Shown here: positions 1 through 64,000 of the stretch, piece after piece | Layout: every line of letters begins with the position of its first letter | Numbering within the stretch: the first letter of the stretch is position 1 | IMG/VR virus record: IMGVR_UViG_3300044680_000280 | Location: 186,001-250,000 of that record | Strand: one strand, 5' to 3' | Length of the DNA stretch: 64,000 nucleotides | The notes under the pieces: model-generated | The model's database searches: none | What the model was told of the DNA's origin: nothing | The model's input: the letters and a program-made list of their open reading frames with translations, nothing else | Program-made: the position numbers and the translations under genes

Positions 1-228
1 TGCCCAAAGCATTTTGGCCATGGGTTTCAAGGACTTGGGATCAAACTTATGATCCTTAGGAATCTGTCGATTTGCGGGCCCGTTGGGACCCTCTGGCAAC
101 TGACCCGCGGACCCCGGCACGGAACCAGGAACTGGCATTTCCTGGTCGTTACCCTTGGCGACACGGATGTTCTCCGCTCGTCTCAGGGCTTCTTTGACTT
201 GAGCTCGGTAGTCCACAATGCCTCCCAT
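1..228 (-). CDS. hypothetical protein, N-terminal part (runs off window edge)
   Basis: ATG at 228 overlaps the stop of 228..497; frame MGGIVDYRAQVKEALRRAENIRVAK... stays open to base 1. Confidence 0.6.
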   Translation of the reverse strand, partial: MGGIVDYRAQVKEALRRAENIRVAKGNDQEMPVPGSVPGSAGQLPEGPNGPANRQIPKDHKFDPKSLKPMAKMLWA

Positions 229-497
229 TAGCCCTTGAGGGGCTCCCCATTGTCGTCGAAGAGTCTCTCGATGAAGAAGTTCCCGCCTTCCTTCTTCAAC
301 GCCCAGAGGTCTCGCTCGCTGCGATGAACGAGGGTCTCGGCGGACACTCGGACGAATTCCGAGATGTCCCCAAGCGAAGCAACTCGACGGCGACCCGTCT
401 TGTGCGGAGAAACGATTTGCGGTTCCCGGGACAATAGAGCATCCATACCAGGAGAACCGGACATCTCGAAATCGCTGAAATCAAACGGCTTAGACAT
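228..497 (-). CDS. hypothetical protein
   Basis: 89 aa ORF with GAGG RBS, tightly packed in operon. Confidence 0.7.
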   Translation of the reverse strand: MSKPFDFSDFEMSGSPGMDALLSREPQIVSPHKTGRRRVASLGDISEFVRVSAETLVHRSERDLWALKKEGGNFFIERLFDDNGEPLKG

Positions 498-503
498 GGT
501 TCC

Positions 504-1406
504 TCACGATACGACGAAGTTGACGCAGAGATCTTGGTGGAAATTAGAGGAGTACCCGCTGACACGAAGGGTCTCCGTGTATGTGCCACATTGCATGTTC
601 AACGTCGGCTGAACAATAACCGTCGTGGTCTGAGCAGCGCCGCCCGAAAGGGTTCCAGTAGGCGGACCGAATCCTACCAGCCACGGGGAGTTACCGATGA
701 GCTTTTGGATTTGGTAACTCAACGAGGAACCAGATAGCCCAGTGTTCTGAACTTGGAAGGTTTGGGCGGGCACGGGCGGGAACGTACCATCACCATTCGC
801 CGTAACATAGAAGGTCAGCGTCGTGGGGGTGAGGGCAATCGTCGCTACAGGCTGAACGATAATCGTGACAGGTATGACCTGAGGACTGTTCGGGGCATAC
901 GAGTCTTGAATCGTAATGTTTGCCGAATAGGGGGAATTTGCCGCCAGAAGGGATGTTGAGTCTACGGCAACGGAAAACACACCTGATCCGTTGAAAGCCA
1001 AGCCCGTAACATTGGCAGGATTGACAGTCACGAATCCAGAGTCCGACGTGATGCTTACGGACAAAAGAGAGCCGTACACACCACCATTCGATACGGTAAC
1101 GTTCTGCGGAATTCCGAACCCCAGTCCCTCGGTCTGAGTGAAGGTCAAAGACGTCGGGCTCAGGATGATCGACGGAGCAAACGCATTTTGTAGGGCGGTG
1201 ATACTATCCGCCATCGCATTGACGACCGGTCCAGGAATGGGGATGGTGTCGCGGAGCAACCCGAACGGAGTAATGACGTCCCTGATCGAGAAAAAAGGAG
1301 ACGCCTTCGACACATCCACGCGAGTCGTCCACCGCCAAACCCCTTGCGGTAATTGGACCTGGTATTGGTAGTCTTGAAACTGGATAGTGCTCGCGAAGGT
1401 CGACAA
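504..1406 (-). CDS. Ig-like/BACON-repeat beta-rich protein, probably virion structural
   Basis: Two repeats LSPTSLTF / LTPTTLTF followed by beta-strand S/T-rich segments. Confidence 0.6.
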   Translation of the reverse strand: MSTFASTIQFQDYQYQVQLPQGVWRWTTRVDVSKASPFFSIRDVITPFGLLRDTIPIPGPVVNAMADSITALQNAFAPSIILSPTSLTFTQTEGLGFGIPQNVTVSNGGVYGSLLSVSITSDSGFVTVNPANVTGLAFNGSGVFSVAVDSTSLLAANSPYSANITIQDSYAPNSPQVIPVTIIVQPVATIALTPTTLTFYVTANGDGTFPPVPAQTFQVQNTGLSGSSLSYQIQKLIGNSPWLVGFGPPTGTLSGGAAQTTTVIVQPTLNMQCGTYTETLRVSGYSSNFHQDLCVNFVVS

Positions 1407-1453
1407 GGTCGCGCTCCTATAGACAAAGGAACGCCCGCATAAAAGGAAACCGC

Positions 1454-1726
1454 TTAGTTAGCCTTGGGTTTCACTGGCACGGAGTCGTCTCCCTGGGCCG
1501 CCCGCTCGAGAAGAACGGCGTATCCCGCCATTCGTCGGAGGAAGTCGATGCTCTTGAGGGTCCGCTGCTTGATCCTCACGGCGGTCATTCCCAAGGCCTT
1601 TGCCACCTCATCCGTTGGGTTAGGGCAGTGCTTAGCCTTGTACAGTTGAATCAGAATCTCCACGTCCTCTTTCGAAAAAACAGCTTTGAGGTCTTCGCGA
1701 AATTGGTCTTTGTCGAGGAACTTCAT
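1454..1726 (-). CDS. small sigma region-4-like HTH protein
   Basis: TDEVAKALGMTAVRIKQR HTH; N-terminus resembles the internal segment of 1892..2530. Confidence 0.55.
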   Translation of the reverse strand: MKFLDKDQFREDLKAVFSKEDVEILIQLYKAKHCPNPTDEVAKALGMTAVRIKQRTLKSIDFLRRMAGYAVLLERAAQGDDSVPVKPKAN

Positions 1727-1750
1727 GTCTCTCCGTGTGGTGTGTGATAA

Positions 1751-1882
1751 CTAACAGTTAAACCTACCCCAAACGAACGGGCGCAACTGGCCAAAGGACG
1801 AACACAACGTGAGGTTGCTGAGGAATTCGGCGTGTTCCCATCATTGGTTGGCAAAATAGGAAGGAGAGAAGTTTGGAAGTAG
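1751..1882 (+). pseudogene. start-less HTH remnant, like the C-terminal HTH of HNH homing endonucleases
   Basis: Frame reads LTVKPTPNERAQLAKGRTQREVAEEFGVFPSLVGKIGRREVWK*, preceded by TAA, no start codon. Confidence 0.45.
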
Positions 1883-1891
1883 GTACTTCTC

Positions 1892-2530
1892 TCAAAAAAC
1901 TTCATCTCCACCCCTGTCCGCCCACTGCGGCAACTTGACTTCTCTTAGTATGTTGAACCCTTTTGATGAAATAGCACTGAATATCTTCGCGTAATCATTG
2001 AACTTTTCGTCCTTCTTCGACATCTCCTCTAGGGTCTTGACTGCCTTGAAGAACCGATGTCGCACTCGACCCTGTGTGAGACCGAGATTCTCGGCGACCT
2101 GACTCTGACAGGTTGTCTGCCACATCCCAATCAGGATATCGACGTCAATGGGCTTGAAGATCTCGGGAAGGTCACGTCGGAGGTCCTCTTCGGTTACCGA
2201 CGGAATGCGAAGGAGGAACTTGATACGCTTGAGCCCACGGTCCAACCGATAGCTGATAGCGGCCTGGGTGACGCCAAAGATCTCGGCAATGTCGGCCTGA
2301 CGCTTCTTTTGGATGTAGTAGAGGTAAATGAGGTCGGCTTCCCGCTCTGGGATTCGATCGAGAAGGGGTCCGATACGTTCCTCGTAGTTTCCCTGGGCGA
2401 TGATCGCCTCAACCGTGCCCTCTTCAGGCTCCTCATCCGGCTCCTCAACCTCCCCAAATGGGTCGTCGCTAATTGCGAATCGATTGGCTAGTTCGGACGG
2501 ATCGACTGGGATGACATAACCGATTGACAT
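1892..2530 (-). CDS. sigma-70 region-4-like transcription factor with two HTHs
   Basis: IPEREADLIYLYY..KRQADIAEIFGVTQAAISYRL and QSQVAENLGLTQGRVRHRF. Confidence 0.75.
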   Translation of the reverse strand: MSIGYVIPVDPSELANRFAISDDPFGEVEEPDEEPEEGTVEAIIAQGNYEERIGPLLDRIPEREADLIYLYYIQKKRQADIAEIFGVTQAAISYRLDRGLKRIKFLLRIPSVTEEDLRRDLPEIFKPIDVDILIGMWQTTCQSQVAENLGLTQGRVRHRFFKAVKTLEEMSKKDEKFNDYAKIFSAISSKGFNILREVKLPQWADRGGDEVF

Positions 2531-2541
2531 GCGGAACCCCT

Positions 2542-3471
2542 TTACACGTCGGACCAGGCCTGGTCAGACTCCTCTGTGATAAGCTCATCTACTATAGCCT
2601 GCACCCCGAGTAGAGAGGCAAGTACAGGCTCGAACTGAACGTCTACATCTTCAAGCCGCTCGGTGGCGGCATCTGCATCGGGCGCTGAGGGGATGTCCGT
2701 AAGGGTTACGTCCCTAAGGGTCATTAGTTCCAGGTTAAGACGAACCTGCTTCTCCGATTCAAGTAGAAGACGGTATCTGAGTTTGGTCAGACCAGCCATA
2801 TTCGAATTGTAGATACCGTCGATTGACCCATGACGAACGAGTAGGCTAGTCAAAACCTTCTCGGGCACAGTGGGAACTCCCGGAATGTTGTCTGAGGTAT
2901 CCCCTAAGAGCGCTCTCAAGGAGACGATGAGTTCGGGTCCCACGCCCCATTCTTCCTTCAACTTCTCAAGGTCGTAAATGGCTTCACGACGTTTGCCTTG
3001 TGTCGGCACAAGCAAGCGATCAGTATCCGTGATTAATTGTAGCAGATCCTGATCCGTTGACAAAATGATGTTCTGTTGTCCCTTATGGCGACCCCGCACA
3101 AGGGTCGCTAGGACATCATCTGCTTCCTCAAATGGGTTGTACACCTGCGAAACTCCGAGCAGGGGCAGGGTCTCACGAAGCCATTTGATCTGATCCCAAG
3201 GTTGACCGTCCTCAGTCACACCGGCTATGCTGGTATTTGTCCTGTTGGCCTTGTAATCCGCAAACCTATCCTTTCGGGTACGGGACGAACCATCCCAAAC
3301 CACATGAAGCTTGGCTCCTGGGAACTTCTTGAGCATGGACATGAGCACTCGGAGAGTGCCGAACAACACGCCGGTCGGGCGTCGTTTGCTATCCTGCATG
3401 TCTGACATCCCGGGGGCATACAAACATCGATAGGCAAGATTGAACCCATCCACGAAAACGTTGTCGATCAT
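2542..3471 (-). CDS. 5'-3' exonuclease/flap endonuclease (Pol I N-terminal domain family)
   Basis: VDGFNLAYR, YKANR, EADDV, STDQDLLQL, GDTSDNIPGV motifs. Confidence 0.92.
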   Translation of the reverse strand: MIDNVFVDGFNLAYRCLYAPGMSDMQDSKRRPTGVLFGTLRVLMSMLKKFPGAKLHVVWDGSSRTRKDRFADYKANRTNTSIAGVTEDGQPWDQIKWLRETLPLLGVSQVYNPFEEADDVLATLVRGRHKGQQNIILSTDQDLLQLITDTDRLLVPTQGKRREAIYDLEKLKEEWGVGPELIVSLRALLGDTSDNIPGVPTVPEKVLTSLLVRHGSIDGIYNSNMAGLTKLRYRLLLESEKQVRLNLELMTLRDVTLTDIPSAPDADAATERLEDVDVQFEPVLASLLGVQAIVDELITEESDQAWSDV

Positions 3472-4430
3472 GATGGCACTCCCATCTCATCTTCGATGCT
3501 CTGAATGTCATCGACCAGCTCATCCAATTGTTCGAGAAAGCTGAACACGGTCATCAGCCGCATGTACCCAAGTTCAATTGGCTCTATGTCAGGAATCGCC
3601 GACCCGAGGACGAGCGGCACAAGCCCGTCCCAACGGTGACCGAATTCGAGGATCGGACGTACCTTGCCCGCAAACTTCACTAAGGGTCCAACGTCCAAGG
3701 ACACAGTCAGCGCCTGAACCGCGTGTTGAGCGACTTCAAGACGATCGGCAAATTCCCGTGACAAGCAGTACTTAGAGAAAAGGCCTAATAGGACGTTCGG
3801 AGACGGGCTGGCCTCAAACTCAAGTAGCATTTCGTGGGAGTCGTTGAACCAGTCCTTGAGTAAGGCAAAACGATCCGACATGGGCGCCCGGGGCGCCTTT
3901 TGAACCAAACGTAGAAACGACCTGGGGAGCCCTACGATGGAATCCTTTGACCGTAGTCGAACATGCACCTGAACTTGGTCACTCTCAGGGAGGTCCTCGA
4001 TGACGATGGCCTGAATCTGTTTGTAGGCTCCAGACGTGATGAGGACTGTGTCTCCGACCCCGATGCCCTGGTCAGTTTCCGAGCGAATCTGATTGCGCAT
4101 TCTATCGACTTCTTTGGTCGATATACATGCAAGCTCCCGTACAGGTCGTCCGTTGGCATTACGGGCAATCTTGGTTACAACGGACTGCACATACTTCGAA
4201 TTTTCAAGACGGTTGTAGAGGTTGTCGGCATGAACGTGCCGAATGAAGGCGTACCCCTCAATCAAGTAGTGAACAACGCGGTCTTCCCCCTGTTGAGTCA
4301 CGGCGGCGGGAATGAAAACCTCAGCACCTTTAATAGCGTACGTAATAGACCGCCGAATAAGGTCGGGGTCTTCACCGTCGGCCTTTTGATTCAACTCAAG
4401 GATTACCCACTGGTCCATCATCTCTTCCAT
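3468..4430 (-). CDS. NusG-family transcription factor (NGN + KOW) with C-terminal extension
   Basis: EVFIPA...LIEGYAFI NGN motif; GVGDTVLITSGAY KOW motif. Confidence 0.75.
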   Translation of the reverse strand: MEEMMDQWVILELNQKADGEDPDLIRRSITYAIKGAEVFIPAAVTQQGEDRVVHYLIEGYAFIRHVHADNLYNRLENSKYVQSVVTKIARNANGRPVRELACISTKEVDRMRNQIRSETDQGIGVGDTVLITSGAYKQIQAIVIEDLPESDQVQVHVRLRSKDSIVGLPRSFLRLVQKAPRAPMSDRFALLKDWFNDSHEMLLEFEASPSPNVLLGLFSKYCLSREFADRLEVAQHAVQALTVSLDVGPLVKFAGKVRPILEFGHRWDGLVPLVLGSAIPDIEPIELGYMRLMTVFSFLEQLDELVDDIQSIEDEMGVPS

Positions 4431-5857
4431 CGCCTCTCGAACTGCAAGCGCCAGTCAGTAGGAGGGAGGATACCGTTCTCACTCGACTGAGTCGTACGAT
4501 TAAAAACAAGAGTTGGGGGCGGGGCGCCCGTCATTCTCGGATGGGATCCCGGCACGTGGTCCACGGACGTAAGAGCAAGGGGATCCCGTGCGCCGTTAGT
4601 CACAGGAGAAATAGTACCATTTGTGTGAGGAGTGTGCTTACCGTTCAAGGTAGGAGGCGCTGGCGGCGTGGTCGGGGGTTGAACAACAGGCCCATGCAGC
4701 ACCGCGGTACCCGGGGTAACCCCATTCGTGTGTTGGGGTTCCGAAGGAACCGCCTGCACCACCGCCTGAACTGGGGGTGCGACCGTCAAAACCACGGACT
4801 GGGCCGTAGCCAGGTTTGATACAACCCCATTCTGAACCAATGTCAAAAGATCGCACGTGAGGCTGACTTTGGTCACATTCCTGGACCTTAGGAGCCTCTC
4901 CGAAATCATGAGGAGAGAGTTACCAAACCTCTCGTAGGTCTTTTGCGCAAGAGCCTTATCAGTCAGTGTGAAGTCGGCGTGCATCCCGTTGGCAACCCGA
5001 AATGCGTTCATTGCGGCTTCCGCCAGGCCCACGGAAATGTCCTCGGGGCTCATGAACTCGCACATATCCTCGAGAAGGTGTACCACTCTGGCATCATCAC
5101 CGAGGCTCAACAAGGTATCGTAAAACGAGGTGACGAACCCCAGATTCAGGTTTTCCCGCACTGCCTCTATCGTGATATCGCCGGTCTGGGAGATGGTCTC
5201 AAGACGATTGATAACGTCCCGTACGTGACCCCCCGCATGATCGATAACCGTAAGCAGGGCCTCCTCTTGGTAGGAGACCTTTTCACAGTCAAGAACGTAT
5301 TTCACACGCCCAAGAATGTTTTCCCTAGAAACTCTGCGTATTCCGTACTCCTCACAACGACGGTAGATAGGTCCGACAATCTTTCGGGCCTCCGTCGTAC
5401 AGAAGATGGCGACAATTTTCTTGTCCTCTATGGGCTTGAGCAGAGCGTCTTGAGACTCATTGCTCAATCGATGGGCTTCGTCGAACAACCATACCCGAAG
5501 GGGTGCCCCGTAAGGAGGTGCGTATGGAAGTGTGTCGAGCATGGATCGAACAACGGAAATAACGCCCCCGTTGGCAGCGTCTTTCTCTTGAAAGGCACTA
5601 TCGTTACCATCCAGGATGGCTTGACACTGCTCACATGCATTGCACGGCTCCGAAGTCTCCTTGTTCACGTTTGGACAAAGAGCGGCCCTCGCCAGGATGC
5701 GGGCAAGGGTGGTTTTACCTTGCCCGGCACCCCCAGCAAAAATGTATGACGTATTGAGAATGGTTCCGTTTTTGATCCTAGCCTTGAGGACCTGAACGAC
5801 CCCCTCTTGACCAATGACGTCAGAGAACAGGGTTGGGCGATATCGGATATCCCACAC
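4418..5857 (-). CDS. dnaX: DNA polymerase III clamp loader gamma/tau subunit
   Basis: RYRP..FSDVIGQE, Walker A GQGKTT, EPCNACEQC zinc motif, DEAH. Confidence 0.9.
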   Translation of the reverse strand: MWDIRYRPTLFSDVIGQEGVVQVLKARIKNGTILNTSYIFAGGAGQGKTTLARILARAALCPNVNKETSEPCNACEQCQAILDGNDSAFQEKDAANGGVISVVRSMLDTLPYAPPYGAPLRVWLFDEAHRLSNESQDALLKPIEDKKIVAIFCTTEARKIVGPIYRRCEEYGIRRVSRENILGRVKYVLDCEKVSYQEEALLTVIDHAGGHVRDVINRLETISQTGDITIEAVRENLNLGFVTSFYDTLLSLGDDARVVHLLEDMCEFMSPEDISVGLAEAAMNAFRVANGMHADFTLTDKALAQKTYERFGNSLLMISERLLRSRNVTKVSLTCDLLTLVQNGVVSNLATAQSVVLTVAPPVQAVVQAVPSEPQHTNGVTPGTAVLHGPVVQPPTTPPAPPTLNGKHTPHTNGTISPVTNGARDPLALTSVDHVPGSHPRMTGAPPPTLVFNRTTQSSENGILPPTDWRLQFERRWKR

Positions 5858-5878
5858 TTTTTCGCCCTACACCAATTT

Positions 5879-6364
5879 TCAGTTGTGAGTGATGGTTTCT
5901 TCGGCGGCCGCCACCACGTCGTCAATGAGATCGTCGACCTTGACGTGCTGAGCGATCGAAACGAAGCCATTCAGAGCCTCATTCCAGGCTCCGTGCCGCT
6001 GAAGAATTGACGAGAACTCTTGAACGTCGGGCTCCCGCACACGCCAGCTCATCTCACCGGTGTCCTCGTCCTCTTCGCCGTAGCAGCGCTCGAGAAGGTG
6101 ATCGACGAGGGCCGTACGAGCATTGGGATCGAGCTCGTTCCACGTATCCAAGGCAACCTCGAAGAGGAACTCGATATCGAGAAGGAACTGAAGTGCCCCA
6201 GAGACTTTCCGAACCTTGCCGAGAACCGGTCGGCCGCCCTTTTGCGAAGCCTTGTCGACGTAGATGTACTTCATGCGAGCAGTTGCGAGCTCGGGGTGGT
6301 AGGAGGGAATCAGTTTGACAGCGATATCCTCGACTGCCTCAGCCATACCGTATTCTTTTGCCAT
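5879..6364 (-). CDS. putative phage metallopeptidase-like protein
   Basis: ALVDHLLERC...REPDVQEFSSILQRHG resembles the phage metallopeptidase family; metal ligands degenerate. Confidence 0.6.
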   Translation of the reverse strand: MAKEYGMAEAVEDIAVKLIPSYHPELATARMKYIYVDKASQKGGRPVLGKVRKVSGALQFLLDIEFLFEVALDTWNELDPNARTALVDHLLERCYGEEDEDTGEMSWRVREPDVQEFSSILQRHGAWNEALNGFVSIAQHVKVDDLIDDVVAAAEETITHN

Positions 6365-6388
6365 TTTACGTGCACTCCTTCGAAATCC

Positions 6389-7093
6389 CTACTTACAACA
6401 TCGGGTGAGGAACTCACCCAACTTTTTGTCCCCCCACAACTCCCAAAGATCCCCATAGTCCTTAACGGGCTTCCCACTTGGCATGGTGTCTTTGGGATAC
6501 TTACTGCCGAGGTCGGTCACTTTGAACTCAGCGCCGTGTTTACGAAGAAACTCCCCGGTTGCCCGCCGACCGGTTGCGTCATTGTCAAGACCCATCAACA
6601 CGGTATGACACAGTCGCCTCATATTTCGCAACATGGAATCAGTGATATGGGTGGACATGAGGGCGACAGTAGACGAGTAGAATCGCTGCACGGGGCACAA
6701 ATCAAAGACACCCTCCACAAGGAACACTGCTCCGGTTGACCAGATATGAGGCGCGGCGGGCCCCAATCCAAAAAGGGCGGCTTCTCCAGTTTGGGCGATG
6801 TAGTCGAGGTACCCTCGCTTTTCCCTACAGACGGGGCGAAATTGAAAACCACGAACCTCGTTTAGGATGTTCGTCAGAGGAAAGCAATAGCTGTCCTCAA
6901 GCTTACCCCCATGGTGGCACCATTTCAAAAAATCGGGTGGGCATTCAACGGGGGGTAGTTTCTTATCGACATAGCCTACACTGAAGAGTTCTATCTGCTC
7001 GTCTGACATACCCCTGGCGTTCAGAGACTCGACAACTTCGTCAGGGATCTCTCGATGAGCATGCTTGACGAAATCGTCAAACCACGCCATCAC
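6389..7093 (-). CDS. DnaG-like primase catalytic core (TOPRIM), no Zn-binding domain
   Basis: FLVEGVFD, GLDNDATGRRA, KDYGD motifs. Confidence 0.85.
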   Translation of the reverse strand: MMAWFDDFVKHAHREIPDEVVESLNARGMSDEQIELFSVGYVDKKLPPVECPPDFLKWCHHGGKLEDSYCFPLTNILNEVRGFQFRPVCREKRGYLDYIAQTGEAALFGLGPAAPHIWSTGAVFLVEGVFDLCPVQRFYSSTVALMSTHITDSMLRNMRRLCHTVLMGLDNDATGRRATGEFLRKHGAEFKVTDLGSKYPKDTMPSGKPVKDYGDLWELWGDKKLGEFLTRCCK

Positions 7094-7715
7094 CGACCAC
7101 CATAATCGAGCGATTCACCCGTTGGAGCATGATTCCCAAGAAGTCTCCGACTCTCGTATAAAGGCCCAGCATTTCTGGGGAGGCCGTGACGACGGCAGCG
7201 TCGGGCGACAGCTCGGCCGGGAGCACCTTGATACCATTTACGACAGTTACGTAACCCTGGGTCATCATGAGCTGCTCCACCACGGCAGAGTCGTAGTCCG
7301 GCCCACAGATGTCGGGAATCTTCTCCGCCGACACCATAAGGAAGCCGGGTTCAAAGTCATCCGCTGCCAGTCGGTCGACCGCCTCTACCACACTACTACA
7401 CCGATTCTTCCACCCATTGACCAAAGACGCCTCTAGTAGACTCATGTACAGTTCGGCGAAAAGGGCGGGTTCGTCCTCTAGCGGAACGTCCGAAAAGGCG
7501 TATCTAGCAATGCCCCTTGTTTTGCTTCGGATGGTCGGCACGAACCGCCGAGCCGCGTTGGTCACCAATAATGGTTCGACGTCCTCCTCGACTGGAATCT
7601 CGTTCATGAGCGGTCTAGAGCTGACGCCAGAACGTATCGAGGCCTCTAGTTTCTCAGGCATACGCATATTGCGTCGCTCCGAAACTAAGAACTGCCCAAA
7701 AACGGAGACTGGCAT
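7077..7715 (-). CDS. hypothetical protein
   Basis: 212 aa, overlapping junctions with neighbours. Confidence 0.65.
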   Translation of the reverse strand: MPVSVFGQFLVSERRNMRMPEKLEASIRSGVSSRPLMNEIPVEEDVEPLLVTNAARRFVPTIRSKTRGIARYAFSDVPLEDEPALFAELYMSLLEASLVNGWKNRCSSVVEAVDRLAADDFEPGFLMVSAEKIPDICGPDYDSAVVEQLMMTQGYVTVVNGIKVLPAELSPDAAVVTASPEMLGLYTRVGDFLGIMLQRVNRSIMVVGDGVV

Positions 7716-8269
7716 TACATCTCCAAGAGCTTGCCCGGATCCTCCACGGGCGTTAGGGGCTCGACATTAATTCGAAGGAAGAGGTAAAGCACCTTCTTCC
7801 AGAAAGGTAGTTTAGGAACGTGCCTGGATCCCATAGCCCAGAGGAGTCCGTACACCTCTGGCATATTGGTCTTCAACCACTCTGGATCCTTGAGCTGGCT
7901 TGAGAACTCCACCAAAAGTGTCTCCTTGGTGGAGACTGGCGTGAAGTACGGACATCGCTTGGCGTCTACCGGATCCTCACAGATTGTTCCGCCCCACTCA
8001 TCGGGGCTCGGAGAACTGACTGGCTTGCCGTCCTGACCGAGGAGCATACAAAGACCGATTGTCTGAACCACGGGAAGTCCGGCGCTTTTTGTGATTCGGT
8101 TGTACCCCTCGTTTGGCTGACCACCGACAGTCTTGCGAACATCGAGCGGATGTAGATAGTTGTGAACACAGGACCGCGGCAACCGTGTGGAAGCTAACTG
8201 AACCCTAGCGTCAAGTTCCTGGACAAGCAGGAATCGAATGCGATCATGAATGTCCTTTTCGGTTCGCAT
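7715..8269 (-). CDS. hypothetical Cys-containing protein
   Basis: 184 aa, four spaced Cys, translationally coupled. Confidence 0.65.
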   Translation of the reverse strand: MRTEKDIHDRIRFLLVQELDARVQLASTRLPRSCVHNYLHPLDVRKTVGGQPNEGYNRITKSAGLPVVQTIGLCMLLGQDGKPVSSPSPDEWGGTICEDPVDAKRCPYFTPVSTKETLLVEFSSQLKDPEWLKTNMPEVYGLLWAMGSRHVPKLPFWKKVLYLFLRINVEPLTPVEDPGKLLEM

Positions 8270-8920
8270 TTAGCCCCTCAGTTTCCGAAGCCCAAGCGTC
8301 AGGTAAGCAGTGGCCGGATCCTCGTACGCCTGATAGGCCGTTTTTGCATGGTCGAGAAACGTCTGGTTGTGGGTGACGAGCAGAATTGGAATCCCTGTCG
8401 TCTCAGATAGTTTGCCGAGGAATTGTCCCGCCTGGTCAACGTACTCGGCACTGACCGCCGCGAGGGTCTCGTCGAGAATGAGCAAAGGGAACTTCTTGAG
8501 TCTCATGAGGGCCAGAAGGCGGAGCGTCAAGGACGCCATGCTGGAGATGCCACCACCGAAGGTGTCGAGCGGGGCGCCCTTGATTTCGATTCCCCCCTGG
8601 TCCCGACGAATCATAAGGTCAATGGAGACCTTTCCTCTCGACTGACCGACTTCAGCCTCAAAGGCCAGGTCCTGATCGAAGAAGATAGACTTGAGCCCTT
8701 CGGTAACTACGGATTCGATTGCGTGTACCTGATCGAGAACCAGCTTATCGAGCAGAGCTCGAAGCAGTTCCCCGGTCATAGTCAATTTCTCGACTGTAAC
8801 GGTCAATTGTGCCACCTCACTCGTAGCTTTATTCAGGCTACGAGTGAGAGCATCACGTTCGGTCTGCAATCGAATAGCGGAAGAGCGGAGAGCTCGGGTC
8901 CTCTCCTGCCAGTCGCTCAT
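8270..8920 (-). CDS. SbcC/Rad50 ATPase, C-terminal half
   Basis: Coiled coil, then signature-like FGGG, Walker B LILDE, H-loop LLVTHN; ATG 8920 overlaps the upstream stop. Confidence 0.85.
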   Translation of the reverse strand: MSDWQERTRALRSSAIRLQTERDALTRSLNKATSEVAQLTVTVEKLTMTGELLRALLDKLVLDQVHAIESVVTEGLKSIFFDQDLAFEAEVGQSRGKVSIDLMIRRDQGGIEIKGAPLDTFGGGISSMASLTLRLLALMRLKKFPLLILDETLAAVSAEYVDQAGQFLGKLSETTGIPILLVTHNQTFLDHAKTAYQAYEDPATAYLTLGLRKLRG

Positions 8921-10209
8921 CCGAACTGCGGGGCGTAGCGAAGCACTCCCGAGTTCCATGCCTTGTCACCTTCCGTGTGTTGCACGCCGTCATCATACGT
9001 ACGGAATGATCCAACGTTTCGACGACTACTGTTCATGTAATTCTCGAGGGTCAGGGAGATCTGATTGCTCGTGCTGGACTCGACTTTCGAAAAGAGGGGG
9101 ACGAGGCTTTGAATGTCGATGTACATATCGAGAGACGTGACCTCTTGGGCCGTCGTTTTATCGGCATCTCGACGAACATCGATCTCCCAACTCTTGATAC
9201 CGTTACCAGGGCTACCGTCCTCAGCAATCTCGAACTGGATGGTTCCGGTCGTCGAAAGGTCCGGATGGCGATAGATCGTTCGGACTCGACGATCGTTGCT
9301 CCCCATTTGGGACTGAATATAGGCGATGGCTTCATTGACGTTCGCCTGATCCACGTGCAGGACGACGGCATTCTTCGAACCCGGGAAGATGAACTGCGTA
9401 TGCTGTTTACCAACCTGGGTCCAACCGAGGACCTGACCGTCGGAGTTCTCGGCAAAATTACTTCCCTTGCCCCCCTTGCCCTCGTACACACGAACGGTTC
9501 CTCGGGATTGGCCGAGAAACTTGAGAAGAGCGTCGATATTCGACGCATGAATCGCCAAAGATTTGCCCTTGAAGGCATCGCTACGGTAGTAGAAGGTTTG
9601 AGAGTCGGTTCTGGCAAACATGTAGCCATCACCGTTGGGGAACTTCGTACCGTCGAAGATCTGAGCCGTGAACTTGACGTCGTCGCTGACTCCATTCTTG
9701 TCGACAGGAGGCAAAAAGGACTTTGCCATCGTCAGTGCCGACTTCAAAACGTTGACCGGAAATACGTGACCGTCCGAAGCTTGTCGAACGCTATCGTACT
9801 CGGCGTCACACGGACGCGTCTGACGGGGATCCACGGTGATGCGAGTGGCCTCCGTGCCCTTGCGGTCGCCGACCGCGCTGACCTTGAACGTTGCTCCGTC
9901 CTTGGACGCATCGAAGGTGACGTACCCTTCCTTGAAGAAACCGAAGCCCCCAGTGTGCTCCTTTGGGTAGGTGAAGGTAACGTCCGGTCCGTCGATGACC
10001 ACGTCATCGACGGACATCTTAACGCGAGCCACGTGCCCCACCTTGTCGCGCGAGTAGATGTAGGCCTGATTCTTGTCCCCCAGAACTTTGAAAAGGTAGG
10101 CCGAGGTCGTGGTATCACCATTACCGACCGCCATGGGTGTGACGGTGCTCACGACCGCCAGTGCTTCCTTGAGGTCCTCTGCTTTAACTCTGAAGTGGAT
10201 GCTGCTCAT
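8917..10209 (-). CDS. divergent DNA polymerase III beta sliding clamp-like protein
   Basis: N-terminal FRVKAEDLKEALAVVS pattern, repeated domain starts, size, clamp-loader context. Confidence 0.55.
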   Translation of the reverse strand: MSSIHFRVKAEDLKEALAVVSTVTPMAVGNGDTTTSAYLFKVLGDKNQAYIYSRDKVGHVARVKMSVDDVVIDGPDVTFTYPKEHTGGFGFFKEGYVTFDASKDGATFKVSAVGDRKGTEATRITVDPRQTRPCDAEYDSVRQASDGHVFPVNVLKSALTMAKSFLPPVDKNGVSDDVKFTAQIFDGTKFPNGDGYMFARTDSQTFYYRSDAFKGKSLAIHASNIDALLKFLGQSRGTVRVYEGKGGKGSNFAENSDGQVLGWTQVGKQHTQFIFPGSKNAVVLHVDQANVNEAIAYIQSQMGSNDRRVRTIYRHPDLSTTGTIQFEIAEDGSPGNGIKSWEIDVRRDADKTTAQEVTSLDMYIDIQSLVPLFSKVESSTSNQISLTLENYMNSSRRNVGSFRTYDDGVQHTEGDKAWNSGVLRYAPQFG

Positions 10210-10221
10210 TTGATCTCTCCT

Positions 10222-10497
10222 TTACTTCTTGTTGTCGTACGCGGACAGGGCGACCTCGGACTTCGAGAGTTCCGCCTCGTAGGAGGCGATCATAGTCTCC
10301 AGTTCAGCCTTGGCCTTGTCCCTCTCAGAGATGAGGCTCTTAGGGTCCAGGCCCGCGGCTTTGATCTCGACGATGAGGGCTGCCAGCTCATCCTTCTTTG
10401 CTTTGAGTTGGCCCCCGAAGGCGGCTTTCTTATTCGAGACGACGTCCGTCCTTTTCTGAAGCTCCTCAATCTTTCGTTTGATCTCATCCGGCGTCAT
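10222..10497 (-). CDS. small coiled-coil protein
   Basis: Heptad-rich 91 aa, RBS-flanked. Confidence 0.7.
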   Translation of the reverse strand: MTPDEIKRKIEELQKRTDVVSNKKAAFGGQLKAKKDELAALIVEIKAAGLDPKSLISERDKAKAELETMIASYEAELSKSEVALSAYDNKK

Positions 10498-10504
10498 GGA
10501 ACCC

Positions 10505-11389
10505 TCATTCGTCTAAGGTGTTGTCCTCGGTATCTACACCTGTTATCGAGGATGTTGGAGGTTTTTCGAACACCATAGACTGCCCCTCAGGGCAGACAGA
10601 GACATATGGGCAAAACTTGCAGTTGAACGATTTAGCCCTGGCCAGAAAGACCTTCTCTCCTTGAGGGGTCAACTTTTCGATGTTTGCTATGGTACGAAGG
10701 ACTCGACCCTCTAGCTCACCCACTACGGTTTTCGTGGGGGTTGTCCAATCCATCGCCTGTCCTGGCTCCGATCTCCAAAACAGGAAGCCCACCCGATCTG
10801 GCAAGAACCCAAACTTTCGACGATGGAGCATCGCGTACCAGATGAGCTGGCGCTCATCCGCATACTTCTCACGGTGAGACGACCCCTTCCCGTCCACAAT
10901 AATTGTGTCCCCCAGAGGTTGGATACGTCGCATCAGAAAGTCGGCTCGTCCGCCCAAACGGTGTCCTTTTATGTCCGAGTCAAGTTTGACTTCAGCTTGA
11001 GCATTGGAACCCAACAGGCGATGCTGACGTATGATGGCGAGTCCATTGGGAATGGAGTCCCGAACGCTCTCAAGTACCTCCTGCATCGAACGAGGGCCTT
11101 TGCGAAGTTTGGGATCCTTCCAATCAAGCACACCCATCCCATCCTTCGTTTCTCGTTCGATCACCTTTTCAGACACCGGGCCGACTAGATGCAGTAGGGC
11201 AGCTTTGGGGTCTGAGGAACGCCAAAGCCTCTTTGTGTAAAAAAGCTCGAACACTTCCCCGAGAATCGACCCGTAGAGCATGCCGACTCGGTTATCCGGA
11301 ACCTGTACCTTCGTCTTGTTGATGTAACGGTGCCAGTATGCTCGAGGGCAGTCACTGAACCTCTTAAACCCCGAGTAGGAAAGGTACAT
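10505..11389 (-). CDS. PD-(D/E)xK nuclease, RecB/Cas4-like
   Basis: SYS..CPR, GRADF..IVDGK, QLIWY, C-terminal CKFCPYVSVC cluster. Confidence 0.85.
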   Translation of the reverse strand: MYLSYSGFKRFSDCPRAYWHRYINKTKVQVPDNRVGMLYGSILGEVFELFYTKRLWRSSDPKAALLHLVGPVSEKVIERETKDGMGVLDWKDPKLRKGPRSMQEVLESVRDSIPNGLAIIRQHRLLGSNAQAEVKLDSDIKGHRLGGRADFLMRRIQPLGDTIIVDGKGSSHREKYADERQLIWYAMLHRRKFGFLPDRVGFLFWRSEPGQAMDWTTPTKTVVGELEGRVLRTIANIEKLTPQGEKVFLARAKSFNCKFCPYVSVCPEGQSMVFEKPPTSSITGVDTEDNTLDE

Positions 11390-11390
11390 T

Positions 11391-12365
11391 TCAACCCACT
11401 TCTGCCCGTGCTCGTTCCAGATAGTCCAAAGCGCTCTGCTTCACGCTATCGGCAAAGTTCAACCCCTGAATGTTTTCCTCAATACTCACGGACGGGTCAA
11501 AGGAGGCGTCGTTCTGAAGTTTGGCAATGAACTGGTCAATATCGTGGTTCTCCTTTTCCTGGCGTTCCTTCCGCTCCATATCGAACACATCCTCAGCGGG
11601 AGCGACGTTCATTGGAACCGAGATGACCTCAAACTTATCTTTGCTGAAGCACAATACGGACGCCTTAGGAGTTCGTAGAATGTTCTCGTTGATTAGGGCT
11701 CCCCGACTGAGAGCCCCCTGATTGATGAACGTTTTGTGGCCCAGTTCAACAATACCCTGATCCTTATGCCAGTGACCGAAACACCAGGCATCGGGACCGT
11801 CTCTCGTGATCAGTTGGTCGTAACGGAAAACGGGTTCATTGAAAAAGTCCTTGACCGAATCGGGAGGGTCCTTACCAGCAAGATTGTGGACGACGGCAAC
11901 GAGAAAGTCATCCCCCGGTTGCTTCTGAATACTTCTCAACTCGTCCGCTGTACGAAGAGACGAGTACGGAACGCCGACTACACGGACTCGAAGGCCACCA
12001 TCGTCGAATACCTCATCTCGCAGCCTACCGAACACCCTGGACTCGTAAAGGACTCCGAGAGGTTGGCGACCGATCGACTCAAGCTGGTTGTAGACCATGT
12101 CGTGGTTGCCCTCGACGCTAAACGTCGGGCACGGGTATGACGCATGGATCCGTGCGGTCTCCGCCACAATGGCGTGAGGGTTCTTACTGGCCGCTTTGAC
12201 GTGGAAGTAGTCCCCACCGTCAATAACCGCTCGAGCCCCGTATTCTCGGGCTATACGGCCCACGTGAGCGATGTTCGACCAAATCTCAGAGGGATAGTCC
12301 GCCTTCCACGAGACAGGGCTCCGATCTGTCAAGTGTGTGTCCGTGCGAAAGACGAAGTTGATCAA
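11391..12365 (-). CDS. SbcD/Mre11-like metallophosphoesterase nuclease
   Basis: TDTH, GGDYFH, GNHD, GHWH motifs; adjacent to Rad50-like gene. Confidence 0.88.
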   Translation of the reverse strand: MINFVFRTDTHLTDRSPVSWKADYPSEIWSNIAHVGRIAREYGARAVIDGGDYFHVKAASKNPHAIVAETARIHASYPCPTFSVEGNHDMVYNQLESIGRQPLGVLYESRVFGRLRDEVFDDGGLRVRVVGVPYSSLRTADELRSIQKQPGDDFLVAVVHNLAGKDPPDSVKDFFNEPVFRYDQLITRDGPDAWCFGHWHKDQGIVELGHKTFINQGALSRGALINENILRTPKASVLCFSKDKFEVISVPMNVAPAEDVFDMERKERQEKENHDIDQFIAKLQNDASFDPSVSIEENIQGLNFADSVKQSALDYLERARAEVG

Positions 12366-13606
12366 GCGACCCTCTTCTCATGCTTGTGTTCGGCAACGAT
12401 GGGCTGAGCACACGCTGGGCAATAGCCCGCAAAGGACTCTCTCTCCTTCAGGAGAACCGCTTCCTCAGCAGTCACATCCGAAAGGTCCTTCTCGAGCTTG
12501 GCTATCGATCGGCTCAAAACTTCGAACTTGTTCGAGAGAACATTCAACTGACCGTTTTTCACACCAACCTCACGAAGCGGGGCCACATCAGGAACGACCA
12601 CGTCCGTGAGTCCCTTATACCTATGGAATACCTCCTGAAAGGCCGTCAATCGAGAAGACCAGACAGCTAGCTGAAAGTAGCGTCTGGACGCCTCGACGGT
12701 GGGGCCTACCGAAGGCTCTGGAACTGCGTCAATTCCGGATAGGGATCTCACAGAAGCTGCTCGATCACTCAGAAAGGTGGCGAACCGACTGACGGTTTCG
12801 TACTGACTGTGCTTGTCGGAGACCGTCGTAATAACCGGAACGGGTTGCTGTACGGCCGCTTCCAGGAGGTCGACCCGATAACCGATGGCCCGAAGCTCTT
12901 CGATGTAATTCGTAACAAGGTTGAGCCTGTCATTCGAGGAGGAGACACCCTCCAACTGCTTTTCGATTTGAGCAACTCGATAAATCTCTCCATCGAGTCC
13001 GTCGTAATCGGTAAGGCGCCTCTTCAACTCCGCGCAGTCGGCTTCCCGAACCTTTCGGGTCGAAACCGCTTCCTTTCGATCTTTCTCGACGAAACGGATT
13101 GCCACGTTGACCCGGTCAAGACGAGCAACATCCGAAAAAACGTCGGCGACGGCGCCGCCTGTCTGATCGAGAAGAAAGATGTTTTCGAACTGGTCCGAAA
13201 CCTGTAGGATCTTCCAATTGTCTCCGACCTTGACCATTCCAAAGTCTTGAGCCATCAAGGGTCGCTCTAGGAAGTCTGGGGTCCCTCGATTGGGAACCCC
13301 GAACTCCTTACCGTTAAAAACGTAACGGTTGCGCTTGTCTCCTTTCTCCCAGAGTAAATCGAACCCCTCGGTGCTAATGTGAACCGAACAGTAGCACTCG
13401 CAAGTCTTGACCTTCTTTAGTCGACGGGCGCACGAGTCCGTGTGTCGAACAAACGAGGTGCCTACAGAACCGGTCAGAGCCGACTTGACGGCTCTGACCA
13501 AGGCACTCTTACCGATGTTGGACTTCCCAACGAGAGCCGTGAATCCGTTGATCTGGAGTTTCGCGTGCTCAACCGATTGGAAGTTTCTGACTTCCAAATC
13601 AATCAC
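12362..13606 (-). CDS. SbcC/Rad50 ATPase, N-terminal half ending at the zinc hook
   Basis: NFQS, Walker A GKSNIGKS, coiled coil, terminal CPAC. Confidence 0.85.
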   Translation of the reverse strand: MIDLEVRNFQSVEHAKLQINGFTALVGKSNIGKSALVRAVKSALTGSVGTSFVRHTDSCARRLKKVKTCECYCSVHISTEGFDLLWEKGDKRNRYVFNGKEFGVPNRGTPDFLERPLMAQDFGMVKVGDNWKILQVSDQFENIFLLDQTGGAVADVFSDVARLDRVNVAIRFVEKDRKEAVSTRKVREADCAELKRRLTDYDGLDGEIYRVAQIEKQLEGVSSSNDRLNLVTNYIEELRAIGYRVDLLEAAVQQPVPVITTVSDKHSQYETVSRFATFLSDRAASVRSLSGIDAVPEPSVGPTVEASRRYFQLAVWSSRLTAFQEVFHRYKGLTDVVVPDVAPLREVGVKNGQLNVLSNKFEVLSRSIAKLEKDLSDVTAEEAVLLKERESFAGYCPACAQPIVAEHKHEKRVA

Positions 13607-13608
13607 GG

Positions 13609-14976
13609 CTAGCCCGCCACTTCCTCTTCTTCGTGGATGTTCCCGTCGTTATCCGACGAAACATCCATCTCTTCCAGCGGATTCGAATCGCCCTCAGTAA
13701 GGGTTGCGTCGTCACCCATCTCGCCCGCGAGAGACTCGATGAACTGGTCGTCTTGTGTCTTCTCTTCCACAACCGCCGTCGAGCTCTCATACATGGCCTC
13801 AACGAGCTTTGTTTGAATCAAAGCGGACTCCTTCGGGTTATCCAGAAGGAACTTTCGTATGGCCTCACGACCTTGGAACTGCTGACCATTGTATACGTAG
13901 AAAGCGCCCTTACGGTTGAGCACTCCGAAATTGACGCCGTTCTCGATCACCGAATACTCGTTATCGAGCCCGTACCCGTACCGAATGAAGACGAGCCCCT
14001 CCTGACCCATCTTGTTGTCGATCTTGGTCTTGACGACCTTGACCGCTGTGACGTTACCGTACGGAATGCTTTTCTCTTTGCCGTCCCGGCCCTTCTTTTT
14101 GACGACTTCGCTCTTGATGCGGGTCATCTTCAGGCGCATCGAAGCGTAGAACTTGAGGGCCTTTCCACCCGGTGTCTGATCCTCGTCCCCCCCGCCGCCG
14201 TACCCGCCCGTACTAATTTTCGCTCGGGTCTGATTGATGAAGATGATCGCTGTACCGTTGGGGTTGCGCGCCTTCCCCTCGGGCTGAATGGCACCCTTGC
14301 TGAGCCACATAGCGGCCTTCTTCAAAAAACGGGTCAGAGGGGCCGCCAAAGCTCCGATGCGCTCAGCATCGGAGGCGTCCTTCTCGAACTCAGCTTCGGG
14401 CATCATGCTCGCCACGGAGTCGACAACAATGAGGTCGACTCCGATTTTGATGAGATGCTCGATGGCGTTAGTCCCCTGTTCGAATGTCTCGGGCCGTACC
14501 AAGAGGAACTTGTCCGAACTGTAGTCGACACCAACCTTTTTGGCGTACGAGTCCATGATCGAGTGCTCGTAGTCCATATAAACCACGAAGCCACCCGCAC
14601 GTTGGCACTGGACGACCGCGGAGAGGGCGAGGGTCGTTTTGCCGCAACCCTCCGAACCATAGAGTTCCGTAATGCGTTTGCGTGGAAAGCCGGGGCACAC
14701 GGAACCCTTACCGTCACCCGCTTTTGACCCGCCGATGAGATTGTTGACAACGATCGATCCGGTCGGCACGTGTGGCAACTGGCTGTAACTGGGCTTGACC
14801 GGTTCCAAGTTTTGCTTCTTGAGAATGAACTGAGCCATCGCGGAGATGCTCTTGTTTGTCGCCTTCTTGGAAGAGCTCCCGTTCCCGCCACTTGCCGCGC
14901 CACCCCCATCCTTGGGGCTACTTTTTGCGTCGTCCTTGGGACTGCTCTTCGATGCTGTTTCGACTTGCTGGATCAT
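13609..14976 (-). CDS. recA: RecA recombinase with low-complexity N-terminus and acidic C-tail
   Basis: GSEGCGKTT, VVDSVA, IFINQTR, GGKALKFYAS; ATG 14976 has a GGAG RBS. Confidence 0.93.
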   Translation of the reverse strand: MIQQVETASKSSPKDDAKSSPKDGGGAASGGNGSSSKKATNKSISAMAQFILKKQNLEPVKPSYSQLPHVPTGSIVVNNLIGGSKAGDGKGSVCPGFPRKRITELYGSEGCGKTTLALSAVVQCQRAGGFVVYMDYEHSIMDSYAKKVGVDYSSDKFLLVRPETFEQGTNAIEHLIKIGVDLIVVDSVASMMPEAEFEKDASDAERIGALAAPLTRFLKKAAMWLSKGAIQPEGKARNPNGTAIIFINQTRAKISTGGYGGGGDEDQTPGGKALKFYASMRLKMTRIKSEVVKKKGRDGKEKSIPYGNVTAVKVVKTKIDNKMGQEGLVFIRYGYGLDNEYSVIENGVNFGVLNRKGAFYVYNGQQFQGREAIRKFLLDNPKESALIQTKLVEAMYESSTAVVEEKTQDDQFIESLAGEMGDDATLTEGDSNPLEEMDVSSDNDGNIHEEEEVAG

Positions 14977-15625
14977 AACTCTTCTCCACTTGCGAAAATC
15001 TGAAAAATCGATCGTTCTCTTTGAATAGGGTTCCGCATTTAACGGTCTCCCCGGCTCGGTCACCCTTTTTGTAAGTGTGCGTACGAAGGAATGTGTGTAG
15101 CTCCGAGGGCATTAGGTCGGACTCCTTCAGAAGCCCGCGGTCTAGCTCCCAGAAGCGGGCAGCAAACCTGGCAACGTGATATGCGTCGGCCTCATCATGA
15201 TTGAATCGCCCCCTAAAGGAGGAGTCGACTCTGGCGGCTTGAACCATATCCCCTTTACCCATCTTCCCCTTGCGGATACTCCCATCCATTTTGGCAAGGG
15301 ATTTCAGGGTCGACGGGTCGAAATAAACAACATCCTTTCTGTGCTTGTACACGGTCTCGTTGACCATTACAAAGAGCCCAAAAGCGCCTGGAGAGAAGGA
15401 CTCTCCAAAGATCGGAGACTCCATGCCGACTGCCTCAATCTCGGGTCGCTCGTCCAGTACTTGGCCAACGAAGTCGCGGAGTCTCATGTAGCGTTCGACA
15501 AAGATCTCCCGCGGACTCGTCGATTGCCGACCCTTAAGAACGATTCTCCCAGGGCCAGCAACCGACGAATTGTGGATGCACCAGCCGAAGCCGGTCAAAG
15601 AGGGGTCGAGTCCAAGTGTGATCAT
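14918..15625 (-). CDS. ruvC: RuvC-like Holliday junction resolvase
   Basis: LGLDPSLTGFG, GMESP, HDEADA. Confidence 0.8.
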   Translation of the reverse strand: MITLGLDPSLTGFGWCIHNSSVAGPGRIVLKGRQSTSPREIFVERYMRLRDFVGQVLDERPEIEAVGMESPIFGESFSPGAFGLFVMVNETVYKHRKDVVYFDPSTLKSLAKMDGSIRKGKMGKGDMVQAARVDSSFRGRFNHDEADAYHVARFAARFWELDRGLLKESDLMPSELHTFLRTHTYKKGDRAGETVKCGTLFKENDRFFRFSQVEKSYDPASRNSIEEQSQGRRKK

Positions 15626-15650
15626 GGAGACTTTCGCCCCCACTACACCG

Positions 15651-16553
15651 TCAGACAGTGTCGATGAACTCTTTGAATTCTTCCGTATCGACCGTATCCG
15701 ATGAATCGGTCGAAACACCGTCACTGCCATCTTCGAGGCCTAGCTTCTCTCGAAGCTGAGCGGTCGTGATGACCCGGTACGGGTTGATCTTCTTGTAGAA
15801 CTTGATGGCTCTCTCGAGGATCTGCTTCTTGAGGTTTTCGCTCTGAAGCCACACGGCCTTGCCGTCTGCCGACGGTTCGATTTGCTGGTACTGGTCGTCC
15901 TTGCACTCGAGGAGTAGATCCTGATTCGCAATGGACAACCCGTTCTTGCGCAGACCCGAATTGACCTTCCAAATCAAGTCGTATCTCTTCTGAGAGAAGC
16001 GCCACGGCTTGATGATCGGGTCTTTGATCCAGGACGACTTGAAGACATCCTTGTCGAGCTCCCCCTCCTTGTTGGAGGGGTAAATGAGAAGGAGAGTCAC
16101 GAAGTGCGTCTTCGCTTCCTCGATTTTGCTCCAAAGCTTGTCAGCCTCGGGCCCGTCTTTGCCCATACGGGAGATGATGTCACCGACACCCTTGCCCACA
16201 AAGTGGTGGGTGAACTTCTTGAAGTTGGGCGCATTGAGGTCGAGCTTGTCGACCTCCGTGAGCTGGTCGACGCTCTTGTTCAAGGCCGCTGCCCGGTCGG
16301 ACAGAGCCTTCTTGGCAATGGCGATCTGCTCTTCCCGTGTAGGCTGGGCCGTCTTGGCTTTCGAAGCTCGATTGCGAGCCTTGAGGATGGCAGCCTCATC
16401 CACACTCTGAAACAGGAGGATGGCTACGCGGTCCGTCCTGTTTTTGGTTCCCTTGTACCAGTCGACGTCGTTGTCTGACTTTGCGGCTTTTCGATCTTCG
16501 TCGTCGAGCCCAAGACTGGAGTCCAAGTCATCATACTCGTATTCGTCACTCAT
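15651..16553 (-). CDS. putative single-stranded DNA-binding protein (gp32-like)
   Basis: Acidic termini, size and position in the recombination cluster. Confidence 0.55.
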   Translation of the reverse strand: MSDEYEYDDLDSSLGLDDEDRKAAKSDNDVDWYKGTKNRTDRVAILLFQSVDEAAILKARNRASKAKTAQPTREEQIAIAKKALSDRAAALNKSVDQLTEVDKLDLNAPNFKKFTHHFVGKGVGDIISRMGKDGPEADKLWSKIEEAKTHFVTLLLIYPSNKEGELDKDVFKSSWIKDPIIKPWRFSQKRYDLIWKVNSGLRKNGLSIANQDLLLECKDDQYQQIEPSADGKAVWLQSENLKKQILERAIKFYKKINPYRVITTAQLREKLGLEDGSDGVSTDSSDTVDTEEFKEFIDTV

Positions 16554-16672
16554 AACTGCTCTCCTTAGTTTCTCCGATTCCGACAGGTAGTGTCCAATTC
16601 AGGACTGGGTCGGTTCAGAGGTTTTTGTTTTGAGAATGTCGGTGCTATACACCGACGCCTTTAACTGTCTAC

Positions 16673-17560
16673 TCAAAGAGTATTGAGAAAATCTGCGAGC
16701 TCGTCGTCCTCGTTGGGGGTGCCTTCCTCGGTTTTAGGTTCAGAGTCAGATTGGGCAAGAAATGCGCTAAATTCGTCGTCCTCAGAAAGCTTCTCGACCT
16801 CAGCGGGAACCTCCACAATGGGGGTCGCGTCCTGGGGGCGCCACCCATTCCGCTTGGGCATCGATACCCCGTGGGTCTCTGATCTTTTCCGCCAATTGTC
16901 GGTAACAATCTCCGCCACAATCACGTCCGCTTCTTGGGGTTCGGAGGACACCGTTAACTGCTTAGGCTCCGGTTCTACCTCTTCTGGAAGGCCTTCGACC
17001 ATCAACTGGGCGATGTCGTCATCACTCAACTGCTGCCGTGGTCGACGCCCCTCTTTGACCTCACCCAAGCTCGGACGCTCATCCCCGTACATGGCTCCGG
17101 TCTCGTACTCATCCCGAATCAAACCCCGCTGGGTCTGAATCTCTCGCATCGTGTCCTTGAGCTCACGGTGACGTAGTTTCACCATGTCCTCAACGTGCTC
17201 AAGATCGAGCTTGTCATTCTCAAGGGTGACGATCTCCCGATGCTCATCCTTGAGCATCAAGTTGACTTGAGCCTCCCTATCCTTGATGTTTGGAAGATTG
17301 CGAACCGCAAGGTTCTTTGCCAAGTACTCATCAGCGACGACCTTGAATAAGGCCTGTTTGCGCCGCAGCTCCACGTCAATCACCATCTTGGCACGGCGAA
17401 CCTCATTCAGGAGATTGACCACATTGTTCGTGTAATTTCGACACGTGGCAATCATGTTCTGAAGATATGTCGGACCGAGTACCACGGGGTCGCTGGCGAG
17501 TTCGATTTCAAGCTTATCGCAGGCATCCAGGATCGCCTTCATCCTGTCTTGGGTCATCAT
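16673..17560 (-). CDS. coiled-coil protein with acidic tail, possible recombination mediator
   Basis: Long helical N-half, acidic C-terminus, next to SSB. Confidence 0.45.
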   Translation of the reverse strand: MMTQDRMKAILDACDKLEIELASDPVVLGPTYLQNMIATCRNYTNNVVNLLNEVRRAKMVIDVELRRKQALFKVVADEYLAKNLAVRNLPNIKDREAQVNLMLKDEHREIVTLENDKLDLEHVEDMVKLRHRELKDTMREIQTQRGLIRDEYETGAMYGDERPSLGEVKEGRRPRQQLSDDDIAQLMVEGLPEEVEPEPKQLTVSSEPQEADVIVAEIVTDNWRKRSETHGVSMPKRNGWRPQDATPIVEVPAEVEKLSEDDEFSAFLAQSDSEPKTEEGTPNEDDELADFLNTL

Positions 17561-19782
17561 AGCGCCCTCACTACACCGGCTATGACATCCTCTACGGCCT
17601 CATTGATGGACGGTGCGAAAAAGGTGTTTCTTTGGACAACCTTGTCATTCGCAATGGCACGTAAAATGGCCGTGCTCTCCCCGAGTAGCCAGACCTTTTT
17701 CTTAGCCCGTGTGATCGCCGTGTAGAAGAGATTCCGCTGGAGCATTCTACCCTGTCCTCGAACGACGGGCATGATGATGGTATCAAACTCAGATCCCTGA
17801 GACTTGTGAACTGTAATGACGTAGGCGAGCCGCAACATTGTTGCCGCCCGCTCCTTCGGAATGTTCACGTAAGTGTCCACGGATCCAGGACCGACCCCAT
17901 GGATCTGAACGCAGAGGTGGTCTCGCTCAATGTTTCGAAGCTTACCCATGTCCCCGTTTGAAACGTTCAGCGAGTAGTCATTCTTGACTACCATAACACG
18001 ATCGCCCGTCCGAAACGTGGTCTTTCCGGCCTTGTACTCTCGGCTGAGTTCCGTCAAGGGATTCAACTTCTCCCTTAATGCTTGATTCAAGTTGTGAACC
18101 CCAACGGTCCCATCATACTTAGGAGAAAGTACCTGAAAGTTCGCGTCCCGACTCTTGAGCTTCACCGCCATCGCAACGACTAGGCCAACGATCTTATCCT
18201 CGTCTCCAACCTTCACGAACTGGAATTCCTCCTCGGGCTTACGATTGTCCAACTGGGGAGACTCCCCCTTGTACACACGGTGAGCGGCGAGAACAATAGC
18301 GCTTTGCTCGGACTGTCGAAAGACCTGGGTTAAACGAACGTGAGGAATGGCAGAGGACGAAAGAAGCTCGCGAAGAACGTTTCCCGGTCCGACGGATGGC
18401 AACTGGGCGTCGTCCCCAACAAGGATTAGTAAGGTAGATGGGTGTAGGGCATCGAGTATGCGATAAAAGAGCTCCTGGTCCACCATGGACATTTCGTCAA
18501 CAATGACCGCACCCACCGAGTACTTGTTTCGGGCGCTGAACTCCCAGGACTTGCCTGTCCACCCGAACGCACGGTGAATGGTCGATGCTGGCTCCCCGGT
18601 GACCGCTGAAAGCCTTTTGGCGGCAATGCCAGTAGGAGCCATAAGTAGGAAGCTGATGCCCGTCTGCTTGAATAGGCGAACCGCCGCACGAATGAGTGTG
18701 GTCTTCCCCGTACCCGGCAAACCCGTGACGGCCACGACATGGTTGTCTATCAACTTTGTGATGGCATATCTCTGGGCGTCCGAGAATTGAATATGGTTAC
18801 CCCTCTCGTACTGCTCGATAAACCCGTGAATATCGATCTCAATCTTCGAGGGGGTCATAAACGAAGCCAACTTGCGAGCCCCGTCACGTTCATAGAGGTA
18901 CATCTCTGGCAGGTACACTCCAACGTTAGGGTCCACTCGCACGGAATGAGTCTCCTCGAGTCGGAGAATGGCTGAGGCAAGGTTCTCTTGAAGATTCTTG
19001 GACTCAAAGCCCGTAGTATCGGACATCAGAATGTCTCTCAGACGCTCCGCAAAGTCAGCCCTACGAACAAAGAGATGTCCTTGTTGAGCTTCGGTCTTGA
19101 GGACCCAGAAAACAGCCCCATCATACCGACGGGGGTCTGTCATGGGGATACCGATCCGAGAGGCGAGCCGATCCGCCTTGGAGAAGTCGAACCCATCGAC
19201 CGCCACCAATCGATAGGGGTTATCAGCGATGAGCGTAATGGCTTCCATTCCAAATCGAGCAAAGATGTTCCGTATAACCTCCTCGGAGAGTTCGTAGTCC
19301 TTCAAGAAGATGGACAGGTTGTTCAGAGAGCAGGCTTCGGTCCACGAGAACAAGGCATTCTGCGCCACGACGTTCTTCAAGTCATTGTCCGGAAAAAGGG
19401 CCATCACCTCCCCGTGGGCGGACGTAAGCATTTCATACGTCTCGGTACCGAACGTATTGACGATCTTCTCGACGACCTGAATGTCCTCGAATCCGTGAAT
19501 GCACTCCGATAGGAATCTCTGCACCCCGTAATCGTGCGTTACGTACGGAAACCAACCGTACATACGAAACTGACGACCGTACTTAGGGTGGGTCACCCAG
19601 TCACCTACGAATTGAATCGTGATGCCAGTGGACACCTCCCGAAGACCGTACAAACTGCCTGTTACGGTAACGTTCCTACCCTTACTCGTGGCTGGCTCGG
19701 AATGATCAACTTCAAACGAGAGAACAAAGAAGTTGTCTCCCTTGTGAATGATACGACCGACGGTTCCGTAAATGCTCGGCAT
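17557..19782 (-). CDS. recD2: RecD2-like SF1 helicase
   Basis: HPKYGRQF, NPYRL, GLPGTGKT, DEMSM, GDDAQLPSVGPG, TVHKSQGSEF, YTAITRA. Confidence 0.93.
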   Translation of the reverse strand: MPSIYGTVGRIIHKGDNFFVLSFEVDHSEPATSKGRNVTVTGSLYGLREVSTGITIQFVGDWVTHPKYGRQFRMYGWFPYVTHDYGVQRFLSECIHGFEDIQVVEKIVNTFGTETYEMLTSAHGEVMALFPDNDLKNVVAQNALFSWTEACSLNNLSIFLKDYELSEEVIRNIFARFGMEAITLIADNPYRLVAVDGFDFSKADRLASRIGIPMTDPRRYDGAVFWVLKTEAQQGHLFVRRADFAERLRDILMSDTTGFESKNLQENLASAILRLEETHSVRVDPNVGVYLPEMYLYERDGARKLASFMTPSKIEIDIHGFIEQYERGNHIQFSDAQRYAITKLIDNHVVAVTGLPGTGKTTLIRAAVRLFKQTGISFLLMAPTGIAAKRLSAVTGEPASTIHRAFGWTGKSWEFSARNKYSVGAVIVDEMSMVDQELFYRILDALHPSTLLILVGDDAQLPSVGPGNVLRELLSSSAIPHVRLTQVFRQSEQSAIVLAAHRVYKGESPQLDNRKPEEEFQFVKVGDEDKIVGLVVAMAVKLKSRDANFQVLSPKYDGTVGVHNLNQALREKLNPLTELSREYKAGKTTFRTGDRVMVVKNDYSLNVSNGDMGKLRNIERDHLCVQIHGVGPGSVDTYVNIPKERAATMLRLAYVITVHKSQGSEFDTIIMPVVRGQGRMLQRNLFYTAITRAKKKVWLLGESTAILRAIANDKVVQRNTFFAPSINEAVEDVIAGVVRAL

Positions 19783-19795
19783 GCCGAGCAAGCCT

Positions 19796-21697
19796 CTACA
19801 CCATATTCAGAAAGGCCTCTTCGGAAATTGTCTCCGTGCCGTGCTTCTTTGCCGCCTGAGCCTTTAGGGAGGCGGAGCTCGGATCCGCCAGGACGAGGTA
19901 CGTGAGACCCTTACCGACTCGGTCTTTGACAGTCCCGCCAGCCGCCGTAACCTTCCCCTCCAACACGGCGCGCTTGTTCTTCGTTTTACCGGTGAAGCAG
20001 AAACTCTTCCCGGTCAAGTTCCCAATGATTCTGTCCTTCACGGGGATGCCGCATGTATCCACCCAGGCCGCATACTTAGCAAACCAGTTCACTAAGGTGC
20101 GGGCTCGAACAGGTCCAATCCCCTTGATCGCCAGAAGCTGGTCGTACGTGACCTCTTTCAGCTTGCTGTAGGTGTCGAACCCCGCATCGACAACCAGGGT
20201 CAGGACCGACTTCCCGCACCCTGGAATGGCGAGGGATCCGAAAAACAGGTCAATAGGGACGGGCGACTTTGAATGGAGGTTGTCCAGGAGTTTCTTGGCG
20301 GACTTGTTCCCCATTCGATCGATTTCGGAGAGTTTCGCCTGGTCGAGCTTGTAGAGGTCGGCGACGGTCGACACCAACCCCGACTCAAGCAGACGGGCCA
20401 GGACCGCCTCACCCCACTCCAGAATGTTGAGCGAGCTAACGTACCGAACGAGCCTTCCAAGGGCCTGCGCAGGGCACTCAAACGTGTTGGGACACACGAC
20501 GAAGGGGCCATCCCACTCCGTCGTCGCACCGCACGAAGGGCACACGGACGGGGGTTCGGCAACGCTACCTCGTACCGTGAGGTTTTCGACCACACGAGGA
20601 ATCACGTCATTCGCCCGAGCCACGAGGATCTTACACCCAACGTCCAGTTTCAGGTCCTGAACGTACTTCCAGTTGTACAGGCTTGCACGACTGACCTTGG
20701 TGCCGAGCAGGTTCACCTCGTCGAAAATGACAACGGGGGTAATTTGGCCCGTCACCCCTGTCGCGCTTTCGATCGTGCGAACGACGCTCTGACGCGTAAT
20801 CGGAGCAAATTTGAAAGCTCGGGCACCTTTGGGGCGTCCGTTGGTGTCCCCCAAGGAGAGTTGGTGCGGAATACTGTTCAGCTCAACAACGAGTCCGTCG
20901 ATGGCGTAATCGAGGGACATACGTTTCCCCTGCTGGTATTCGAGCCACAGGTCATGGGGGGTCTTGATTCCAGGGGCCATCGCCGTGACGTACCAACCAG
21001 GAACGTTGAATCCCATTTCTTCAAGGAATTCGATGTGCTCACTTCTCTTCTCCGCCTCTAAGCCATCCACTTGATAGGCCAGGACTGTCAAGTGCTCACA
21101 GCCCTGACCATCGAGCCGACTGGAAACACCCCCCGCGGTGTTCCTGGGGTTCGAGTAAGTCGAAAAGTGCGCTTTCATGTCGCTCAAAAGGACGATGATC
21201 TCACCCCTGATCTCGCCTGTGAATTTCTTCGAAAGGCGACCTGGAACGCCCTTCATTTTACACACATTGACGGATATGTCATCCCCCTCGATGCCGTCTC
21301 CCCGCGTAACCCCCCGAACGAATGCACCGCTGTCGTATTGGATGGCGACCGAGATCCCATCCAGCTTCTCTGTAACGAGGAGCTCCTCGAAGGGCTGATT
21401 GCCGGTCGAAAGACCGTGCACCCAAGAGGTCAGCTCCGACGGAGTTTTCACCTTATCGAGAGACCCCATGGGAATTTCGTGGCGAACCTTGCTCCAACCG
21501 GAAGGGGCGTGATCTCCAATCACCGCCAAATCGGGGTTGTCCGCCTCAAGCTCCCGCAACTCGTCCTCCCACCCGTCGTACACCTCATCCGAAACGATGG
21601 GGTTATGATCGACGTAGTACGCACGACGAGCTTCCTTACGCTTAGCGACGAGCTCTTCAATACGCTGCGCCTTGGACTCCGGGGTAAGACTTTCCAT
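19796..21697 (-). CDS. ligA: NAD-dependent DNA ligase
   Basis: EKLDG, TRGDG, RGE, zinc finger, HhH, BRCT; ATG 21697 follows a GGTGTA motif. Confidence 0.95.
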   Translation of the reverse strand: MESLTPESKAQRIEELVAKRKEARRAYYVDHNPIVSDEVYDGWEDELRELEADNPDLAVIGDHAPSGWSKVRHEIPMGSLDKVKTPSELTSWVHGLSTGNQPFEELLVTEKLDGISVAIQYDSGAFVRGVTRGDGIEGDDISVNVCKMKGVPGRLSKKFTGEIRGEIIVLLSDMKAHFSTYSNPRNTAGGVSSRLDGQGCEHLTVLAYQVDGLEAEKRSEHIEFLEEMGFNVPGWYVTAMAPGIKTPHDLWLEYQQGKRMSLDYAIDGLVVELNSIPHQLSLGDTNGRPKGARAFKFAPITRQSVVRTIESATGVTGQITPVVIFDEVNLLGTKVSRASLYNWKYVQDLKLDVGCKILVARANDVIPRVVENLTVRGSVAEPPSVCPSCGATTEWDGPFVVCPNTFECPAQALGRLVRYVSSLNILEWGEAVLARLLESGLVSTVADLYKLDQAKLSEIDRMGNKSAKKLLDNLHSKSPVPIDLFFGSLAIPGCGKSVLTLVVDAGFDTYSKLKEVTYDQLLAIKGIGPVRARTLVNWFAKYAAWVDTCGIPVKDRIIGNLTGKSFCFTGKTKNKRAVLEGKVTAAGGTVKDRVGKGLTYLVLADPSSASLKAQAAKKHGTETISEEAFLNMV

Positions 21698-21851
21698 TCC
21701 TTGACTTATACACCAACCGCGTGCTAAAGTCACGGTAATCCGTTCTCGGCTCACGATCCAATGGCCGCACGGGGTTGTCTAGAGTTCCGGATCGGGTCAT
21801 AGACGGCGGGGGCTACGCCAAGACTTTTGGGTAGTCCCCCGTATCTTTGGT

Positions 21852-23795
21852 TCACCTGATAGGACAGGCCCCTGTCGCACAGGCATCGTCCACGGCCATC
21901 TCACCACCGAGGACTAGGGGATGTTCGTTATTGATGGCAACGGCCATTCTGTTGTACGTCAACTCGTCTATGACCTCGTAAGGCGCCTGTGGATATCCGT
22001 GAGACTTTGACAACACCGTCGTGCACTTGAGTTGGGGAACGTACTCCTTCAAGCACGCGGCGAGCTCTTCTCGCTCAGTTTCCGGATCAAACGAGAGTGT
22101 CGCGCTGACGGAGTTATCCGCCCAGTACTGTTGAACAAGACGCTGACGCTCAAATTGGTCACGAATGGTCTCTGTCTGTACCGTAATGCGAGTATGTTTC
22201 GCCTTAGTTGGGAAAGAGAATACCAAGGTGTTACCAGTGTTGTCGTAACAATCGAGTTCACTCGGGACTCCGGCCTCCATGAGAGCGGGTACCATCGGAT
22301 CATTTTTGGCCAAACGGGCGCGACGGATGTAATACTCCGCAAAGGGGGCATGGATACCGGGGGAACTCCCATTGAGGAGGCTAATTGTACCGCTCGGCTT
22401 AGTTGTTGTAACTGCAATGGGACGGGGCACTCCAAGTTCCACTGCATAACTGTCAGCCTCAGAACGGCAATATTTATACCAAGTGGTCAAATCATTGGGA
22501 CTCCAATCGAAGTCGCACACACCTCCGAGACCGACACCTAGTCGCATATTCTGTCGGTTAACGGCATCACTCTTGGCATCCGTCAGGGGTGTGAGCTTCT
22601 GACGAAGCGTGTAACGTGTTACCAAACGAAAAATTGTCTCCGCACTGGCACTCGAAAACTTTGCTGGAAAGGCTTCAGCAAGATTGCACGCTTCCCGGTC
22701 ATAAAGGGGAATTTCGCCACAGGGATTAACGCCTTTAGCTCCGGGGTCGGTCTTTTGAACGAGTGGTAGATTGAAAACTCCGGGCTCACCGAAGTTGATA
22801 TTGTCGTCGATAAGTCGATGCCAGTCGAACCTCTCAATTTGTTTCCATGTGCGAAACACTATGCTGTTGTTACTGGTATGGCGATGACTGAGAACCTTAT
22901 CAAGGTCTTTCTTAGCATCACGAAATGGCTGATCCTCGGCGTCGCCGAGGACGATGAGAGCGGAGCGGCGAACATTACCACTCTTAACGCAAAAGCCAAT
23001 CATGTTCGTAACGTCTAAGCATTCGACACTGGATAGACGACGTCCTCGAGCGGCACGGACAATACCCCAAGACGAGCGAAGCAGGTGGCTCAAAGGACCA
23101 GGACCGCAAGCAATCCCACCAAATGTCTTGATGGGTAAACCACGTCGACGAACGTTCGAAACGTCCACGATGAGATCTTTCCCCTCAAAAGCGGCTGTGA
23201 GTACACGACGCTCGGCCTCAACCCAACCTTCGCGAGAATCAGGCACAACGTATACAGGGGTCGAACCATTCAGAAAGCTCTTGTCGTTGGGTTTGACCTC
23301 GTTCAGATCCGCATGATCACTACCACACCAAATGGCAAAACGAGCGTTGTTGTCAACGACAACTGGAAGCGTGTGAATGTCGCTAAGACCTATGCCAACA
23401 CCCCCACCTAGCATGAGCTGATTCATCATCCAACACCATTCGTCTACGCCGTACAGTGTAGAAAACCAGCAATTATACCTAGCGTCCGCGGGAATCCCCT
23501 CAACACCGCCGACCCAAAGGCCGCGACCAGGCGGAAGCGCCTGACCCGTCCAGAATAAGTGAAAGAGGAGCTGCATTTCCTGCTCGCTCACAGGAACATG
23601 AGAGAGGCTGCAATTGCCCTCTACGACACGGCGGATCGTGTCGGTCCAAGATTCGTTACCACGGCAGTACTTCGTGTTGTACGTGGAGCGGGCAAGAAGA
23701 GACGTGAACGGATCCCCTTGCTTTCGATATTGAGCAAGAAACGACTCGCGAAGTCGAAAGCTATTACGTGCCTGAGCAATTTCAACGATCTCCAT
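21852..23795 (-). CDS. nrdJ: class II (B12-dependent) ribonucleoside-triphosphate reductase
   Basis: PPGRGLW, YNC, NPCGEI, ACNL, KPSGTIS, C-terminal CATGACPIR. Confidence 0.9.
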   Translation of the reverse strand: MEIVEIAQARNSFRLRESFLAQYRKQGDPFTSLLARSTYNTKYCRGNESWTDTIRRVVEGNCSLSHVPVSEQEMQLLFHLFWTGQALPPGRGLWVGGVEGIPADARYNCWFSTLYGVDEWCWMMNQLMLGGGVGIGLSDIHTLPVVVDNNARFAIWCGSDHADLNEVKPNDKSFLNGSTPVYVVPDSREGWVEAERRVLTAAFEGKDLIVDVSNVRRRGLPIKTFGGIACGPGPLSHLLRSSWGIVRAARGRRLSSVECLDVTNMIGFCVKSGNVRRSALIVLGDAEDQPFRDAKKDLDKVLSHRHTSNNSIVFRTWKQIERFDWHRLIDDNINFGEPGVFNLPLVQKTDPGAKGVNPCGEIPLYDREACNLAEAFPAKFSSASAETIFRLVTRYTLRQKLTPLTDAKSDAVNRQNMRLGVGLGGVCDFDWSPNDLTTWYKYCRSEADSYAVELGVPRPIAVTTTKPSGTISLLNGSSPGIHAPFAEYYIRRARLAKNDPMVPALMEAGVPSELDCYDNTGNTLVFSFPTKAKHTRITVQTETIRDQFERQRLVQQYWADNSVSATLSFDPETEREELAACLKEYVPQLKCTTVLSKSHGYPQAPYEVIDELTYNRMAVAINNEHPLVLGGEMAVDDACATGACPIR

Positions 23796-23811
23796 GTTCC
23801 CGCACTCCTCG

Positions 23812-24801
23812 TCACGCAGTTATTGAAAGTACGGCCAACTCGACAAGTGTCCGCTTGGAGCGAGCCGCGCTCTTCACATCAGAATCCAATTTACATAGAC
23901 GGGACATAACGCCTGTCAAAGACTTCACACTGTGCTTCTCGACCCTAGGAAGGAAAATCTCTTTACACTTCCAAGGGTGCATTTCGAGGAGAGAAGAGAT
24001 GTCGTCGGGCGATACGCCATCATCAAGTAGACCCCTCGCGACGATCACGCTTTGGAGCTCTTTAATGAGGGCGGCACAGATCCGTACGGACGCGCTCTCC
24101 GGTTCACTCTCGTAGAGATGAGAAAGGAGGCGCATTGCCTCCTTTTTGTTCTTCGAGAATGCCGCCTCTGCAACCGACCACGGATCGGCGACCGTATTGA
24201 GAGCGACCACTTTCCCAATGAGCTGCTTCGTGATCTTCTGACTCTTCGTAACCGTTGAGAGCACAGCAAGTTTTCGGAACTCGTTGTTGATGTTGTAAAG
24301 GTCCCCGCCCGTCGCCCTATAAAAGGCAATGTCTGCATCCGCATCGAAACTGAGGCCAAACTTGATAGCCCTCTCACGAATGTACTTCAAAACCTCATTG
24401 CTCTTACCCTCTCCAAAGTTCTTGAGCTTAGGGTAGTGCAGGGGCTTGGACTTCCTTGATATGAAGTCCCACAACTCATCGAGCTTCGAGGAACGAACCA
24501 CGGCAACGAGAACAGCGGATGTATCAGTAGCGGAGCGACCTTCAATGAAAGTTCGTAAAGCCTTGCCTTTTGACTCCTTAACGTCCTGGGCATTGTCCAC
24601 AATGACCGTAACGGGAAGGTCGTCGCAGTTCGGGCCACGCAAAAGATGGAGTACGTCCGAGTCAGACTTTCCCTCGCCGTTGAGGTAGCGAGTGTCCCGG
24701 TTCCTCCACGACTGAGCCATCTGTATGACGGAATCGAGCTGGTAGTCCTCCAGACCGTAAGCAACACACACAGAAGTCTTGGGAGCGGACGCCTTATCCA
24801 T
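23812..24801 (-). CDS. holA: DNA polymerase III delta subunit
   Basis: AYGLEDY, GGDLYNINNEFRKL, C-terminal LCKLDSDVK pattern. Confidence 0.75.
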   Translation of the reverse strand: MDKASAPKTSVCVAYGLEDYQLDSVIQMAQSWRNRDTRYLNGEGKSDSDVLHLLRGPNCDDLPVTVIVDNAQDVKESKGKALRTFIEGRSATDTSAVLVAVVRSSKLDELWDFISRKSKPLHYPKLKNFGEGKSNEVLKYIRERAIKFGLSFDADADIAFYRATGGDLYNINNEFRKLAVLSTVTKSQKITKQLIGKVVALNTVADPWSVAEAAFSKNKKEAMRLLSHLYESEPESASVRICAALIKELQSVIVARGLLDDGVSPDDISSLLEMHPWKCKEIFLPRVEKHSVKSLTGVMSRLCKLDSDVKSAARSKRTLVELAVLSITA

Positions 24802-24804
24802 AGG

Positions 24805-25770
24805 TCAAACCCAAAAAGTTTCGACAAACAAGGTCTGAACGTGGAATTGAACGTTGATGCTAGTCGACAGACGGGACCTCAAGGAGTGCGTACCCTGTGC
24901 GAGTTTTTGCCAAGTACTCTTACCTGCTTTTCCCGCAATCTTCTTGAGCCCCTCTGTAAGGTCACAATGAATCAGTCGGTCAGGTACTTGATTAGCCATG
25001 AGTATATCGTGGGTGAGTTGCTCGAGTATTCGTAAGACGAGGGGCAGGTCTGCTTTGACGGTTTCGAGAATGGAAAAAATGGACGGCAAATCCTTGCGAA
25101 GTCCGGACTCGATCATCGAGTACACCTTATCGCGGTGGGAGAGCTTTCCCCCAATCGCGTAGGCCAGGGATCGACCTACCGAACCTTCTCCCATGCGTGT
25201 GTAGACAAGTGCTTTAGTCGGGTCTGATTGTTCTCTTGAAACCCTTGTAAGAACGAAGCTCTCAGGAAGCGGCCGGAAGTGCACGATACCGCATCGGGAC
25301 TGTATTGTCGGAAGAACTGACGCCAAATGCTCAGCGAGCAAAATGAACCTCACATGCGAGGGGGGCTCCTCTAGGGTTTTTAGAATCGCGTTCGCCGCCG
25401 TCGCATTCATCCGATCTGCCCCGTCCACAAGTAGTAGACGGAAGGGGGCGATAGATGGAAATGTCGGGCTCTGTTGAAGAATGGACCGTATGGGCTCAAC
25501 CCTAATTTCGGAACCCTCTTTTTTGTCGTGAAAATCCGGCACAGTAGAAACATCAGGGTGGTTCCACTGGTCGATCTGGTCGCAGTCGTAGCAGGTACAA
25601 CCGTCCGCCCGTGTCTCGGTGCAAAATGATTCTTTGAGGAACTGGCGAACGGCAAACTTGCGACCAACACCCTCATCCCCAACGATCAAAATGGGAGAGG
25701 TATACTTTCCTTCCACCACTCGACGCAGGATTCTTACCCCCTCAGGTTGTCCCACAACGTCCGACAGCAC
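24805..25770 (-). CDS. holB: DNA polymerase III delta-prime subunit
   Basis: GDEGVGR, CTCYDC, HPD, ANAILKTLEEPP, LPTIQSRC. Confidence 0.88.
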   Translation of the reverse strand: MLSDVVGQPEGVRILRRVVEGKYTSPILIVGDEGVGRKFAVRQFLKESFCTETRADGCTCYDCDQIDQWNHPDVSTVPDFHDKKEGSEIRVEPIRSILQQSPTFPSIAPFRLLLVDGADRMNATAANAILKTLEEPPSHVRFILLAEHLASVLPTIQSRCGIVHFRPLPESFVLTRVSREQSDPTKALVYTRMGEGSVGRSLAYAIGGKLSHRDKVYSMIESGLRKDLPSIFSILETVKADLPLVLRILEQLTHDILMANQVPDRLIHCDLTEGLKKIAGKAGKSTWQKLAQGTHSLRSRLSTSINVQFHVQTLFVETFWV

Positions 25771-25981
25771 TGGCTTCTCCCTCAGCCAAAAGGTGCGGTC
25801 TCAGAGGGGGCACTTCGACGAGCTGCATTACGAGCAAGTAATTCGTATTGCATCGCTCACAAATATGCCGGTGGGGCTCTGTACCACTTGGCTGAAGGCG
25901 TCCTCTACACCGAGAACAGGCCATCAAACTTGTCGGGTTATCGTCAAGCACCGGTGGGTCAGATATCAATGTGTCCGCCAA
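25742..25981 (-). CDS. small zinc-ribbon protein
   Basis: CSRC...CERC. Confidence 0.6.
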   Translation of the reverse strand: MADTLISDPPVLDDNPTSLMACSRCRGRLQPSGTEPHRHICERCNTNYLLVMQLVEVPPLRPHLLAEGEASAVGRCGTT

Positions 25982-26171
25982 CGTTTATACCCCACGTATG
26001 CTTGCACTTGGTACAGCGGTAAAGTCTCTGACTGCCACTCCCAATGACTTGAGGATTTGCGGTGATAGAGTCGCATCCTTGTCGATGGCACTTTATGTCC
26101 ACAACCTCTTCGGGGGGTCTGGTGGGCACGGGCTGGGGGCTTGTTCCGGTCGGGTCTGTAGGCATGTTCAT
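25959..26171 (-). CDS. small zinc-ribbon protein
   Basis: CHRQGC...CTKC; strong RBS. Confidence 0.65.
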   Translation of the reverse strand: MNMPTDPTGTSPQPVPTRPPEEVVDIKCHRQGCDSITANPQVIGSGSQRLYRCTKCKHTWGINVGGHIDI

Positions 26172-26174
26172 CTC

Positions 26175-26555
26175 CTAATAGCTGTATCTGGGGAATTTCG
26201 TAGGAAACAGGTTGAGCAGAAGCCCCAAAATCCTATTGTAGAGATCGGGGTCTTGAAGATCAATGGTAGACACGTCTAGGGGAGGATCTCCATTGGGTAC
26301 TGCAAAAGCAACGGTCAGTGGATTGAGGGTTCCGTCCACAAAGTAGGGGGCAAGCTTGAGCCAGTCCTCCCCACGAATGTGAACCTGAATCCCTACCCCA
26401 TAAAGGCGGACCATGGGGATGTTGTTCACCTCAACCGTACTGGCAATAGCCTTACCACGGAGAACGGCTGTCAGAGCCTTTGCAACGTAAGGGGCATCGT
26501 CGGCGGTCAGATTCGCCACCTGTTGTCCATTGAGCAAGTCGAGTCTCTGATCCAC
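26175..26555 (-). CDS. hypothetical protein
   Basis: 126 aa ORF. Confidence 0.6.
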   Translation of the reverse strand: MDQRLDLLNGQQVANLTADDAPYVAKALTAVLRGKAIASTVEVNNIPMVRLYGVGIQVHIRGEDWLKLAPYFVDGTLNPLTVAFAVPNGDPPLDVSTIDLQDPDLYNRILGLLLNLFPTKFPRYSY

Positions 26556-26578
26556 GTCAAAGAAAACTCACAAAAGGA

Positions 26579-26609
26579 AAGGGGCGTCACCCATTGGTGG
26601 CGCCCCTTT
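26579..26609 (-). terminator. intrinsic terminator after groEL
   Basis: AAAGGGGCGCCACC/GGTGACGCCCCTTT hairpin followed by T-run. Confidence 0.7.
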
Positions 26610-26629
26610 GATTGACGCGAGTGCAGACC

Positions 26630-28595
<1,966 letters not shown>

Positions 28596-28599
<4 letters not shown>

Positions 28600-28961
28600 C
28601 GAAGCTTGTGAAAAGCAGCAATTGCCTTGGGATCCAAATCTTCAGGGTCGGGGGCCGAAGGGCCTGTATCCCATTCCTGAGCGGACGCCATGGGAAATGG
28701 ATCCTCTCGACGGATCCAAACTGGATTCGAGACCTTCGCGTCCCTCACCAAAAGCCAGCCGTAAAGATCCAAGAGGAGTAACCTCACGTCCGAGTGCTCT
28801 TCCGACCACCTGACCCCGGACTCATCCATAACCTGGCAAAAAAGGGCTTTGGTCTCATCCGAACGCGAGTATGTCAACTGCCACCCCTTGGGAAGAGCAG
28901 CCAGAATTTGCTGGTGAACCTCCTCCGCACTCCAAAGGGACATTTCTTCAAATGTCGGCAT
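28596..28961 (-). CDS. hypothetical protein
   Basis: 121 aa, GGTGTA 10 nt upstream of ATG. Confidence 0.7.
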
Positions 28962-28970
28962 GAGCTACTT

Positions 28971-29801
28971 CTACACCACTTCGATGTGTTTGACCTTTAC
29001 GTCCGAGGGCTTGAACACGGCAACTTCCGGAACCCCATCAACCAAATCCGAACCATAATACACGACGCAGTCGTACCCCTTGGAACGGGCTCCCTTCGCC
29101 TGGGCCTTGCTGGACGTGACCAAAGTGTTGTGGACCAACACGGAAACGGTATAGACCTTCGGACGATAGGACTTTGAGTCCAATCCAACCTCATCCAGAT
29201 AGTTGTACAAGTAGTCGGGAGCCCCCGTGCTCGTACTAAACAAAGAGAGGCTGGCATCGTCCATACCCAGAGGGGTTATTTTGCTCCCTATGATGTAGCC
29301 AGCAATGTCGTTCAAGGTGTTCGGGTCGACCTTGAGCCAATTCTGGAATCCAACAGAGTCAAATGTACCCTGACCGGGAGGAGGATTGTCGTTGATGAAT
29401 CCAACCTCTTTGGGATAGTTGTTCCAAGCGTCTGTCCCCTCATCGACTAAACGCTGTAAGAACTCGCCGGCACGTGGATTCTTTTTCTTCATATCGGCAA
29501 GGATCATCTCCTTCTCAAAGCCGATGTTACGATTGGCCTCAGCATACTTCACCGCCACACGCTTCGACGGAGTCAGGAAGATACCGTCCCCGTAAAAACG
29601 GTCGACGAGCTCCTTCCGTGACTTGTCAATTTTGAATGTGTGGAAAAGGCGGGTGGTTCCGTGATACAGCGTGACGGAACGATGCTCGAGCAACCCCTGG
29701 AGATTGTACTCCGCCAGGTTGAGCGTTTTCCTCGCAAAACGATAGGCGATCCGCTCTTGAGCGGCGTACCGATGAGCTACTCGCTGGGCGATGGTCGTCA
29801 C
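28971..29801 (-). CDS. ADP-ribosyltransferase-fold protein
   Basis: LYHGT, GDGIFLT..KYA, GYDCV..EVAVF pattern of phage ART-like domains; probable GTG start. Confidence 0.6.
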   Translation of the reverse strand: MTTIAQRVAHRYAAQERIAYRFARKTLNLAEYNLQGLLEHRSVTLYHGTTRLFHTFKIDKSRKELVDRFYGDGIFLTPSKRVAVKYAEANRNIGFEKEMILADMKKKNPRAGEFLQRLVDEGTDAWNNYPKEVGFINDNPPPGQGTFDSVGFQNWLKVDPNTLNDIAGYIIGSKITPLGMDDASLSLFSTSTGAPDYLYNYLDEVGLDSKSYRPKVYTVSVLVHNTLVTSSKAQAKGARSKGYDCVVYYGSDLVDGVPEVAVFKPSDVKVKHIEVV

Positions 29802-29824
29802 CCCCAAGCAGGTTGAAAAGACCT

Positions 29825-30379
29825 TTAGCCGAGACGTGAGCCGTCTGGAACCCCTGGGCACGAAGCGAGGATGACTCGACCGTCCTCCGACTGGGCCGCG
29901 ACAAGCATCCCGTGGGATACTTGACCCATCATCTTACGAGGCGGTAGATTACAAACGGCGATGACCGACATGCCGACAATGTTTTCGACCGTGTAACTCT
30001 TGGCAATACCAGCCAAGATGGTGCGCGACCCCTCCGAGCCGAACGAAACCATGAGCTTTAGGAGCTTGTCACTCTTAGGTAACTCATACGCGCCCGTAAC
30101 CGTCCCCGTACGAAGCTCGACCCGCTGAAAAGTAGCAAAGTCGACGAACCCGTCTTTTAGGTCGGGCTGCTCGTTTTCTTCTTCCTTGTTCTCGTGCACT
30201 GCCCGAAGTCCGCCCGCGAAGCCGTTCACCTGGTCGCAGAACTCCTGTTTTTGCTCCGGAGTTGCACTTGCGAGGAACGCTCGAAAAGCGTCCGCAACGG
30301 GCGTCTTACTGCAAGTGGGAGCCTCCTCGGTGGAAGGAACGGCGCCTGCATTTTGATTGGTTGTGGAGCCCATGTTCAC
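29825..30379 (-). CDS. Trbp111/CsaA/MetRS-C-like tRNA-binding OB-fold protein
   Basis: FQRVELRTG, SDKLLKL, RTILAGI, NLPPRKMMGQVSHGM. Confidence 0.88.
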   Translation of the reverse strand: MNMGSTTNQNAGAVPSTEEAPTCSKTPVADAFRAFLASATPEQKQEFCDQVNGFAGGLRAVHENKEEENEQPDLKDGFVDFATFQRVELRTGTVTGAYELPKSDKLLKLMVSFGSEGSRTILAGIAKSYTVENIVGMSVIAVCNLPPRKMMGQVSHGMLVAAQSEDGRVILASCPGVPDGSRLG

Positions 30380-30990
30380 ACCTCTACGTTTTGAGTGAGC
30401 ATGTTCATGAACATGCGTCCTTGGATGATGGCGTCTTCAACAGCAACGTGGGTCAAATTGGTGCCGATGTCCTTGAGCCATACGGCCGGATACTTTTTTC
30501 GAGCGGCTCCCATGTAAGTCGTTCGAAGCTTGCCCATCCCATACGAGCGAATATCGATTCCGCCTCCGTATCCAAATGGGTCCTCTCCGAGGAGGGTCAT
30601 AAAGTAGTAGTGAGTAAATGCAAAATCGAATGCCACGGGGTACCCAACGAAAATCGGCTCAGTGTCCTCCCCTGGCAACATGTAGTCCACACCCACGTTC
30701 TCGACCCAGTTCCCAAAATCCCGCATGACCCTAAGAGGATCTTCCGGGTTCGTACGGGCTGCCGACCAAGCTTCAGGATTCCTGTCCCAAAAATCGAGCT
30801 TAGTCGCGGGGTCCATCGATGCCCCAGGAAGCTCGCAGAGATTTCTCGAGAATGTGTCGATCATGTTTCCGTTGCCGACACCATCGAGGAGAAAGGCGGC
30901 CGCCCCGAGACTGAGCATCGAGTTCCGACCAGGCAGGGGGCCATCGGTCTCCAAATCTACACTTACGTACACCTCTCGAATCCGGTTCAT
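30376..30990 (-). CDS. DEDDh 3'-5' exonuclease
   Basis: SVDLETDG, AFDF, THVAVEDA. Confidence 0.85.
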   Translation of the reverse strand: MNRIREVYVSVDLETDGPLPGRNSMLSLGAAAFLLDGVGNGNMIDTFSRNLCELPGASMDPATKLDFWDRNPEAWSAARTNPEDPLRVMRDFGNWVENVGVDYMLPGEDTEPIFVGYPVAFDFAFTHYYFMTLLGEDPFGYGGGIDIRSYGMGKLRTTYMGAARKKYPAVWLKDIGTNLTHVAVEDAIIQGRMFMNMLTQNVEV

Positions 30991-31340
30991 TGGGCCACGA
31001 AGGTACAGAAATTGGTGACAATGTTGCAAGTCGCCCCCTCGGCGTGGCACTTGCACGTCAAGTTCGCAGCCGCTTGATCGAGGTTTGGATCCCCGCACCA
31101 CCCGGGATTCGATGTCGCTGGCACGCAAAGATGCAGGTCGGGGTTCGCCCAACTGCAAACGTACGTCCCACAGGCGGTGCCGTTGTTCGCGCAGTCAACG
31201 TCGTTCGTGCACCCGAAGTAGTTGTGGTCAAAAAAGGAGGCGTCCGTCGGCCCGCCGGCATCGGGGAGCTCGGGAACGGAGCCAGCACATCCCACCAGAA
31301 GGGCACCGAACAAGGCGCAGAAGAGGGTCGTTACTTTCAT
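30987..31340 (-). CDS. Cys-rich lipoprotein
   Basis: Lipobox LVGC, many Cys. Confidence 0.7.
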   Translation of the reverse strand: MKVTTLFCALFGALLVGCAGSVPELPDAGGPTDASFFDHNYFGCTNDVDCANNGTACGTYVCSWANPDLHLCVPATSNPGWCGDPNLDQAAANLTCKCHAEGATCNIVTNFCTFVAQ

Positions 31341-31474
31341 GCCCTAGCACTACACCACCTAAAAGCGCGACAACCCGTGAAAAAATGCTTTTTTCACAAG
31401 CTGTGGAAAACGTTGGGAGAAAATGGCTCTTGACGAAAACCCCCATCTAGGAAAGAGTCGGACAAGGAGGTGTT

Positions 31475-31738
31475 ATGGCAACAAAGACCCGATACAGACT
31501 CATTCCACAGCGGAGCCGCCCTGGGCCCCTGACGGGGAAGGACATAGCGGCTCTTAGCAGAACAACGGACTACCTGGTCGTCGCGTTGACTTTGGCCAAA
31601 CAAGCAGCCGAGTTGATTCGGTGGGATGTACTCGTCCATGACCGAAACCTGAACATGACAACCCACATCGTGAACCCGCAGGGAAACGTTGAAACCCTTC
31701 ACACTGGCACGATTTACACGACCGCCTTAGCGAAGTAG
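31475..31738 (+). CDS. hypothetical protein
   Basis: AAGGAGG RBS; downstream hairpin 31743-31774. Confidence 0.7.
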   Translation: MATKTRYRLIPQRSRPGPLTGKDIAALSRTTDYLVVALTLAKQAAELIRWDVLVHDRNLNMTTHIVNPQGNVETLHTGTIYTTALAK

Positions 31739-31780
31739 TAAGGACGGGGACCCTGGTTGGGCAGGGTCCCCGTCGTCACG

Positions 31781-31869
31781 TAGAGGAAGCAGGTGTACTC
31801 GAAACACAGCGCCTTGCGGCGCCGCACTCCTTAGCAGGGAGGCCCGCAACCCTGTGCGGTTCTACTTCC
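31781..31869 (-). tRNA. tRNA-Ser(GCT), 8/4 fold
   Basis: 8-bp acceptor GGAAGTAG/CTGCTTCC, 4-bp T stem, long V arm. Confidence 0.85.
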
Positions 31870-31871
31870 AT

Positions 31872-32072
31872 TTATTTATCATACGTCGAGATGGTGCCGT
31901 CAGGGAGCACGTCCACCAGGAGGATCTTGCGAGCGCTAGAGTCGTGGTCAATTCCTCGACGAATGGGTGGAGCGCGGGTCCGCCCGGCTTCGATCTCGTC
32001 CTTGTGGAACTGACAGACGCAGTACCCCTCTAGCTTTTCGTTGTCACAGAATAATTTTTGACATTTCATCAT
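31872..32072 (-). CDS. small Cys/His zinc-binding protein
   Basis: CQKLFC...CQFH; AGAAGGA RBS. Confidence 0.55.
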   Translation of the reverse strand: MMKCQKLFCDNEKLEGYCVCQFHKDEIEAGRTRAPPIRRGIDHDSSARKILLVDVLPDGTISTYDK

Positions 32073-32090
32073 GAAATCCTTCTGTAAGTG

Positions 32091-32177
32091 TAGCGGAAGA
32101 TAGAGTACTCGAAACTCAGACCCTGGGGTCCCATCCGCTTTCGAAACGGCGCTCATTCCCTGATGAGTTTATCTTCC
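32091..32177 (-). tRNA. tRNA-Ser(CGA), 8/4 fold
   Basis: GGAAGATA/TATCTTCC acceptor, GAGT/ACTC T stem. Confidence 0.85.
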
Positions 32178-32268
<91 letters not shown>

Positions 32269-32294
32269 AAGGACGGGTCGCCCCGTCCGTCCAA

Positions 32295-33932
32295 TCACCA
32301 GCTCTTGCGAGACTGCTTCTTGGACTTTTCTTTTTTACAGACGTGTTTCGCTTCGTGTGTTGGGGACGGGTCAGGTTCAGAGTGGGCCGATGGGTCTACA
32401 CCGAAGAAATCGAACGAACTAACCGGGGTAAGCGGAGGCATCCCGATGGTCAAAGTTCCGACACCGGGATCGGGTATGAATGATTGCACCATATGCAGCG
32501 GAGGAGACGGGTGCACCATCATTTCCACGAATGTTTCTTGAATGGCTGGTTGAACGATCGCTGGTTGAACAGTAACTCCAGCGAACGCGTTGGACGTGTT
32601 CGTCGTGGTCGTTGTGTTCATTTGGACCCCGAGGTTCGCGAGGTCGCTATCCGCACCGCCCGCGTAGCAGGAAACCCCAAGACCGCGCGAAGCCCCGTTC
32701 TGGAAGCTCCGTAGGTAACTGGCGTTCTGAACGTACTTGTCCGCACTGTCGACGCTAGAACCGAGCTTCCTGGAGACCGCCGCAAGGCTCAGAAGACCCC
32801 GCGAGCCGAAATCAGCGGCTTTGGCCGCCATGATGTCAGCGGCCGCCTGATAGGAGCCCTTCTTGGCGGCTTCCTCAGCTTCAATTTGAGCTCGAACAAG
32901 TTGAGCCAATCCAACGATGGCGTCGAGACTGGGATCCGGTTTCGACTCGAGGTCCTCCTTGCGAACGAACTGAGCCTTAACCTTGGTCTCTTCCGTGTGA
33001 TCGTGCTTCTTACCTTGAGCGTCGAATGTTTGGTACGTTGCATGCAAGTCGAAGACATTCACGGCACGAGGACCGTGGGTCTTCTGCTTGGCGAGTCGAA
33101 CCGCAACGACAATGTGACGAGCCTCCTCAGCAAGAAGGTCAGGGATCTGGATGTGAACCTCCCCCGTGCTGTCGTTGTCGTCCACGTCAACGTCAGAAAC
33201 GACCGAATTAATGACGTGTCCGCTTGTGGGCTTCAAGTAGAGGTCAATGTTTGTCGCGTAGGTCGAGATGAGTCCGCCGAGTTCCGTACCGAACGCCTTG
33301 AGAGCTTTGTCCGGGTTTTCGACATGGGCGTAATTACCCTTCCCCTCCCGAGCAAACTCCGTAAGAAGATTAGAGTCGAATTCCCCCTGTGTGTTGGAGC
33401 CATACCCGAAGGCACTGCACGTGACGTGCTCACGGTTCGACGTGAGTAGATTAATGATGTCCTTACTGGTCTTCGCGGGACCGACGTTGGCCGCGCCGTC
33501 CGTCAACATGATGACACGGTGAATGTAGTCTCCGCCGATATCGAGCGCCTTGAGTAGCTCGAGACTCATGAGTAGGCCGCCCGAAAAATTCGTCATGCCG
33601 TCCGCCTTGAGTCCGGCAACAACCTTTCTGAGGGCATCCTTGTCTCTGACCCGAGCGGGGGCGAACGCCGTGCTCGCCTTGGAACCAAAAGTCACGATTC
33701 CAAGAATGTCGTCGTGCTTCAGATGCTCGATGATCTTGAGGGCACTCTGCTTGACGTACTCGAGTTTCTCACCCGCCATAGAGCTACTGACGTCAACACA
33801 AAGAACCATCGCCAGCTTTGGGCGAGTCTGTTCAACGTCAACCGGGGGAGCCGTCAGACTGACGACAAGGTGGGTTGTGTTTTCATCATCGAAATGGAAT
33901 TTGTTGGTGACAAGACGTGCTTCGAGTTTCAT
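32295..33932 (-). CDS. vWA domain protein
   Basis: MIDAS DVSSSM, TNF, MLTDG. Confidence 0.85.
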   Translation of the reverse strand: MKLEARLVTNKFHFDDENTTHLVVSLTAPPVDVEQTRPKLAMVLCVDVSSSMAGEKLEYVKQSALKIIEHLKHDDILGIVTFGSKASTAFAPARVRDKDALRKVVAGLKADGMTNFSGGLLMSLELLKALDIGGDYIHRVIMLTDGAANVGPAKTSKDIINLLTSNREHVTCSAFGYGSNTQGEFDSNLLTEFAREGKGNYAHVENPDKALKAFGTELGGLISTYATNIDLYLKPTSGHVINSVVSDVDVDDNDSTGEVHIQIPDLLAEEARHIVVAVRLAKQKTHGPRAVNVFDLHATYQTFDAQGKKHDHTEETKVKAQFVRKEDLESKPDPSLDAIVGLAQLVRAQIEAEEAAKKGSYQAAADIMAAKAADFGSRGLLSLAAVSRKLGSSVDSADKYVQNASYLRSFQNGASRGLGVSCYAGGADSDLANLGVQMNTTTTTNTSNAFAGVTVQPAIVQPAIQETFVEMMVHPSPPLHMVQSFIPDPGVGTLTIGMPPLTPVSSFDFFGVDPSAHSEPDPSPTHEAKHVCKKEKSKKQSRKSW

Positions 33933-34143
33933 GGGTTCTTCTCCGTAAACGTTGCGGTCGGTCTTGACGGGACGCGGAGCTGGACAGTGCTCCCAAATCT
34001 CGACAGGTTCCTAACAGTCGTCCTCGGCTTTCCCAAACCCCAAAGGGGCGCGGTCCACCGTACGGAAACCCAAACCAGCGAAGGCGCGGTCTCCAGTGCC
34101 ACTATGTATACACCGGAACACCAATCGGTGCAAAAAGATTTTG

Positions 34144-34226
34144 CGGAAGGCAGAATACTCGAAATTCAGTCCGTAAGGACCGCATCCGCTTCCAACGGAG
34201 CCCGCGCCCTACGCGGTTTACCTTCC
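34144..34226 (-). tRNA. tRNA-Ser(GGA), 8/4 fold
   Basis: GGAAGGTA/TGCCTTCC acceptor, GAAT/ATTC T stem. Confidence 0.83.
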
Positions 34227-34233
34227 AGAATCA

Positions 34234-34791
34234 CTAAGCAGGCAATCGAAGCAGGATTTCCTGAAGCATCGACATGATCGCGGGCACTTTGGACACGTGT
34301 TCCTTGAGCTCGCGAACGTCGTCACGTAAGAATTGGACGTCCTTACGCATGAGGTTCACGGTGACGGAAACCTTAGCGAGGTCTTCGTCAACTTCGTCGA
34401 CCTGACGGGAAGTTGCCTCAACCTTGGCAGCAACCGACTGAACCTGGTCATCGATACGATTGATGACCGGGTACAAGTGGTCATCCATGTTTCGACGCAT
34501 CTTGATGCCACCCTCAATCGCCGCCTCGGCGATCTTCGAGACAGCGGTCAGCCCGTCATGGATGAGGTCAAGCGTAACGGTGTCACGGGAGTAACCCTTC
34601 CAGGCTTGAAGTGGATCCTCTGCCAGCGGCGGGGTTGATTCCATCTCAAACCCCAAGGCCGCTTCCTCCGCCTCTTGGGCGTCGATACGAGCAGAGACCT
34701 CTTCGAGAGCCGTACGCTCCTCTGTAGGAGGTGCGATACGATGATGCCCACTGCCATTCGTACCGTTCTTCTTTGACACCATAAGCACCAT
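34234..34791 (-). CDS. coiled-coil hypothetical protein
   Basis: Heptad C-terminal half. Confidence 0.65.
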   Translation of the reverse strand: MVLMVSKKNGTNGSGHHRIAPPTEERTALEEVSARIDAQEAEEAALGFEMESTPPLAEDPLQAWKGYSRDTVTLDLIHDGLTAVSKIAEAAIEGGIKMRRNMDDHLYPVINRIDDQVQSVAAKVEATSRQVDEVDEDLAKVSVTVNLMRKDVQFLRDDVRELKEHVSKVPAIMSMLQEILLRLPA

Positions 34792-34814
34792 ATCTCACAT
34801 AAGGAGTATTGGTA

Positions 34815-34892
34815 TGGTCAGAGTGGCGGGATTCGAACCCACGACCTCGACGTCCCCAACGTCGCGCTCTAACCAGGCTGAGCTACACCCTG
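34815..34892 (-). tRNA. tRNA-Pro(GGG)
   Basis: Canonical cloverleaf with CCA. Confidence 0.92.
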
Positions 34893-34960
34893 ATAACGTT
34901 TCACCTGCCTAAAATGGGCTACCTGACCGCAAAATCAAGTAGCCCATTTTAGTGAGGTTT

Positions 34961-35509
34961 TCAGCCCGTTCCCGCGACATATCCCGCCGCCTCAAGGTAC
35001 GGAAGCATCCGGGGATGCGGATTCCGCAGATTGAAAATAGGGGACGTCATCGGCAACGTCTTCGGCTTGTACGGCTTCCTCAGAAGTTTCATTCCCGCCT
35101 GCTCGGGCGTTCGACGATCCTTCTTGGTATTGCACCTGTAGCAACTCGCAACAATATTTTCCCAGGTCGTTTGACCGCCCTGGTGCCTAGGCCGAACGTG
35201 ATCGTAGTTCAGTTGCCCCATCTCGAATTGCTTTCCGCAGTACTGACAACGAAATGCGTCTCGAGTGAAGACGTTGACTCGGCTGAACTTGATGCCCTTC
35301 TTGAAACCGTCGACATTTCGAATCAACCGAACAACCATGGGCATCCCGAAAGAAACACGCGGATTCGTCTCGGACCCCGCCGATGAGATGACCTCATCGT
35401 AAGTCTCGAGAAGATCGCACTTGCCCTGAACGTAGTCGAGAGCTGCTTCTTGCCAAGGGATTAGCCTATGTGGGCTCATCCATGGGGTTAAAATTAACGT
35501 ATGGTTCAT
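34961..35509 (-). CDS. HNH endonuclease (McrA-like)
   Basis: RDAFRCQYCG, DHV.P...GG.TTWEN..SCYRCN. Confidence 0.9.
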   Translation of the reverse strand: MNHTLILTPWMSPHRLIPWQEAALDYVQGKCDLLETYDEVISSAGSETNPRVSFGMPMVVRLIRNVDGFKKGIKFSRVNVFTRDAFRCQYCGKQFEMGQLNYDHVRPRHQGGQTTWENIVASCYRCNTKKDRRTPEQAGMKLLRKPYKPKTLPMTSPIFNLRNPHPRMLPYLEAAGYVAGTG

Positions 35510-35608
35510 TTTTGAGCCTCCTTTCATGGGCTTAGCGTTTAGTATTCACTACGTGGATGGGTGATTCAATCCGTAATCGCACAACGGCACGATGCCATAA
35601 CGAGAACA

Positions 35609-35686
35609 TAGTGCTCGAGGAGGGATTCGAACCCTCACTGTACCGGCTTTAAGGCGGCCGCCTCCTGCCAATTGGGCTACACGAGC
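35609..35686 (-). tRNA. tRNA-Leu(TAA), short variable loop
   Basis: Cloverleaf, no V arm. Confidence 0.8.
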
Positions 35687-35687
35687 A

Positions 35688-35764
35688 TAGTGCTCACGGC
35701 GAGATTCGAACTCGCACTGAACGCTTTTTGAGGGCGTCGACTCCTGCCGTTGGTCTACGTGAGC
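35688..35764 (-). tRNA. tRNA-Leu(CAA), short variable loop
   Basis: Cloverleaf, no V arm. Confidence 0.82.
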
Positions 35765-35769
35765 GTTGT

Positions 35770-35979
35770 TCAAGAGTGATGATGCACGAAGCGGTGTCTT
35801 CGCATCAGGGCGACCCGTACTGCCGCCGCAGGGGAGAAGAACTTCCTCTTCTGCCACTTGGGTTCTGAAAACAGAGCCAAAGCAGCCGTGGCGACCGTGT
35901 TCTTCTGAGCGGTCGTCAAAGTCGGAGCTCTTTGATCGACAATGACCAAGAGTTCGGAGAGAGTCGGAGTGGTCATCAA
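35770..35979 (-). CDS. hypothetical protein
   Basis: GAGGAG RBS, coupled to upstream gene. Confidence 0.6.
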   Translation of the reverse strand: MMTTPTLSELLVIVDQRAPTLTTAQKNTVATAALALFSEPKWQKRKFFSPAAAVRVALMRRHRFVHHHS

Positions 35980-38597
35980 GCAATCTCCTCAATGCTAAAC
36001 CAGGGGTACATCGGAGCGGCGGCCATCTCACCCAAGGCTGTAAAACCACCGTTGTAAGTGATCACCACCTCAACGAGTCCAGGAGACCCACTGGTTTGAT
36101 AGTACCCAACGCACGGAGCCCCCGTGGCATGATCCCCAGCGGTCGGAGGAGACCCTTGCTGCCCATCGTCCAATCTTGTACCAACACCGATCGAACTGCC
36201 ATTATTAGCATCACGCCACTCGAAATAGATGGCGCCCTGTCCAACACCTTCGTTCGGAGAAAACGTCAACTTGTATGTATGATTCGCAGCGAGCGTGATT
36301 CGTCCGATACTCGGAGCACCCAGAGTCGTTGTGTACGATGAACTCGAGTCCAGGGCGATGTCTGAACCGACGGAGAAATACGACGAATTGAACTTGACGT
36401 GATCCCCGGCACTCAAATTGGTTGACTGAGTCGAACTTACGTAGCCATGAACGACATTCAGGATTGGGTTCTGCCACGAAGCCGTGCCCTCCCCAGTTGC
36501 CACAAGCGTCTGCCCAACCGCGGTCGGACCCGAACCCTGAACAACCGCTAACGTCGCGGGCACCCAAGCACTACCATTCCACCAATAGGGCTGTGTAGAG
36601 CTCTCGTCGTAATACATCATTCCTTCTTGAACGTTGCCGGGGTAGAACCCGCTCTCGTACAGGGCGGTCGTAATCACGTTGAGTCCGGCCATCGTGGCGC
36701 CCGTGGACGATGGGCCCGTAAAGGTCGCAGTCAGTATAAGGTGTGTTCCGTCTACCAGAGACGAGATCGTGTAGTTTCCCGAAACCGTCGGGGAACCGCC
36801 ACTAAAGGTGACCTGCTGCCCGACGGTAAACTCAGACGTCGAACCGCTGGTCAAAGTGACCTCAGCGTTTCCGGTCGTCACATCGACGGTAACCGACGGG
36901 GGTACGCCAGTGTAATTCTCATTCAAGTAGACCGTGTTACCACCAACCTCTGAAACTTTATACACAACACCGGGTTGAGAGGCAAAGATCAGATTGACGT
37001 TGTTTCCGCTCCAACTCGTTTGGGCGACCGACGCAGTAACTATGTTGGAGTTGTACTGAACGGTAAAGGTGCCGCTGGCGGTACCAGCATTAGACGGCTG
37101 AGGAAAAGATCCGGAGCCAGAAAATGGTGTCAATGCCGAGGCCGAGGAACCCTGCCAATACACATTAATCCCTCCCGAATAATACGGAAGGAAAGGAAAC
37201 GGATTCGAAAGGTCCCCGTAGTAGGGCCCCTGCATGTAAAACTGGAATGAAGTACCGAACGACGATGGGGTACCGGCGACAAAACTGTCATCGAAGAAGT
37301 TGTACTGTGTTGTCAGGATGTAGATATCCCCTCCCGTGCCAGCATTGGATCCGCAGTTGATAAACGCGGTGGTGGCCGAACTGTCCGATCCTGCGTAGCC
37401 GCCAGATCCTATCGTAAGGTACACAAATGGCGCGTACAAACTGACGTCGAAAATACCGCCATTGTAGTCCACCGCCATAACCGAATTTTCGTCTATGGTC
37501 ATCATAGGCGGTAGCTGAGACGGTGTTCCAAGAAAGAGTTGATTGCTGAACTCCGTAAGAGCAACAAGGCCGCCAGTGATATGAAGGAAACCCTCATTCC
37601 AGGTGTTGCCGTCGTAAATACCGATGTAAGTGGAGAACTCTTCCGTTGGGGTACTTCCGGTGAGAGTAATCTGAGAGAGGTTGTAGTCGAACCCGAGAGT
37701 CCAACAGATGGTCCCGTTGGCCTCGTCGGGCGTCACGGCGTTAACGTTCGTAACCTGGACCGAAGTGGCAGAAATGTAATTGGTGATTACGAACGTACCG
37801 TTGTTGCCACCGTTCGAGACATTCGTGAACGTAATGACTTTACCAACGTCACCTGAAACTATCCCACTCAGCCCCGTAATCGTAGCAAGGGTGCCATCGA
37901 AAGCGGTGACGGAGGCGGACGCGACTCCCTGAGTGTACCAACCGATTTCCCCATTATTGGCATCGTCGGCGACCGCAGATGCATTCGCAACGATTACCGA
38001 AGACGGAGAGAGTACCTCAACTATGGGGAATGTCCCGTTGTTGCCAGAACTCGCCGCCGCATAGACCACAAGAGTCTGTCCCACCAAGGGGGCGATCATA
38101 CTGGACATGCCCGTGATGGTCATGTTTCCGCCAGAAACGGTTGTGATCGAAGCAGTGCCACCCTCCCCGCTCGTGGGAAGGAGCTGGATCATACAATCGT
38201 CGATCGAATCATCGATGACGATTGTCGACGGAATTCCCGTCTCCGTGATCGAAGACTGCGCCGCTGTGTAAGCGTCATAGAAGGTGGCGAACACGTTTCC
38301 ACTGGGTGTCGCCCCCTGACGGTAAACGAAGGTGTTACTGCTACTACTGCCAGAAGGGCCCTCGGGTCCTTCTGGTCCAGTTGCACCAGTTGCCCCCGTT
38401 GCACCCGGGGAACCGGGCGGTCCCTGTTGTCCAGTTGCACCTTGTGGCCCCTGCGGGCCTGGGGGACCAGGAGGACCAGCTACTCCCGGGGGACCTCTGA
38501 AATTGGCATCATTCACACTGTACCCGCGGAATGAATTGTTTAAAGACGAGGTCGTAAAATTCGTACCCGGCGTCTTAGGTCCGTAAGCGTTCCCCAT
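35976..38597 (-). CDS. collagen-repeat fibre/appendage protein
   Basis: Gly-X-Y run near N-terminus; repeated beta modules (GNNGTF.I). Confidence 0.75.
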   Translation of the reverse strand: MGNAYGPKTPGTNFTTSSLNNSFRGYSVNDANFRGPPGVAGPPGPPGPQGPQGATGQQGPPGSPGATGATGATGPEGPEGPSGSSSSNTFVYRQGATPSGNVFATFYDAYTAAQSSITETGIPSTIVIDDSIDDCMIQLLPTSGEGGTASITTVSGGNMTITGMSSMIAPLVGQTLVVYAAASSGNNGTFPIVEVLSPSSVIVANASAVADDANNGEIGWYTQGVASASVTAFDGTLATITGLSGIVSGDVGKVITFTNVSNGGNNGTFVITNYISATSVQVTNVNAVTPDEANGTICWTLGFDYNLSQITLTGSTPTEEFSTYIGIYDGNTWNEGFLHITGGLVALTEFSNQLFLGTPSQLPPMMTIDENSVMAVDYNGGIFDVSLYAPFVYLTIGSGGYAGSDSSATTAFINCGSNAGTGGDIYILTTQYNFFDDSFVAGTPSSFGTSFQFYMQGPYYGDLSNPFPFLPYYSGGINVYWQGSSASALTPFSGSGSFPQPSNAGTASGTFTVQYNSNIVTASVAQTSWSGNNVNLIFASQPGVVYKVSEVGGNTVYLNENYTGVPPSVTVDVTTGNAEVTLTSGSTSEFTVGQQVTFSGGSPTVSGNYTISSLVDGTHLILTATFTGPSSTGATMAGLNVITTALYESGFYPGNVQEGMMYYDESSTQPYWWNGSAWVPATLAVVQGSGPTAVGQTLVATGEGTASWQNPILNVVHGYVSSTQSTNLSAGDHVKFNSSYFSVGSDIALDSSSSYTTTLGAPSIGRITLAANHTYKLTFSPNEGVGQGAIYFEWRDANNGSSIGVGTRLDDGQQGSPPTAGDHATGAPCVGYYQTSGSPGLVEVVITYNGGFTALGEMAAAPMYPWFSIEEIA

Positions 38598-38629
38598 GTG
38601 GGTGTGGGACGATGAATCCTTTAAAGACG

Positions 38630-38661
38630 AAGGGGTCAGAGGATTTTACCTCCGACCCCTT
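38630..38661 (-). terminator. hairpin terminator downstream of tmRNA
   Basis: AAGGGGTCGGAGG/CCTCTGACCCCTT. Confidence 0.6.
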
Positions 38662-38738
38662 AACCTAGGGCTAATACGGTTTCCCGTCGTCGCCTCCACC
38701 ACTCCACGAACCCGCGCTGGATTCGAGAAGACTTACTG

Positions 38739-39104
38739 TAGTGGACCCGCCGAGAATTGAACTCGGGTCCGAAAGATCGTCCTGATCACCCTCGTTACGT
38801 GCGTAGTCGGCTTGAGGCAACCGACGGCCTTGCGGGAAATGGGTGAGTTGACCCGCGTCTCAGCAACCTAATGTGTCCCCAGCTCACCGATTGCGAGGTG
38901 GCTGTATGCCTCGTGTGGGTTGACGACCCGTTGTCCGATACTCGAAGTCCTCTCGGACGGGTCGCCGATCAGGCCGCGATGGCGAGATCGGGGATGCCGT
39001 TGTCGTTGGCTGGTGTTTTCGCCTCGATTTGATTAAGCCGGGTCGAAGGAGCCCGCCTACACGCAGATGGTCGTTCTGTTCCTCCGTCGAAACCTGTCAG
39101 GCCC
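38739..39104 (-). ncRNA. ssrA: tmRNA, tag (A)ANDNGIPDLAIAA
   Basis: 5' GGGCCTGACAGGTTTCGAC; tag ORF ANDN...LAIAA*; 3' T arm and G3:U70 Ala acceptor. Confidence 0.93.
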
Positions 39105-39170
39105 GTACTGGTCAGATGAAAGATGATGCCGTGTCTTGAGATCCTATAGTACACCGGACGGAGGTGAAAG

Positions 39171-39623
39171 TCACTTACCCTTCACCTTTTTGGTGTGGAG
39201 GGGTGTGAAAGGTGAGTCTACGTCACAGCAGTAACCCGACGGACAATCGCCCCCGCAAACCTCCCCGGATGAACAGCACGAAACGAGATCGGGGCACAAA
39301 AGCCCGTCTCCGCACGCTACGGCTCGGAGTCGAACGGTCGCTGGCTTCACCTCAGAACGTTGAGCCTTTCGGGCGCCAAAAGTGTCGGAAGGACCTGTAA
39401 AGCAACAGGAATCCGCCGGACAGCCAGAGAAAGCCGTTCCACCACAAACCTCGTTCTCGCCGCAGCATTTGTGGTTGGGGTTGCCGTTCACATCAAGACA
39501 GACCACCCCGTCGATACCACAGGGGTACTCTGTCCCGGGCCCCGTGGGGACCTGGAGGAGCGGAATTGAGACGCACGAGACGGCGATGAGGGAGACAAGT
39601 GTTGCTGCAAATAGGTGTTTCAT
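39171..39623 (-). CDS. Cys-rich lipoprotein with two CC-repeat modules
   Basis: Signal/lipobox IAVSC; repeats CC..GEVCGG.CP..CC. Confidence 0.7.
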   Translation of the reverse strand: MKHLFAATLVSLIAVSCVSIPLLQVPTGPGTEYPCGIDGVVCLDVNGNPNHKCCGENEVCGGTAFSGCPADSCCFTGPSDTFGARKAQRSEVKPATVRLRAVACGDGLLCPDLVSCCSSGEVCGGDCPSGYCCDVDSPFTPLHTKKVKGK

Positions 39624-39671
39624 GGGTGCCCCTACTCCTACACCGTGTGAGAGGAGGGCCTCACCAAAAAG

Positions 39672-39756
39672 TGCTCAGAAAGGGATTCGAACCCTCACGC
39701 CCCGTAAGGGCACTAGCTTCTGAAACTAGGGTGTCTACCGATTCCACCACCTGAGC
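39672..39756 (-). tRNA. tRNA-Leu(CAG)
   Basis: Class II cloverleaf. Confidence 0.9.
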
Positions 39757-39796
39757 CTTAAAGCCGAAGGGGCTCCGAAGAGCCCCTTCCTTTTGA

Positions 39797-40132
39797 TTAC
39801 GAAGCCTTGTCGTAGTCCTCGTACTCTTCGTATTTGTTGTCGTCGTCCTCCGTCGCCTGGGACACAACGACCGTCGCTCTCTTTGTCACGGACTCCCCTG
39901 GGTACCTCGTCCGCCACATGGGGCCGTAACACATCTCCATCACCTCATCCTCTTGTTTCTTGAACTTTGACCGCTTCTCCGTTTGGACCCTTTCGGCTCG
40001 GACTTCGTGTTCTTGTTTGATGCGATCTGCCATCGCTTCGCTCAGGCTTTGCTTCGGTTTTGCAGGTTTCATGGTCTCACGGTCCTGGTGACGTTGTTGC
40101 TTCTTGGGGGGCGACCAATTACGGGACATCAA
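39797..40132 (-). CDS. hypothetical charged protein
   Basis: GGAGG RBS; downstream hairpin 39766-39789. Confidence 0.6.
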   Translation of the reverse strand: MMSRNWSPPKKQQRHQDRETMKPAKPKQSLSEAMADRIKQEHEVRAERVQTEKRSKFKKQEDEVMEMCYGPMWRTRYPGESVTKRATVVVSQATEDDDNKYEEYEDYDKAS

Positions 40133-40182
40133 ACCTCCTAGAGGGGGAAAGAGACACGTCTAAGGAATTCGATAGAAAGGAG

Positions 40183-40257
40183 TGGTTGGCGCGTCCAGAG
40201 TTGAACTGGGGTCGGATCTTTATAAGGGTTCCTGCCTCTACCGGAAGCCACGCGCCC
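40183..40257 (-). tRNA. tRNA-Ile(TAT), atypical
   Basis: Loop CTTATAA, T arm, CCA; imperfect anticodon stem. Confidence 0.65.
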
Positions 40258-40283
40258 GAAACTTTTTGTGCCTTTTCTCCTAT

Positions 40284-40529
40284 ATGTCCTATTCGTATGA
40301 CAGACGCTCAGAACGCCCCGTACAGGCCCTGTGGGGCGGCAGAGATTACGACAAGCTCTTAGACGCCATCCTGGACGGTCTACAGGGTACGGACAGGGTC
40401 ATTGAAAAAGCACACGAAACGGCTCCTTCGGGCGCACCGAAAGCCATTCTGACCGGTCTGCACCAAGACCTCTTCCAGACGATCAGCGAATTCCGAGGAT
40501 ACATCAAACAGTTGAAATCGATGAAGTAG
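40284..40529 (+). CDS. hypothetical protein (YxYDRR N-terminus)
   Basis: In-frame ATG 40284 gives MSYSYDRR. Confidence 0.65.
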   Translation: MSYSYDRRSERPVQALWGGRDYDKLLDAILDGLQGTDRVIEKAHETAPSGAPKAILTGLHQDLFQTISEFRGYIKQLKSMK

Positions 40530-40532
40530 CAG

Positions 40533-40616
40533 TGCTCACGGAGGGATTCGAACCCACACGTCCTTTCGAACGACGGAACCTAAATCCGTTGCGGCTACCA
40601 ATTACGCCACGTGAGC
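40533..40616 (-). tRNA. tRNA-Leu(TAG)
   Basis: Class II cloverleaf. Confidence 0.9.
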
Positions 40617-40617
40617 A

Positions 40618-40693
40618 TAGTACGCAGCGTCGGAATCGAACCGACCAGCTTCGGTTTGTAGGACCGAGGGGTTCACCAGCCTCCCCGCTGCGT
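40618..40693 (-). tRNA. tRNA-Val(TAC), atypical (C33)
   Basis: Loop CCTACAA, intact acceptor and T arm. Confidence 0.72.
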
Positions 40694-40716
40694 GTGTGTC
40701 GTGTTAGGATACGAAA

Positions 40717-41715
40717 GTGAACGATCCTCTCGTAAGAAAGAAGTTGGCCCCCGGTTGGATCGACCTAGCCGTGGGGGAAGCTCATTTGGTACGGCGTGCC
40801 CTTGGAGAGCTTTACACCCCAGAGCTTCTCGACGCCTCAACTCAATGCGATTATCAGCCGCCCGACGGATACCCTCCGCTCGTCACCCTCCTCGAAAAGA
40901 GACATCCAGGAACCTCCGTGATCATCACCTCGGGCGCCAAACAAGGGCTCTCTGCCGTCTTTTACGCAATGAAAGAGATGGGTTTTGTGGGTGTCGCCAT
41001 GCGGGCCCCCTACTGGTCCCAAATGCCGGAAGCCATTCGAATCGCAGGTCTCCGATTCATCCTCAATGACGACCCCGTAGGAGGTTACGCGTACCTCATG
41101 GTCTCGCCGAATAATCCCGACGGCTACATCGTTCCGACCATCGAAGCGCTCGAAAAGTACAAGCGATGCAAGAAACTCAGTGTCCCCCTCATCCATGACG
41201 CGGTCTATTACAACCCAATCTTCGTCCCAGGAGATCTTCAGGAGCTCGCTGACATCAGCATCTTCAGCGCATCCAAAACATACGGCCTCAGCGGACTCCG
41301 CGTCGGCTACATCACGACCGCCCACCCCGAAGTCAAACGACTGGTCTGCGAATACATCGAGGCAACAACCGTCGGCGTGTCCGTCCTCTCCCAGCGCGTC
41401 CTGCATGACATCCTAGAGCAAGAGAACAAGTGCCCCGCCATCCGTGAGCTCTTCATTCAAAGAGCTCAAGATGCCCTGAAAGAAGCGAAGAAAACGGTCG
41501 CCGGTCTGAGCCCGAAGGTGCTCGAGACCGAGGGCGTCGAGCAATCGACCGGCATGTTCGGATGGTTCAAGAAAGGCCCCCGGTTCAACGCCGACAAGGC
41601 TAGGGTCGCCGTCGCCCCCGGAGCCGCGTTCGGAGACGAAAGCCGAATCCGTATCAACCTCGCGGTTGAACCGAGGCTCCTACGCGAAGCGGTACGCCGC
41701 CTGAACTCTATCTAA
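40717..41715 (+). CDS. PLP-dependent aminotransferase class I/II
   Basis: SPNNPDG, HDAVY, SASKTYGLSGLRVGY. Confidence 0.92.
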   Translation: MNDPLVRKKLAPGWIDLAVGEAHLVRRALGELYTPELLDASTQCDYQPPDGYPPLVTLLEKRHPGTSVIITSGAKQGLSAVFYAMKEMGFVGVAMRAPYWSQMPEAIRIAGLRFILNDDPVGGYAYLMVSPNNPDGYIVPTIEALEKYKRCKKLSVPLIHDAVYYNPIFVPGDLQELADISIFSASKTYGLSGLRVGYITTAHPEVKRLVCEYIEATTVGVSVLSQRVLHDILEQENKCPAIRELFIQRAQDALKEAKKTVAGLSPKVLETEGVEQSTGMFGWFKKGPRFNADKARVAVAPGAAFGDESRIRINLAVEPRLLREAVRRLNSI

Positions 41716-41721
41716 AGATTT

Positions 41722-41792
41722 GTCCCGACAAGAGGAATCGAACCTCAACCGAAGTCCGTATGAAAGACTCGTCCTGCCTCAGGTTGCCGGGA
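41722..41792 (-). tRNA. tRNA(CAT) Met/Ile2-like, minimal D arm
   Basis: AGTCT-TTCATAC-GGACT anticodon arm, T loop, paired acceptor. Confidence 0.6.
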
Positions 41793-41799
41793 TGGGAAG

Positions 41800-41835
41800 T
41801 ATCGAGCTTTCGATATTCGTATCGAAAGCTCGATA
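41800..41835. repeat. perfect 16-bp inverted repeat
   Basis: TATCGAGCTTTCGATA-TTCG-TATCGAAAGCTCGATA. Confidence 0.9.
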
Positions 41836-41838
41836 AAC

Positions 41839-41913
41839 TGGCACCCCCGCCGTGAGTTGAACACGGAACGCCGGTTTCGAAGACCAGAACCTGGAAGCCG
41901 CCAGGACGGGGGT
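41839..41913 (-). tRNA. tRNA-Arg(TCG)
   Basis: Cloverleaf with CCA, atypical D arm. Confidence 0.8.
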
Positions 41914-41915
41914 AT

Positions 41916-42191
41916 TTATTTTTTCAACGAATCTACGAGTTTTTCGATTTCCTCGGAGCTCGCCTTTGACACGGAAACCATGACGATTCGCGGCTCAGAG
42001 AGTTCGTGAAGCATCCTAAGAATAACCGAGGGTGATTCTAGGGGAGCTCCTGCATCGGGTCTGGTGGCGCCCATAAAAACCAGGTCCTCAACTATCTCCC
42101 CACCATTCGCTATAGTGATCGAACTGTTAAGATGTTGGAAACAGCGTTTCCTCAATTCTGCAATCTCTACCGCTGACAGACATCTAGACAT
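41916..42191 (-). CDS. hypothetical protein
   Basis: ATG 42191 with GAGG RBS, lies between tRNAs. Confidence 0.55.
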   Translation of the reverse strand: MSRCLSAVEIAELRKRCFQHLNSSITIANGGEIVEDLVFMGATRPDAGAPLESPSVILRMLHELSEPRIVMVSVSKASSEEIEKLVDSLKK

Positions 42192-42212
42192 GAGATTTCC
42201 CTCACAAAAGAG

Positions 42213-42288
42213 TAGCCTCCACGCCGTGAGTCGAACACGGTGCAGCATCCTTCGCACGGATGAGCCAGGAATCCGCCTGGACGTGGAG
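42213..42288 (-). tRNA. tRNA-Arg(GCG)
   Basis: CATCC-GTGCGAA-GGATG anticodon arm. Confidence 0.75.
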
Positions 42289-42365
42289 AGTTGTGCCCCC
42301 GATTGCCGGTCGGATGGGAGCGGGTACTTTCGTCCCCCGAGGGGACCCGGTAGGTTATGAACCCC

Positions 42366-42551
42366 TCAACAGGCGTCCCAAAGGACGGTGCCGGGGTGGC
42401 GATTTTGAAGTTCGTCGTAGCGTTCGTGACTCATGAGATGACGCTCTAAAGCCCTCGCGCTACGCCAGTAGGCTTGCTTATAGGAGACAAGACGTCCCCA
42501 CCAACGACCGTGACACTTCTGCTTGTTCTTTCGACGATGATTCGTGTGCAT
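42366..42551 (-). CDS. small basic protein
   Basis: GGAGG RBS; MHTNHRRKNKQK..., R/K/H/W-rich. Confidence 0.6.
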   Translation of the reverse strand: MHTNHRRKNKQKCHGRWWGRLVSYKQAYWRSARALERHLMSHERYDELQNRHPGTVLWDAC

Positions 42552-42606
42552 GAGTCCCTCCAAATTTAGAGGGGGACTCCTTTTTGCTGCTGCATTTCGA
42601 ACTCCT

Positions 42607-42960
42607 TCAGACTGAAAATGAGCCGCCGCAGTTACAACTGGACGCCTCATTCGGGTTGATGAACTTGAAGCCTTGGCGCATGAGAGTCTGTTCCCATTCG
42701 AGTGTCATCCCGTTCAAATAGAGCAGGCTCTTCGGATCAACAACGATCCGAACAGGGGAGCCGTCCGATGACGTGTAGTCGAAGACCATGTCACGGGACC
42801 CAGGCTCCCCATCGTGAAACTGTATGACGTACGAGAATCCAGAACACCCCCCGCCTTTGACACCGAGCCGTAGACTCGTGTTTGGAATGTCCCTCTTTTT
42901 GATCTGACGAGCCACCGCATCAATTGCGGAGGGCGTCAAAGTGATCTGAGAATCAGGCAT
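42607..42960 (-). CDS. iscA: A-type Fe-S cluster carrier (IscA/HesB)
   Basis: RLGVKGGGCSGFSY, FINPN..SCNCGGSF. Confidence 0.92.
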   Translation of the reverse strand: MPDSQITLTPSAIDAVARQIKKRDIPNTSLRLGVKGGGCSGFSYVIQFHDGEPGSRDMVFDYTSSDGSPVRIVVDPKSLLYLNGMTLEWEQTLMRQGFKFINPNEASSCNCGGSFSV

Positions 42961-42978
42961 AATCCTTAGTTTAGCATT

Positions 42979-43050
42979 TGGTGTCTCTGCCCGAAGTCGA
43001 ATCGGGTAGCCAACCTTCGGAGAGTCGGCGCGGGATCCGCCCGCAGAGAC
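42979..43050 (-). tRNA. tRNA-Arg(CCG), reduced D arm
   Basis: Loop CTCCGAA, CCA. Confidence 0.72.
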
Positions 43051-43053
43051 GTT

Positions 43054-43130
43054 TGGTACCCTCGGAAGGATTCGAACCTTCAACCTTTCCGATAGAAGCG
43101 GACAGCTCTAATCCGTTGAGCTACGAGGGT
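43054..43130 (-). tRNA. tRNA-Arg(TCT)
   Basis: Canonical cloverleaf with CCA. Confidence 0.88.
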
Positions 43131-43131
43131 G

Positions 43132-43206
43132 TGGAGAGCCCGTTCGGAGTTGAACCGAACAATAACGGGTTTGCAATCCGTCCCCGCCACCGGGCGAATC
43201 GGGCTC
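43132..43206 (-). tRNA. tRNA-Cys(GCA)
   Basis: GCA loop, U73, CCA. Confidence 0.85.
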
Positions 43207-43256
43207 ATAAATGGTATGGTGTTTGTTATCTACCCTTATGGTGTAGATAACAAACC

Positions 43257-43640
43257 ATGGAAGTTCAACGCACGGAAAAAGGTCGAGGCATCTTCGCCAC
43301 GAAAGACTACAGAAAAGGCGAGGTCGTAGAACAGGCGGAGGTCATCATCTTCCCCAAAAAGGAACTTCCTAACGACAACGTCCTGGCCTTCTACGTGTTT
43401 GAGTGGCCCGGTCCGTACTACGCCCTGGCGCTCGGGAACGGCTCGCTATTCAATCACTCGTACGAACCGAACATGATCTACCTCGCCTACCCGAAGCGAG
43501 CCCAGATGTGGTTCCAAGCACTCCGCCGTATCAAAGAAGGTGAGGAGCTCACGATCAATTACAACGGAGATCCAAAGAACAACGAGATCATCGAATTCCT
43601 GGACCCAAAACGGGCGAAAAGGGCTCGAGGTGGTGTCTAG
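43257..43640 (+). CDS. SET-domain lysine methyltransferase
   Basis: KGRGIFA, FNHSYEPN, GEELTINY. Confidence 0.92.
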   Translation: MEVQRTEKGRGIFATKDYRKGEVVEQAEVIIFPKKELPNDNVLAFYVFEWPGPYYALALGNGSLFNHSYEPNMIYLAYPKRAQMWFQALRRIKEGEELTINYNGDPKNNEIIEFLDPKRAKRARGGV

Positions 43641-43759
43641 TGGAGAATGCGACGTCCAGTGTCGACGAATAGCTCGAGAGCGCCGTAGGCCACGAGCAGT
43701 GTCACCGCAAGAGTGACCGCACTTGCACCGATAACCGTTACCCAGTCCTTGAGTTTCAT
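43637..43759 (-). CDS. small membrane protein
   Basis: MKLKDWVTVIG..., one TM segment; GGAG RBS. Confidence 0.5.
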   Translation of the reverse strand: MKLKDWVTVIGASAVTLAVTLLVAYGALELFVDTGRRILH

Positions 43760-43770
43760 GAGGAGCTCCG

Positions 43771-44037
43771 TTAGTTGAGAGAGGGATCCTGCCACTTGCT
43801 CTTGCGATACTCCCGGAGGCGGACCATTTCCTTCTGGTACTCTTCCTCGGCGAAAGGCACGCACGTCGTCATCTCGAGTCTCCGGGAGGTCGGCATCTCT
43901 TCTCGTAGCTTGTGACGGGCGGCGACCTCGGCTCCCTCCGTGGAATCCGCGTCGACCCAGGTCGACGGCGAGACTGTCTCATTGACAACCCCGGCTCTAC
44001 GCTCGAAGTGCTCGAAGGAAACCCAATAGTGTCCCAT
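43771..44037 (-). CDS. hypothetical protein
   Basis: 88 aa, divergent from 44054 across a palindromic spacer. Confidence 0.7.
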   Translation of the reverse strand: MGHYWVSFEHFERRAGVVNETVSPSTWVDADSTEGAEVAARHKLREEMPTSRRLEMTTCVPFAEEEYQKEMVRLREYRKSKWQDPSLN

Positions 44038-44056
44038 GGTGTATCCTTACACCATG
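44035..44056. promoter_or_regulatory. palindromic back-to-back GGTGTA promoter pair
   Basis: CATGGTGTA-TCCT-TACACCATG between two divergent ATGs. Confidence 0.7.
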
Positions 44057-44380
44057 AGCAATGCAAAACGCCCGGAAACTGGCGCAATGAAGTTTGGCGA
44101 CGATTGGACTGGCACATTCCTACGCGGGGACGACGCCATTCCGTATGCGATGAGCCTCGACCAAGTTCTTGACTTCATTGAGAAAGATGCCGCGCCGGAG
44201 GTTCAGATCCAAGTCACGGTCCTCCGAGGACTCGCGGACACCTTGCGGTCATCGAACGAGATCATCAGCCCGAAGGGGCAAATTATGCGCCCGTTCGAGG
44301 ATTGTCTCCCGAAAAAGGAGGCGGCGTGTCCGGTATGCAAACATCCGTGGTTTCACTACACGTACTGCGCGAACCGCTAG
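44054..44380 (+). CDS. hypothetical protein
   Basis: ATG 10 nt after GGTGTA; C-terminal CPVC. Confidence 0.7.
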   Translation: MSNAKRPETGAMKFGDDWTGTFLRGDDAIPYAMSLDQVLDFIEKDAAPEVQIQVTVLRGLADTLRSSNEIISPKGQIMRPFEDCLPKKEAACPVCKHPWFHYTYCANR

Positions 44381-44625
44381 TCCTCGTCGGACTCATCAAT
44401 GCCGAGCTCCCTGAGGAGTTCTTTCATGGCCAACGCATGAGCCGCGCGCGTCATCACATCGGGGCAGACGTGCCCCGGATAAAGCTGGTAATTACACTCT
44501 GGACACCACGACTTGTCCCAACACGGCTTGCACGAGAATCGCCCGTGTCCAAGATGGACCGACGGTTTCACATCACAGGATTCGCACGGTTCATTCTCGT
44601 ACGACTCCGGGGAGAACATTTTCAT
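44377..44625 (-). CDS. small zinc-finger protein
   Basis: Three CxxC. Confidence 0.6.
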   Translation of the reverse strand: MKMFSPESYENEPCESCDVKPSVHLGHGRFSCKPCWDKSWCPECNYQLYPGHVCPDVMTRAAHALAMKELLRELGIDESDED

Positions 44626-44948
44626 CCGAGCTTAAGCCTGTCCAGGCCCCGCGGGTTGATTAGTCCCACGCTAACCCACGCATGGCGATCGTCCTTATTG
44701 AACTCGAGCGGGGAAATCCACCGACCGTTCGGATCTTCCCCGTAGAGGGACCCGTCCTCGCTCCGATGAACAACCATCCGCATGTAACCGTGGTAGGTTG
44801 GAGAAAGAATCTCGTCCCCCTCTTTGATGTCGTCCTCCTTGAGCAGCGCTTCCTCGACCCCCTCCTTACGGATCTCGCACCCGAGGTATTCGTAGCACTT
44901 GAAACCGATCTTTACGGGATTCGGCTCACTTCCATTCTCTTGTGACAT
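44622..44948 (-). CDS. hypothetical protein
   Basis: GGTGTA 11 nt upstream. Confidence 0.7.
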   Translation of the reverse strand: MSQENGSEPNPVKIGFKCYEYLGCEIRKEGVEEALLKEDDIKEGDEILSPTYHGYMRMVVHRSEDGSLYGEDPNGRWISPLEFNKDDRHAWVSVGLINPRGLDRLKLG

Positions 44949-45090
44949 GAAAGTCCACTTACACCGATACCGTGTACACGTACACGGAAAAAGAGGTCAG
45001 GGCCGAAGGATGCGACATGGGGCAACCGTCTCGTACCGGTTCCACGTAAATCAGCCTCCACGGGCACCGAGAAACCATGCCACTGACCAG

Positions 45091-45162
45091 AGCGGAAGAA
45101 GGGATTCGAACCCTCGACGTTTTGCTTGGCAAGCAAATACTCTACCACTGAGTTACTCCCGC
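45091..45162 (-). tRNA. tRNA-Gly(GCC)
   Basis: Canonical cloverleaf. Confidence 0.92.
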
Positions 45163-45204
45163 ACTCCTACGCTATTCCCATGGAAAGAAGCAGCGCAAGA
45201 TTTG

Positions 45205-45276
45205 AGCAGATGGGGGGACTCGAACCCCCGACGTACAGCTTGGAAGGCTGACACTCTACCACTGAGTTACACCTGC
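45205..45276 (-). tRNA. tRNA-Gly(TCC)
   Basis: Canonical cloverleaf. Confidence 0.92.
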
Positions 45277-45304
45277 GAAATTATTGATACGTTACGTCAA
45301 GATC

Positions 45305-45811
45305 ATGGCGGACACACTGGGCGATAGACTCAAAGGTTGGGCGGATAAACTCAAAGGTTGGGCGGCGATCATCACCGCCGTCGGAGCGCTCGTCGTCTCC
45401 GTAGAAAAAGCTGTCCAAAAGCCCGAAGAACCAGCCGCAAAAGTCAGCTACTCGGAGCTCTCGAAAGCCGTCGAGCAAACATCAAAAGCGACCGTCCAAA
45501 ATCACGATGACCTCGTCGCCCTCCGCGCCTATCTGAAGGGTAAGCTCGAAGATCTTCGAGACCGCGACGGAGATGGCATTAGGGACGAGCTCGAAGAGGG
45601 CGAGGAACTCCAAAGGGAGGGTCCGAAGGCACCCCTTAAGAAACCCTCCAAACCCCAAACCGTCGGAGGCGGACTGCATTTGGTCGACGCGGGGGCCCCG
45701 TGGGCGCCCCCTACCCCGGCCCCCGCTCCCGCCATGGCGGAACCCCTCCCGCCGATCGGAAATCGGCCAGTTCCCTACAACGCACCACCGGCAGACGCGG
45801 TTTTCAAGTAA
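45305..45811 (+). CDS. membrane-anchored Pro-rich hypothetical protein
   Basis: N-terminal TM, coiled coil, Pro-rich tail. Confidence 0.6.
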   Translation: MADTLGDRLKGWADKLKGWAAIITAVGALVVSVEKAVQKPEEPAAKVSYSELSKAVEQTSKATVQNHDDLVALRAYLKGKLEDLRDRDGDGIRDELEEGEELQREGPKAPLKKPSKPQTVGGGLHLVDAGAPWAPPTPAPAPAMAEPLPPIGNRPVPYNAPPADAVFK

Positions 45812-45813
45812 AC

Positions 45814-45888
45814 TGGAGCCGCCCGCGGGAATCGAACCCGCCTAGACCCGTTTACAAAACGGGGGCATCGCCTTGATGCTAGGACGGC
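45814..45888 (-). tRNA. tRNA-Thr(TGT)
   Basis: Cloverleaf with CCA. Confidence 0.88.
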
Positions 45889-45889
45889 G

Positions 45890-45964
<75 letters not shown>

Positions 45965-46206
45965 GTTCGTAACGTTACTGTTTGTGTAGCTCCCGGATTG
46001 GTATGAGCTACAATAAAAGTGTCGAGAAGGCGATGTTTGGCATCGTGCTCTGTATCGTGCTGCTCGCTAGGTACCTACTCACAATGTGAGGGGTCGATGG
46101 ACGATCGGGTTCACTGGGTGCTACGCGGAACTTCGTTCCTGGTCCTTTTACTGCTCTCGGTCATACATCGGTGCTGAAGACATTCTATTTATGACTCTAT
46201 GGTAAC

Positions 46207-46545
46207 ATGTACTTCTACGACAGGCGAGCCAACACAACCGTTACCTACATGAAGCTCAGGTCGGGGGATTGGGGCCTACGAGGGTACAACTTAAAAGAGC
46301 ACTCGACAGTCCAAGTCAAGAAGAAGGACGGGACCTCAAAAACAGAGACGGTTGGAAAGGTCGTCTGGCGAGGTGATGACGGACTGACCTTTGCCGCCAT
46401 CGGTAAGGGTCACAGCCCCAACGAAAGTGGTGGAGGGGGTCACTCTTATGATCGACGTGCTCCGCGCGGAAAGTATGAGTGCGAGGAGTGCGGAGAATAC
46501 GTCACCCCAGGCACACGGTGCTGGGAAACAGGAATGATGCACTGA
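46207..46545 (+). CDS. hypothetical protein (YxYDRR N-terminus, C-terminal Cys cluster)
   Basis: MYFYDRR...; ECEECGE...CWETG. Confidence 0.7.
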   Translation: MYFYDRRANTTVTYMKLRSGDWGLRGYNLKEHSTVQVKKKDGTSKTETVGKVVWRGDDGLTFAAIGKGHSPNESGGGGHSYDRRAPRGKYECEECGEYVTPGTRCWETGMMH

Positions 46546-46546
46546 G

Positions 46547-46617
46547 TGGACCGCCGGAGAGTCGAACTCCGATTTCTTCCTTGCGGAGGAAGCACACGCC
46601 CGTTGTGTTAGCAGCCC
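46547..46617 (-). tRNA. tRNA-Ala(CGC), atypical (C33)
   Basis: G3:U70; loop TCCGCAA. Confidence 0.78.
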
Positions 46618-46705
46618 ATTTGTCAGGGTGAGGCGTGAGCCCCTTTTGCTGTATTCCACGGCCCCAGTGAGAAGCCCAGCAAGGTCCGACCTGACTTACC
46701 CGCAG

Positions 46706-46778
46706 TTGGCACGAGAGGACTCGAACCTCCGACCCCTACCGTGTCAAGGTAGTGCTCTAACCACTGAGCTACGCGCCA
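46706..46778 (-). tRNA. tRNA-Val(GAC)
   Basis: Canonical cloverleaf. Confidence 0.92.
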
Positions 46779-46788
46779 GTTTTACTAC

Positions 46789-46862
46789 TAGTGGACGAGT
46801 AGGGAGTCGAACCCTATTGCGACTGCTTGCAAGGCAGTGCCCCGTACCCCACGGTCAAGCCC
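46789..46862 (-). tRNA. tRNA-Ala(TGC), atypical
   Basis: TGC loop, G3:U70, imperfect acceptor. Confidence 0.72.
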
Positions 46863-46877
46863 ATTGTTTCTACTTCG

Positions 46878-46950
46878 TGGAGCTGGAGGGGATCGAACCC
46901 TCTACCTCGACCATGCCATGGTCGCGCTCTCCCAGGTGAGCTACAGCCCC
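46878..46950 (-). tRNA. tRNA-Ala(GGC)
   Basis: Canonical cloverleaf. Confidence 0.92.
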
Positions 46951-47358
46951 ATTCACTACGATTCAAGTCAAGATGAAAAACTCGGGGTACTCCCCTATGC
47001 CCCCGAGTCTAGTCCTACCGCCTTTTATTCCTGTACGCGCGTCTCCAGCACGGACGACAAGAGTACACGCGACCCAAAATCTGTTGGGCAATTCGGCACC
47101 ATTGACACATTGGCAGTCACCTCCTTTCGATAGGGAGGCGCTGCTACGGCGGGACGGTGGTCCCTTCAGTGGTGACGAAGAGGTTCATGGTTGATCACCT
47201 TCATCCAAGATACGCGAACTAAAAGAGCTCACCAGAGCACCCAATTCCGGGTGATTTTCTGGTTCACGGCACCATTTGCTGTACTCCTCAAAACATACAG
47301 GGGACAGAAACCAAGGCCCCCAGCCCAAACGAAACCAAACAACGCGTTTCATAGGGCG

Positions 47359-47679
47359 TCAGAAGTCAGAAGCTTTTTCAGCGGCGAGCTTGGCTTCGAG
47401 GAGCTTTCGTCCGGCTGCCTGAGCGGGAGTCTCCGCCGAGGCGATGCCCGGAACGAGCAGGGCGATAGCCGTGATGGTCACGTTCACGAGATCCGTCGTG
47501 GTAACGACACCACCGAGCTGACCCGCGATCTGCGGAACGACCGCAACGATCACGGGAAGAGCCACCGCGAGCCACTTGGGGAGCTTCGCCCAAATGGGCT
47601 GAAGCGCCGTCAGAGTCTTCGAAGAGGCGAGGAGAATGGCGGATGCGTCCGCCGCAATCACAACAGGATTCAAGTCCAT
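47359..47679 (-). CDS. small multi-TM membrane protein, holin-like
   Basis: 2-3 hydrophobic segments, charged C-terminus. Confidence 0.55.
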   Translation of the reverse strand: MDLNPVVIAADASAILLASSKTLTALQPIWAKLPKWLAVALPVIVAVVPQIAGQLGGVVTTTDLVNVTITAIALLVPGIASAETPAQAAGRKLLEAKLAAEKASDF

Positions 47680-47689
47680 GCCAATAAAT

Positions 47690-48337
47690 CTACGACATGG
47701 TATCTATTCGTGCAAGCTCGGTCGTGAGTATCTGATGTAAGGATTTGGCCCTCTCCTTCCAGTAGGCGTGGAATGTATCGTCCACCGGTTGTGCAATACC
47801 GGCAGGTACAGACTGACGATAGGGACTTCCATTTCTATCATCTGTAACCCACTTCCATATATGGCGAGTGTCTCGCTCCACAAAAGGGACTCCAGAGATG
47901 GCGGATATTAGAGGGTGCACATCCGTACCAGTCATAGACGGTGTCTTAGCAAGCTGCGAGGCTACCGCCCTGATCGACAGCTCGAAATCGAGCACAAGGC
48001 TACTAGTCCTTAAAACCAAATCAGAAAAACGCTTCAATGGATCTATGCCGTGTGTGTGGAGGCACATACCATAATGGAATAGATCGTCCGTGTTCCCGAC
48101 GCCGCCATCCTCGCCCAAAATTATTTTCGTGGCGATGGGTCCAGCGAGACACACTATAGCCTCCTGCACCACAGTCTCGACGTCCTCCAAATGCAGGTAC
48201 TCCGGGAGAATAGGGAGGAGTGGTACGGTCCTGGGAGGCGAAAGGGCAACGAATACGCCCTCTAAGAGTGCCCCGTAAGCGTGATACGCAACCGCGTGCC
48301 CCGCCTCATGCACACAAATGGCCTCTAGTGAAATCAC
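47690..48337 (-). CDS. M41-like HEXXH metallopeptidase domain protein
   Basis: HEAGHAV, LAGPIA, GNTDD. Confidence 0.7.
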   Translation of the reverse strand: MISLEAICVHEAGHAVAYHAYGALLEGVFVALSPPRTVPLLPILPEYLHLEDVETVVQEAIVCLAGPIATKIILGEDGGVGNTDDLFHYGMCLHTHGIDPLKRFSDLVLRTSSLVLDFELSIRAVASQLAKTPSMTGTDVHPLISAISGVPFVERDTRHIWKWVTDDRNGSPYRQSVPAGIAQPVDDTFHAYWKERAKSLHQILTTELARIDTMS

Positions 48338-48351
48338 GGTAACCTCCTAAA

Positions 48352-48431
48352 TGGTGGACGAGTCGAGATTCGAACTCGACAGCGGAATAGAGTGAGCACT
48401 CCAGAGCCACCCCACTGCCCCATGGCCGCCC
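48352..48431 (-). tRNA. atypical tRNA with CAC anticodon and Ala-like acceptor
   Basis: GGGCGG/TCGTCC-A-CCA, 6-bp T stem, loop CTCACTC. Confidence 0.55.
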
Positions 48432-48442
48432 ATACTTTATTG

Positions 48443-48516
48443 TAGCGGGCTGTGAGGGAATCGAACCCTCTCGCTAGAGTTTTGGAGGCTCTGCCGTCAC
48501 CATGACTGTACAACCC
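48443..48516 (-). tRNA. tRNA-Trp(CCA)
   Basis: Loop CTCCAAA. Confidence 0.82.
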
Positions 48517-48539
48517 AATTTGGGAACCTAAGTTCCCAG

Positions 48540-48616
48540 CGGGGCTAGCGGGATTTGAACCCTGCGATCTCCACATTGACAGTGTGGCGGGGACGGCCGA
48601 ACTCCCCTATAGCCCC
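48540..48616 (-). tRNA. tRNA-Asp(GTC)
   Basis: GTC loop, G73, bulged T stem. Confidence 0.85.
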
Positions 48617-48795
48617 AAGTTTTTCGTTTTACATTCACACGGTGCATTCGGGTGTCCACTCATCGGGCACTCAGCATCATGTTGCTTCATCATCGCTAAG
48701 TACAAGCATTCGTCAGAACAGAACTGACCGCCCTCCCCGCACGCGATAAACGTATCGGGAATAACCCCAAAACACTTAGGATTCTTTTCTTCCAT
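48607..48795 (-). CDS. small Cys-rich protein
   Basis: MEEKNPKCFG...FCSDEC. Confidence 0.5.
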   Translation of the reverse strand: MEEKNPKCFGVIPDTFIACGEGGQFCSDECLYLAMMKQHDAECPMSGHPNAPCECKTKNLGL

Positions 48796-48797
48796 GT

Positions 48798-48873
48798 TGG
48801 TGCCCCCGACAGGATTCGAACCTGCGACCTTCGGTTTAGGAAACCGCCGCTCTGTCCGTTGAGCTACGAGGGC
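48798..48873 (-). tRNA. tRNA-Arg(CCT)
   Basis: Canonical cloverleaf with CCA. Confidence 0.93.
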
Positions 48874-49190
48874 GTAAATGTCGCGTGGACGCTCGGAACT
48901 TGACCGGCGTTCCACAAATCGGCAAGGGCGGTGCGACCCGCACTCGAGGAAAAGAATGACAGGTACACGGTCTTCAGAGAAGACTCATCCAAGGAACGCT
49001 TCAAATCAGAAAGGCCTATACACCATTGAATGCGATGGCCATCCTTGTCGTCAAGAGCGGACCCGTAACCGATCAGCCGACGAAACGGGCTATCAAGGGG
49101 AACTACAGTCAGCCCAGTTCGCTTGACGTACTTGAGAACGCAGTCTTCCAACTGGAAGATATTGGTGCAAATGACTTCTTCGGTGTCCAT
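48864..49190 (-). CDS. hypothetical protein
   Basis: 108 aa; GGTGTA upstream. Confidence 0.6.
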   Translation of the reverse strand: MDTEEVICTNIFQLEDCVLKYVKRTGLTVVPLDSPFRRLIGYGSALDDKDGHRIQWCIGLSDLKRSLDESSLKTVYLSFFSSSAGRTALADLWNAGQVPSVHATFTPS

Positions 49191-49395
49191 CTGAGTGTGA
49201 TTCCTTCTACACCAGACGTTCCGATAGAAAGAAAATTGTGGGCTGGAAAGGTTGGCCTAACCCTCCTTACGGCTCGGCGATCTACCGAGAGCCCTTCGTG
49301 TTCACCCTCACCAGTCGGTCAAGTACCAGTGAGTTTGCGATTCCTCTCATCTCTCCAATGGTCCACCGAAGCGAAAGCTTGAAGTGAGAGGACGG

Positions 49396-49521
49396 CGCCC
49401 GGTTTCCGATTCGAACGGAAAGCTTGTGCGGACTGTCGAAGAGCCCCTTTTTATGGGGGCGAGGAACAGACCTGGGTATCTCTAAACCAAAGAGGTGGGG
49501 AACCATTCCCCTATACCGGGC
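49396..49521 (-). ncRNA. tRNA-mimic RNA 1 with large variable-arm module
   Basis: GCCCGGT/ACCGGGC acceptor, D hairpin, TTCCG-TTCGAAT-CGGAA T arm, conserved insert. Confidence 0.7.
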
Positions 49522-49572
49522 ATAATTACTGCATCGTGACATCTCTGGGGTACGTGCACTATATCATGAAGG

Positions 49573-49989
49573 TTACATCCTAACCTTTCGTGTCTTCATG
49601 GCATGACAAAGTACACAAAGCAACTGTAAGTTGGTCATCGAGTTATTAGTCCGATCTCCGTCTATGTGATCAGCATCTAGTAGTGCCACAGGTACAAGGA
49701 TCCCTGCGATTCGCAGTTTGCACTGTGGACTTGCACACTCATTGGGCAAGTTCTGTAGCGCGAGCCTTCGGTACCCAATCGAGTTTCCATGTACAAAACG
49801 ACCGTGCTCTGGACCTGAGTGATAGACCTTATAGTTAAGATTATTGTATGTGTTCCGGCACGTTGTGTCGCAAAACACGTTTTGCGTTTTGCGTTTCTTT
49901 CTGCGCAACTGTGACACTAACGTACGGACCGGCTTACCGCACTGAGCGCATGGCAACACTATCGGAGGTAGTCTTTTACGTACTGACAC
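49573..49989 (-). CDS. HNH endonuclease with N-terminal zinc finger
   Basis: CAQCGK..FCDTTC; DHIDGDRTNN..NLQLLC..CH. Confidence 0.88.
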   Translation of the reverse strand: MSVRKRLPPIVLPCAQCGKPVRTLVSQLRRKKRKTQNVFCDTTCRNTYNNLNYKVYHSGPEHGRFVHGNSIGYRRLALQNLPNECASPQCKLRIAGILVPVALLDADHIDGDRTNNSMTNLQLLCVLCHAMKTRKVRM

Positions 49990-50030
49990 AGGGAAAGTAA
50001 GGGAATACGTTCGAGGTGTAGGGCGGAGTT

Positions 50031-50107
50031 TGGTTGCAATGGCGGGATTTGAACCCGCTACTTCCGGCTTCCAAGGCTGGCGCTCTATCCTGATGAGCTA
50101 CGTTGCG
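50031..50107 (-). tRNA. tRNA-Pro(TGG)-like with C1:A72 mismatch
   Basis: Loop CTTGGAA, T arm, CCA. Confidence 0.7.
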
Positions 50108-50138
50108 TGTGCGACCTACGAATTGAACGTTTTCCCAG

Positions 50139-50267
50139 GGCCGGGTGATGGATTCGAACCATCCGAGCGTGTGGACACCCATGGTGACTCCCGTCTGAGG
50201 GGAGCGAGGTTGGAAGTCGGTTATGATTCCCTATTGAGAGGAAGCGGGACCCAAGTCCCTACCCGGC
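50139..50267 (-). ncRNA. tRNA-mimic RNA 2 with large variable-arm module
   Basis: GCCGGGT/ACCCGGC acceptor, GGGAC/GTCCC D arm, GATGG-TTCGAAT-CCATC T arm. Confidence 0.7.
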
Positions 50268-50323
50268 ATACGATGACGAACTTCAAGGCGTCGTACTGTG
50301 CCTTCCCCTGATGGGGAAAATTT

Positions 50324-50470
50324 CCCTTCCGCGTTCGAGTAGCTATGGCTGAAATTGCTTTGTTCGTTTTGCAGACGAATGCCTTACCACTTGGCGACAA
50401 TCCCCAATGGGGATCGATGGGATTCGAACCCACGAATGCTTGTGAGCCACAACAGAGAAACGCGAGAAGG
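50324..50470 (-). ncRNA. circularly permuted tRNA mimic (YrlA/Y-RNA-like)
   Basis: Order T arm, closed acceptor CGATCCCC-ATT-GGGGATTG, D arm, GCA anticodon arm; enclosed by long terminal stems. Confidence 0.75.
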
Positions 50471-50473
50471 TAG

Positions 50474-50613
50474 AGGGGAGTCCTGGATTCGAACCAGGTG
50501 AGCTTGTAGGAGCTACGAGGGTCCCTTTCTAGGGGGACGAGGTGCAGCGCCGGAATTTTGCCGAAGAAGGCATCTGATTTTTGGTCAGACTGGGACCCAG
50601 TCCCAAACTCCCC
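50474..50613 (-). ncRNA. tRNA-mimic RNA 3 with large variable-arm module
   Basis: GGGGAGT/ACTCCCC acceptor, GGGAC/GTCCC D arm, CCTGG-TTCGAAT-CCAGG T arm. Confidence 0.7.
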
Positions 50614-50670
50614 ATATGTGCTGTAAGGGATCCAGTATTCTTCCTGGTATATCTCCCCTAAGCCCGAGTC

Positions 50671-50699
50671 AATCTACATTGCTTCCCCCGAATCGTCAA
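50671..50699 (-). promoter_or_regulatory. sigma70-type promoter for the tRNA-mimic cluster
   Basis: TTGACG-N17-TAGATT. Confidence 0.6.
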
Positions 50700-50717
50700 G
50701 CCGAAAAGTGAACTTTT

Positions 50718-51293
50718 TCAAATGACGAGAAGGCTCGAGGGACTGATGCTGTACCCGACCTTCTTGCCCTTGGTCAAAAACACCTTGGCCGCGTGGGCGA
50801 GATAGGACGAAACGATGGAGATGAACGGAAGGTGCTCCCCGTCCTCGCAGGTTGCCCCGCCGACAGAGCCCTCATCGTCGATGACGAATGACTCGTCCCA
50901 GACGACCCGGCCGAACTCACCGTTAGCGGAAAGAGCTCCGTGCAAGCACGGGATGCCCTGCTTGCGAACGTAGCCCTGAATGATCCGGCGACCTTCCCCG
51001 TTGTCGAGGCAATCGACAACAAGACTCGAACCCCCGAGGAGCGCATGAACGTTGTCGGCGATGAGCTTATTTGGGTTTTGCTCGATCTTGCGAGCGAAGA
51101 GAAAATGCATCGTCTGCGCGAGAGACTGAACCTTCAGCTTGCCGACGCTCGACTTGCCGTGGAACTGGCTCTGCGTGTTCTTCTGCTCCACGCGATCCAT
51201 GTCGATGACGAGAAGAGTCGCGTCCACGTTTCGAAGAAGCTGGACGGCGTGGGACCCGAGAGCCCCAACGCCGACGATGGTGACGCGCCCCAT
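50718..51293 (-). CDS. ThiF/E1-like adenylating enzyme
   Basis: IVGVGALGS, DMDRVEQKN..SQ, VVDCLDN, candidate catalytic ATCE. Confidence 0.88.
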   Translation of the reverse strand: MGRVTIVGVGALGSHAVQLLRNVDATLLVIDMDRVEQKNTQSQFHGKSSVGKLKVQSLAQTMHFLFARKIEQNPNKLIADNVHALLGGSSLVVDCLDNGEGRRIIQGYVRKQGIPCLHGALSANGEFGRVVWDESFVIDDEGSVGGATCEDGEHLPFISIVSSYLAHAAKVFLTKGKKVGYSISPSSLLVI

Positions 51294-51294
51294 C

Positions 51295-51582
51295 TCAGAC
51301 GGAGCCGAAGGGGGTTTTCGGTCGGAGATGGATGAGCTGAAAGGGCCGAACGTCGTTCGGAGCGAAACGGTCAACGACGTAGTCGGTGAAGTTTGCGTTC
51401 GCGTCGGCATTGATCCCCGGGACGGTGCCCGTGCGGACCGCTTCCGAGACGAGCCGCCTGACTTCCGTGTCCGACGAATCGAACGGAATCGGAGATACGA
51501 GGTCTCCCGTCTGACCTGCCCACGTCACGTTGACGCGCGCCTCGTGTGCGAGCACTTCCTGGTAAACTTGAACTTGGTCCAT
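51295..51582 (-). CDS. ubiquitin-like (beta-grasp) protein
   Basis: 95 aa between JAB and E1; C-terminus LRPKTPFG-SV. Confidence 0.65.
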   Translation of the reverse strand: MDQVQVYQEVLAHEARVNVTWAGQTGDLVSPIPFDSSDTEVRRLVSEAVRTGTVPGINADANANFTDYVVDRFAPNDVRPFQLIHLRPKTPFGSV

Positions 51583-51600
51583 GGTCTTTCTCCTCTCATC

Positions 51601-51990
51601 TCATTGCCCGCGTTGCTGCGAGCGAAGTCGTAGTTCGTCGATCCACGTGTACCGTAGAGATTCACGCGGAGAGAATATCGTGTAGTCGTAAGGTCCGGGA
51701 CCTTCCCACCGTGCGAGTATGTACCGATCCGCACTGGTAATCCACCAAAAAAGGCGGATGCCGAGACCGAGTTCCACGGCCGAAAAAGTTGTGAGGTCCG
51801 TCCCCGACGGTTCGGGGATCCCGCTGCCAGGATGACTGTGCGCGAAACCCGAAAGGTTGTGCCGGTTTTCCCAGAGCACATCCCAAAGGTCGCGGCTGTC
51901 GGCAAGATGAGTCGGTCCTCGGTCTAAAGGCTCGTGCCAATAGATCGGTTTCCTATCGAGATCGACAACAACGCCCGCTTCAATAGACAT
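51601..51990 (-). CDS. JAB/JAMM metallo-isopeptidase
   Basis: N-terminal Glu (IEAG) and HSHP...PSGTD. Confidence 0.85.
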   Translation of the reverse strand: MSIEAGVVVDLDRKPIYWHEPLDRGPTHLADSRDLWDVLWENRHNLSGFAHSHPGSGIPEPSGTDLTTFSAVELGLGIRLFWWITSADRYILARWEGPGPYDYTIFSPRESLRYTWIDELRLRSQQRGQ

Positions 51991-52032
51991 GGCACGCTTC
52001 TTTCATTCGTCGTCAAGTCATCTCACTCCCCG

Positions 52033-52950
52033 TCAACGAAAGACGACGAGAACTCCCAGAGCTTGAGCCTCCAAGATTACACCGGGAAGTGATTCGAGCG
52101 TAAAGAGGCGGTCGTTCTCTCGCCCAGCGAGGCAGACGCCCGCGTCAACGATCCGTAGGTTCATGTCGCAGACACACTCGAATCGTCGGGCGGAAAGACG
52201 AAATGTAACGATCATCTCCCCACGGTTCGTGCTGTTGTGATGGTCCAGGTATTCAGCTCCCCCGACGGCAAGAGCGGAACGAGCTGCCTCCCCGAAGTCG
52301 AGCCGTGCCGCCTCGCGGCGACCGACCGAGCTTCCGAGCTGGCCAAAAATCCTCTGACGTTCTTCCTCACGTACTCGACGCTCTTCTTCCTCTCGAGCGA
52401 TACGAGCAAGTTCTTCGCGGCGCCTCTGGGCTTCGAGCCGCTGGTAGACCGCCATGCGAAAGGAGGCATCCAACGCAGGTGGAACCCCACGAATGTTGTC
52501 CACAGACGTGATCCCGTCCTGAAAAGCGCGGTTGACGTCATCCTCGAGACCAAGGGGCATCTCCTGGTTGGCGTAAATGAGTGATCCGTCCTCGTACATA
52601 CGACCCACTCGAACACGAGCAAAACGATCGAGCCCGAGTTCGATCAGATGAACCTGCTCTGACTGACGGGCAATGTCCTCGGGAGATGGGTTGCACGGAG
52701 CATCGTCTACCACGAAGCGATCTCCAACAAGGTATCCCGTGTAGGTCTTACCGAGTACCTCGGGAGATGGATCGCACGGACCATCGATCCGGGCCTCTCG
52801 GTTCTTCAACCGAAAACGAAACCACCCAAACTCCCGAGGCAGTCGACCCTGAATGTTCCACGTACGAGCGTTGAGGCGGAGGACCCGTCCACCGACCCAA
52901 GGCGAGACGAGAGTCTCATCCTCAGTTTGCAGTAGGTCTTTCCACCCCAT
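52033..52950 (-). CDS. putative E2-like protein with coiled-coil linker
   Basis: C-terminal IVDAGVCL resembles the E2 G-x-V/I-C-L active site; operon context. Confidence 0.5.
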   Translation of the reverse strand: MGWKDLLQTEDETLVSPWVGGRVLRLNARTWNIQGRLPREFGWFRFRLKNREARIDGPCDPSPEVLGKTYTGYLVGDRFVVDDAPCNPSPEDIARQSEQVHLIELGLDRFARVRVGRMYEDGSLIYANQEMPLGLEDDVNRAFQDGITSVDNIRGVPPALDASFRMAVYQRLEAQRRREELARIAREEEERRVREEERQRIFGQLGSSVGRREAARLDFGEAARSALAVGGAEYLDHHNSTNRGEMIVTFRLSARRFECVCDMNLRIVDAGVCLAGRENDRLFTLESLPGVILEAQALGVLVVFR

Positions 52951-52968
52951 TTTCGCACCCCTGTCGAC

Positions 52969-54834
52969 TCAGGAAGCCCAAACGGGCTTCTCGAGTAGTT
53001 TTGTACGCAAAATTTCGTCAATCAGTGTCACACGAACGACAGGGGTCGACCGTGTTGTTTGTCCGACCGGCGTCGAGCTGACGAGAGCTCGAATCGTACG
53101 AGGAATCGCGTACGGATCCGCAAAGATCCGTTCGTCGATCATGAGACACGGAATTCCGAGAGCCGCGGCCGCACTCGTAATGGCCCCGTAGTTCTCTCCC
53201 GGCACTTCCAGCCACCCGAAGGCGACAGGATTGATGCCCGTGGTTCGAACGGCCGAAACGAACTTCGTCACGTCGCGCTCCCCACCGTCGCCGACGAAAA
53301 GGAAAATGGCATCCTCGTCAGCCCCGGGCTTCAGGTCGTTGAGCACTCGAACGCCCTCCGAGTGCAAGGTGCCGCCGTTTGCCCTGATGTTGAGGAAGGC
53401 GTTCTCGACGCCCGCCGTCGACGGATGACGAATGGTTACGATTCGTCCGACCGTGTTGAAGACCACGACGTGCAGTTTTTCGAGGGGAAACCCCTGAAGA
53501 AACCGACTGATGTAGGTCTTCGCGACCTGGATCGAAGTGTGCATCGATCCAGAGATGTCGACAATGACGTAGATGACGAGGCCCTTGACCGCCGCTGCGA
53601 CTTCACGTTGAAGCGCCTGGTCGGACGCCTCGACGAGCTTCTCAGCAACCTCTCTCGACTTGACGCGGAGGGCAATGTTCGCCGCCCTCATGTCCGTCGC
53701 CGTCTTCATCGCCTGCTCCCAACGAGCCTTGACCGTGGAGTCCTCGAGCAGTCCGAGCTCCTCGATCGTCGGAGTCAAGATACGAATGTCCTTGTCGGAC
53801 AAAGATCCGGCCTCGATGGAAGCCGCCATGATGGCGCGCGTGATGCCCATCTTCGGGGGAACGAGACCGCAGATGCGCTTGTAGTCGGGTCGATCCTTGA
53901 GGATGCGTTGGCAAATCTCGACTTCCGTCAGACCCTCCCACGATTCAGCGGGAGCAACATCCTGCCCGATGCGCATGACGCGGCGACCGTCCTTCGCCTG
54001 AGCCTGCTTCCAGCGAAGGATCTCGAAGAACGATGGCTTGGCGGGACGGTACCCGACGCGCCGAGCGAGCTCCATGACCGTTCGACGGTAGCCCTTTTTG
54101 ACGAGGCCCTGAAGGAGCTTCGGGTTTTCCTCGCGATAGAGCAGCCACTTGGTGACCGCCTTCTCCCAACGACCGAGGAAGGGAGTCCGCGCCGACTTGC
54201 CGAACCCAAGCTCACGGTTAATCGCCGCGACCTGGGGAAGCGTGAGGATCTCGTAGATGCGAACGAGGTCCTTGGCTCGGAGCGCGTGCTCGTCCTTGCT
54301 CGAGTACGTCAGAAGCATCGCCTCACCGACGTCCCGGAAATCTTCGTCGTGGAAGAGAACCTTCCCACCGTCGACGATCGGGTCACCCTTACGGTTTTGG
54401 ACGAGCATGAACGCCGCGAGGATGTCCTTGAGGTCGCGGTGCTCCTTGGTGAACTGGTAGCTCGCCCAACGTGCGGCGAACTCACTGTCCAGCTTCCAGA
54501 CCTCGGCGACCTGGCCATACATCCACGCAACGACCTCGGGAAAGAGCCCCGCCGGACGGTAGTGACTGACGACCTGACCGCGTTCGTTCCTGATCTCGCC
54601 GTTCTCGGCAAGGATACCGACACGAACTTTGACCGTCTTTTTGCCAGCCTTGTCGAGGCGATAAACGACCTTTTGCCCGTCTTCGACCTTGTGCGTCACG
54701 GGCTCCCAACGAACGCCGACGTTGAAGCGCGCGTCCGGAACGATTTGGCCCGGTCTGTTGTGCACCGCGTGGTCTTGGTACGTCAAAAGGGCTTGGATGA
54801 TTCGATCCGCTGCTCCCAGGTTTTCGTTGTTCAT
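52969..54834 (-). CDS. TROVE/Ro60-like helical domain plus C-terminal vWA
   Basis: vWA MIDAS DISGSM, GGT, VGDG; helical N-region with MELARRVGYRP and SWE recalling TROVE motifs. Confidence 0.6.
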   Translation of the reverse strand: MNNENLGAADRIIQALLTYQDHAVHNRPGQIVPDARFNVGVRWEPVTHKVEDGQKVVYRLDKAGKKTVKVRVGILAENGEIRNERGQVVSHYRPAGLFPEVVAWMYGQVAEVWKLDSEFAARWASYQFTKEHRDLKDILAAFMLVQNRKGDPIVDGGKVLFHDEDFRDVGEAMLLTYSSKDEHALRAKDLVRIYEILTLPQVAAINRELGFGKSARTPFLGRWEKAVTKWLLYREENPKLLQGLVKKGYRRTVMELARRVGYRPAKPSFFEILRWKQAQAKDGRRVMRIGQDVAPAESWEGLTEVEICQRILKDRPDYKRICGLVPPKMGITRAIMAASIEAGSLSDKDIRILTPTIEELGLLEDSTVKARWEQAMKTATDMRAANIALRVKSREVAEKLVEASDQALQREVAAAVKGLVIYVIVDISGSMHTSIQVAKTYISRFLQGFPLEKLHVVVFNTVGRIVTIRHPSTAGVENAFLNIRANGGTLHSEGVRVLNDLKPGADEDAIFLFVGDGGERDVTKFVSAVRTTGINPVAFGWLEVPGENYGAITSAAAALGIPCLMIDERIFADPYAIPRTIRALVSSTPVGQTTRSTPVVRVTLIDEILRTKLLEKPVWAS

Positions 54835-54939
54835 GGTTCTGATCCGATCTTCGGCGCTAGGCCGTCCTCATGGTTACACCGACCCGGTGAATGTCCAGAA
54901 GAATTTCGGGACCGAGTTGTGTCGGCGTTTACTGCAAGT

Positions 54940-55015
54940 TGGGGTGGGCGAGGAGGATCGAACTCCCGCTAACTGGGTCACATCCAGCCGTGCAGACCAC
55001 TACACTACGCTCACC
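54940..55015 (-). tRNA. tRNA-His(GTG)
   Basis: G-1, C73, CCA. Confidence 0.88.
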
Positions 55016-55046
55016 ATATCTTCTTCGAGCCTAGTATCCTCGACAA

Positions 55047-55124
55047 TGGTCAGGACGGCGGGACTCGAACCCGCGAAAAAACCTGCTCCCAAAGCAGGCG
55101 CACTAGCCGCTATGCGACGTCCTG
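55047..55124 (-). tRNA. tRNA-Pro(TGG)
   Basis: Cloverleaf with CCA. Confidence 0.88.
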
Positions 55125-55125
55125 G

Positions 55126-55201
55126 TGGTTCCGGGTGGAGGAATTGAACCCACCATAGGCGGAGTCAAAGGCCGCCGTCCTAGCCATTGGACGAACCCGG
55201 A
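55126..55201 (-). tRNA. tRNA-Gln(TTG)
   Basis: Cloverleaf with CCA. Confidence 0.88.
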
Positions 55202-55202
55202 G

Positions 55203-55279
55203 TGGTGGGGCACAAGAGACTCGAACTCGTTCGCAGAAACTTTATCAGAGTTTCCAGGGCAACCCGCCCGTCGTACCCC
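55203..55279 (-). tRNA. tRNA-Ile(GAT), atypical D arm
   Basis: Loop CTGATAA, CCA. Confidence 0.78.
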
Positions 55280-55302
55280 ATTGATCTATCTACATTATTC
55301 AG

Positions 55303-55387
55303 TGCTCAAGAAGGGACTCGAACCCTTACGTCCTTTCGAACACAGCGACCTCAACGCTGCGTGTCTACCAAATTCCACCACCTGAGC
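55303..55387 (-). tRNA. tRNA-Leu(GAG)
   Basis: Class II cloverleaf. Confidence 0.92.
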
Positions 55388-55432
55388 ATTCGTGTAAGTG
55401 ATAAAAGGTAAGTATTCGTGTACAGTATAAGA

Positions 55433-55615
55433 ATGTGGTCTTACGTCCGCAAAGGAATTGCCCTCGTCTTACGAATCGTCGGACTCGCAAACCTGGTTAC
55501 GGGAGTGGCAACGCTGGCCCTTGCGTTCGTAGTGGATCCCCTGACATCAAGTCCTGATCCTTGGCGCAGCAATCAAAAAGCCCCTCCCGAGGGGGAGCCC
55601 TCGAAGTCGGAGTGA
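55433..55615 (+). CDS. small membrane protein
   Basis: One TM segment; CGTGTA-N10-ATG. Confidence 0.55.
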   Translation: MWSYVRKGIALVLRIVGLANLVTGVATLALAFVVDPLTSSPDPWRSNQKAPPEGEPSKSE

Positions 55616-55875
55616 CCTCGAATCACGGCCCTAAGCCTCTTTGCCTCCACGAGGAGCTCCGCGTGCGTCAGCTTGTCGAGATCGTCGTCGGGTCCCGGCG
55701 GCGGGACATTGACACGGCACTTCTCTTGCCAGTCCGTGTAACCCTCGCACGTAACCCACGTGCTGACGTACCGACCAGTGTTCCTTTCCCGAAGGGTTTG
55801 GCACCCGCAGTACTGGCATTTCACCCGAAGAATGTCCTGACTGATCCATTCGTCCTCGAGCCAAATGTGGAGCAT
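55573..55875 (-). CDS. small zinc-ribbon protein
   Basis: CQYCG...TCEGY...C; GGTGTA-N10-ATG. Confidence 0.65.
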   Translation of the reverse strand: MLHIWLEDEWISQDILRVKCQYCGCQTLRERNTGRYVSTWVTCEGYTDWQEKCRVNVPPPGPDDDLDKLTHAELLVEAKRLRAVIRGHSDFEGSPSGGAF

Positions 55876-55942
55876 GGACGATGATTACACCGAACGCTCT
55901 ATTTCGCCTGCGTTTCCGACTACCCCGGTGTAGTGTGTAATT

Positions 55943-56464
55943 ATGTTCGCGTTGTTTGCTGCGATAGGCACATTTCTGTACGGAACGCTCGCAGGGTGGG
56001 GAATTCACAAAGCAATACACCAGCGATGGGCGGGTCGATTCTACCGAGCCCATATGACACACCACGTCAAACTTTATCCTCCGCTCGACCTCGTGTCAGA
56101 AAAATACCGCAGCGCGGGCAAGGACAATTCGAACCTGGTTTTCATCCCCGCGATTACCGTCGCGTTCGCGGCACTCGAGTTCCTCATGTGGAAGATCGGC
56201 GCCTCAGTCGGCACTCTCGTCATGTTGGTGATCGAGGGCATCATCATAGGAGCACTGCACGACCTCATGCATACGTGGTTTCACTTGAGCGGAACTCGAC
56301 TGCTCAAATACGAGTGGTTCCAGAGGTTGAAGCGTTATCACTTCTACCATCATCATCACATGCAGCAAAACTTCGGAATCATCTGGTTCGGTTGGGACCG
56401 CGTATTCGGAACCTTTCGGAACCGAGGGCGGTTGGTGGGACAGACGGGAGTCGAACCCGCTTAG
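55943..56464 (+). CDS. fatty-acid hydroxylase/sterol desaturase-family membrane protein
   Basis: His boxes HKAIH, HMTHH, HDLMHTWFH, HFYHH; NFG...WDRVFGT. Confidence 0.85.
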   Translation: MFALFAAIGTFLYGTLAGWGIHKAIHQRWAGRFYRAHMTHHVKLYPPLDLVSEKYRSAGKDNSNLVFIPAITVAFAALEFLMWKIGASVGTLVMLVIEGIIIGALHDLMHTWFHLSGTRLLKYEWFQRLKRYHFYHHHHMQQNFGIIWFGWDRVFGTFRNRGRLVGQTGVEPA

Positions 56465-56702
56465 GACACGCAAAGGTTTCAATTAGGTAAACGCGCTTCC
56501 TTCCCTTGGCAGTTTGCGGCCAGGCCCTCGAGAGTTACCCCGCGAGGCAAGAGTCAGTGCATCCGCAACCTCGAGACCAATTCACGGCGGTAGAGGTCAA
56601 CCCGAGACTCGCCCTGTTGACATGTGCCACCGCTACTCCGCGTCCCCCGCAAAGGGGTACCGTGCCGTTTTTACGATCGCCTTTCCGTCAGGCTCCTGTC
56701 CC
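56433..56702 (-). ncRNA. 270-nt RNA with tRNA termini and structured insert of about 200 nt
   Basis: GGGACAG/CTGTCCC-A-CCA acceptor, GCCT/AGGC D arm, GCGGG-TTCGACT-CCCGT T arm. Confidence 0.7.
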
Positions 56703-56711
56703 AAATCTTCG

Positions 56712-56786
56712 TCCGTGTGAGAGGATTCGAACCTCTGACCCCTTGCTCCCGAAGCAAGTGCGCTAACCAGACTGCGCTACACACGG
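56712..56786 (-). tRNA. tRNA-Pro(CGG)
   Basis: Canonical cloverleaf. Confidence 0.92.
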
Positions 56787-56812
56787 GTGATACTTTACGC
56801 CGACTGAAAAAA

Positions 56813-56889
56813 TGGGAGCGGGATCTGTGTTGCACCAGAATCGCTCGGCTTATGAGACCGAACCGAGAACTATGTCTACTCTTCCCGCG
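56813..56889 (-). tRNA. tRNA-Met(CAT), initiator-like but degenerate
   Basis: CGCGGGA 5' end with 1:72 mismatch, CTCATAA loop, variant T loop TGCAACA. Confidence 0.6.
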
Positions 56890-56890
56890 G

Positions 56891-56963
56891 TGACCAGTAG
56901 AGGAATCGAACCTCTGACGCGGAGTGCTTCAAACTCCCGCTCTACCATCTGAGCTAACTGGCC
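56891..56963 (-). tRNA. tRNA-Phe(GAA)
   Basis: Canonical cloverleaf. Confidence 0.9.
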
Positions 56964-57015
56964 GTGTGTAACTTTGGTGACACCTCGGGCTCTCCCCGCG
57001 GTGTAAGAATCGTAC

Positions 57016-57639
57016 ATGAGGCTAAGAAATTGGTGGCGGCTGGTCCGCACCGTAGTGGCATTGAACGTGCTTGCGTGCCGTCCAGCTCAAGCTCCGGACT
57101 ACAATCATCAGTTCAGAAGGTTCGTCATCTACGTCGACAACGCCCTCCCCCTCAAGTGGATCAAGAAGGGTGCCGACGATTGGACAAGGGTCACGGGAGA
57201 CGTCTTCACGCTCGTTCCAACCGAGCACGAAAAGGCGATGGTGCTCTCCCTCTCAACGTGGTCCAGCGACATTCTGGTCATGGTCGACGCCAGCGAACTA
57301 GATGGTGCAATCTGCGAACCGTCGAACCTCGCGTGCTTCACGAGAAGTACGGTTTACATGTTCCCGGACAGGATCATGAAAGATCATCCGTCGCACCCGT
57401 ACTTAGGCTCCCGTTACTACGGCGCCGGCGCGAACAACGGAACATGGTCTCAGGTTCCGGCACACGAAATCGGCCACTTCCTCGGACTGGACCACATCGA
57501 AACCCGACCATCGGTCATGGGCCCCAACACGGGCGTCTCAACCGAAGCCCCAACCGAAGAAGACGGGGCACTTGTCATACAAAAGAGGTTGCATCCTCCG
57601 AAAGTGGCTCAACGCGTCATCGTAGTAAGCCAACCGTAG
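57016..57639 (+). CDS. matrixin-like (metzincin) metallopeptidase lipoprotein
   Basis: Lipobox VLAC; HEIGHFLGLDH plus Met-turn SVM. Confidence 0.85.
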   Translation: MRLRNWWRLVRTVVALNVLACRPAQAPDYNHQFRRFVIYVDNALPLKWIKKGADDWTRVTGDVFTLVPTEHEKAMVLSLSTWSSDILVMVDASELDGAICEPSNLACFTRSTVYMFPDRIMKDHPSHPYLGSRYYGAGANNGTWSQVPAHEIGHFLGLDHIETRPSVMGPNTGVSTEAPTEEDGALVIQKRLHPPKVAQRVIVVSQP

Positions 57640-57711
57640 TGACCCCAGCCGGATTCGAACCGAGCGTGCGCCCCTTGAAAGGGGGCTATCCTGCCTCTAG
57701 ATGATGGGGCC
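57637..57711 (-). tRNA. tRNA-Glu(TTC)
   Basis: Cloverleaf, bulged T stem. Confidence 0.85.
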
Positions 57712-57718
57712 AAATTAC

Positions 57719-57793
57719 TAGTGACCCCACGGGGAGTTGAACCCGCGATTGTCCGGTTGAGAACCGAGTGTCCTACCGTTAGACGATGGGGCC
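57719..57793 (-). tRNA. tRNA-Glu(CTC)
   Basis: Cloverleaf. Confidence 0.88.
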
Positions 57794-57812
57794 GTGGTGT
57801 ATCTATAAGCGT

Positions 57813-58511
57813 ATGAAAAAAGTCTACCTGGCGGGACCGGACGTTTTTTGGCCGGAACCCGAAAAGCTTGCTGGAGAAATGAAACGAATATGCCTCGATG
57901 CAGGATTCGAGGCTGTGTTCCCGCTCGACGCCACCATCACCTTTGAGAAGGATGAGTTGGGCCCGAGCAAAGCGAGAAAAATCTTCGAGGCGAACACGGC
58001 GCTCATCCGTTCTTGCCAGGGGGTCCTCGCCAACATCCAACCGTTCCGAGGTCCGTCCCTCGACGTAGGAACCGCCTGGGAAATGGGTTACGCACACGCA
58101 CTGGGAAAGCCCGTCGTTGCCTACTGGTGCGGAGAGTACGATTACAAGGACAAGGCCCTAGAATACCTTGACCTGGAAGAGAAGGACCTGAAGGACGGAA
58201 GAGACTGGGATGGGGTCCTCATCGAAGACTTTGGGCTGTCGGATAATCTCATGCCCATCTGTGGATCGTTCAAAGTGTTCGACAAACGGAGCACCGCCGT
58301 CGAGCAGATGGCCGACCTTCTGAAAAAAGAAGCTCCGTACCGATCGGCCGAAAGGGACGCGAAAGTGGCGGGTCCGAACGACCAATGCTGGATCGACCGC
58401 TACGAGATGGGAGAACCGCCGTGGTACGGACCGCCTAAGGAGCCGGATCGCATATGTGAACTCGGCACACGTGGGTGCATCATCGGTCACACGATGAAGA
58501 CGGCTACCTGA
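57813..58511 (+). CDS. nucleoside 2-deoxyribosyltransferase family protein
   Basis: VYLAGPDVF, DVGTAWEMGYAHALGKPV, NLM. Confidence 0.9.
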   Translation: MKKVYLAGPDVFWPEPEKLAGEMKRICLDAGFEAVFPLDATITFEKDELGPSKARKIFEANTALIRSCQGVLANIQPFRGPSLDVGTAWEMGYAHALGKPVVAYWCGEYDYKDKALEYLDLEEKDLKDGRDWDGVLIEDFGLSDNLMPICGSFKVFDKRSTAVEQMADLLKKEAPYRSAERDAKVAGPNDQCWIDRYEMGEPPWYGPPKEPDRICELGTRGCIIGHTMKTAT

Positions 58512-58702
58512 AAGGTTAGTGCGGTTTTGTGTCCTCCACGCTGACGACTTCGGTTCGGCAAGGACAGTCTTGAGTGGAGACCGCAAACTCGACTCATAAC
58601 CGGCTCTTGCTATCCGACGCCCGCTGCAAACGCTCCTAGACACTCGAGCAGAGAACATCAGCTCTCGAGCACGTTTCCATCGCCGTCTCTCAAACGACGA
58701 CT

Positions 58703-58776
58703 TAGAGCCCCAACTCGGAATTGAACCGAGACCGGCCGATTACGAAACGGCTGCACAACCTTTGTGCTATTGGGGC
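58703..58776 (-). tRNA. tRNA-Thr(CGT)
   Basis: Cloverleaf. Confidence 0.86.
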
Positions 58777-58783
58777 AAAAGTA

Positions 58784-58870
58784 TAGCTCCGAGAGAGGGA
58801 CTCGAACCCCCAGCGTCCTTTCGGACCTCCGGTTAACAGCCGGGCGCCTTACCGTTCAGCACATCTCGGA
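58784..58870 (-). tRNA. tRNA-Asn(GTT) with long variable arm
   Basis: CCGG-CTGTTAA-CCGG; V arm GTCC-GAAA-GGAC. Confidence 0.82.
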
Positions 58871-59200
58871 AAATAGGAAGGGTGTGTCTCCGCCCCCTTC
58901 GGGGCTTCAACACACCCGTCCCCAACGAACCCCGCCTTTACGGAGGAGCCCGTTTCACGAAACGAAACCAGGAGGGATGTCTTCCAATTCGTGATGCGGA
59001 TTGGTGGTCCGCACTTTTGAGCGCCCCGTTTGTCCCACCTGTCTTGTCGGTGGCTGGATACTATGGGCGCACGTTTTTCCTCCGACCAGAAGCATCGGAG
59101 GTATGGATGACGTTCGATTACCGTTTTCGCCGGGTCGAACTTCATCGGGTCCTGTCTAAATTTTCAAAGATCAGGAGAGCCCGAAGGCGCTCCCAATCAG

Positions 59201-59272
59201 TTCCGGGTGGAGGATTCGAACCTCTCGTAGGCGGCTTCAGAGACCGCTGTCCTACCATTGAACGAACCCGGA
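59201..59272 (-). tRNA. tRNA-Gln(CTG)
   Basis: Cloverleaf. Confidence 0.9.
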
Positions 59273-59314
59273 ATGCGTTACACGAAACTAAAATCCTATT
59301 TTACATTTGTGCAG

Positions 59315-59387
59315 TGGATCCGGAGGGAGTCGAACCCTCGACACATCGGGTAAGAGCCGAGTACTCTGGCCACTGAGTTACGGATCC
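59315..59387 (-). tRNA. tRNA-Lys(CTT)
   Basis: Cloverleaf. Confidence 0.9.
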
Positions 59388-59410
59388 ATGATTCGGTCTC
59401 ATCGACCGAG

Positions 59411-59483
59411 TGGACCCCGTGGGCATCGAACCCACAACCCTCCGGGTAAAAGCCGGCAGCTCTGCCAATTGAGCTAGGAGTCC
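59411..59483 (-). tRNA. tRNA-Lys(TTT)
   Basis: Cloverleaf. Confidence 0.9.
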
Positions 59484-59947
59484 TCTCTTTCTTTCGGCGC
59501 CGGTGTCACCGGCGCGGGCTTTTTGAGTTTCATGGGCAGTGGGTTTCCTTGAAAATGCGTGACTTTGAATTCCGTGTACTTGGAGCCGAGGCTGATTGTG
59601 GCTTGTCCTTGGACAGACACTGACGGTATTAGGTAGAGGGTACGGTCACCGGTTATGATGAACAACAGGTCGATTTGGGTGGGGTCGAAAACCTTCGTCT
59701 TACCCGTTCCGCTTTTGTTGCCACCCTTTACCCTCAGATCGGAAACCCATCCACCATAACGGTAACGGGTCGCCGTCTTTACCTGCACCTTTTGAAGCCT
59801 TCCCTGAATGTCTATGACGAGGTCGTAGTCCTGACTGTCCGTGAGGGGTATACAAACTGTGTACCCCTGCTCTGTAAACCAGCCAATGGCAATACCTAAC
59901 CCAGCATCTCCTTGCTTTTTCGAGTTCTTGTGATCTGTCAGTTTCAT
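59474..59947 (-). CDS. PD-(D/E)xK homing-type endonuclease (I-Ssp6803I-like family)
   Basis: QGDAG...GYTVCIPLTDSQDYDLVID...KVQVKT. Confidence 0.85.
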   Translation of the reverse strand: MKLTDHKNSKKQGDAGLGIAIGWFTEQGYTVCIPLTDSQDYDLVIDIQGRLQKVQVKTATRYRYGGWVSDLRVKGGNKSGTGKTKVFDPTQIDLLFIITGDRTLYLIPSVSVQGQATISLGSKYTEFKVTHFQGNPLPMKLKKPAPVTPAPKEREDS

Positions 59948-59954
59948 GTCTTCG

Positions 59955-60036
59955 TGGGGAATGGTGGAGTCGAACCACTTGCACTAGGCCACGGTGTTAC
60001 AGACCGCTAGGACTTCCACTGTCCCGAACACTCCCC
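59955..60036 (-). tRNA. tRNA-Tyr(GTA), possible 8/4 fold
   Basis: GGGGAGTG/CATTCCCC acceptor, GTGG/CCAC T stem, loop CTGTAAC. Confidence 0.8.
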
Positions 60037-60055
60037 GTGTTTTGATCCCTGAAAT

Positions 60056-60091
60056 GCGAAAGAGCCGCCGAGGTTTCCCAGGGCGGCTCTT
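60056..60091 (-). terminator. intrinsic terminator just upstream of the first tRNA (attenuator)
   Basis: AAGAGCCGCC-N12-GGCGGCTCTT-TTCG. Confidence 0.75.
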
Positions 60092-60126
60092 CAACGAGTC
60101 AAAGACTCAGTTTGCGATGCCGCCCC

Positions 60127-60294
60127 TTATTGTCCCACCTCCGGTTGGGCTAGTAAGGAGGTGGGATACATATTCGTAGGCTGGATCTTCGAAAAGTGAC
60201 GGAGGCTACCCTTCGTATCGACGACACAAGTCCCTGCCTTCGCTGATTTCAGCGATGCGCAGTTTCTTGTTTCGAGCGACCAAAGTATTGACAC
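60127..60294 (-). CDS. putative attenuator leader peptide (55 aa, all 20 amino acids)
   Basis: GGAG-N6-GTG start; stop immediately followed by GGGGCGGC, complementary to the terminator 5' arm. Confidence 0.55.
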   Translation of the reverse strand: MSILWSLETRNCASLKSAKAGTCVVDTKGSLRHFSKIQPTNMYPTSLLAQPEVGQ

Positions 60295-60380
60295 GTTGTT
60301 CTCCAAATGACCGCGAGTAGCGGGTGAAGTATGTTTATACAGCACGTGCACCGGTTGCGCAAGTGCTTTTCAGAAAAAAG

Positions 60381-61043
60381 TTAAGAGCCGATGTTCGAAA
60401 CCTGCACTTTGTTCATTCGACCCACGAACGGATTCAGTGAATCGAAGGTGATGGCCTGAGAACCGTACACCACCGCGACGGGCACGAAGGGGGTCCAAGA
60501 GCCGCCGCTGTAGGTGACCGTTTGAGCGACTCCGTTCACGTAAAACTCGAACGTTCCCGTTCCAGAGTTCCAGAACAGTTGGAGTTGGAGAGTCGCGCCC
60601 GTCGCGTAGGTTCCCGACGACTCCGAGTAGAGGACGTTCCCGTTGACGTCCGTTGCGACGAAGCCCGGACCGTTGGTACCCGAGAGGAAGATTCCGATGT
60701 ACTCCGTGGTGGGTTGAACGTTGCCAACGATAAACGCCAGACCCTGGGTGGCACTGGGAGCAATCCCCGCCGCGCAATCGACCTGAATCGACCCCTGCTT
60801 ACCGCTGAGCTGTCCAGTGAGCTCGAACTGACCGCCCGGTCCGTTTAGCTGAACGATACCCCCGGGGAGGAGCTGGGTGACGATCCACGGTCCAGGTGTG
60901 GGACTGATCGTAAAATTGGGGGACTGACCCGTCGCGATGTTGGGTACGAGGCCCGCGCTAGCTCTTCCAGCCAAGGGGAGCCCGTTGAAGCTGGTGTCAA
61001 CAATGAAACCAGCGGGTGAAATCATGAAGGGTGCGTCAGACAT
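60381..61043 (-). CDS. concanavalin/LamG-like beta-sandwich protein, probably structural
   Basis: Beta-rich; FWNSGTGTFEFYVNG pattern. Confidence 0.55.
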   Translation of the reverse strand: MSDAPFMISPAGFIVDTSFNGLPLAGRASAGLVPNIATGQSPNFTISPTPGPWIVTQLLPGGIVQLNGPGGQFELTGQLSGKQGSIQVDCAAGIAPSATQGLAFIVGNVQPTTEYIGIFLSGTNGPGFVATDVNGNVLYSESSGTYATGATLQLQLFWNSGTGTFEFYVNGVAQTVTYSGGSWTPFVPVAVVYGSQAITFDSLNPFVGRMNKVQVSNIGS

Positions 61044-61097
61044 GGGCGTTGTACCTCACCCATAGAAGTCATAAAAGTCTTTTGGCGATTCTAGGGT

Positions 61098-61748
61098 GTG
61101 AATCCTTACGATGCCGTACCCACCAAGGTAACGAAGGAGGCGTTCGAGTATCTCGAGAGTATTTCTCGAATCCCGACGACTCGTATCGCCGCCGAAGTCC
61201 CCAAATTCACGTGCAAGATCTTCAATTCCCCTTGGGATCAATTCGTTGAGTTATGGGCTCCCCGTATTTACAACTTTGTCGGAAACGCTCTAGGTCCGTA
61301 CGGAACGACCCCGAAACCCAACATCGAGCGTCTAACCGACGCCGAGCACATGGCGGGCGCCACGGCAAGTTTTGAACCCATTTCGGGTCAGGTTCGTCTC
61401 TCGACCTCGGTCGAGGGTAAAGAAGGGCAGACGCTCGAGAAGCTCACCCATGAGTTCATACACGGGTCATTGTCCCAATTCCCTGAGGGAGATCCATTTT
61501 ACGAGGAGGGGTTTGTTGATTACGCCGTGTGGGTTTTGGCACACGCGCCGTACTGGGATCCGTACCGACACTCTATAATCGATGCGGCAGCGTTCAACAT
61601 CAAAATGCGTCGAGACCGTGCCATGATGGACATGTCCGATTGGGATCGAAAGCGCTGGGCTGGCGGACTTTACGCATCGCTATCTAGAGGCCCGCTCATC
61701 GTTGCGTCACTACGTCATAAGAAGATGGAAAACAACTTCACGTGGTGA
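61098..61748 (+). CDS. gluzincin-type metallopeptidase
   Basis: THEFIHG...FYEEGFVDY. Confidence 0.7.
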   Translation: MNPYDAVPTKVTKEAFEYLESISRIPTTRIAAEVPKFTCKIFNSPWDQFVELWAPRIYNFVGNALGPYGTTPKPNIERLTDAEHMAGATASFEPISGQVRLSTSVEGKEGQTLEKLTHEFIHGSLSQFPEGDPFYEEGFVDYAVWVLAHAPYWDPYRHSIIDAAAFNIKMRRDRAMMDMSDWDRKRWAGGLYASLSRGPLIVASLRHKKMENNFTW

Positions 61749-62031
61749 CTTTGGGAATACGGACCTCCTCGATGACAAGATCCTCCCGAACAGAAAATGT
61801 GAAACCGTGAGGGTCGTGCCAGCGACCATACTTTTGACGAGCCCACTCGACCGCCTCGTCACGATAGGAGAACGCGGCAACAGGTTCGTTTGGATGCAAA
61901 CAAGCATTGAGCTTGATGAGTTGAATCGTGCCATTGTAAGCCCACGGGATACATGACTTGTAGAGGTCACGTTCCGCTGTAACCCGCTTTAGCTGGTCCC
62001 GTAGGTCAGCAATTTCCTGACTTGAATCCAT
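61738..62031 (-). CDS. hypothetical protein
   Basis: ATG 62031, 11 nt after GGTGTA. Confidence 0.65.
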   Translation of the reverse strand: MDSSQEIADLRDQLKRVTAERDLYKSCIPWAYNGTIQLIKLNACLHPNEPVAAFSYRDEAVEWARQKYGRWHDPHGFTFSVREDLVIEEVRIPKVTT

Positions 62032-62089
62032 GAGTTTAGGAATACACCGATCGACCTCCCGGTGTATGACAAACAAGAGGAGTACAATC

Positions 62090-62467
62090 ATGGAAGAAGA
62101 GCAGACGAAGACAGAGGAAACGCCGAAACCCCCGAGCTTTTACCGCAAGCACACGTTCTCGGTAAAGGGTCCGGGACGCAAGGAAACGAGCGCCTATCTT
62201 ATGTCAAGGCAAATTCTCCTACCTCATCCCGTGGGAAGGCAACCGCTGACGAAGGCGCAGATCGACAAGTACTTCACGGAAACTAGAAACCGCCGATTCC
62301 CAGAGCAGCGCGTGGCCAACCTCGAGTTGGTGCAACGTCAGCTCGACAAGGACACACGACGTCGTGCCCGCCTGAAGTTGGAGGGTAATGTCGTTGGAAC
62401 AGTATCCGCGACGAACCTAGACGAGAAGGTCTCGGGGGAAATTCAGACGATCGCGCAAGAGTCGTGA
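62090..62467 (+). CDS. hypothetical protein
   Basis: GAGGAG RBS, GGTGTA upstream. Confidence 0.65.
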   Translation: MEEEQTKTEETPKPPSFYRKHTFSVKGPGRKETSAYLMSRQILLPHPVGRQPLTKAQIDKYFTETRNRRFPEQRVANLELVQRQLDKDTRRRARLKLEGNVVGTVSATNLDEKVSGEIQTIAQES

Positions 62468-62751
62468 TTTCCGAACGCCCGTTACCTGAACCTTGGTGGG
62501 TCTACATTATCCAGGGGTCAGGTAACGGGCGTCTCTATACCGGCATCGCGAAGAACGTTGACAAACGACTGAAAGCCCACAACACGGGACGTGGGGCTAA
62601 GTTCACTCGAATCGGCGGCCCGTGGTTCTGTATCTACAGAAAGGAGTATCCCTCACACGGGGACGCCATCCGAGAAGAGATACGAATTAAAAAGCTGACC
62701 CGGGCGCAGAAGTTTCAACTGGCTCAAAGACCTCAAAGTCCTCTTCGATAG
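62464..62751 (+). CDS. GIY-YIG nuclease (UPF0213-like)
   Basis: WVYII...LYTG..RLKAHN.GRGAKFTR..EIRIKKL. Confidence 0.88.
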   Translation: MISERPLPEPWWVYIIQGSGNGRLYTGIAKNVDKRLKAHNTGRGAKFTRIGGPWFCIYRKEYPSHGDAIREEIRIKKLTRAQKFQLAQRPQSPLR

Positions 62752-64000
62752 TCATTGCCATGTTGCGTTTGATCTCCGCAATCTTGTGTTTGGCAAAAAC
62801 TCTCTTCGTTGCCAACTTGTGAAATTTGGGGTCTCGCTCGATTCCGATGAACTGACGGTTCTCTTCTGTAGCCGCCAGGCACGTCGTACCCGACCCGCAG
62901 TAAGGATCGAGAACGACTCCTCCGACCGGCGTGACCAACTTGACGAGGTATTTCATCAGAGAAATAGGTTTTACGGTTGGGTGAAAGTTGGCTTCCTTAG
63001 GCACGTAATCGAGGTGCTCCAAGTACTTCTCTGGGATGTACTGAACGACCCACTCTTCGACCGCGCGCCCTGACTCCAAGGAGAAAGACGTGTCGAGACT
63101 GTCGTCACCCGGATTGAGGGCCAACATATTTCCTAGGGTCGCCTCCTCGATCTCAAAAAGGAGCTCTTCCGAGACGTCTTCTTTGACAATGTGCTCCTTG
63201 AGCTTGCTCTTCGGGAGACCCTCATTGCGTTCCTCCCTTGACGCTTTCGCCGCATAGAAGAACGGGGCCGCCGGCATAAACTGAACGAAGAAGCGAGCCA
63301 TACCGCCCGCATCTTTCGCAGAAGCACTTTGGGCATTCATTGTGGCGACCGGGCAACCCTCGACACATGCATAAAGGGCGACTTCTTCCTTGCCCTCGGC
63401 ATCGCCTGTCTTCATGCTCGTGTACGCATGACCCGCCCCGTGACCGAAGGGCTTCATGCCGTCATCGAATCGATTGATGATCGGGGCATCCACCTTCGCC
63501 GTCCCCGTCTGAGTGCATCCCTCCGCATGGGTGAGAACCGCGTTTGCTGGCCAACGGCCGCCCTCCTTGACGTCGTTGGCGCCCGAAAGATCGCTACTGT
63601 TCTTCCAGGAGTTGCCGAGAGACCCACCCTTTGCCTTGAGGGCGGAGACCATAGCCCTGTGCTGCTCGAGGTCTTTGGCGTTCGCGTGCTTCACCCGCGT
63701 CCCGTCGATGTTGATTCCACCCGTTCCCGTCTGGACAATCTGATCAGCAAGGGTGCCGCTGAACGGCTTCCGCATGCAAAGGATGGGCTCCCAAGCCGGT
63801 TTCAGCGCCGTACCGTACCCCTCAAACTGGTCCGCCCTGGCGAGCAGTTTGGCCTTCAGCTCCGGGTCTTCCGCAACCGCGGCCCGCTTGCGTAACTCCT
63901 TGGAAATGTTCATGGACTTGGGAAAGCCTTGCGCTTGAATCCATTGTAGGCAAGGGGATCCAAAGTACGACGAAATGGTGTCTCGGTTGTCGAACCCTGC
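62687..64000 (-). CDS. N4/N6 DNA methyltransferase (5' part outside window)
   Basis: GFPKS, TALKPAWEPI, GRWPAN, HPTVKP, VLDPYCGSGTT; frame open to 64000. Confidence 0.9.
   Translation of the reverse strand, partial: AGFDNRDTISSYFGSPCLQWIQAQGFPKSMNISKELRKRAAVAEDPELKAKLLARADQFEGYGTALKPAWEPILCMRKPFSGTLADQIVQTGTGGINIDGTRVKHANAKDLEQHRAMVSALKAKGGSLGNSWKNSSDLSGANDVKEGGRWPANAVLTHAEGCTQTGTAKVDAPIINRFDDGMKPFGHGAGHAYTSMKTGDAEGKEEVALYACVEGCPVATMNAQSASAKDAGGMARFFVQFMPAAPFFYAAKASREERNEGLPKSKLKEHIVKEDVSEELLFEIEEATLGNMLALNPGDDSLDTSFSLESGRAVEEWVVQYIPEKYLEHLDYVPKEANFHPTVKPISLMKYLVKLVTPVGGVVLDPYCGSGTTCLAATEENRQFIGIERDPKFHKLATKRVFAKHKIAEIKRNMAMTIEEDFEVFEPVETSAPGSAF

Follow-up and report, generated by a model that had tools for sequence, protein, structure and literature searches.

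The late promoter of T4, TATAAATA, is read by gp55. Giant phages with non-canonical RNA polymerases (RNAPs) employ short late promoters, AACA-N6-T-A/G in AR9 and TATG in phiKZ (PMC5312081). In Actinobacteria and Deinococcus-Thermus, leaderless genes carry a -10 box, TANNNT, that abuts the start codon (PMC3160421, PMC12340547). Cluster K mycobacteriophages possess start-associated sequences (SAS), 13 bp elements located 3-7 bp from the start with the Shine-Dalgarno (SD) core AGGAG inside (PMC3203893).

Here, we analyze a recurrent motif in a window of 64,000 nucleotides from a huge peat phage (positions 186,001 to 250,000 of the IMG/VR record IMGVR_UViG_3300044680_000280). The initial annotation had read GGTGTA, followed by N10 or N11 and ATG, as a phage-specific promoter feeding a leaderless regulon. 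Several independent sequence and comparative tests make this the best-supported reading: YGGTGTA is probably the -10-like core of a class of promoters peculiar to one clade of huge soil/peat phages, and many of their mRNAs would be leaderless, while the part of the claim that places the start at the A of ATG is a matter of geometry only.

As in the leaderless genes of Actinobacteria and Deinococcus-Thermus, the TA of the motif lies 12/11 nt before the A of ATG (PMC3160421), SD sequences are absent, many genes are involved, and SD-led genes coexist in the same genome. The phage motif, however, conserves YGGTG upstream of TA rather than a T at -7, and it is far stricter than a housekeeping -10 and confined to the phage clade. 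With the AR9 and phiKZ late promoters it shares a short, strict sequence about 10 nt upstream of the putative start, a pyrimidine at -1 and a purine at +1, the lack of a -35 element, and more than 100 copies per genome, internal and antisense ones included. In contrast to the arrangement inferred here, AR9 leaders measure 26-491 nt and no leaderless transcripts were detected for phiKZ (PMC5312081); AR9 and phiKZ also encode split beta/beta' RNAPs, whereas none was found in this phage. Like the Cluster K SAS, YGGTGTA is a clade-specific, oriented repeat just 5' of many ATGs in the non-structural part of the genome, but it stands 10-11 nt away, excludes SD sequences, and also occurs before tmRNA and leadered genes. 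The T4 late promoter offers a further likeness, as it consists of a -10 region alone and host core RNAP recognizes it with the help of a phage-encoded specificity factor, although its sequence differs, T4 transcripts are leadered, and gp55 is a region-2-type sigma, of which none was detected here.

Motif sequence, spacing and conservation

Within the window, GGTGTA occurs 45 times (17.3 +/- 4.3 in dinucleotide shuffles, with 0 of 100 shuffles reaching 45), and GGTGTA-N10/11-ATG occurs 14 times against 0.36 expected and a shuffle maximum of 2. Across the whole phage record (406.7 kb), 130 of the 327 GGTGTA copies sit 9-12 nt 5' of a long-ORF ATG. Counted from motif to ATG, with an ORF of at least 60 codons required, the spacings N10, N11, N12 and N9 comprise 61, 48, 12 and 9 sites over a background of 0-5 per spacing; N10 and N11 together make up 109 of the 130. 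The recurrence is thus real and stronger than first reported. All 13 sites listed in the initial annotation are present, each N10 or N11 from the ATG of an ORF 88-633 codons long. They are given here with a GTG-led site of the same kind and with the back-to-back partner of the last site.

5868-5873, minus strand: TGGTGTA, N10 to GTG 5857; same kind of site as the 13 listed, with a GTG start
17572-17577, minus strand: CGGTGTA, N11 to ATG 17560; 295-aa clade-specific protein
21709-21714, minus strand: TGGTGTA, N11 to ATG 21697; NAD-dependent DNA ligase, 633 aa
28972-28977, minus strand: TGGTGTA, N10 to ATG 28961; 121 aa
31351-31356, minus strand: TGGTGTA, N10 to ATG 31340; 117 aa; hairpin and T-run just upstream
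43240-43245, plus strand: TGGTGTA, N11 to ATG 43257; 127 aa
44038-44053, both strands: opposite-strand motif pair GGTGTA-TCCT-TACACC between divergent ATGs 44054 (plus, 108 aa) and 44037 (minus, 88 aa)
44960-44965, minus strand: CGGTGTA, N11 to ATG 44948; 108 aa
55886-55891, minus strand: CGGTGTA of the back-to-back pair 55886-55932, N10 to ATG 55875; 100 aa
55927-55932, plus strand: CGGTGTA of the same pair, N10 to ATG 55943; 173 aa
57000-57005, plus strand: CGGTGTA, N10 to ATG 57016; 207 aa
57796-57801, plus strand: TGGTGTA, N11 to ATG 57813; 232 aa
62043-62048, minus strand: CGGTGTA of the back-to-back pair 62043-62066, N11 to ATG 62031; 97 aa
62061-62066, plus strand: CGGTGTA of the same pair, 23 nt to ATG 62090

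The site at 5868-5873 heads an operon of clamp-loader-like, NusG-like, 5'-3' exonuclease and tandem-sigma4 genes.

The consensus is Y-GGTGTA, and this 7-base signal (YGGTGTA) is strict, as GGTGTA variants with one mismatch show no spacing peak. A de novo search upstream of 452 independently called genes, in line with the positional-enrichment check initially proposed, returned GTGTA at 10 nt as its top signal (40 vs 0.39 expected). K-mer enrichment in intergenic DNA of the whole genome yielded GGTGTA as the sole strong motif and no second promoter motif for motif-less genes. The motif is strand-specific and oriented toward the downstream gene, with 183 of the 327 copies falling in intergenic DNA, which constitutes 16% of the genome. 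In this phage and its relatives, it ends 10-11 nt 5' of the start codon of more than 100 genes (about 110-160 per genome).

Relatives were obtained by an alignment-based scan of viral contigs; a scan of viral contigs with the ligase as single protein returned none, and the phage GenBank collection contained no near-identical relatives. Five related huge phages (GC 55-67%) carry the same motif at the same spacing. GGTGTA-N10/11-ATG is found 41, 20, 88, 27 and 6 times in their records, compared with 3, 3, 3, 1 and 0 times for the reversed motif and 2, 5, 11, 1 and 1 times for a spacing of N16/17. The syntenic replication modules contain the motif 106 times on the sense strand and 14 times on the antisense strand, the ligase gene has kept it in 9 of 10 phages, and JGI gene calls begin at motif-linked ATGs. 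Candidate host-lineage genomes are not enriched in the motif to a similar degree, and it is not a general start signal there. No host genes were present at the flanks, and the DNA beyond both record ends is phage-like.

In front of other genes, most of which have an SD, the same motif stands at a distance of 14-180 nt, and it also precedes a non-coding target, the tmRNA gene:

39150-39155, minus strand: CGGTGTA, 45 nt upstream of the tmRNA gene (38739-39104, minus strand)
10535-10540, minus strand: leadered site, 37 nt before a 91-aa gene (start 10497), with an SD between
54875-54880, minus strand: leadered site, 40 nt before the vWA-domain gene 52969-54834 (start 54834)
16648-16653, minus strand: leadered site, 94 nt before a 300-aa gene (start 16553)
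25906-25911, minus strand: site 135 nt before the clamp-loader delta' gene (start 25770)

GGTGTA is found at the place orthologous to the 10535-10540 site in all 10 phages, at distances of 29-106 nt to the start codon. Orthologous sites lie 86-128 nt upstream in 7 of 10 phages for 16648-16653, and 132-150 nt upstream in 8 of 9 phages for 25906-25911. The distances to the tmRNA genes are 45, 20, 15 and 113 nt in this phage and three relatives, and a fourth relative has GCGTGTA, not GGTGTA, 19 nt before its tmRNA gene (motif in 3-4 of 4 relatives). Sites farther upstream had initially been reported for several genes. We recovered those of tmRNA, of both vWA genes (40 nt for 52969-54834 and 176 nt for 32295-33932) and of recD2, where the motif lies 5 nt from a TTG and 14 nt from the first ATG. 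For groEL, the site (28297) is flanked by the ATG of the longest ORF (28315) and an internal ATG (28273).

Start-site geometry and competing readings

By geometry alone, N10 spacing places TA at -12/-11 if transcription starts at the A of ATG. We infer that RNA polymerase begins some 10-11 nt past the motif, so that +1 is the A of ATG, -1 a pyrimidine and -12/-11 the TA, and that the mRNAs would have no leader, or one of at most a few nt, and would be translated without an SD. The proposed likeness to a -10 element fits this geometry, but the motif is not a sigma-70-type -10 box. A T at -7 is not conserved, as initially noted (22% in N10 sites, 32% in N11 sites), and the sole T enrichment is shifted by one position (54% at -6 in N10 sites). 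A TTGACA-like -35 element is likewise missing: TTG, TTGA and TTGAC show no enrichment upstream of the motif. An extended -10 would have TGn before the hexamer; here, TG abuts TA and the spacer base is absent. A sigma-54 promoter, which has GG at -24 and GC at -12, ten bases apart, does not fit either, with no conserved GG 10 nt upstream of the motif and no GC at -12. To our knowledge, no described sigma or RNAP reads YGGTGTA. At the RNA level, one metatranscriptome contained the phage, as five contigs of 174-219 nt at a depth of 2-5, none of which lay at a motif.

At -1, motif-led starts have a pyrimidine in 84% of cases and SD-led ones in 59%, and the start codon is ATG in 93% vs 74%, a preference that could partly reflect how starts were chosen in our home-made, imperfect gene calls. 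An A/T tract is positioned 19-25 bp upstream of the motif at 44% of sites vs 16% at random. Terminator T-runs were rejected as its origin, a hairpin plus T-run occurring at only 8.7% of sites (3.5% random). The tract could instead be the promoter element, about 25 bp upstream, of an initiator-type arrangement in which the transcript would begin inside the motif or immediately 5' of it, giving SD-less leaders of 16-17 nt with GGUGUA at their 5' end. The start register is not fixed by sequence, and the tmRNA and leadered sites would fit such an arrangement equally. We nevertheless regard it as unlikely: the pyrimidine at -1 keeps its register with the ATG rather than with the motif, the T of TA stands 12 nt before the start codon as in leaderless -10 geometry, and, with a start at ATG, the A/T tract would fall at about -41/-42, the position of the proximal UP-element subsite. 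Moreover, tmRNA is a bacterial feature, and a TATA-plus-initiator architecture is not bacterial.

Gene arrangement points to promoters as well. A motif stands at the head of 46% of genes whose upstream neighbor is divergent vs 4% of overlapping co-directional genes (p = 1e-11), and divergent ATGs occur 16-60 bp apart with just two motifs in between; those at 44054 (plus) and 44037 (minus) are 16 bp apart. An asymmetric, transcription-oriented sequence at many gene starts, which the clade has retained along with a conserved HTH protein, might also be an operator rather than a promoter core, i.e., a stoperator or a site for a global repressor or activator bound, for example, by the tandem HTH protein described below. 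This appears quite improbable to us, since the exact 10-11 nt register to ATG and the mutual exclusion with SDs would be unexpected, and the 16-60-bp divergent intergenic regions contain no other conserved element to act as promoter.

SD-like tetramers are found at 10.5% of motif-led starts vs 38% of other genes and 12% of random positions (p = 6e-9). Among the 13 listed sites, described initially as mostly lacking an SD, only two have such a tetramer in the spacer (17572, 44048). Where the motif lies 14-60 nt upstream of the start, an SD is present in 55% (p = 2e-5). The replacement of the SD at motif-led genes, together with the fixed short distance to the start and the ATG preference, would also suit an element that acts in the mRNA during translation initiation, either a non-SD site for ribosome or factor binding akin to the Cluster K SAS, or an extended SD pairing with 16S CACC. 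SAS likewise prefer ATG and are restricted to non-structural genes (PMC3203893). However, GGTG ends 12-13 nt from ATG, whereas the GGAG/SD tetramers of the same genome peak at 6-9 nt, and GGTGA, which would continue the 16S pairing, has no spacing peak in this genome. The motif thus lacks the complementarity to the 16S 3' tail at an aligned spacing of 5-9 nt that marks an SD or extended SD, and it departs from the SAS in its 10-11 nt spacing and in a spacer where SD-like tetramers occur at random rate. It stands upstream of tmRNA genes and 25-180 nt from SD-bearing starts, including those of orthologues of motif-led genes; at orthologous ligase genes, it lies either at 10-12 nt without an SD or at 25 and 37 nt with GGAGG. 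It is also nearly missing at overlapping operon-internal genes, which need translation signals too. SD avoidance, the SDs of leadered sites, the divergent-gene bias, tmRNA, the ligase orthologues and the five relatives therefore argue for transcription, not translation, and we consider a translational element very unlikely. For pairing with CACC, already deemed less likely in the initial annotation, the excessive distance, the missing GGTGA peak and the motif before tmRNA all point the same way.

Finally, the 30 motif-led genes located 0-40 nt behind a co-directional gene would suit an RNA processing site at which a nuclease trims polycistronic transcripts to leaderless mRNAs, but this can be largely dismissed, as the motif is most frequent at divergent gene pairs, where initiation is obligatory, precedes the ATG by 10-11 nt instead of coinciding with it, and has copies within coding regions that show no C at -1 and no visible consequence.

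Candidate readers of the motif

Proteins encoded at 1454-2530 had been proposed as sigma-like candidate factors. Two genes of one operon are relevant here:

1892-2530, minus strand: tandem sigma-region-4/LuxR-type HTH protein, 212 aa (Pfam Sigma70_r4, 1.9e-15)
3468-4430, minus strand: NusG-like (NGN/KOW) protein, 320 aa, sharing an operon with the tandem HTH gene

The sigma-like assignment was not borne out: the 212-aa protein has no sigma region 2, the domain through which sigma factors bind the beta' coiled-coil and recognize the -10 element, either as a Pfam Sigma70_r2 match or in its AF2 model, and the 90-aa ORF gave only a sub-threshold region-4 match. The model (pLDDT 87) comprises two HTH domains whose structural matches are all region 4 or LuxR-type; residues 47-110 match region 4 of SigF, SigR, SigH and SigW (Z about 9, rmsd 1-2 A). 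Lacking region 2, the tandem HTH protein is at most a candidate promoter-specificity cofactor, a role for which it remains eligible because it is well conserved in the clade (58-80% identity). Distant tandem-HTH homologues in low-GC phages (28% and 37% GC) come without the GGTGTA start signal, and covariation of factor and motif is therefore not supported. A 366-aa Sigma70_r4_2 protein (genome about 395.4-396.5 kb) is an orphan with 0 homologues in 5.8 billion proteins and hence an unlikely reader of a clade-wide motif.

Six-frame Pfam searches for a phage multisubunit RNAP (Rpb2_6, Rpb1_2), which covered all but about 57 kb of the original contig, were empty, as was a six-frame search for a T7-type RNAP (RNA_pol) run without a positive control. 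The beta/beta'-like subunits of phiKZ/AR9-type enzymes are marked by DPBB domains and the NADFDGD loop, and no DxDGD loop was found here in an RNAP-like context. The sequence DDDGDQAVPL in a 1965-aa ORF has a faint likeness to the beta' catalytic loop and was rejected, the protein being Ser/Thr/Gly-rich and fiber-like. The twelve largest ORFs matched only tail sheath, baseplate, fiber, helicase and DNA polymerase entries (PHROGs, Pfam, PDB).

Since no phage RNAP was found, NusG-like and sigma-region-4-like proteins are encoded, and the motif is not a general host-lineage start signal, we suggest with lower confidence that the motif is read by the multisubunit RNAP of the host under the direction of a phage-encoded specificity factor or a host alternative sigma. 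One auxiliary gene points to Myxococcota as a possible host, with the Polyangiales as the main lead. A more far-reaching proposal, which we advance only tentatively, is that YGGTGTA-N10-ATG may represent an undescribed promoter class of 0.25-0.57-Mb soil/peat phages, possibly Myxococcota-infecting, that has a non-canonical reader (e.g., the tandem region-4 protein with host core RNAP, or an unrecognized phage polymerase) and governs the largest leaderless regulon known from any virus, about 1/4 of genes.

Implications for the phage clade

If YGGTGTA is indeed such a promoter element, it would provide a one-line rule for transcription units and true starts across a clade of uncultured, mostly unannotated huge phages. 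Its short, strict DNA target would make the search for a new promoter-specificity factor directly testable, with the 212-aa tandem region-4 protein, the NusG-like protein and host RNAP as the components to examine. The phage would run 1/4 of its genes as leaderless mRNAs alongside SD-led ones, which would raise the question of whether it biases host translation toward leaderless messages.

Abundance, spacing and consensus of the motif

The window contains 45 copies of GGTGTA, compared with 17.3 ± 4.3 in shuffled sequences, and 14 instances of GGTGTA-N10/11-ATG, where 0.36 would be expected (N10/N11 denoting the spacer between motif and start codon). All 13 sites listed in the initial annotation, which had proposed a phage promoter producing leaderless mRNAs, are present with the reported spacing, and each ATG is followed by an ORF of 88–633 codons. 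Across the whole record, an IMG/VR virus of 406,734 bp and 55% GC, GGTGTA occurs 327 times and is the top over-represented hexamer under an order-4 Markov expectation; by our own gene calls, 183 of these copies fall in intergenic DNA, which makes up 16% of the genome. With ATGs restricted to those opening 60 or more codons, motif-to-ATG spacings of 9, 10, 11 and 12 nt are found at 9, 61, 48 and 12 sites genome-wide, and all remaining spacings in the 0–40 range at 0–5 sites each. The base 5' of the motif at start-linked sites is C in 72–79% and T in 19–26%. The element, YGGTGTA, is unusually strict, since the spacing peak disappears when any one of several motif bases that were tested is altered. 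The signal also emerges without prior knowledge of the motif: upstream of 452 genes called with our own coding-potential model, the best position-specific signal is GTGTA at 10 nt (40 cases vs 0.39 expected), and k-mer enrichment in intergenic DNA recovered YGGTGTA and no other motif.

The window spans positions 186,001–250,000 of the record, and the DNA runs containing it derive from peat metagenomes. Its replication and repair module encodes RecA, RecD2, an NAD-ligase, a class II RNR, clamp-loader subunits and GroEL, and the minus strand at 32179–60034 carries all 37 tRNA genes and the tmRNA gene, with small ORFs between them. Because motifs occur within 100 nt of only a few tRNA clusters, the majority are probably transcribed together with genes lying upstream. 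A 296-aa protein with a match to the ART-PolyVal domain (ADP-ribosyltransferase of polyvalent proteins) is encoded at window 28971–29861 (minus strand), its longest ORF overlapping a downstream motif-led gene of 121 aa. Elsewhere in the genome, a myovirus structural block with tail sheath, baseplate and fibre genes occupies 45–190 kb, and short ORFs on both strands number in the hundreds between 200 and 406 kb. Inside the structural block, a Ser/Thr/Gly-rich ORF of 1965 aa (genome 94562–100459, L018:562–6459, minus strand) starts 12 nt past a motif and has no match in Pfam, PHROG or PDB; at least seven proteins of more than 1000 aa, this one included, lack a detectable family. The record is tagged ‘provirus’ and was cut from a contig of 463,523 bp. 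Because the 9–10 kb past each record end (L026:10963–20249 and L028:11172–20798) still carry small phage-like ORFs and YGGTGTA-N10/11-ATG, the trimming looks like an artefact, and the complete phage genome probably spans 463 kb or more.

Transcription versus translation

Five independent lines of evidence point to a role in transcription rather than translation. Ordinary Shine-Dalgarno sequences (SDs) are in use in this genome: GGAG peaks 6–9 nt before the starts of motif-less genes, 38% of which have SD-like tetramers, compared with 12% of random positions. Motif-led starts have such tetramers at 10.5%, equal to the random rate and below the 38% of motif-less genes (p = 6e-9), bearing out the earlier remark that these genes mostly lack an SD. 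Where the motif lies 14–60 nt upstream of the start, 11 of 20 cases have an SD (p = 2e-5); thus, a sufficiently long leader carries an SD, and an absent leader does not. Gene arrangement matters as well, as 46% of genes with a divergent upstream neighbor are headed by the motif vs 4% of those overlapping a co-directional upstream gene (p = 1e-11). In many divergent pairs the ATGs are 16–60 bp apart with two motifs as the sole content between them, a gap too small for separate promoters, leaders and ribosome sites. At window 44035–44056, opposite-strand motifs form the inverted repeat GGTGTA-TCCT-TACACC between divergent ATGs 16 bp apart; if both are active, this would be a fully overlapping bidirectional promoter.

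The motif also precedes a non-coding target, the tmRNA gene, as the initial annotation had observed. It lies 45 nt upstream in the window and 20, 15 and 113 nt upstream in three relatives; a fourth has GCGTGTA at 19 nt. Finally, a pyrimidine directly before ATG is found at 84% of motif-led vs 59% of SD-led starts, and ATG is the start codon in 93% vs 74%. A pyrimidine at −1 followed by a purine at +1 is usual at transcription start sites, and leaderless translation depends on AUG. Against this background, we read the two biases as reflecting, respectively, a start-site preference and leaderless translation.

At N10 spacing, TA begins 12 nt ahead of the start codon, which matches the position reported for the TANNNT box in leaderless genes of Actinobacteria and Deinococcus-Thermus, as counted from its first T (PMC3160421). 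The motif is nevertheless not a sigma-70 −10 box, because T is not enriched at −7, as noted previously, TG directly abuts TA, whereas an extended −10 has a spacer base there, and −35-like sequences are not enriched upstream. The sole other positioned feature is an A/T tract 19–25 bp upstream of start-linked motifs genome-wide ([AT]4 in 44% of sites vs 16% at random; TTT at −27 to −23 from the motif), which would lie near −41/−42 if transcription begins at the ATG. Partner motifs of divergent pairs supply part of this tract; terminator T-runs account for only a small part.

The position of the transcription start relative to ATG can be bounded from sequence: tmRNA sites would place it at most about 15 nt past the motif, and N9/N10 genes at most 9–10 nt. 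A start at the ATG is our preferred reading, although a start inside the motif, leaving a 16–17-nt leader without an SD, is a conceivable alternative. A weak second pattern, TAGGGY, directly precedes ATG in a subset of N10 sites, e.g., at window 31341–31346 (T 54% at −6, G 40–52% at −4 to −2, Y 82% at −1), and could represent a discriminator or an initiation-region preference.

Host and candidate factor

The phage NadA (quinolinate synthase; L026:2421–3365, outside the window at about 398 kb of the genome) is 65–73% identical to NadA from Polyangiaceae and Myxococcales MAGs, which occupy about the top 40 of 80 matches, tentatively suggesting a Myxococcota host. The window tmRNA tag is ANDNGIPDLAIAA, whose start we take to resemble proteobacterial and myxobacterial tags. 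In five Polyangiaceae/Myxococcales-type genomes, GGTGTA-N10/11-ATG occurs at 1.1–2.7 times the reversed control and at about 3–8 per Mb vs about 270 per Mb in the phage. The motif is thus not the host's general promoter, if the Myxococcota assignment is right; it may still be the signal of a small host regulon, e.g., of an alternative sigma factor borrowed by the phage.

The 406,734-bp record, about 57 kb shorter than the 463.5-kb contig it was cut from, was searched in six frames with Pfam models of RNAP beta, beta' and T7-type polymerase, and no phage RNA polymerase turned up; Pfam sigma region 2 was likewise absent, a beta'-type DxDGD loop was not found in a credible context, and the giant ORFs are tail proteins or have no matches. 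Two genes of one operon are of interest:

Window 3468–4430, minus strand: NusG-like (NGN/KOW) protein, 320 aa
Window 1892–2530, minus strand: tandem region-4 HTH protein, 212 aa

The operon opens with a motif-led GTG, and the 212-aa gene lies two genes downstream of the NusG-like gene. Previously labeled sigma-like, the 212-aa protein justifies this name for region 4, with two matches, and not for region 2, for which neither Pfam nor structural comparison gave a match. Its AlphaFold model (61 sequences, pLDDT 87) has two HTH domains: residues 47–110 align structurally with region 4 of many sigma factors (Z about 9), and residues 110–194 with LuxR or region-4 domains (Z about 6). The protein belongs to a family of 889 cluster representatives, is 58–80% identical in all five relatives and is conserved above ligase or RecD2. 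In a 28% GC phage (L041), the gene for a distant homologue directly adjoins a NusG-like gene; the motif was not found alongside two distant homologues in low-GC phages. A further region-4 protein (366 aa) is an orphan. The 212-aa protein is therefore taken here as no more than a candidate cofactor.

Related phages and known systems

Homologues of a 295-aa clade-specific protein (window 16673–17560), 33–70% identical, occur on contigs of 125–570 kb, and the replication module is syntenic in nine more loci of 55–67% GC. In one-directional syntenic modules, GGTGTA lies 106 times on the gene strand and 14 times on the opposite strand. Whole records of five relatives likewise contain the spaced motif.

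GGTGTA-N10/11-ATG and controls in five relatives (whole records, same order)
GGTGTA-N10/11-ATG: 41, 20, 88, 27, 6
Reversed pattern: 3, 3, 3, 1, 0
N16/17 spacing: 2, 5, 11, 1, 1

Compared gene by gene, the ligase gene has the motif in nine of ten phages: in seven, 10–12 nt from the ATG, which is the JGI-called start where a call is available, and in the other two at distances of 25 and 37 nt, where the leader contains GGAGG. In all ten phages the motif precedes a 91-aa gene by 29–106 nt, lying inside the end of the gene before it and using the rare GTA codon even at 64–67% GC. For the metallophosphatase gene, four phages have the motif; it is missing from the other six, in which the gene directly follows an upstream gene. 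Such gain and loss of a putative promoter, with an SD arising alongside a longer leader, is what a promoter model would predict, unlike a model of a translation element.

In function, the nearest parallels are leaderless genes with an adjacent −10 box in Actinobacteria and Deinococcus-Thermus, the T4 late promoter, which is read by gp55, and late promoters of giant phages, which are likewise short and strict (AR9 AACA-N6-T-A/G, phiKZ TATG). AR9 leaders measure 26–491 nt, no leaderless transcript was detected for phiKZ, and both phages rely on their own RNAPs. A formal analogue is provided by the start-associated sequences of Cluster K mycobacteriophages, located 3–7 bp from the start and containing an SD core. 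YGGTGTA misses at least one defining feature of each, and we found no report in the literature tying GGTGTA to phage promoters. On the sequence evidence, we file the element as a putative clade-specific phage promoter that would yield leaderless mRNAs.

What the first reader, a model, noticed from the sequence alone, without database searches (positions are those of the whole stretch)
49230..54935. Phage locus coupling a Ro60/TROVE-like-vWA protein and a ubiquitin-like conjugation cascade to Y-like tRNA-mimic RNAs
Seen: five co-oriented, tightly spaced genes. They are a helical+vWA protein (621 aa), a protein with C-terminal DAGVCL, a JAB peptidase (E...HSH...SxxD), a 95-aa protein ending PKTPFG-SV, and a ThiF/E1 with a candidate catalytic Cys (ATCE). 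Four related tRNA-mimic RNAs follow immediately, all inside the tRNA array. Known: E1/E2/JAB/Ubl gene sets form bacterial ubiquitination-like systems (e.g. the Bil antiphage system), where a peptidase exposes the Ubl C-terminal Gly; Ro60 (TROVE+vWA) genes sit beside Y RNA genes. Inference: JAB trims the SV, E1/E2 conjugate the Ubl, and a Ro-like RNP acts as adaptor or substrate, linking protein tagging to tRNA/RNA damage or counter-defence. I do not know this combination as a described phage system.
Basis: partly seen in the sequence, partly recalled or inferred. Interest (0 to 1): 0.92.

Follow-up and report, generated by a model that had tools for sequence, protein, structure and literature searches.

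The report
Ro60-like, ubiquitin-like, tRNA-mimic RNA module
A giant phage, its relatives and some myxobacterial genomes share five genes (a Ro60-like RNA-binding protein, a ubiquitin-like tag with its trimming and activating enzymes, and one unknown protein) next to a new family of tRNA-shaped RNAs, which suggests a link between protein tagging and an RNA-protein particle that I found described in no paper.

Summary

- **Conservation:** the gene order is kept in about 55 of 59 non-redundant huge-phage loci and in most of 80 bacterial-genome loci. These are mainly Myxococcota and include complete Corallococcus chromosomes.
- **RNAs:** they form a new structured family in two circularly permuted forms. 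A has tRNA topology with a roughly 50-nt conserved variable arm. B has its ends at the arm tip and a closed acceptor stem, which is the topology of YrlA (a bacterial tRNA-like Y RNA). Covariation is strong. B sits beside the 621-aa gene even where no tRNAs are nearby.
- **JAB trimming:** loci that lack JAB encode a tag ending exactly at its conserved Gly, which supports trimming.
- **E1:** the active-site motifs and a Cys are invariant.
- **Ro60 likeness:** plausible but distant. Foldseek's best full-length hits are Ro60. The full-length profile match has 97% probability, but the N-domain alone matches weakly, and Pfam TROVE does not hit.
- **E2:** the assignment of the 305-aa protein is not supported.

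Function is inferred. No paper describing this combination was found.

The parts
52969..54834 (-). 621-aa Ro60-like protein: N-terminal beta subdomain (about aa 23-93), helical-repeat domain (about aa 99-415), C-terminal vWA domain with a complete MIDAS metal site
   Evidence: Pfam vWA hits. Invariant D426xS428xS430...T489...D516. AF2 model pLDDT 87.7. Best full-length Foldseek PDB hits are phage phiLo Ro60 and Xenopus Ro60, 515-566 aligned columns, E 1e-7 to 1e-5, TM 0.3. hhalign against a TROVE/Ro60 alignment gives 97.1% probability, E 5e-11, collinear from the DNEFAARWASYAF..HRDLK motif through the vWA domain. More than 1400 homologues at about 60% identity.
52033..52950 (-). 305-aa protein of unknown fold family: beta-rich N-domain, long helix (aa 158-206), C-terminal alpha/beta domain with invariant C259 and C273
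   Evidence: No hit in Pfam, PHROGs, PADLOC, NCBIfam or PDB sequences. AF2 pLDDT 87.8. No significant Foldseek match and no E2 among the 50 matches listed. Present in 55 of 59 viral loci, always directly after the vWA gene apart from variable inserts.
51601..51990 (-). 129-aa JAB/JAMM metallopeptidase
   Evidence: Prok-JAB 24.7 bits. H51xH53, S62 and D65 invariant, E4 nearly so. Its absence co-varies with a tag encoded ending at Gly.
51295..51582 (-). 95-aa ubiquitin-like modifier candidate ending RPKTPFG(93)-SV
   Evidence: Invariant R87, K89, F92 and near-invariant G93, followed by 0-60 variable residues. Several homologues end exactly at G. No family or PDB hit. The fold was not tested.
50718..51293 (-). 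191-aa minimal ThiF/MoeB-type E1 adenylyltransferase
   Evidence: Pfam ThiF 73 bits. PADLOC E1-E2 adenylation-domain hits. Invariant GxGxxGS, R21, D31, Q43, K54, D94, D97 and T148-C149. The ATG lies 1 nt after the preceding stop codon.
50475..50613 (-). RNA A (A-type tRNA-like RNA): 7-bp acceptor stem, D-like hairpin with a GG loop, anticodon-like hairpin, roughly 50-nt variable arm with CUCG, then YACAAGC, then the T arm
   Evidence: Descriptor scan. Model R1 scores 76 bits. Family covariation.
50325..50470 (-). RNA B (B-type): circular permutation of the A fold, with the ends at the variable-arm tip and the acceptor stem closed by an AUU loop (YrlA-like T arm, acceptor stem-loop, D arm order)
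   Evidence: Fold. Motif order. Model R2 scores 116.7 bits. Rfam tRNA matches the 5' half at 35 bits, and YrlA gives a local hit of 19.8 bits against a gathering score of 69.
50140..50267 (-). RNA C (A-type)
   Evidence: Model R1 scores 63.3 bits. Descriptor scan.
49397..49521 (-). RNA D (A-type), separated from C by tRNA-Pro(UGG) and an HNH endonuclease ORF
   Evidence: Model R1 scores 86.5 bits. Descriptor scan.

Best explanation
This is a conserved module of five proteins plus RNA, shared by a clade of uncultivated huge phages and by some bacterial chromosomes.

**Shown**
- The same gene order recurs across phages and bacteria.
- The RNAs form a structured family in two circularly permuted forms.
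- The RNAs stay next to the cassette even where there are no tRNAs.
- The JAB and E1 active sites are intact.
- Presence of JAB co-varies with a removable tail on the tag.

**Inferred**
1. The 621-aa protein is a distant Ro60-like RNA-binding protein. It holds the tRNA-like RNAs through their invariant variable arm (CCAG...CACUCGG and YACAAGC), much as Ro60 holds Y RNAs.
2. The tRNA-shaped body of the RNA (acceptor stem, T arm, GG-containing D loop) stays free to engage tRNA-handling factors. In the B form the closed acceptor stem, often followed by an encoded CCA, may be opened by RNase P and 3' processing.
3. JAB removes the residues after Gly93 of the 95-aa tag. The minimal E1 then adenylates that Gly and probably takes it onto Cys149.
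4. The tag is passed to a lysine of a target, either directly (E2-independent, as in archaeal SAMP or Thermus TtuB conjugation) or via the two invariant cysteines of the 305-aa protein. Likely targets are a component of the RNA-protein particle or a protein that binds it. The vWA MIDAS site is a candidate docking point for the tag.
5. The likely role is control or protection of the tRNA and translation pool during infection. In bacteria it would be an RNA-stress or conflict module.
For: - **Gene order:** conserved in viral loci and in genome loci, including Corallococcus complete chromosomes. No other protein family is conserved within 8 kb either side.
- **A-type RNA:** 105 strong hits, all on the cassette strand. 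70 lie downstream of ThiF, and where any do, the first lies a median of 150 nt after the ThiF stop codon (31 loci).
- **Covariation:** 90.4% of cells are paired, against 54% in shuffles and 40-51% in slid controls. All six helices show compensatory changes.
- **B-type RNA:** about 39 strong hits in viral loci. B has the same motifs as A in circularly permuted order.
- **RNA next to the vWA gene without tRNAs:** seen in six divergent loci with no canonical tRNA within 8 kb.
- **Reverse test:** in a motif-seeded sample, true RNA hits fall only in cassette-bearing contigs or in loci too short to judge.
- **Ro60 likeness:**
- **Tag, JAB and E1:** tag signature. JAB and tail covariation, p = 7e-6. 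Catalytic residues invariant.
- **Precedent:** phage Ro60 with adjacent Y-like RNAs is known (PMC12135203, PMC4201824).
Against: - Pfam TROVE does not match the protein or its distant relatives.
- The N-domain-only profile match is weak: 8.6% probability, P = 0.004.
- Foldseek TM-scores are only about 0.3. vWA-only hits reach E-values one to two orders of magnitude weaker than the Ro60 hits.
- No E2 fold was found, so the transfer route is unknown.
- The tag ends in a single Gly after Phe, not Gly-Gly, and its fold is untested.
- The E1 is minimal and has no separate Cys domain.
- JAB-less variants exist, so deconjugation is not essential.
- About half of the genome loci show no RNA hit at the thresholds used, although many of these loci are short.
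- There are no expression, binding or conjugation data of any kind.
Confidence: 0.5

Rival explanations
1. Sulfur-relay pathway. The 95-aa protein is a sulfur carrier rather than a protein tag. JAB exposes its Gly, E1 adenylates it, and it is converted to a thiocarboxylate. The invariant cysteines of E1 and the 305-aa protein would relay persulfide. The sulfur is then used to thiolate the tRNA-like RNAs or the phage's tRNAs, for example in the T loop or at the wobble position.
For: - The E1 is a minimal ThiF/MoeB type. Its best NCBIfam hits are ThiF, the SAMP-activating E1 and MoeB.
- No E2 fold was found.
- The module always sits with tRNA-like RNAs and often inside tRNA arrays.
- From established knowledge: TtuB/TtuC thiolate tRNA in Thermus, Urm1/Uba4 and SAMP2/UbaA serve wobble thiolation, and QbsD (a JAMM peptidase) trims QbsE before sulfur loading.
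- JAB-less variants with a ready-made Gly end fit a carrier that needs no deconjugation.
Against: - No PP-loop thiolase, rhodanese or cysteine desulfurase is conserved within 8 kb either side.
- The C-terminus is Phe-Gly, not the Gly-Gly of known sulfur carriers.
- This model does not explain the Ro60-like vWA protein.
- Long tails, some resembling zinc ribbons, on certain homologues look more like modifier precursors.
Confidence: 0.2
2. A Bil/CBASS-like ubiquitination-type conflict system, for defence in bacteria and counter-defence or exclusion in phages. It would act only on proteins. On this view the neighbouring RNAs are merely odd tRNA genes that travel with tRNA arrays.
For: - E1, JAB and a Gly-ended tag are the core parts of known bacterial systems (PMC10557695, PMC10097602). 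PADLOC E1-E2 models match the E1.
- The cassette occurs in both phages and bacterial chromosomes, as conflict systems often do.
Against: - The RNAs stay next to the vWA gene in loci with no canonical tRNA within 8 kb.
- The RNAs are found only with the cassette in a motif-seeded sample.
- PADLOC finds no model for three of the five proteins.
- No E2 fold was found.
- About 60% identity across more than 1400 homologues looks like a core gene rather than a fast-evolving defence gene.
Confidence: 0.1
3. The RNAs are precursors of working tRNAs. The A form carries an intron-like insert in the variable arm, and the B form is a circularly permuted tRNA gene. The cassette proteins would help mature, charge or use them.
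For: - The B form has the layout of permuted tRNA genes: the 3' half lies upstream of the 5' half, and about 10 of 21 B-type elements inspected by eye have N-CCA right after the acceptor 3' strand (PMC3978253 for the known kind).
- Many anticodon-like loops are 7 nt with U33 and a purine at position 37.
- The 5' half of RNA B scores 35 bits on the Rfam tRNA model, with a GCA anticodon loop.
Against: - The 'insert' carries the most conserved nucleotides of the whole RNA (CUCG, YACAAGC). This argues that it is functional, not spliced out.
- Anticodon-like triplets differ between B-type elements of different phages, and several loops lack U33.
- A-type D arms are non-canonical: a 5-bp stem with a 3-5 nt loop.
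- No splicing endonuclease or RNA ligase is conserved nearby.
Confidence: 0.1

Closest known systems
Ro60 (Rsr) with Y RNA / YrlA particles, including phage versions (Thermus phage phiLo phiRo60 with Yrl1/Yrl2; mycobacteriophages)
   Same: - A helical-repeat domain followed by a MIDAS vWA domain.
- The best full-length structural matches are Ro60.
- One or more small tRNA-mimic RNA genes lie directly beside the protein gene.
- The B form has the YrlA order of T arm, closed acceptor stem-loop, D arm, with the 5' and 3' ends paired in a long stem.
- A 7-bp acceptor stem, as in the M. smegmatis YrlA that RNase P cleaves (PMC4201824).
   Different: - Pfam TROVE does not match, and the YrlA model scores 19.8 against a gathering score of 69.
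- The protein has an extra N-terminal beta subdomain.
- The terminal stem leaves the RNA at the variable-arm position, and an anticodon-like arm is kept.
- The GNCGAA motif is absent. The conserved motifs are CACUCGG and YACAAGC.
- A second, non-permuted form (A) exists.
- The module is always linked to E1, the tag and the 305-aa protein, and usually to JAB, which is not known for Ro60.
Bacterial ubiquitination-like systems (Bil BilABCD; CBASS Cap2/Cap3; Bub)
   Same: - An E1 adenylating enzyme with a conserved Cys.
- A JAB peptidase.
- A small protein whose conserved C-terminal Gly is exposed by trimming.
- All encoded in one operon.
   Different: - No recognisable E2.
- The E1 is only 191 aa and has no E2 fusion or Cys domain.
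- PADLOC models do not cover the tag, the 305-aa protein or the vWA protein.
- The system is linked to a Ro60-like protein and to structured RNAs.
E2-independent Ubl systems that also carry sulfur (archaeal SAMP/UbaA with HvJAMM1; Thermus TtuB/TtuC; QbsE/QbsC/QbsD)
   Same: - A minimal ThiF/MoeB-like E1, a JAMM peptidase and a small Gly-ended protein.
- A functional tie to tRNA in the TtuB, SAMP2 and Urm1 cases.
- JAMM trimming of extra C-terminal residues in the QbsE case.
   Different: - The tag ends Phe-Gly, not Gly-Gly.
- No thiolase or sulfurtransferase partner is conserved nearby.
- The vWA protein and the 305-aa protein have no counterpart.
Circularly permuted tRNA genes (red alga Cyanidioschyzon, some archaea) and two-piece tmRNA from permuted genes
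   Same: - In the B form the T arm and acceptor 3' strand lie upstream of the acceptor 5' strand, D arm and anticodon arm, joined by a short linker that often begins N-CCA.
   Different: - This is a bacterial and phage setting with no splicing endonuclease conserved next to the cassette.
- The break lies at the tip of a large conserved variable arm.
- Permuted and unpermuted forms coexist in one array.
- The anticodon is not conserved.

Membership tests
Ro60 / TROVE family | TROVE domain detectable by the Pfam model PF05731 | tested here: not met
   No TROVE hit for the window protein at E up to 0.1, nor for 10 distant relatives at E up to 0.01. As a positive control, phiLo Ro60 gives 28 bits with the same tool.
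Ro60 / TROVE family | Profile-level homology to bona fide TROVE/Ro60 proteins across the helical domain | tested here: inconclusive
   Full-length hhalign gives 97.1% probability, E 5e-11, over 340 collinear columns from the D..F.A..A.YA..R motif into the vWA domain. The N-domain alone gives only 8.6% probability, P = 0.004, over 49 columns.
Ro60 / TROVE family | Helical-repeat ring followed by a C-terminal vWA domain with a MIDAS site | tested here: inconclusive
   The vWA domain and a complete MIDAS site are met. The best full-length Foldseek PDB hits are Ro60 structures over 515-566 columns, but the TM-score is about 0.3. A closed ring could not be checked.
Ro60 / TROVE family | A Y-RNA-like gene next to the protein gene | tested here: met
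   B-type RNA lies within a few hundred nt of the cassette in viral loci. It sits directly beside the vWA gene in divergent genome loci that lack tRNAs.
Ro60 / TROVE family | Binds the RNA stem and misfolded RNA | not testable with these tools
   Needs RIP-seq, EMSA or a structure.
Rfam YrlA (RF02553) | Score at or above the gathering threshold of 69 bits | tested here: not met
   Best score is 19.8 bits, E 0.35. It is a local match to the T arm, acceptor stem-loop and D arm of RNA B only.
Rfam YrlA (RF02553) | Order of T arm, closed acceptor-like stem-loop, D arm, with the ends paired in a stem | tested here: met
   Seen in the fold and consensus structure of the B-type and in the alignment to the YrlA model.
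Canonical tRNA | Detected by ARAGORN or by the Rfam tRNA model over its full length | tested here: not met
   ARAGORN finds none of A to D. Rfam tRNA matches only the 5' half of B (35 bits), with the T arm missing from the match. A 7-bp acceptor stem and a T arm are present.
Circularly permuted tRNA genes | 3' half upstream of 5' half, joined across the acceptor ends | tested here: met
   B-type layout is found in at least 20 viral loci. About 10 of 21 B-type elements inspected by eye have N-CCA after the acceptor 3' strand.
Circularly permuted tRNA genes | Bulge-helix-bulge junction processed by a splicing endonuclease and a ligase | not tested
   No bulge-helix-bulge search was run. No endonuclease or ligase is conserved within 8 kb either side.
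Bacterial ubiquitination-like systems (Bil, CBASS Cap2/Cap3, Bub) | E1 adenylation domain with a catalytic Cys | tested here: met
   ThiF scores 73 bits. PADLOC E1-E2 models match at E 3e-13. The nucleotide-binding residues and C149 are invariant. Catalysis itself is inferred.
Bacterial ubiquitination-like systems (Bil, CBASS Cap2/Cap3, Bub) | E2 with a UBC fold | tested here: not met
   The AF2 model of the 305-aa protein (pLDDT 87.8) has no Foldseek PDB hit below E 0.26 and no E2 among the 50 matches listed. There are no Prok-E2 Pfam hits in 54 members. A minimal E2-like topology for aa 219-303 cannot be excluded.
Bacterial ubiquitination-like systems (Bil, CBASS Cap2/Cap3, Bub) | JAB/JAMM peptidase that exposes or releases the tag's C-terminal Gly | tested here: met
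   The JAMM motif is invariant. Loss of JAB co-varies with a tag encoded ending at Gly, p = 7e-6. Cleavage itself is inferred.
Bacterial ubiquitination-like systems (Bil, CBASS Cap2/Cap3, Bub) | Tag with a beta-grasp fold | not tested
There is no Pfam or PDB sequence hit. The sequence pattern is compatible, but that is not a test.
Sulfur-carrier Ubls (ThiS, MoaD, TtuB, QbsE) | C-terminal Gly-Gly and a partner sulfurtransferase or thiolase | tested here: not met
   The conserved end is Pro-Phe-Gly. No such partner is conserved within 8 kb either side.
PRTRC (ParB-related, ThiF-related cassette) | NCBIfam PRTRC models at their cutoffs | tested here: not met
   PRTRC_ThiF scores 26 bits against a cutoff of 145. 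No other PRTRC model matches.

The most novel reading that the evidence does not exclude
The ubiquitin-like chemistry may be aimed at, or guided by, the RNA. One version is that the tRNA-mimic particle acts as bait, so that proteins that grab tRNAs (for example host tRNA-cutting defence nucleases) are tagged by the E1-activated 95-aa protein. A more radical version is that the activated Gly carboxylate is transferred to the 3' CCA end of the tRNA-like RNA, as an amino acid is to a tRNA. Either would be the first RNA-guided or RNA-linked ubiquitin-like tagging system. The natural pair of circularly permuted RNAs would present the same fold with different free ends.
Probability: 0.12. Interest if true: 0.95.

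Novelty: new variant of a known kind. Interest (0 to 1): 0.8.

Why it matters
**A possible new link.** Ro60 with Y RNA particles and bacterial ubiquitin-like systems are both active research fields, and I know of no reported link between them. Here they are welded into one module that has stayed together from huge phages to myxobacterial chromosomes. This points to a functional link between RNA surveillance or tRNA mimicry and protein tagging.

**A new RNA family.** The RNA family is new to Rfam. It is strongly supported by covariation and exists naturally in two circularly permuted forms. That is a rare natural experiment on which ends of an RNA fold matter.

**It can be tested at the bench.** The module also occurs in cultured Corallococcus strains, so the questions can be addressed without culturing the phages.

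**Relevance to huge phages.** It may also bear on why huge phages carry large tRNA arrays, and on how they cope with host defences aimed at tRNAs.

Tried and rejected
**Searches that found nothing**
- Sequence searches of the 305-aa and 95-aa proteins found no match in Pfam, PHROGs, PADLOC or NCBIfam (single proteins). Every family member scanned singly against Pfam and family profiles against PDB sequences also gave nothing.
- A profile of the N-domain against 1.84 billion representative proteins found only the family itself and shorter relatives. None of the 10 tested carries Pfam TROVE.
- blastn and tblastn against 50,697 deposited phage genomes found only Virus Rctr197k.
- Rfam finds only tRNAs and a tmRNA in the window. 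None of the four RNAs belongs to another Rfam family.

**Tests with little power**
- Single-sequence folding of the RNA regions gave weak z-scores (0.07 to -2.2). Comparative analysis was needed.
- The first related-loci run with a single protein returned only the window's own contig. An alignment query was needed.
- Promoter and terminator scans were no better than chance.
- An exact DNA motif (CACAAGC...GGTTCGANTCC) proved unspecific on its own. Most matches are in small phages and are not this RNA.
- CCA encoding did not distinguish the RNAs from tRNAs: 22% against 35%.
- The Corallococcus neighbourhood gave no clear prophage or function clues.

**Ideas rejected**
- PRTRC membership.
- A tail-assembly JAB/Ubl pair like lambda K and I. 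There was only a weak PHROG hit, and the cassette lies in tRNA arrays and in bacterial chromosomes.

Full report
**1. What is in the window**

The window is part of an uncultivated huge phage. The 621-aa protein is seen on a contig of up to 463 kb, and the locus matches IMG/VR contig IMGVR_UViG_3300044680_000280 of 407 kb.

From about 32 to 60 kb the minus strand carries 37 tRNA genes and a tmRNA. The finding lies inside this array. Five minus-strand ORFs occupy 50718-54834, with gaps of 1-42 nt.

The ThiF gene starts at the ATG at 51293, one base after the preceding stop codon. It therefore encodes 191 aa, not the 230-aa ORF listed mechanically.

**2. The proteins**

*The 621-aa protein*
- It has a C-terminal vWA domain (Pfam scores just under the cutoff) with a complete, invariant MIDAS metal site.
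- A confident AF2 model (pLDDT 87.7) shows a small beta subdomain, about 17 helices, then the vWA domain.
- The best full-length Foldseek PDB hits are Ro60 structures: Thermus phage phiLo Ro60 (9KOP, 9L5Y) and Xenopus/human Ro60 (1YVP, 2I91, 9NFA). They align over 515-566 columns with E 1e-7 to 1e-5.
- TM-scores are only about 0.3, and vWA-only hits reach E values of about 3e-6 and weaker.
- In BFVD the best hits are viral proteins of about 500-540 aa with the same layout, including DUF2828 proteins.
- Pfam TROVE does not match. It also fails on 10 distant relatives taken from a profile search of 1.84 billion proteins.
- To test homology directly I located the real phiLo Ro60 gene (TROVE 28 bits), collected TROVE proteins and aligned 33 of them.
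- hhalign of the full-length family against this set gives 97.1% probability and E 5e-11. The 340 collinear columns begin at the motif DNEFAARWASYAF..HRDLK, aligned to DPxFVAxLAxYAR...LRS.
- The N-domain alone gives only 8.6% probability and P = 0.004, for that motif.
- I conclude the protein is plausibly a very distant Ro60 relative (my estimate is about 65-70%). It is not a demonstrated member.

*The 305-aa protein*
- It has no family anywhere.
- Its model (pLDDT 87.8) has a beta-rich N-domain, a long helix and a small C-terminal alpha/beta domain with invariant C259 and C273.
- Foldseek finds nothing below E 0.26, and no E2 appears among the 50 matches listed. The weak hits scatter over S1/KH/cold-shock modules and dsRBDs.

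*The JAB protein*
- H51xH53, S62 and D65 are invariant.

*The ThiF protein*
- All nucleotide-binding residues and T148-C149 are invariant.

*The 95-aa protein*
- R87, K89 and F92 are invariant and G93 is nearly so (...RPKTPFG), followed by 0 to about 60 unconserved residues. Some tails resemble zinc ribbons. Several homologues stop exactly at the Gly.

**3. A comparative test of JAB trimming**

- In 12 bacterial-genome loci the JAB gene is missing from its slot. The gap between the 305-aa gene and the tag gene is 50-290 nt, too short for a JAB gene.
- In 11 of these 12, the tag is encoded ending at ...PFG-stop.
- Where JAB is present, only 6 of 35 end at the Gly.
- Fisher's exact test gives p = 7e-6, or 2e-7 when the viral loci are added.
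- From their tag sequences and the organisms they come from, the JAB-less loci appear to belong to at least three lineages, so this is not a single event. The loci are not fully independent.
- This is the strongest evidence that JAB removes the tail to expose the Gly.

**4. Conservation of the module**

- An alignment-seeded scan of IMG/VR returned 66 loci, mostly on contigs of 100-600 kb.
- tblastn shows the order vWA, 305-aa, JAB, tag, ThiF on one strand in nearly all of them, at 40-65% identity and with variable inserts.
- Clustering all plus-strand ORFs shows that only these five families are conserved within 8 kb either side. They occur in 59, 55, 54, 53 and 46 of 59 loci, and the next family occurs in 10.
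- Among deposited phage genomes only Virus Rctr197k has the cassette.
- A scan of one genome per species returned 80 loci. Most are Myxococcota assemblies from metagenomes (Kofleriaceae, Polyangia, Archangium). There are also isolates: the Corallococcus exercitus SDU142 and C. coralloides KYC2213 complete chromosomes, and Paraliomyxa miuraensis. Verrucomicrobiota and a Leptonemataceae chromosome also appear.
- The five-gene order holds there as well, at 25-60% identity.
- The 53-57% identity group may be phage contigs binned with their hosts, which would point to Myxococcota as hosts. That is an inference.

**5. The RNAs**

*Discovery*
- Reading the minus strand after ThiF shows four T-arm motifs (GGTTCGAATCC) outside any predicted tRNA.
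- A descriptor for a T arm plus a 7-bp acceptor pairing finds A, C and D as 125-139 nt tRNA-like elements.
- The same descriptor finds 64 such elements in the related loci, all on the cassette strand.

*A-type architecture*
- A 7-bp acceptor stem.
- A D-like hairpin with a 5-bp stem and a 3-5 nt loop containing GG.
- An anticodon-like hairpin with a 7-nt loop.
- A variable arm of about 50 nt, made of an outer stem, an internal loop with invariant CUCG and an inner hairpin.
- Invariant YACAAGC, then the T arm.

*A-type model*
- A covariance model (R1) finds 105 strong hits in 1.06 Mb, all on the cassette strand.
- 70 lie downstream of ThiF. In the 31 loci that have such hits, the first lies a median of 150 nt after the ThiF stop codon. 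Another 29 lie just upstream of the vWA gene.
- On the 130-sequence alignment, 90.4% of cells are paired, against 54% in shuffles and 40-51% when partners are slid. The covariation score is 0.79 against 0.18. All six helices carry compensatory changes.
- The alignment was fitted to the model, which inflates these numbers somewhat. An independent MAFFT/RNAalifold analysis already showed covariation in the variable arm, which played no part in the selection.

*B-type*
- RNA B has the same motifs in circularly permuted order. From 5' to 3' these are: the inner-hairpin 3' strand, the outer-stem 3' strand, CACAAGC, the T arm, the acceptor 3' strand, a short loop, the acceptor 5' strand, a canonical D arm, an anticodon arm, the outer-stem 5' strand, (A)CUCG, and the inner-hairpin 5' strand.
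- The break is at the tip of the variable arm, and the acceptor stem is closed.
- In about 10 of 21 B-type elements inspected by eye, the linker starts N-CCA.
- A second model (R2) finds about 39 full-length B-type RNAs in the viral loci, all on the cassette strand. RNA B scores 116.7 bits.
- The order of T arm, acceptor stem-loop and D arm with paired ends is the topology described for YrlA (PMC4201824). The Rfam YrlA model aligns to exactly that core, but at 19.8 bits against a gathering score of 69.
- The RNAs are therefore Y-like in layout, not members of the Rfam family.

**6. The link between the RNAs and the cassette**

- In the divergent genome loci (36-42% identity), B-type RNAs lie directly before or after the vWA gene.
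- This holds in loci that have no canonical tRNA within 8 kb: Corallococcus, L130, L133 and L102.
- ACAyGC, GGUUCGAnUCC and CACUCGG are all retained there.
- In the reverse direction, 80 viral loci were seeded only by a loose DNA motif. True model hits occurred only in cassette-bearing contigs, or in two loci too short to judge.

**7. Interpretation**

*Shown*
- The module and its conservation.
- The RNA family, its structure and its two permuted forms.
- The adjacency of the RNAs to the cassette.
- Intact JAB and E1 active sites.
- The covariation between JAB and the tail.

*Inferred*
- That the Ro60-like protein binds the conserved variable arm.
- That the tag is conjugated rather than used as a sulfur carrier.
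- The role of the 305-aa protein.
- The biological purpose.

I favour a Ro60-like particle coupled to E2-independent or non-canonical tagging (confidence 0.5). A sulfur-relay reading is the main rival (0.2). Its precedents are TtuB/TtuC, SAMP2/UbaA and QbsE/QbsD, cited from established knowledge.

Phage Ro60 with adjacent Y-like RNAs is already known (PMC12135203, PMC4201824, PMC7824862). Bacterial E1/JAB/Ubl systems are also known (PMC1779556, PMC10557695, PMC10097602). Four full-text searches found no paper describing the two together, or these RNAs.

**8. Verdict**

The tag, JAB, E1 and the RNAs stand. The Ro60 likeness is plausible. The E2 assignment is not supported.
- The system is a new variant that combines two known kinds, together with a new RNA family.
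- Interest is high, because the link is unexpected and can be tested in cultured Corallococcus.

Noticed in passing
window 49573-49989 (-): A 138-aa HNH endonuclease ORF (Pfam HNH_3 and HNH, below cutoff) sits between tRNA-Pro and RNA D. tblastn finds only weak HNH matches (32-46% identity, partial) elsewhere in a few related loci and none at this position, so it looks like a homing-endonuclease insertion into the RNA array.
   Followed up: partly
window 42983-43050 and 42217-42288 (-): Two tRNA-sized elements (68 and 72 nt) have a perfect 7-bp acceptor pairing and a T arm. Neither ARAGORN nor Rfam at gathering score reports them. They may be divergent tRNAs.
   Followed up: no
window 38739-39104 (-): A phage-encoded tmRNA (Rfam 96.7 bits) with the tag peptide ANDNGIPDLAIAA lies inside the tRNA array.
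   Followed up: no
window 55943-56464, 57016-57639, 57786-58511 (+): Three plus-strand genes are embedded in the minus-strand tRNA array: a fatty-acid-hydroxylase-like membrane protein, a matrixin-like zinc peptidase (HEIGHxxGLxH), and a nucleoside 2-deoxyribosyltransferase (107 bits).
   Followed up: partly
window 47690-48337 (-): A 215-aa ORF with an HEAGH zinc-protease-like motif has no Pfam match and no homologue in the related loci.
   Followed up: partly
L020:7103-7420, L031:14248-14568, L021:16099-16473, L049:14157-14537: In some phages the tag carries a long C-terminal tail with CxxC...H or C motifs (for example CPNCGQVHE). This recalls ubiquitin fused to zinc-ribbon ribosomal proteins in eukaryotes.
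   Followed up: no
3' flanks of the 105 A-type RNAs (for example window 50473, 50138, 49395): Position 74, the base after the discriminator, is C in about 89% of A-type RNAs, although a full CCA is encoded in only 22%. The reason is unknown, and canonical tRNAs were not checked for the same bias.
   Followed up: partly
L001 (KX853510.1 184234-186183): In Virus Rctr197k the Ro60-like gene is annotated only as a misc_feature ('similar to conserved hypothetical protein'). tblastn shows one unbroken 56%-identity match over the whole protein. The cassette genes there are spread over 9 kb with many small inserted ORFs.
   Followed up: partly
L123, L127, L128 (Corallococcus chromosomes), about 11100-17100: In Corallococcus about 6 kb is inserted between JAB and the tag plus ThiF pair. 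The insert includes an oppositely oriented GMC oxidoreductase. The vWA homologue there matches only from residue 96, that is, without the query's N-terminal beta subdomain.
   Followed up: partly
window 50671-50699 (-): A sigma-70-like site (TTGACG, 17 nt, TAGATT) lies between the ThiF stop codon and RNA A. It is not above chance in the scan, and its conservation in other loci was not checked.
   Followed up: no

What the first reader, a model, noticed from the sequence alone, without database searches (positions are those of the whole stretch)
49396..50613. Family of three tRNA-shaped RNAs with a conserved oversized variable-arm module
Seen: 49396-49521, 50139-50267 and 50474-50613 each have a perfect 7-bp acceptor, a compact D hairpin, an anticodon-position hairpin and a TTCGAAT T arm. 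Between the anticodon hairpin and T arm all carry the same module: an 8-bp stem with one pyrimidine mismatch (GGTCTGTT/GACAGTCC; GACTTCCA/TGGGTGTC; GGCGCTGC/GTAGCTCC), an internal loop with conserved CCTC(G), a 5-bp hairpin (GCCCC/GGGGC; CTCCC/GGGAG; GTCCC/GGGAC), then ACA(A/C)GC before the T arm. Stem sequences differ while pairing is kept, which indicates selection on structure. A TTGACG-N17-TAGATT promoter lies upstream. Inference: a new ncRNA class, such as protein-binding tRNA mimics or anticodon-nuclease decoys.
Basis: seen in the sequence. Interest (0 to 1): 0.88.

Follow-up and report, generated by a model that had tools for sequence, protein, structure and literature searches.

The report
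Phage tRNA-shaped RNAs with docking arm
Three genes in a 407-kb phage encode RNAs with a complete tRNA body plus a conserved extra two-helix arm; they belong to a large, undescribed RNA family of huge phages that sits beside a Ro60-like protein gene and most likely acts as a protein-docking tRNA mimic related to bacterial Y RNAs.

Summary
All three elements have the described acceptor, D, anticodon-position and T arms, plus the 8-bp stem / CCUC loop / hairpin / ACA(A/C)GC module. ARAGORN and Rfam call none of them.

They are not a chance trio. A covariance model of the module finds more than 100 copies in tandem arrays on about 38 huge-phage contigs. Pairing is 89.5% against 63% in shuffles, with 333 compensatory cells against 106. 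Sixty of 62 tested copies have a perfect 7-bp acceptor. C74 or an encoded CCA follows the discriminator, as in the phage's ordinary tRNAs.

A fourth copy at 50325-50470 is a circular permutation: the acceptor is closed and the ends form the distal helix. It resembles YrlA Y RNAs, and similar copies recur in other arrays.

The arrays adjoin a conserved operon: a 621-aa helical+VWA protein whose model best matches Ro60, an unknown 305-aa protein, a JAB peptidase, a small protein ending RPKTPFG, and an E1/ThiF-like enzyme.

Best reading: Y-RNA-like tRNA mimics that dock the Ro60-like protein through the arm. This is inferred, not shown. They may also be charged tRNAs or nuclease decoys. I rate it a new variant of a known kind.

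The parts
50474..50613 (-). E3: tRNA-type RNA, 140 nt. Acceptor GGGGAGU/ACUCCCC, compact D hairpin, hairpin with loop CCAAAAA, extra small hairpin, docking arm, T arm 50482-50498, discriminator U at 50474.
   Evidence: (74.6 bits)
50509..50551 (-). E3 arm. P1 GGCGCUGC (50544-50551) pairs with GUAGCUCC (50509-50516). Single-stranded CCUC is at 50539-50542, hairpin P2 at 50521-50538. UACAAGC follows at 50502-50508.
50325..50470 (-). E4: circularly permuted sibling (Y-type), 146 nt. Order 5' to 3': 12-bp terminal helix with a bulged U (5' strand), P1 strand, CACAAGC, T arm 50417-50433, closed acceptor hairpin GAUCCCC-AUU-GGGGAUU, canonical D arm, hairpin with loop CUGCAAA, P1 strand, CUACUCGAA loop, terminal helix (3' strand). 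It starts 3 nt after E3 ends.
   Evidence: Rfam YrlA 19.8 bits for T-AS-D; tRNA 35.2 bits for D+AC; 25.8 bits
50139..50267 (-). E2: tRNA-type RNA, 129 nt. Acceptor GCCGGGU/ACCCGGC, D hairpin GGGAC-UUGG-GUCCC, loop CUCAAUA, arm, T arm 50147-50163, discriminator C.
   Evidence: (64.1 bits)
50174..50218 (-). E2 arm. P1 GACUUCCA (50211-50218) pairs with UGGGUGUC (50174-50181). CCUC is at 50206-50209, P2 at 50187-50205. CACACGC follows at 50167-50173.
49396..49521 (-). E1: tRNA-type RNA, 126 nt. Acceptor GCCCGGU/ACCGGGC, D hairpin, loop UUGGUUU, arm, T arm 49404-49420, discriminator G.
   Evidence: (59.5 bits)
49430..49472 (-). E1 arm. P1 GGUCUGUU (49465-49472) pairs with GACAGUCC (49430-49437). 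CCUC is at 49461-49464, P2 at 49443-49460. ACAAGC follows at 49422-49427.
50671..50699 (-). Sigma-70-like site TTGACG-17-TAGATT upstream of E3. It is a possible array promoter, but the match is weak.
   Evidence: 9 of 12 positions; 2 sites found against 1.0 expected
50031..50107 (-). Ordinary tRNA-Pro(UGG) embedded in the array, 31 nt after E2.
49573..49989 (-). HNH endonuclease-like ORF (138 aa) inserted between tRNA-Pro and E1.
50718..51410 (-). E1/ThiF-like adenylyltransferase. Homologues start near residue 38-42, so the true start is probably about 51296. It is the last gene before the RNA array.
51295..51582 (-). Conserved 95-aa protein ending RPKTPFG plus 0-2 residues. It is a candidate ubiquitin-like modifier or sulfur carrier; this is inferred from context only.
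   Evidence: no Pfam or PDB match
51601..51990 (-). JAB/MPN (JAMM) metallopeptidase, 129 aa.
   Evidence: E..HxH..S..D motif; Prok-JAB in 11 of 11 homologues
52033..52950 (-). Conserved 305-aa protein of unknown fold.
   Evidence: pLDDT 85.8; no significant PDB match
52969..54834 (-). Ro60-like protein, 621 aa: N-terminal beta domain, helical repeat region, C-terminal VWA domain with a DxSGS MIDAS motif.
   Evidence: (Foldseek top 8 hits are Ro60/TROVE, E = 4e-8); Pfam detects only the VWA domain

Best explanation
E1, E2 and E3 are genes for tRNA-derived small RNAs of a family specific to huge phages.

Each RNA keeps a complete tRNA body that can be processed: a G1-C72 7-bp acceptor, D-loop GG and a T-loop GUUCGAAUC elbow, a 7-nt anticodon-like loop, and C74 or CCA after the discriminator. 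In place of the variable loop each carries a conserved arm. The arm is an 8-bp helix, a 5x5 internal loop with single-stranded CCUC, a second helix closed by G-C, and then YACA(A/C)GC.

The arm is a protein-docking module. Its most likely partner is the Ro60-like (helical repeat + VWA) protein encoded 2.4 kb upstream in the same conserved operon. In this reading the RNAs are Y-RNA-like adaptors. The arm holds the Ro60-like protein, and the tRNA body presents it to, or baits, proteins that recognise tRNAs.

The permuted copy E4 has a closed acceptor, and its termini form the distal helix. It is the same adaptor without a free CCA end, and it is the form closest to bacterial YrlA.

Shown: the structure, its conservation, the two topologies, the tRNA-like 3' trailers, and the synteny. 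Inferred: binding to the Ro60-like protein, and everything downstream of that.
For: - Structure and selection. There are 62 modules at 89.5% pairing against 63.3% in shuffles, with 333 double-change cells against 106 (0 of 500 shuffles reach this). Slid controls give at most 49%. Acceptor pairing is 99.8% against 58%.
- The tRNA body is kept. G1-C72 occurs in 56 of 61 copies. The anticodon-like loop has C32 71%, U33 65%, A37 76% and A38 74%. C74 occurs in 56 of 61 copies and encoded CCA in 13 of 61, compared with 28 of 28 and 9 of 28 in the window's ordinary tRNAs.
- The permuted sibling keeps P1, the CACUC(G) loop and P2 as its terminal stem. It is found next to E3 and in many other arrays. 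RNAalifold on 12 copies gives 26 of 35 pairs with compensatory change. Its T arm, closed acceptor and D arm give a weak Rfam YrlA match. E4 has CGAA in the loop next to its 5'-3' stem, which is the operational mark of phage and bacterial Y RNAs (PMC4201824, PMC12135203).
- Synteny. The order Ro-like, p305, JAB, small protein, E1-like, RNA array is found on the same strand in 17 loci. A second arrangement has the RNAs directly upstream of the Ro-like gene in 5 loci. Twenty-seven of 37 RNA loci show cassette genes in the stretch fetched.
- The AF2 model of the 621-aa protein has mean pLDDT 77.7. Its eight best PDB matches are all Ro60/TROVE structures, including a Thermus phage Ro60, over 518-566 aligned columns at E = 4e-8 to 3e-6. 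BFVD gives full-length matches to viral helical+VWA proteins, one of them named TROVE.
- The RNAs duplicate anticodons already served by ordinary tRNAs in the same phages. This argues for an adaptor or mimic role, not a need for decoding capacity.
Against: - No binding data exist.
- The Ro60 assignment rests on fold only. TM-scores are about 0.3, the whole-model pTM is 0.45, Pfam finds no TROVE domain, and a PDB sequence profile finds only the VWA domain. VWA-only hits are only about 100-fold weaker than the Ro60 hits.
- The arm is not the canonical Ro60 site. It lacks GNCGAAN0-1G, it leaves the body at the variable position instead of the anticodon position, and its conserved strand has the opposite orientation relative to the terminal helix.
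- About a quarter of the arrays show no cassette gene in the DNA fetched.
- Anticodon loops are conserved within orthologous groups, and the discriminator base fits the three largest groups: GUA with A73 in 6 of 6, UCC with U73 in 5 of 5, GUU with G73 in 2 of 2. Together with the CCA signal, this points to real tRNA functions that a pure scaffold would not need.
- The roles of the JAB, small-protein and E1-like genes are unexplained by this model.
Confidence: 0.55

Rival explanations
1. They are working, aminoacylated tRNAs of an unusual 'class III' type. The giant variable arm is an identity or protection element, for example for a dedicated charging or modifying enzyme. They take part in translation alongside the phage's ordinary tRNAs. 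This can coexist with docking of the Ro60-like protein.
For: - The tRNA body is complete and the anticodon loop has the tRNA consensus.
- The C74/CCA trailers match those of the ordinary tRNAs.
- Loop types are conserved across phages and have the cognate discriminator: GUA/A73, UCC/U73, GUU/G73.
- The genes are embedded in tRNA gene clusters.
Against: - U33 is present in only 65% of copies, and G33 is conserved in the Tyr-like group.
- E1 and E2 have U37 and E3 has C33.
- Several loops have 8 nt, and D arms are mostly non-canonical.
- Anticodons are redundant with ordinary tRNAs of the same phage.
- Other groups carry a non-cognate discriminator.
- The permuted sibling cannot be charged, yet it keeps the same arm.
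Confidence: 0.2
2. They are decoys or resistant spare copies aimed at host tRNA-cleaving defences such as anticodon nucleases and variable-loop nucleases. The altered loop positions and the bulky arm either soak up the nuclease or prevent cleavage.
For: - Each phage carries diverse anticodon-like loops, including types that are classic nuclease targets (Tyr, Asn, Asp, Lys, Arg, Met).
- The Tyr-like group has a conserved deviation at position 33.
- Phage tRNAs are known to evade tRNA-targeting defences (PMC11555353), and a defence that cuts the variable loop of tRNA-Tyr has been described (PMC13096335).
Against: - There is no direct evidence.
- It does not explain the strict conservation of CCUC and YACAAGC.
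- It does not explain the permuted form.
- It does not explain the linkage to the five-gene cassette.
Confidence: 0.12
3. The RNAs are substrates or cofactors of the adjacent E1-like / small protein (…PFG) / JAB module. One possibility is a tRNA-thiolation-type sulfur relay. Another is transfer of the adenylated protein C-terminus to or through the RNA. In either case the arm is the recognition element.
For: - The E1-like gene directly precedes the arrays in 17 loci.
- The E1-like profile matches MoeB, Uba4 and TcdA, which are enzymes of tRNA thiolation or t6A cyclisation.
- The small protein ends in a conserved Gly followed by 0-2 residues, and a JAB peptidase is encoded next to it.
Against: - No PP-loop thiouridine synthetase is recognisable, and p305 has no known fold.
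- The ubiquitin-like fold of the small protein is not shown.
- In the second arrangement the RNAs adjoin the Ro-like gene instead of the E1-like gene.
Confidence: 0.08
4. The arm is an intervening sequence that is removed to give ordinary tRNAs, or the elements are decaying tRNA pseudogenes.
For: The elements lie among tRNA genes, and standard finders miss them.
Against: - The arm's helices covary and its loop motifs are invariant in more than 100 copies.
- Removing P1-P2 would leave about 16 nt between the anticodon and T arms.
- There is no bulge-helix-bulge or group I signature, and no Rfam intron match.
- The permuted form uses the same arm as its terminal stem.
Confidence: 0.03

Closest known systems
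YrlA, the tRNA-like bacterial and phage Y RNA (Rfam RF02553; Chen et al. 2014, PMC4201824)
   Same: - It is a small RNA encoded within a few kb of a Ro60-type gene on the same strand.
- It has tRNA-like T and D arms with elbow nucleotides.
- The permuted copy E4 has the same T arm, closed acceptor hairpin and D arm order, and a 5'-3' terminal stem next to a loop containing CGAA.
   Different: - E1-E3 have an open 7-bp acceptor with a C74/CCA trailer and a real anticodon-type hairpin.
- The protein-docking stem leaves at the variable position, not the anticodon position.
- The motif is CCUC(G)/CACUC(G), not GNCGAAN0-1G near the 5' end.
- Rfam score is 19.8 bits against a threshold of 69 for E4, and there is no hit for E1-E3.
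- There are 3-7 copies per phage with different anticodon-like loops.
- The partner protein is not recognised as TROVE by sequence.
Thermus phage phiLo Ro60 with Yrl1 and Yrl2 (PMC12135203; PDB 9KOP, 9L5Y)
   Same: - It is a phage-encoded Ro60 homologue with Y-RNA-like genes beside it.
- 9L5Y and 9KOP are among the best structural matches of the 621-aa protein.
   Different: - Yrl1 and Yrl2 are simple stem-bulge-stem RNAs defined by CGAA. They are not tRNA-shaped.
- No JAB or E1-like genes are reported with them.
- There is no detectable sequence similarity.
Class II tRNAs (Ser, Leu, bacterial Tyr), tRNA-Sec and allo-tRNAs with long variable arms
   Same: - An extra helix emerges between the anticodon and T arms.
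- The compact D hairpin with a long stem and short loop recalls tRNA-Sec.
- Anticodons are diverse on one scaffold, as in allo-tRNAs.
   Different: - The arm here is 43-45 nt in E1-E3, with two helices, a conserved internal loop and long conserved linkers. In those tRNAs it is a single 3-7-bp hairpin.
- The acceptor/T geometry is 7/5, not 8/5, 8/4 or 9/3.
- The tRNA-Sec model scores 17.9 bits against a threshold of 47.
Circularly permuted tRNA genes and two-piece tmRNA
   Same: Two gene topologies exist for one fold. In the permuted form the T-arm half precedes the D-arm half.
   Different: Here the permuted form is closed at the acceptor by a 3-9-nt loop and open at the tip of the extra arm. 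It therefore cannot mature into an acceptor-ended tRNA. Both forms coexist side by side.

Membership tests
tRNA (Rfam RF00005; ARAGORN) | Recognised by the family model or finder | tested here: not met
   ARAGORN and Rfam at gathering threshold call none of E1-E3. No tRNA hit appears even at E <= 10. ARAGORN calls none of the family in 10 other loci.
tRNA (Rfam RF00005; ARAGORN) | 7-bp acceptor, D loop with GG, and T arm G53-U54-U55-C56-R57-A58..C61 | tested here: met
   Acceptor pairing is 99.8% in 61 copies, and the T loop is GUUCGAAUC or GUUCGACUC.
tRNA (Rfam RF00005; ARAGORN) | Anticodon loop of 7 nt with U33 and purine 37 | tested here: inconclusive
   Family-wide, U33 is 65% and purine-37 is 88%. 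In the window, E1 is UUGGUUU (U33, U37), E2 is CUCAAUA (U33, U37) and E3 is CCAAAAA (C33, A37).
tRNA (Rfam RF00005; ARAGORN) | Variable region of 4-5 nt (class I) or one hairpin of up to about 24 nt (class II) | tested here: not met
   There are 59-76 nt between the anticodon-position hairpin and the T arm in E1-E3, with two helices and conserved linkers.
tRNA (Rfam RF00005; ARAGORN) | 3' CCA end and aminoacylation | not testable with these tools
   Only indirect evidence is available. C74 occurs in 56 of 61 copies and encoded CCA in 13 of 61, which is like the ordinary tRNAs of the window.
YrlA Y RNA (Rfam RF02553) | Score at or above the gathering threshold (69 bits) | tested here: not met
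   E4 scores 19.8 bits over model positions 29-81 only. E1-E3 give no hit.
YrlA Y RNA (Rfam RF02553) | Encoded within about 4 kb of a Ro60 orthologue on the same strand | tested here: inconclusive
   The distance and strand criteria are met: the gene ends at 52969 and E3 starts at 50613, with synteny in 17+5 loci. However, the protein is Ro60-like only by predicted fold.
YrlA Y RNA (Rfam RF02553) | Closed 'acceptor' hairpin between the T and D arms, with the 5'/3' ends forming the Ro-binding stem | tested here: not met
   This is not met for E1-E3, which have an open acceptor and ends at the acceptor. It is met for the sibling E4.
YrlA Y RNA (Rfam RF02553) | GNCGAAN0-1G motif near the 5' end, with the terminal stem in the anticodon-stem position | tested here: not met
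   The motif here is CCUC(G) in E1-E3, and CACUCG(R) on the 3' strand in the Y-type copies. The stem leaves at the variable-arm position. The definition is taken from PMC4201824.
tRNA-Sec (Rfam RF01852) | Model score; 8-bp acceptor; UCA anticodon | tested here: not met
   E2 scores 17.9 bits against 47. The acceptor has 7 bp and there is no UCA anticodon.
Ro60 / TROVE protein (for the 621-aa neighbour) | TROVE domain detectable by sequence (Pfam PF05731) | tested here: not met
   Only VWA families are found in 12 of 12 homologues, even at E <= 10. A PDB sequence profile finds only the VWA domain. More than 1400 homologues carry only VWA annotations.
Ro60 / TROVE protein (for the 621-aa neighbour) | Helical-repeat domain followed by a C-terminal VWA domain with MIDAS; fold similarity to solved Ro60 | tested here: met
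   The AF2 model has helices at 99-415 and a VWA domain at 419-586 with a DxSGS motif. The Foldseek top 8 PDB hits are all Ro60/TROVE, with E = 4e-8 to 3e-6 over 518-566 columns, but TM is only about 0.3.
Ro60 / TROVE protein (for the 621-aa neighbour) | Closed ring that binds Y RNA on its outer face | not testable with these tools
   The model's pTM of 0.45 is too low to judge ring closure. There are no binding data.

The most novel reading that the evidence does not exclude
The arrays encode a set of anticodon-specific tRNA baits. Through the conserved arm they recruit a Ro60-like scaffold together with a ubiquitin-like conjugation module: the small protein ending in Gly, the E1-like enzyme, the JAB peptidase, and p305 as the transfer factor. 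The complex would tag or neutralise host proteins that bind particular tRNAs, such as anticodon nucleases or synthetases. Alternatively, the E1-like enzyme loads the small protein onto the CCA end of these RNAs. Either case would be an RNA-guided protein-modification system with no known counterpart.
Probability: 0.1. Interest if true: 0.95.

Novelty: new variant of a known kind. Interest (0 to 1): 0.78.

Why it matters
If the reading is right, huge phages carry a previously unseen branch of the Ro60/Y-RNA world. In it the Y RNA is a full tRNA look-alike with a free, tRNA-style 3' end and a choice of anticodon loops, and it exists side by side with a circularly permuted version.

- It gives a direct handle on an open question about Y RNAs, namely what the tRNA-like domain is for.
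- It links a Ro60-type protein to a ubiquitin-like/E1/JAB module for the first time in prokaryotic viruses.
- It shows that standard tRNA and Rfam annotation misses more than 100 structured RNA genes in published metagenomic phage genomes.
- The covariance model and the five-gene signature make the system easy to find and to reconstitute in E. coli.

Tried and rejected
- **Rfam and ARAGORN.** Rfam was run at gathering threshold and at E <= 10, and ARAGORN was also run. Neither places E1-E3 in any family. Only weak tRNA-Sec and YrlA fragments appear.
- **blastn against GenBank phages.** It finds only ordinary tRNA matches.
- **Whole-length MAFFT alignments of the RNAs.** They were not consistent with the structure at the 5' end or the anticodon arm. 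I therefore modelled the arm plus T arm with Infernal and analysed the tRNA body with a script.
- **The same DNA pattern in 596 Gb of bacterial and archaeal genomes.** It gave about 120 hits. Nearly all lack T-stem pairing or are ordinary 72-nt tRNAs. Only two 7-kb contigs binned with Myxococcota MAGs (L121, L123) are clear members, and both carry the phage cassette. The family is therefore not a cellular RNA.
- **Sequence tests of the Ro60-like protein.** Pfam, NCBIfam, PHROGs, phmmer and a profile against PDB see only the VWA domain.
- **p305.** The model is confident, but no PDB fold match has E < 0.1.
- **The 95-aa protein.** It has no Pfam or PDB match.
- **Anti-Shine-Dalgarno idea.** CACCUC in the arm could mimic the 16S rRNA anti-Shine-Dalgarno end. 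This was noted but not tested, and it has no support beyond the shared six bases.
- **Pairing of ACAAGC or CCUC with another part of the RNA.** I found no complementary conserved segment.
- **Arm as an intron.** Rejected; see the rival explanations.
- **Promoter.** The match is real but no better than chance.
- **Literature.** Seven searches found no description of this RNA type or of the cassette.
Full report
**Setting.** The window is part of a 406,734-bp phage contig (IMGVR_UViG_3300044680_000280; 100% match). Genes run on the minus strand. Replication and repair genes fill the first 32 kb: RecD2-like helicase, NAD-dependent ligase, ribonucleotide reductase, GroEL, RecA and clamp loader. 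From 32 to 60 kb there are 37 ordinary tRNA genes and a tmRNA gene. The three elements lie inside this tRNA region.

**The observation.**
- a perfect 7-bp acceptor;
- a compact D hairpin whose loop keeps GG;
- a hairpin at the anticodon position;
- a T arm with loop UUCGAAU.

Between the last two lies an 8-bp helix (P1) with one pyrimidine mismatch, then single-stranded CCUC, a hairpin (P2) closed by G-C or G-U, a 5-nt return strand, the P1 partner, and ACA(A/C)GC. MFE folding recovers this plan for E1 and E3 (z about -3.8) and partly for E2. ARAGORN and Rfam do not call them. The only traces at E <= 10 are a 17.9-bit tRNA-Sec match for E2 and matches that belong to a fourth element.

**A fourth, permuted member.** Between E3 and E2, Rfam gives two weak matches. 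One is a tRNA match for a D arm plus anticodon arm without a T arm (35.2 bits). The other is a YrlA match for T arm, hairpin and D arm (19.8 bits).

The region 50325-50470 (E4) folds as follows: terminal helix, P1 strand, CACAAGC, T arm, closed 8-bp 'acceptor' hairpin, canonical D arm, anticodon-type hairpin, P1 strand, CUACUCGAA, terminal helix. This is the same architecture as E1-E3 with two changes: the tip of P2 is opened to become the 5' and 3' ends, and the acceptor is closed. E4 begins 3 nt after E3 ends.

**Relatives.** A pattern taken from the three copies found 18 stretches in IMG/VR. Sixteen of them fold as complete tRNA-shaped RNAs with perfect acceptors, all on phage contigs of 40-620 kb.

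A covariance model of arm plus T arm (R1) then found 62 copies with E < 1e-6 in 23 sources. After a second pattern scan it found 47 more hits, some on contigs already counted. In all, about 38 IMG/VR contigs carry the family, in tandem arrays of 3-7 interspersed with ordinary tRNA genes.

The same pattern in 596 Gb of cellular genomes gave almost only chance matches or ordinary tRNAs. The clear exceptions are two 7-kb contigs binned with Myxococcota MAGs that also carry the phage cassette. GenBank phages hold one relative, Virus Rctr197k. It has an unannotated permuted copy and none of the tRNA-type copies in the 29 kb examined.

**Selection on structure.** On the 62-copy alignment:
- 89.5% of cells are paired, against 63.3% in shuffles;
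- 18 of 19 pairs show double changes;
- 333 cells carry compensatory changes, against 106 expected (0 of 500 shuffles reach this);
- sliding the partners drops pairing below 50%.

The alignment was fitted to the model, which inflates pairing somewhat, but the slid controls and the variety of pair types are unambiguous. Outside the model, 60 of 62 copies have a 7-of-7 acceptor. Acceptor pairing is 99.8% against 58% when the two strands are exchanged among members. For the permuted form, RNAalifold on 12 copies independently predicts P2, P1, T arm, closed acceptor, D arm and anticodon hairpin, with compensatory change in 26 of 35 pairs.

**How tRNA-like are they?** Very much so.
- G1-C72 occurs in 56 of 61 copies.
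- The 7-nt loop has the tRNA consensus: C32 71%, U33 65%, variable 34-36, A37 76%, A38 74%.
- The base after the discriminator is C in 56 of 61 copies, and CCA is encoded in 13 of 61. In the ordinary tRNAs of the window the figures are 28 of 28 and 9 of 28. Chance for CCA is 1 in 64.

They are therefore almost certainly matured like tRNAs.

Loop types recur across phages while the stems change: CGGUAAA (GUA) with A73, CUUCCAC (UCC) with U73, and CUGUUAA (GUU) with G73. These are the cognate discriminators for Tyr, Gly and Asn, which follows from established identity rules.

Against a plain decoding role:
- U33 is often absent, and G33 is conserved in the Tyr-like group.
- Some loops have 8 nt, and most D arms are non-canonical.
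- Other groups have non-cognate discriminators.
- The same phages carry ordinary tRNAs with the same anticodons.
- In the window itself, the loops of E1, E2 and E3 are the least tRNA-like.

**Genomic context.** Upstream of the arrays, on the same strand, five genes are conserved at 45-65% identity.
1. A 621-aa protein. Pfam sees only a C-terminal VWA domain with a MIDAS motif. Its AF2 model (pLDDT 77.7) has a helical-repeat region before the VWA domain. Its eight best PDB matches are all Ro60/TROVE structures aligned over almost the full length (E = 4e-8 to 3e-6), although TM-scores are only about 0.3. BFVD agrees.
2. A 305-aa protein with a confident model and no known fold.
3. A JAB/JAMM peptidase.
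4. A 95-aa protein ending RPKTPFG plus 0-2 residues.
5. An E1/ThiF-like adenylyltransferase, whose nearest solved relatives are MoeB, Uba4 and TcdA.

Seventeen loci show the complete order followed by the RNAs. Five show the RNAs directly upstream of the Ro60-like gene. Ten of 37 show no cassette gene in the DNA fetched.

**Interpretation.** Bacterial and phage Ro60 proteins are accompanied by Y RNAs encoded next to them. The YrlA subfamily mimics tRNA (PMC4201824), and a Thermus phage Ro60 binds two neighbouring Y-like RNAs (PMC12135203).

E4 and its orthologues fit that picture in outline. They have a 5'-3' stem, an adjacent internal loop (with CGAA in E4 itself), a tRNA-like T arm, closed acceptor and D arm, and they lie next to a Ro60-like gene. 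E1-E3 share the same arm, so the simplest account is that the arm is the docking site and the tRNA body is the functional 'head'.

I therefore read the finding as Y-RNA-like tRNA mimics in two topologies (confidence 0.55). The family nevertheless fails the formal YrlA tests:
- the score is far below threshold;
- the stem leaves at the variable position, not the anticodon position;
- the motif and its strand differ;
- E1-E3 have an open acceptor with a tRNA-style 3' end.

The Ro60 assignment is structural only. The CCA signal and the conserved anticodon loops mean that charging, or recognition by anticodon-specific proteins, remains a serious possibility. It may be part of the mechanism and not a rival to it. 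The JAB, small-protein and E1-like genes are unexplained. They suggest either a sulfur-relay type RNA modification or a protein-tagging activity coupled to the RNP.

**Novelty.** Seven literature searches found no description of tRNA-shaped RNAs with this arm, of the permuted pair, or of a Ro60-like gene joined to JAB, E1-like and a small Gly-ended protein. A survey of jumbo phages mentions only that a few encode a ROT/TROVE protein with a tRNA-like partner (PMC7824862). I rate it a new variant of a known kind. If the 621-aa protein turns out not to be a Ro60 relative, it would be further from anything known.

Noticed in passing
window 42983-43050 (-), 42214-42298 (-), 48349-48436 (-), 56430-56460 (-): Four more T-arm-containing, tRNA-like elements are not called by ARAGORN or Rfam.
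- 42983-43050 has a perfect 7-bp acceptor, a compact D hairpin, a 9-nt loop and an encoded ACCA.
- 42214-42298 has acceptor CUCCACG/CGUGGAG and loop GUGCGAA.
- 48349-48436 and the T arm at 56444-56460 are followed by ACCA.
None of them has the arm.
   Followed up: partly
window 38739-39104 (-): A phage-encoded tmRNA (Rfam 96.7 bits) with predicted tag ANDNGIPDLAIAA lies inside the tRNA region.
   Followed up: no
window 35611-35686 and 35690-35764 (-): tRNA-Leu(UAA) and tRNA-Leu(CAA) are only 75-76 nt long, so they lack the long variable arm expected of bacterial Leu tRNAs. The other three Leu tRNAs are 85-86 nt.
   Followed up: no
window 49573-49989 (-) and 34961-35527 (-): HNH endonuclease ORFs sit between tRNA-type genes. 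One splits the array between tRNA-Pro and E1. They are probably homing endonucleases.
   Followed up: no
window 32295-33932 (-), 35976-38597 (-), 28971-29861 (-): Three other ORFs stand out: a second VWA protein (545 aa, VWA at the N-terminus), an 873-aa protein with collagen-like repeats, and an ORF with an ART-PolyVal ADP-ribosyltransferase domain.
   Followed up: no
L153 about 3950-4170 (-) (Virus Rctr197k, KX853510.1): A published phage record holds an unannotated permuted (Y-type) copy with an extra hairpin between UACAAGC and the T arm. Its Ro60-like gene is annotated only as a misc_feature 'similar to conserved hypothetical protein'.
   Followed up: partly
L121 and L123 (7-kb contigs in Myxococcota MAGs): The only clear members in the cellular-genome collection are short contigs that carry the same cassette. 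They are probably phage fragments binned with Myxococcota, which gives a weak hint about the host.
   Followed up: no
L004 6703-6836, L009 4690-4830, L013 3912-4041, L025 7017-7151 and others: Several family members have 8-nt anticodon-position loops, for example AUUUAGGA and AUAUUGGA. One member (L002 1926-2059) has a canonical D arm and loop AUUUAGA, i.e. anticodon UUA, which would read the UAA stop codon.
   Followed up: no
arm of E2, E3 and many relatives: The single-stranded motif with its 5' neighbours often reads CACCUC. This is identical to the anti-Shine-Dalgarno end of 16S rRNA. The meaning is unknown and it may be coincidence.
   Followed up: no
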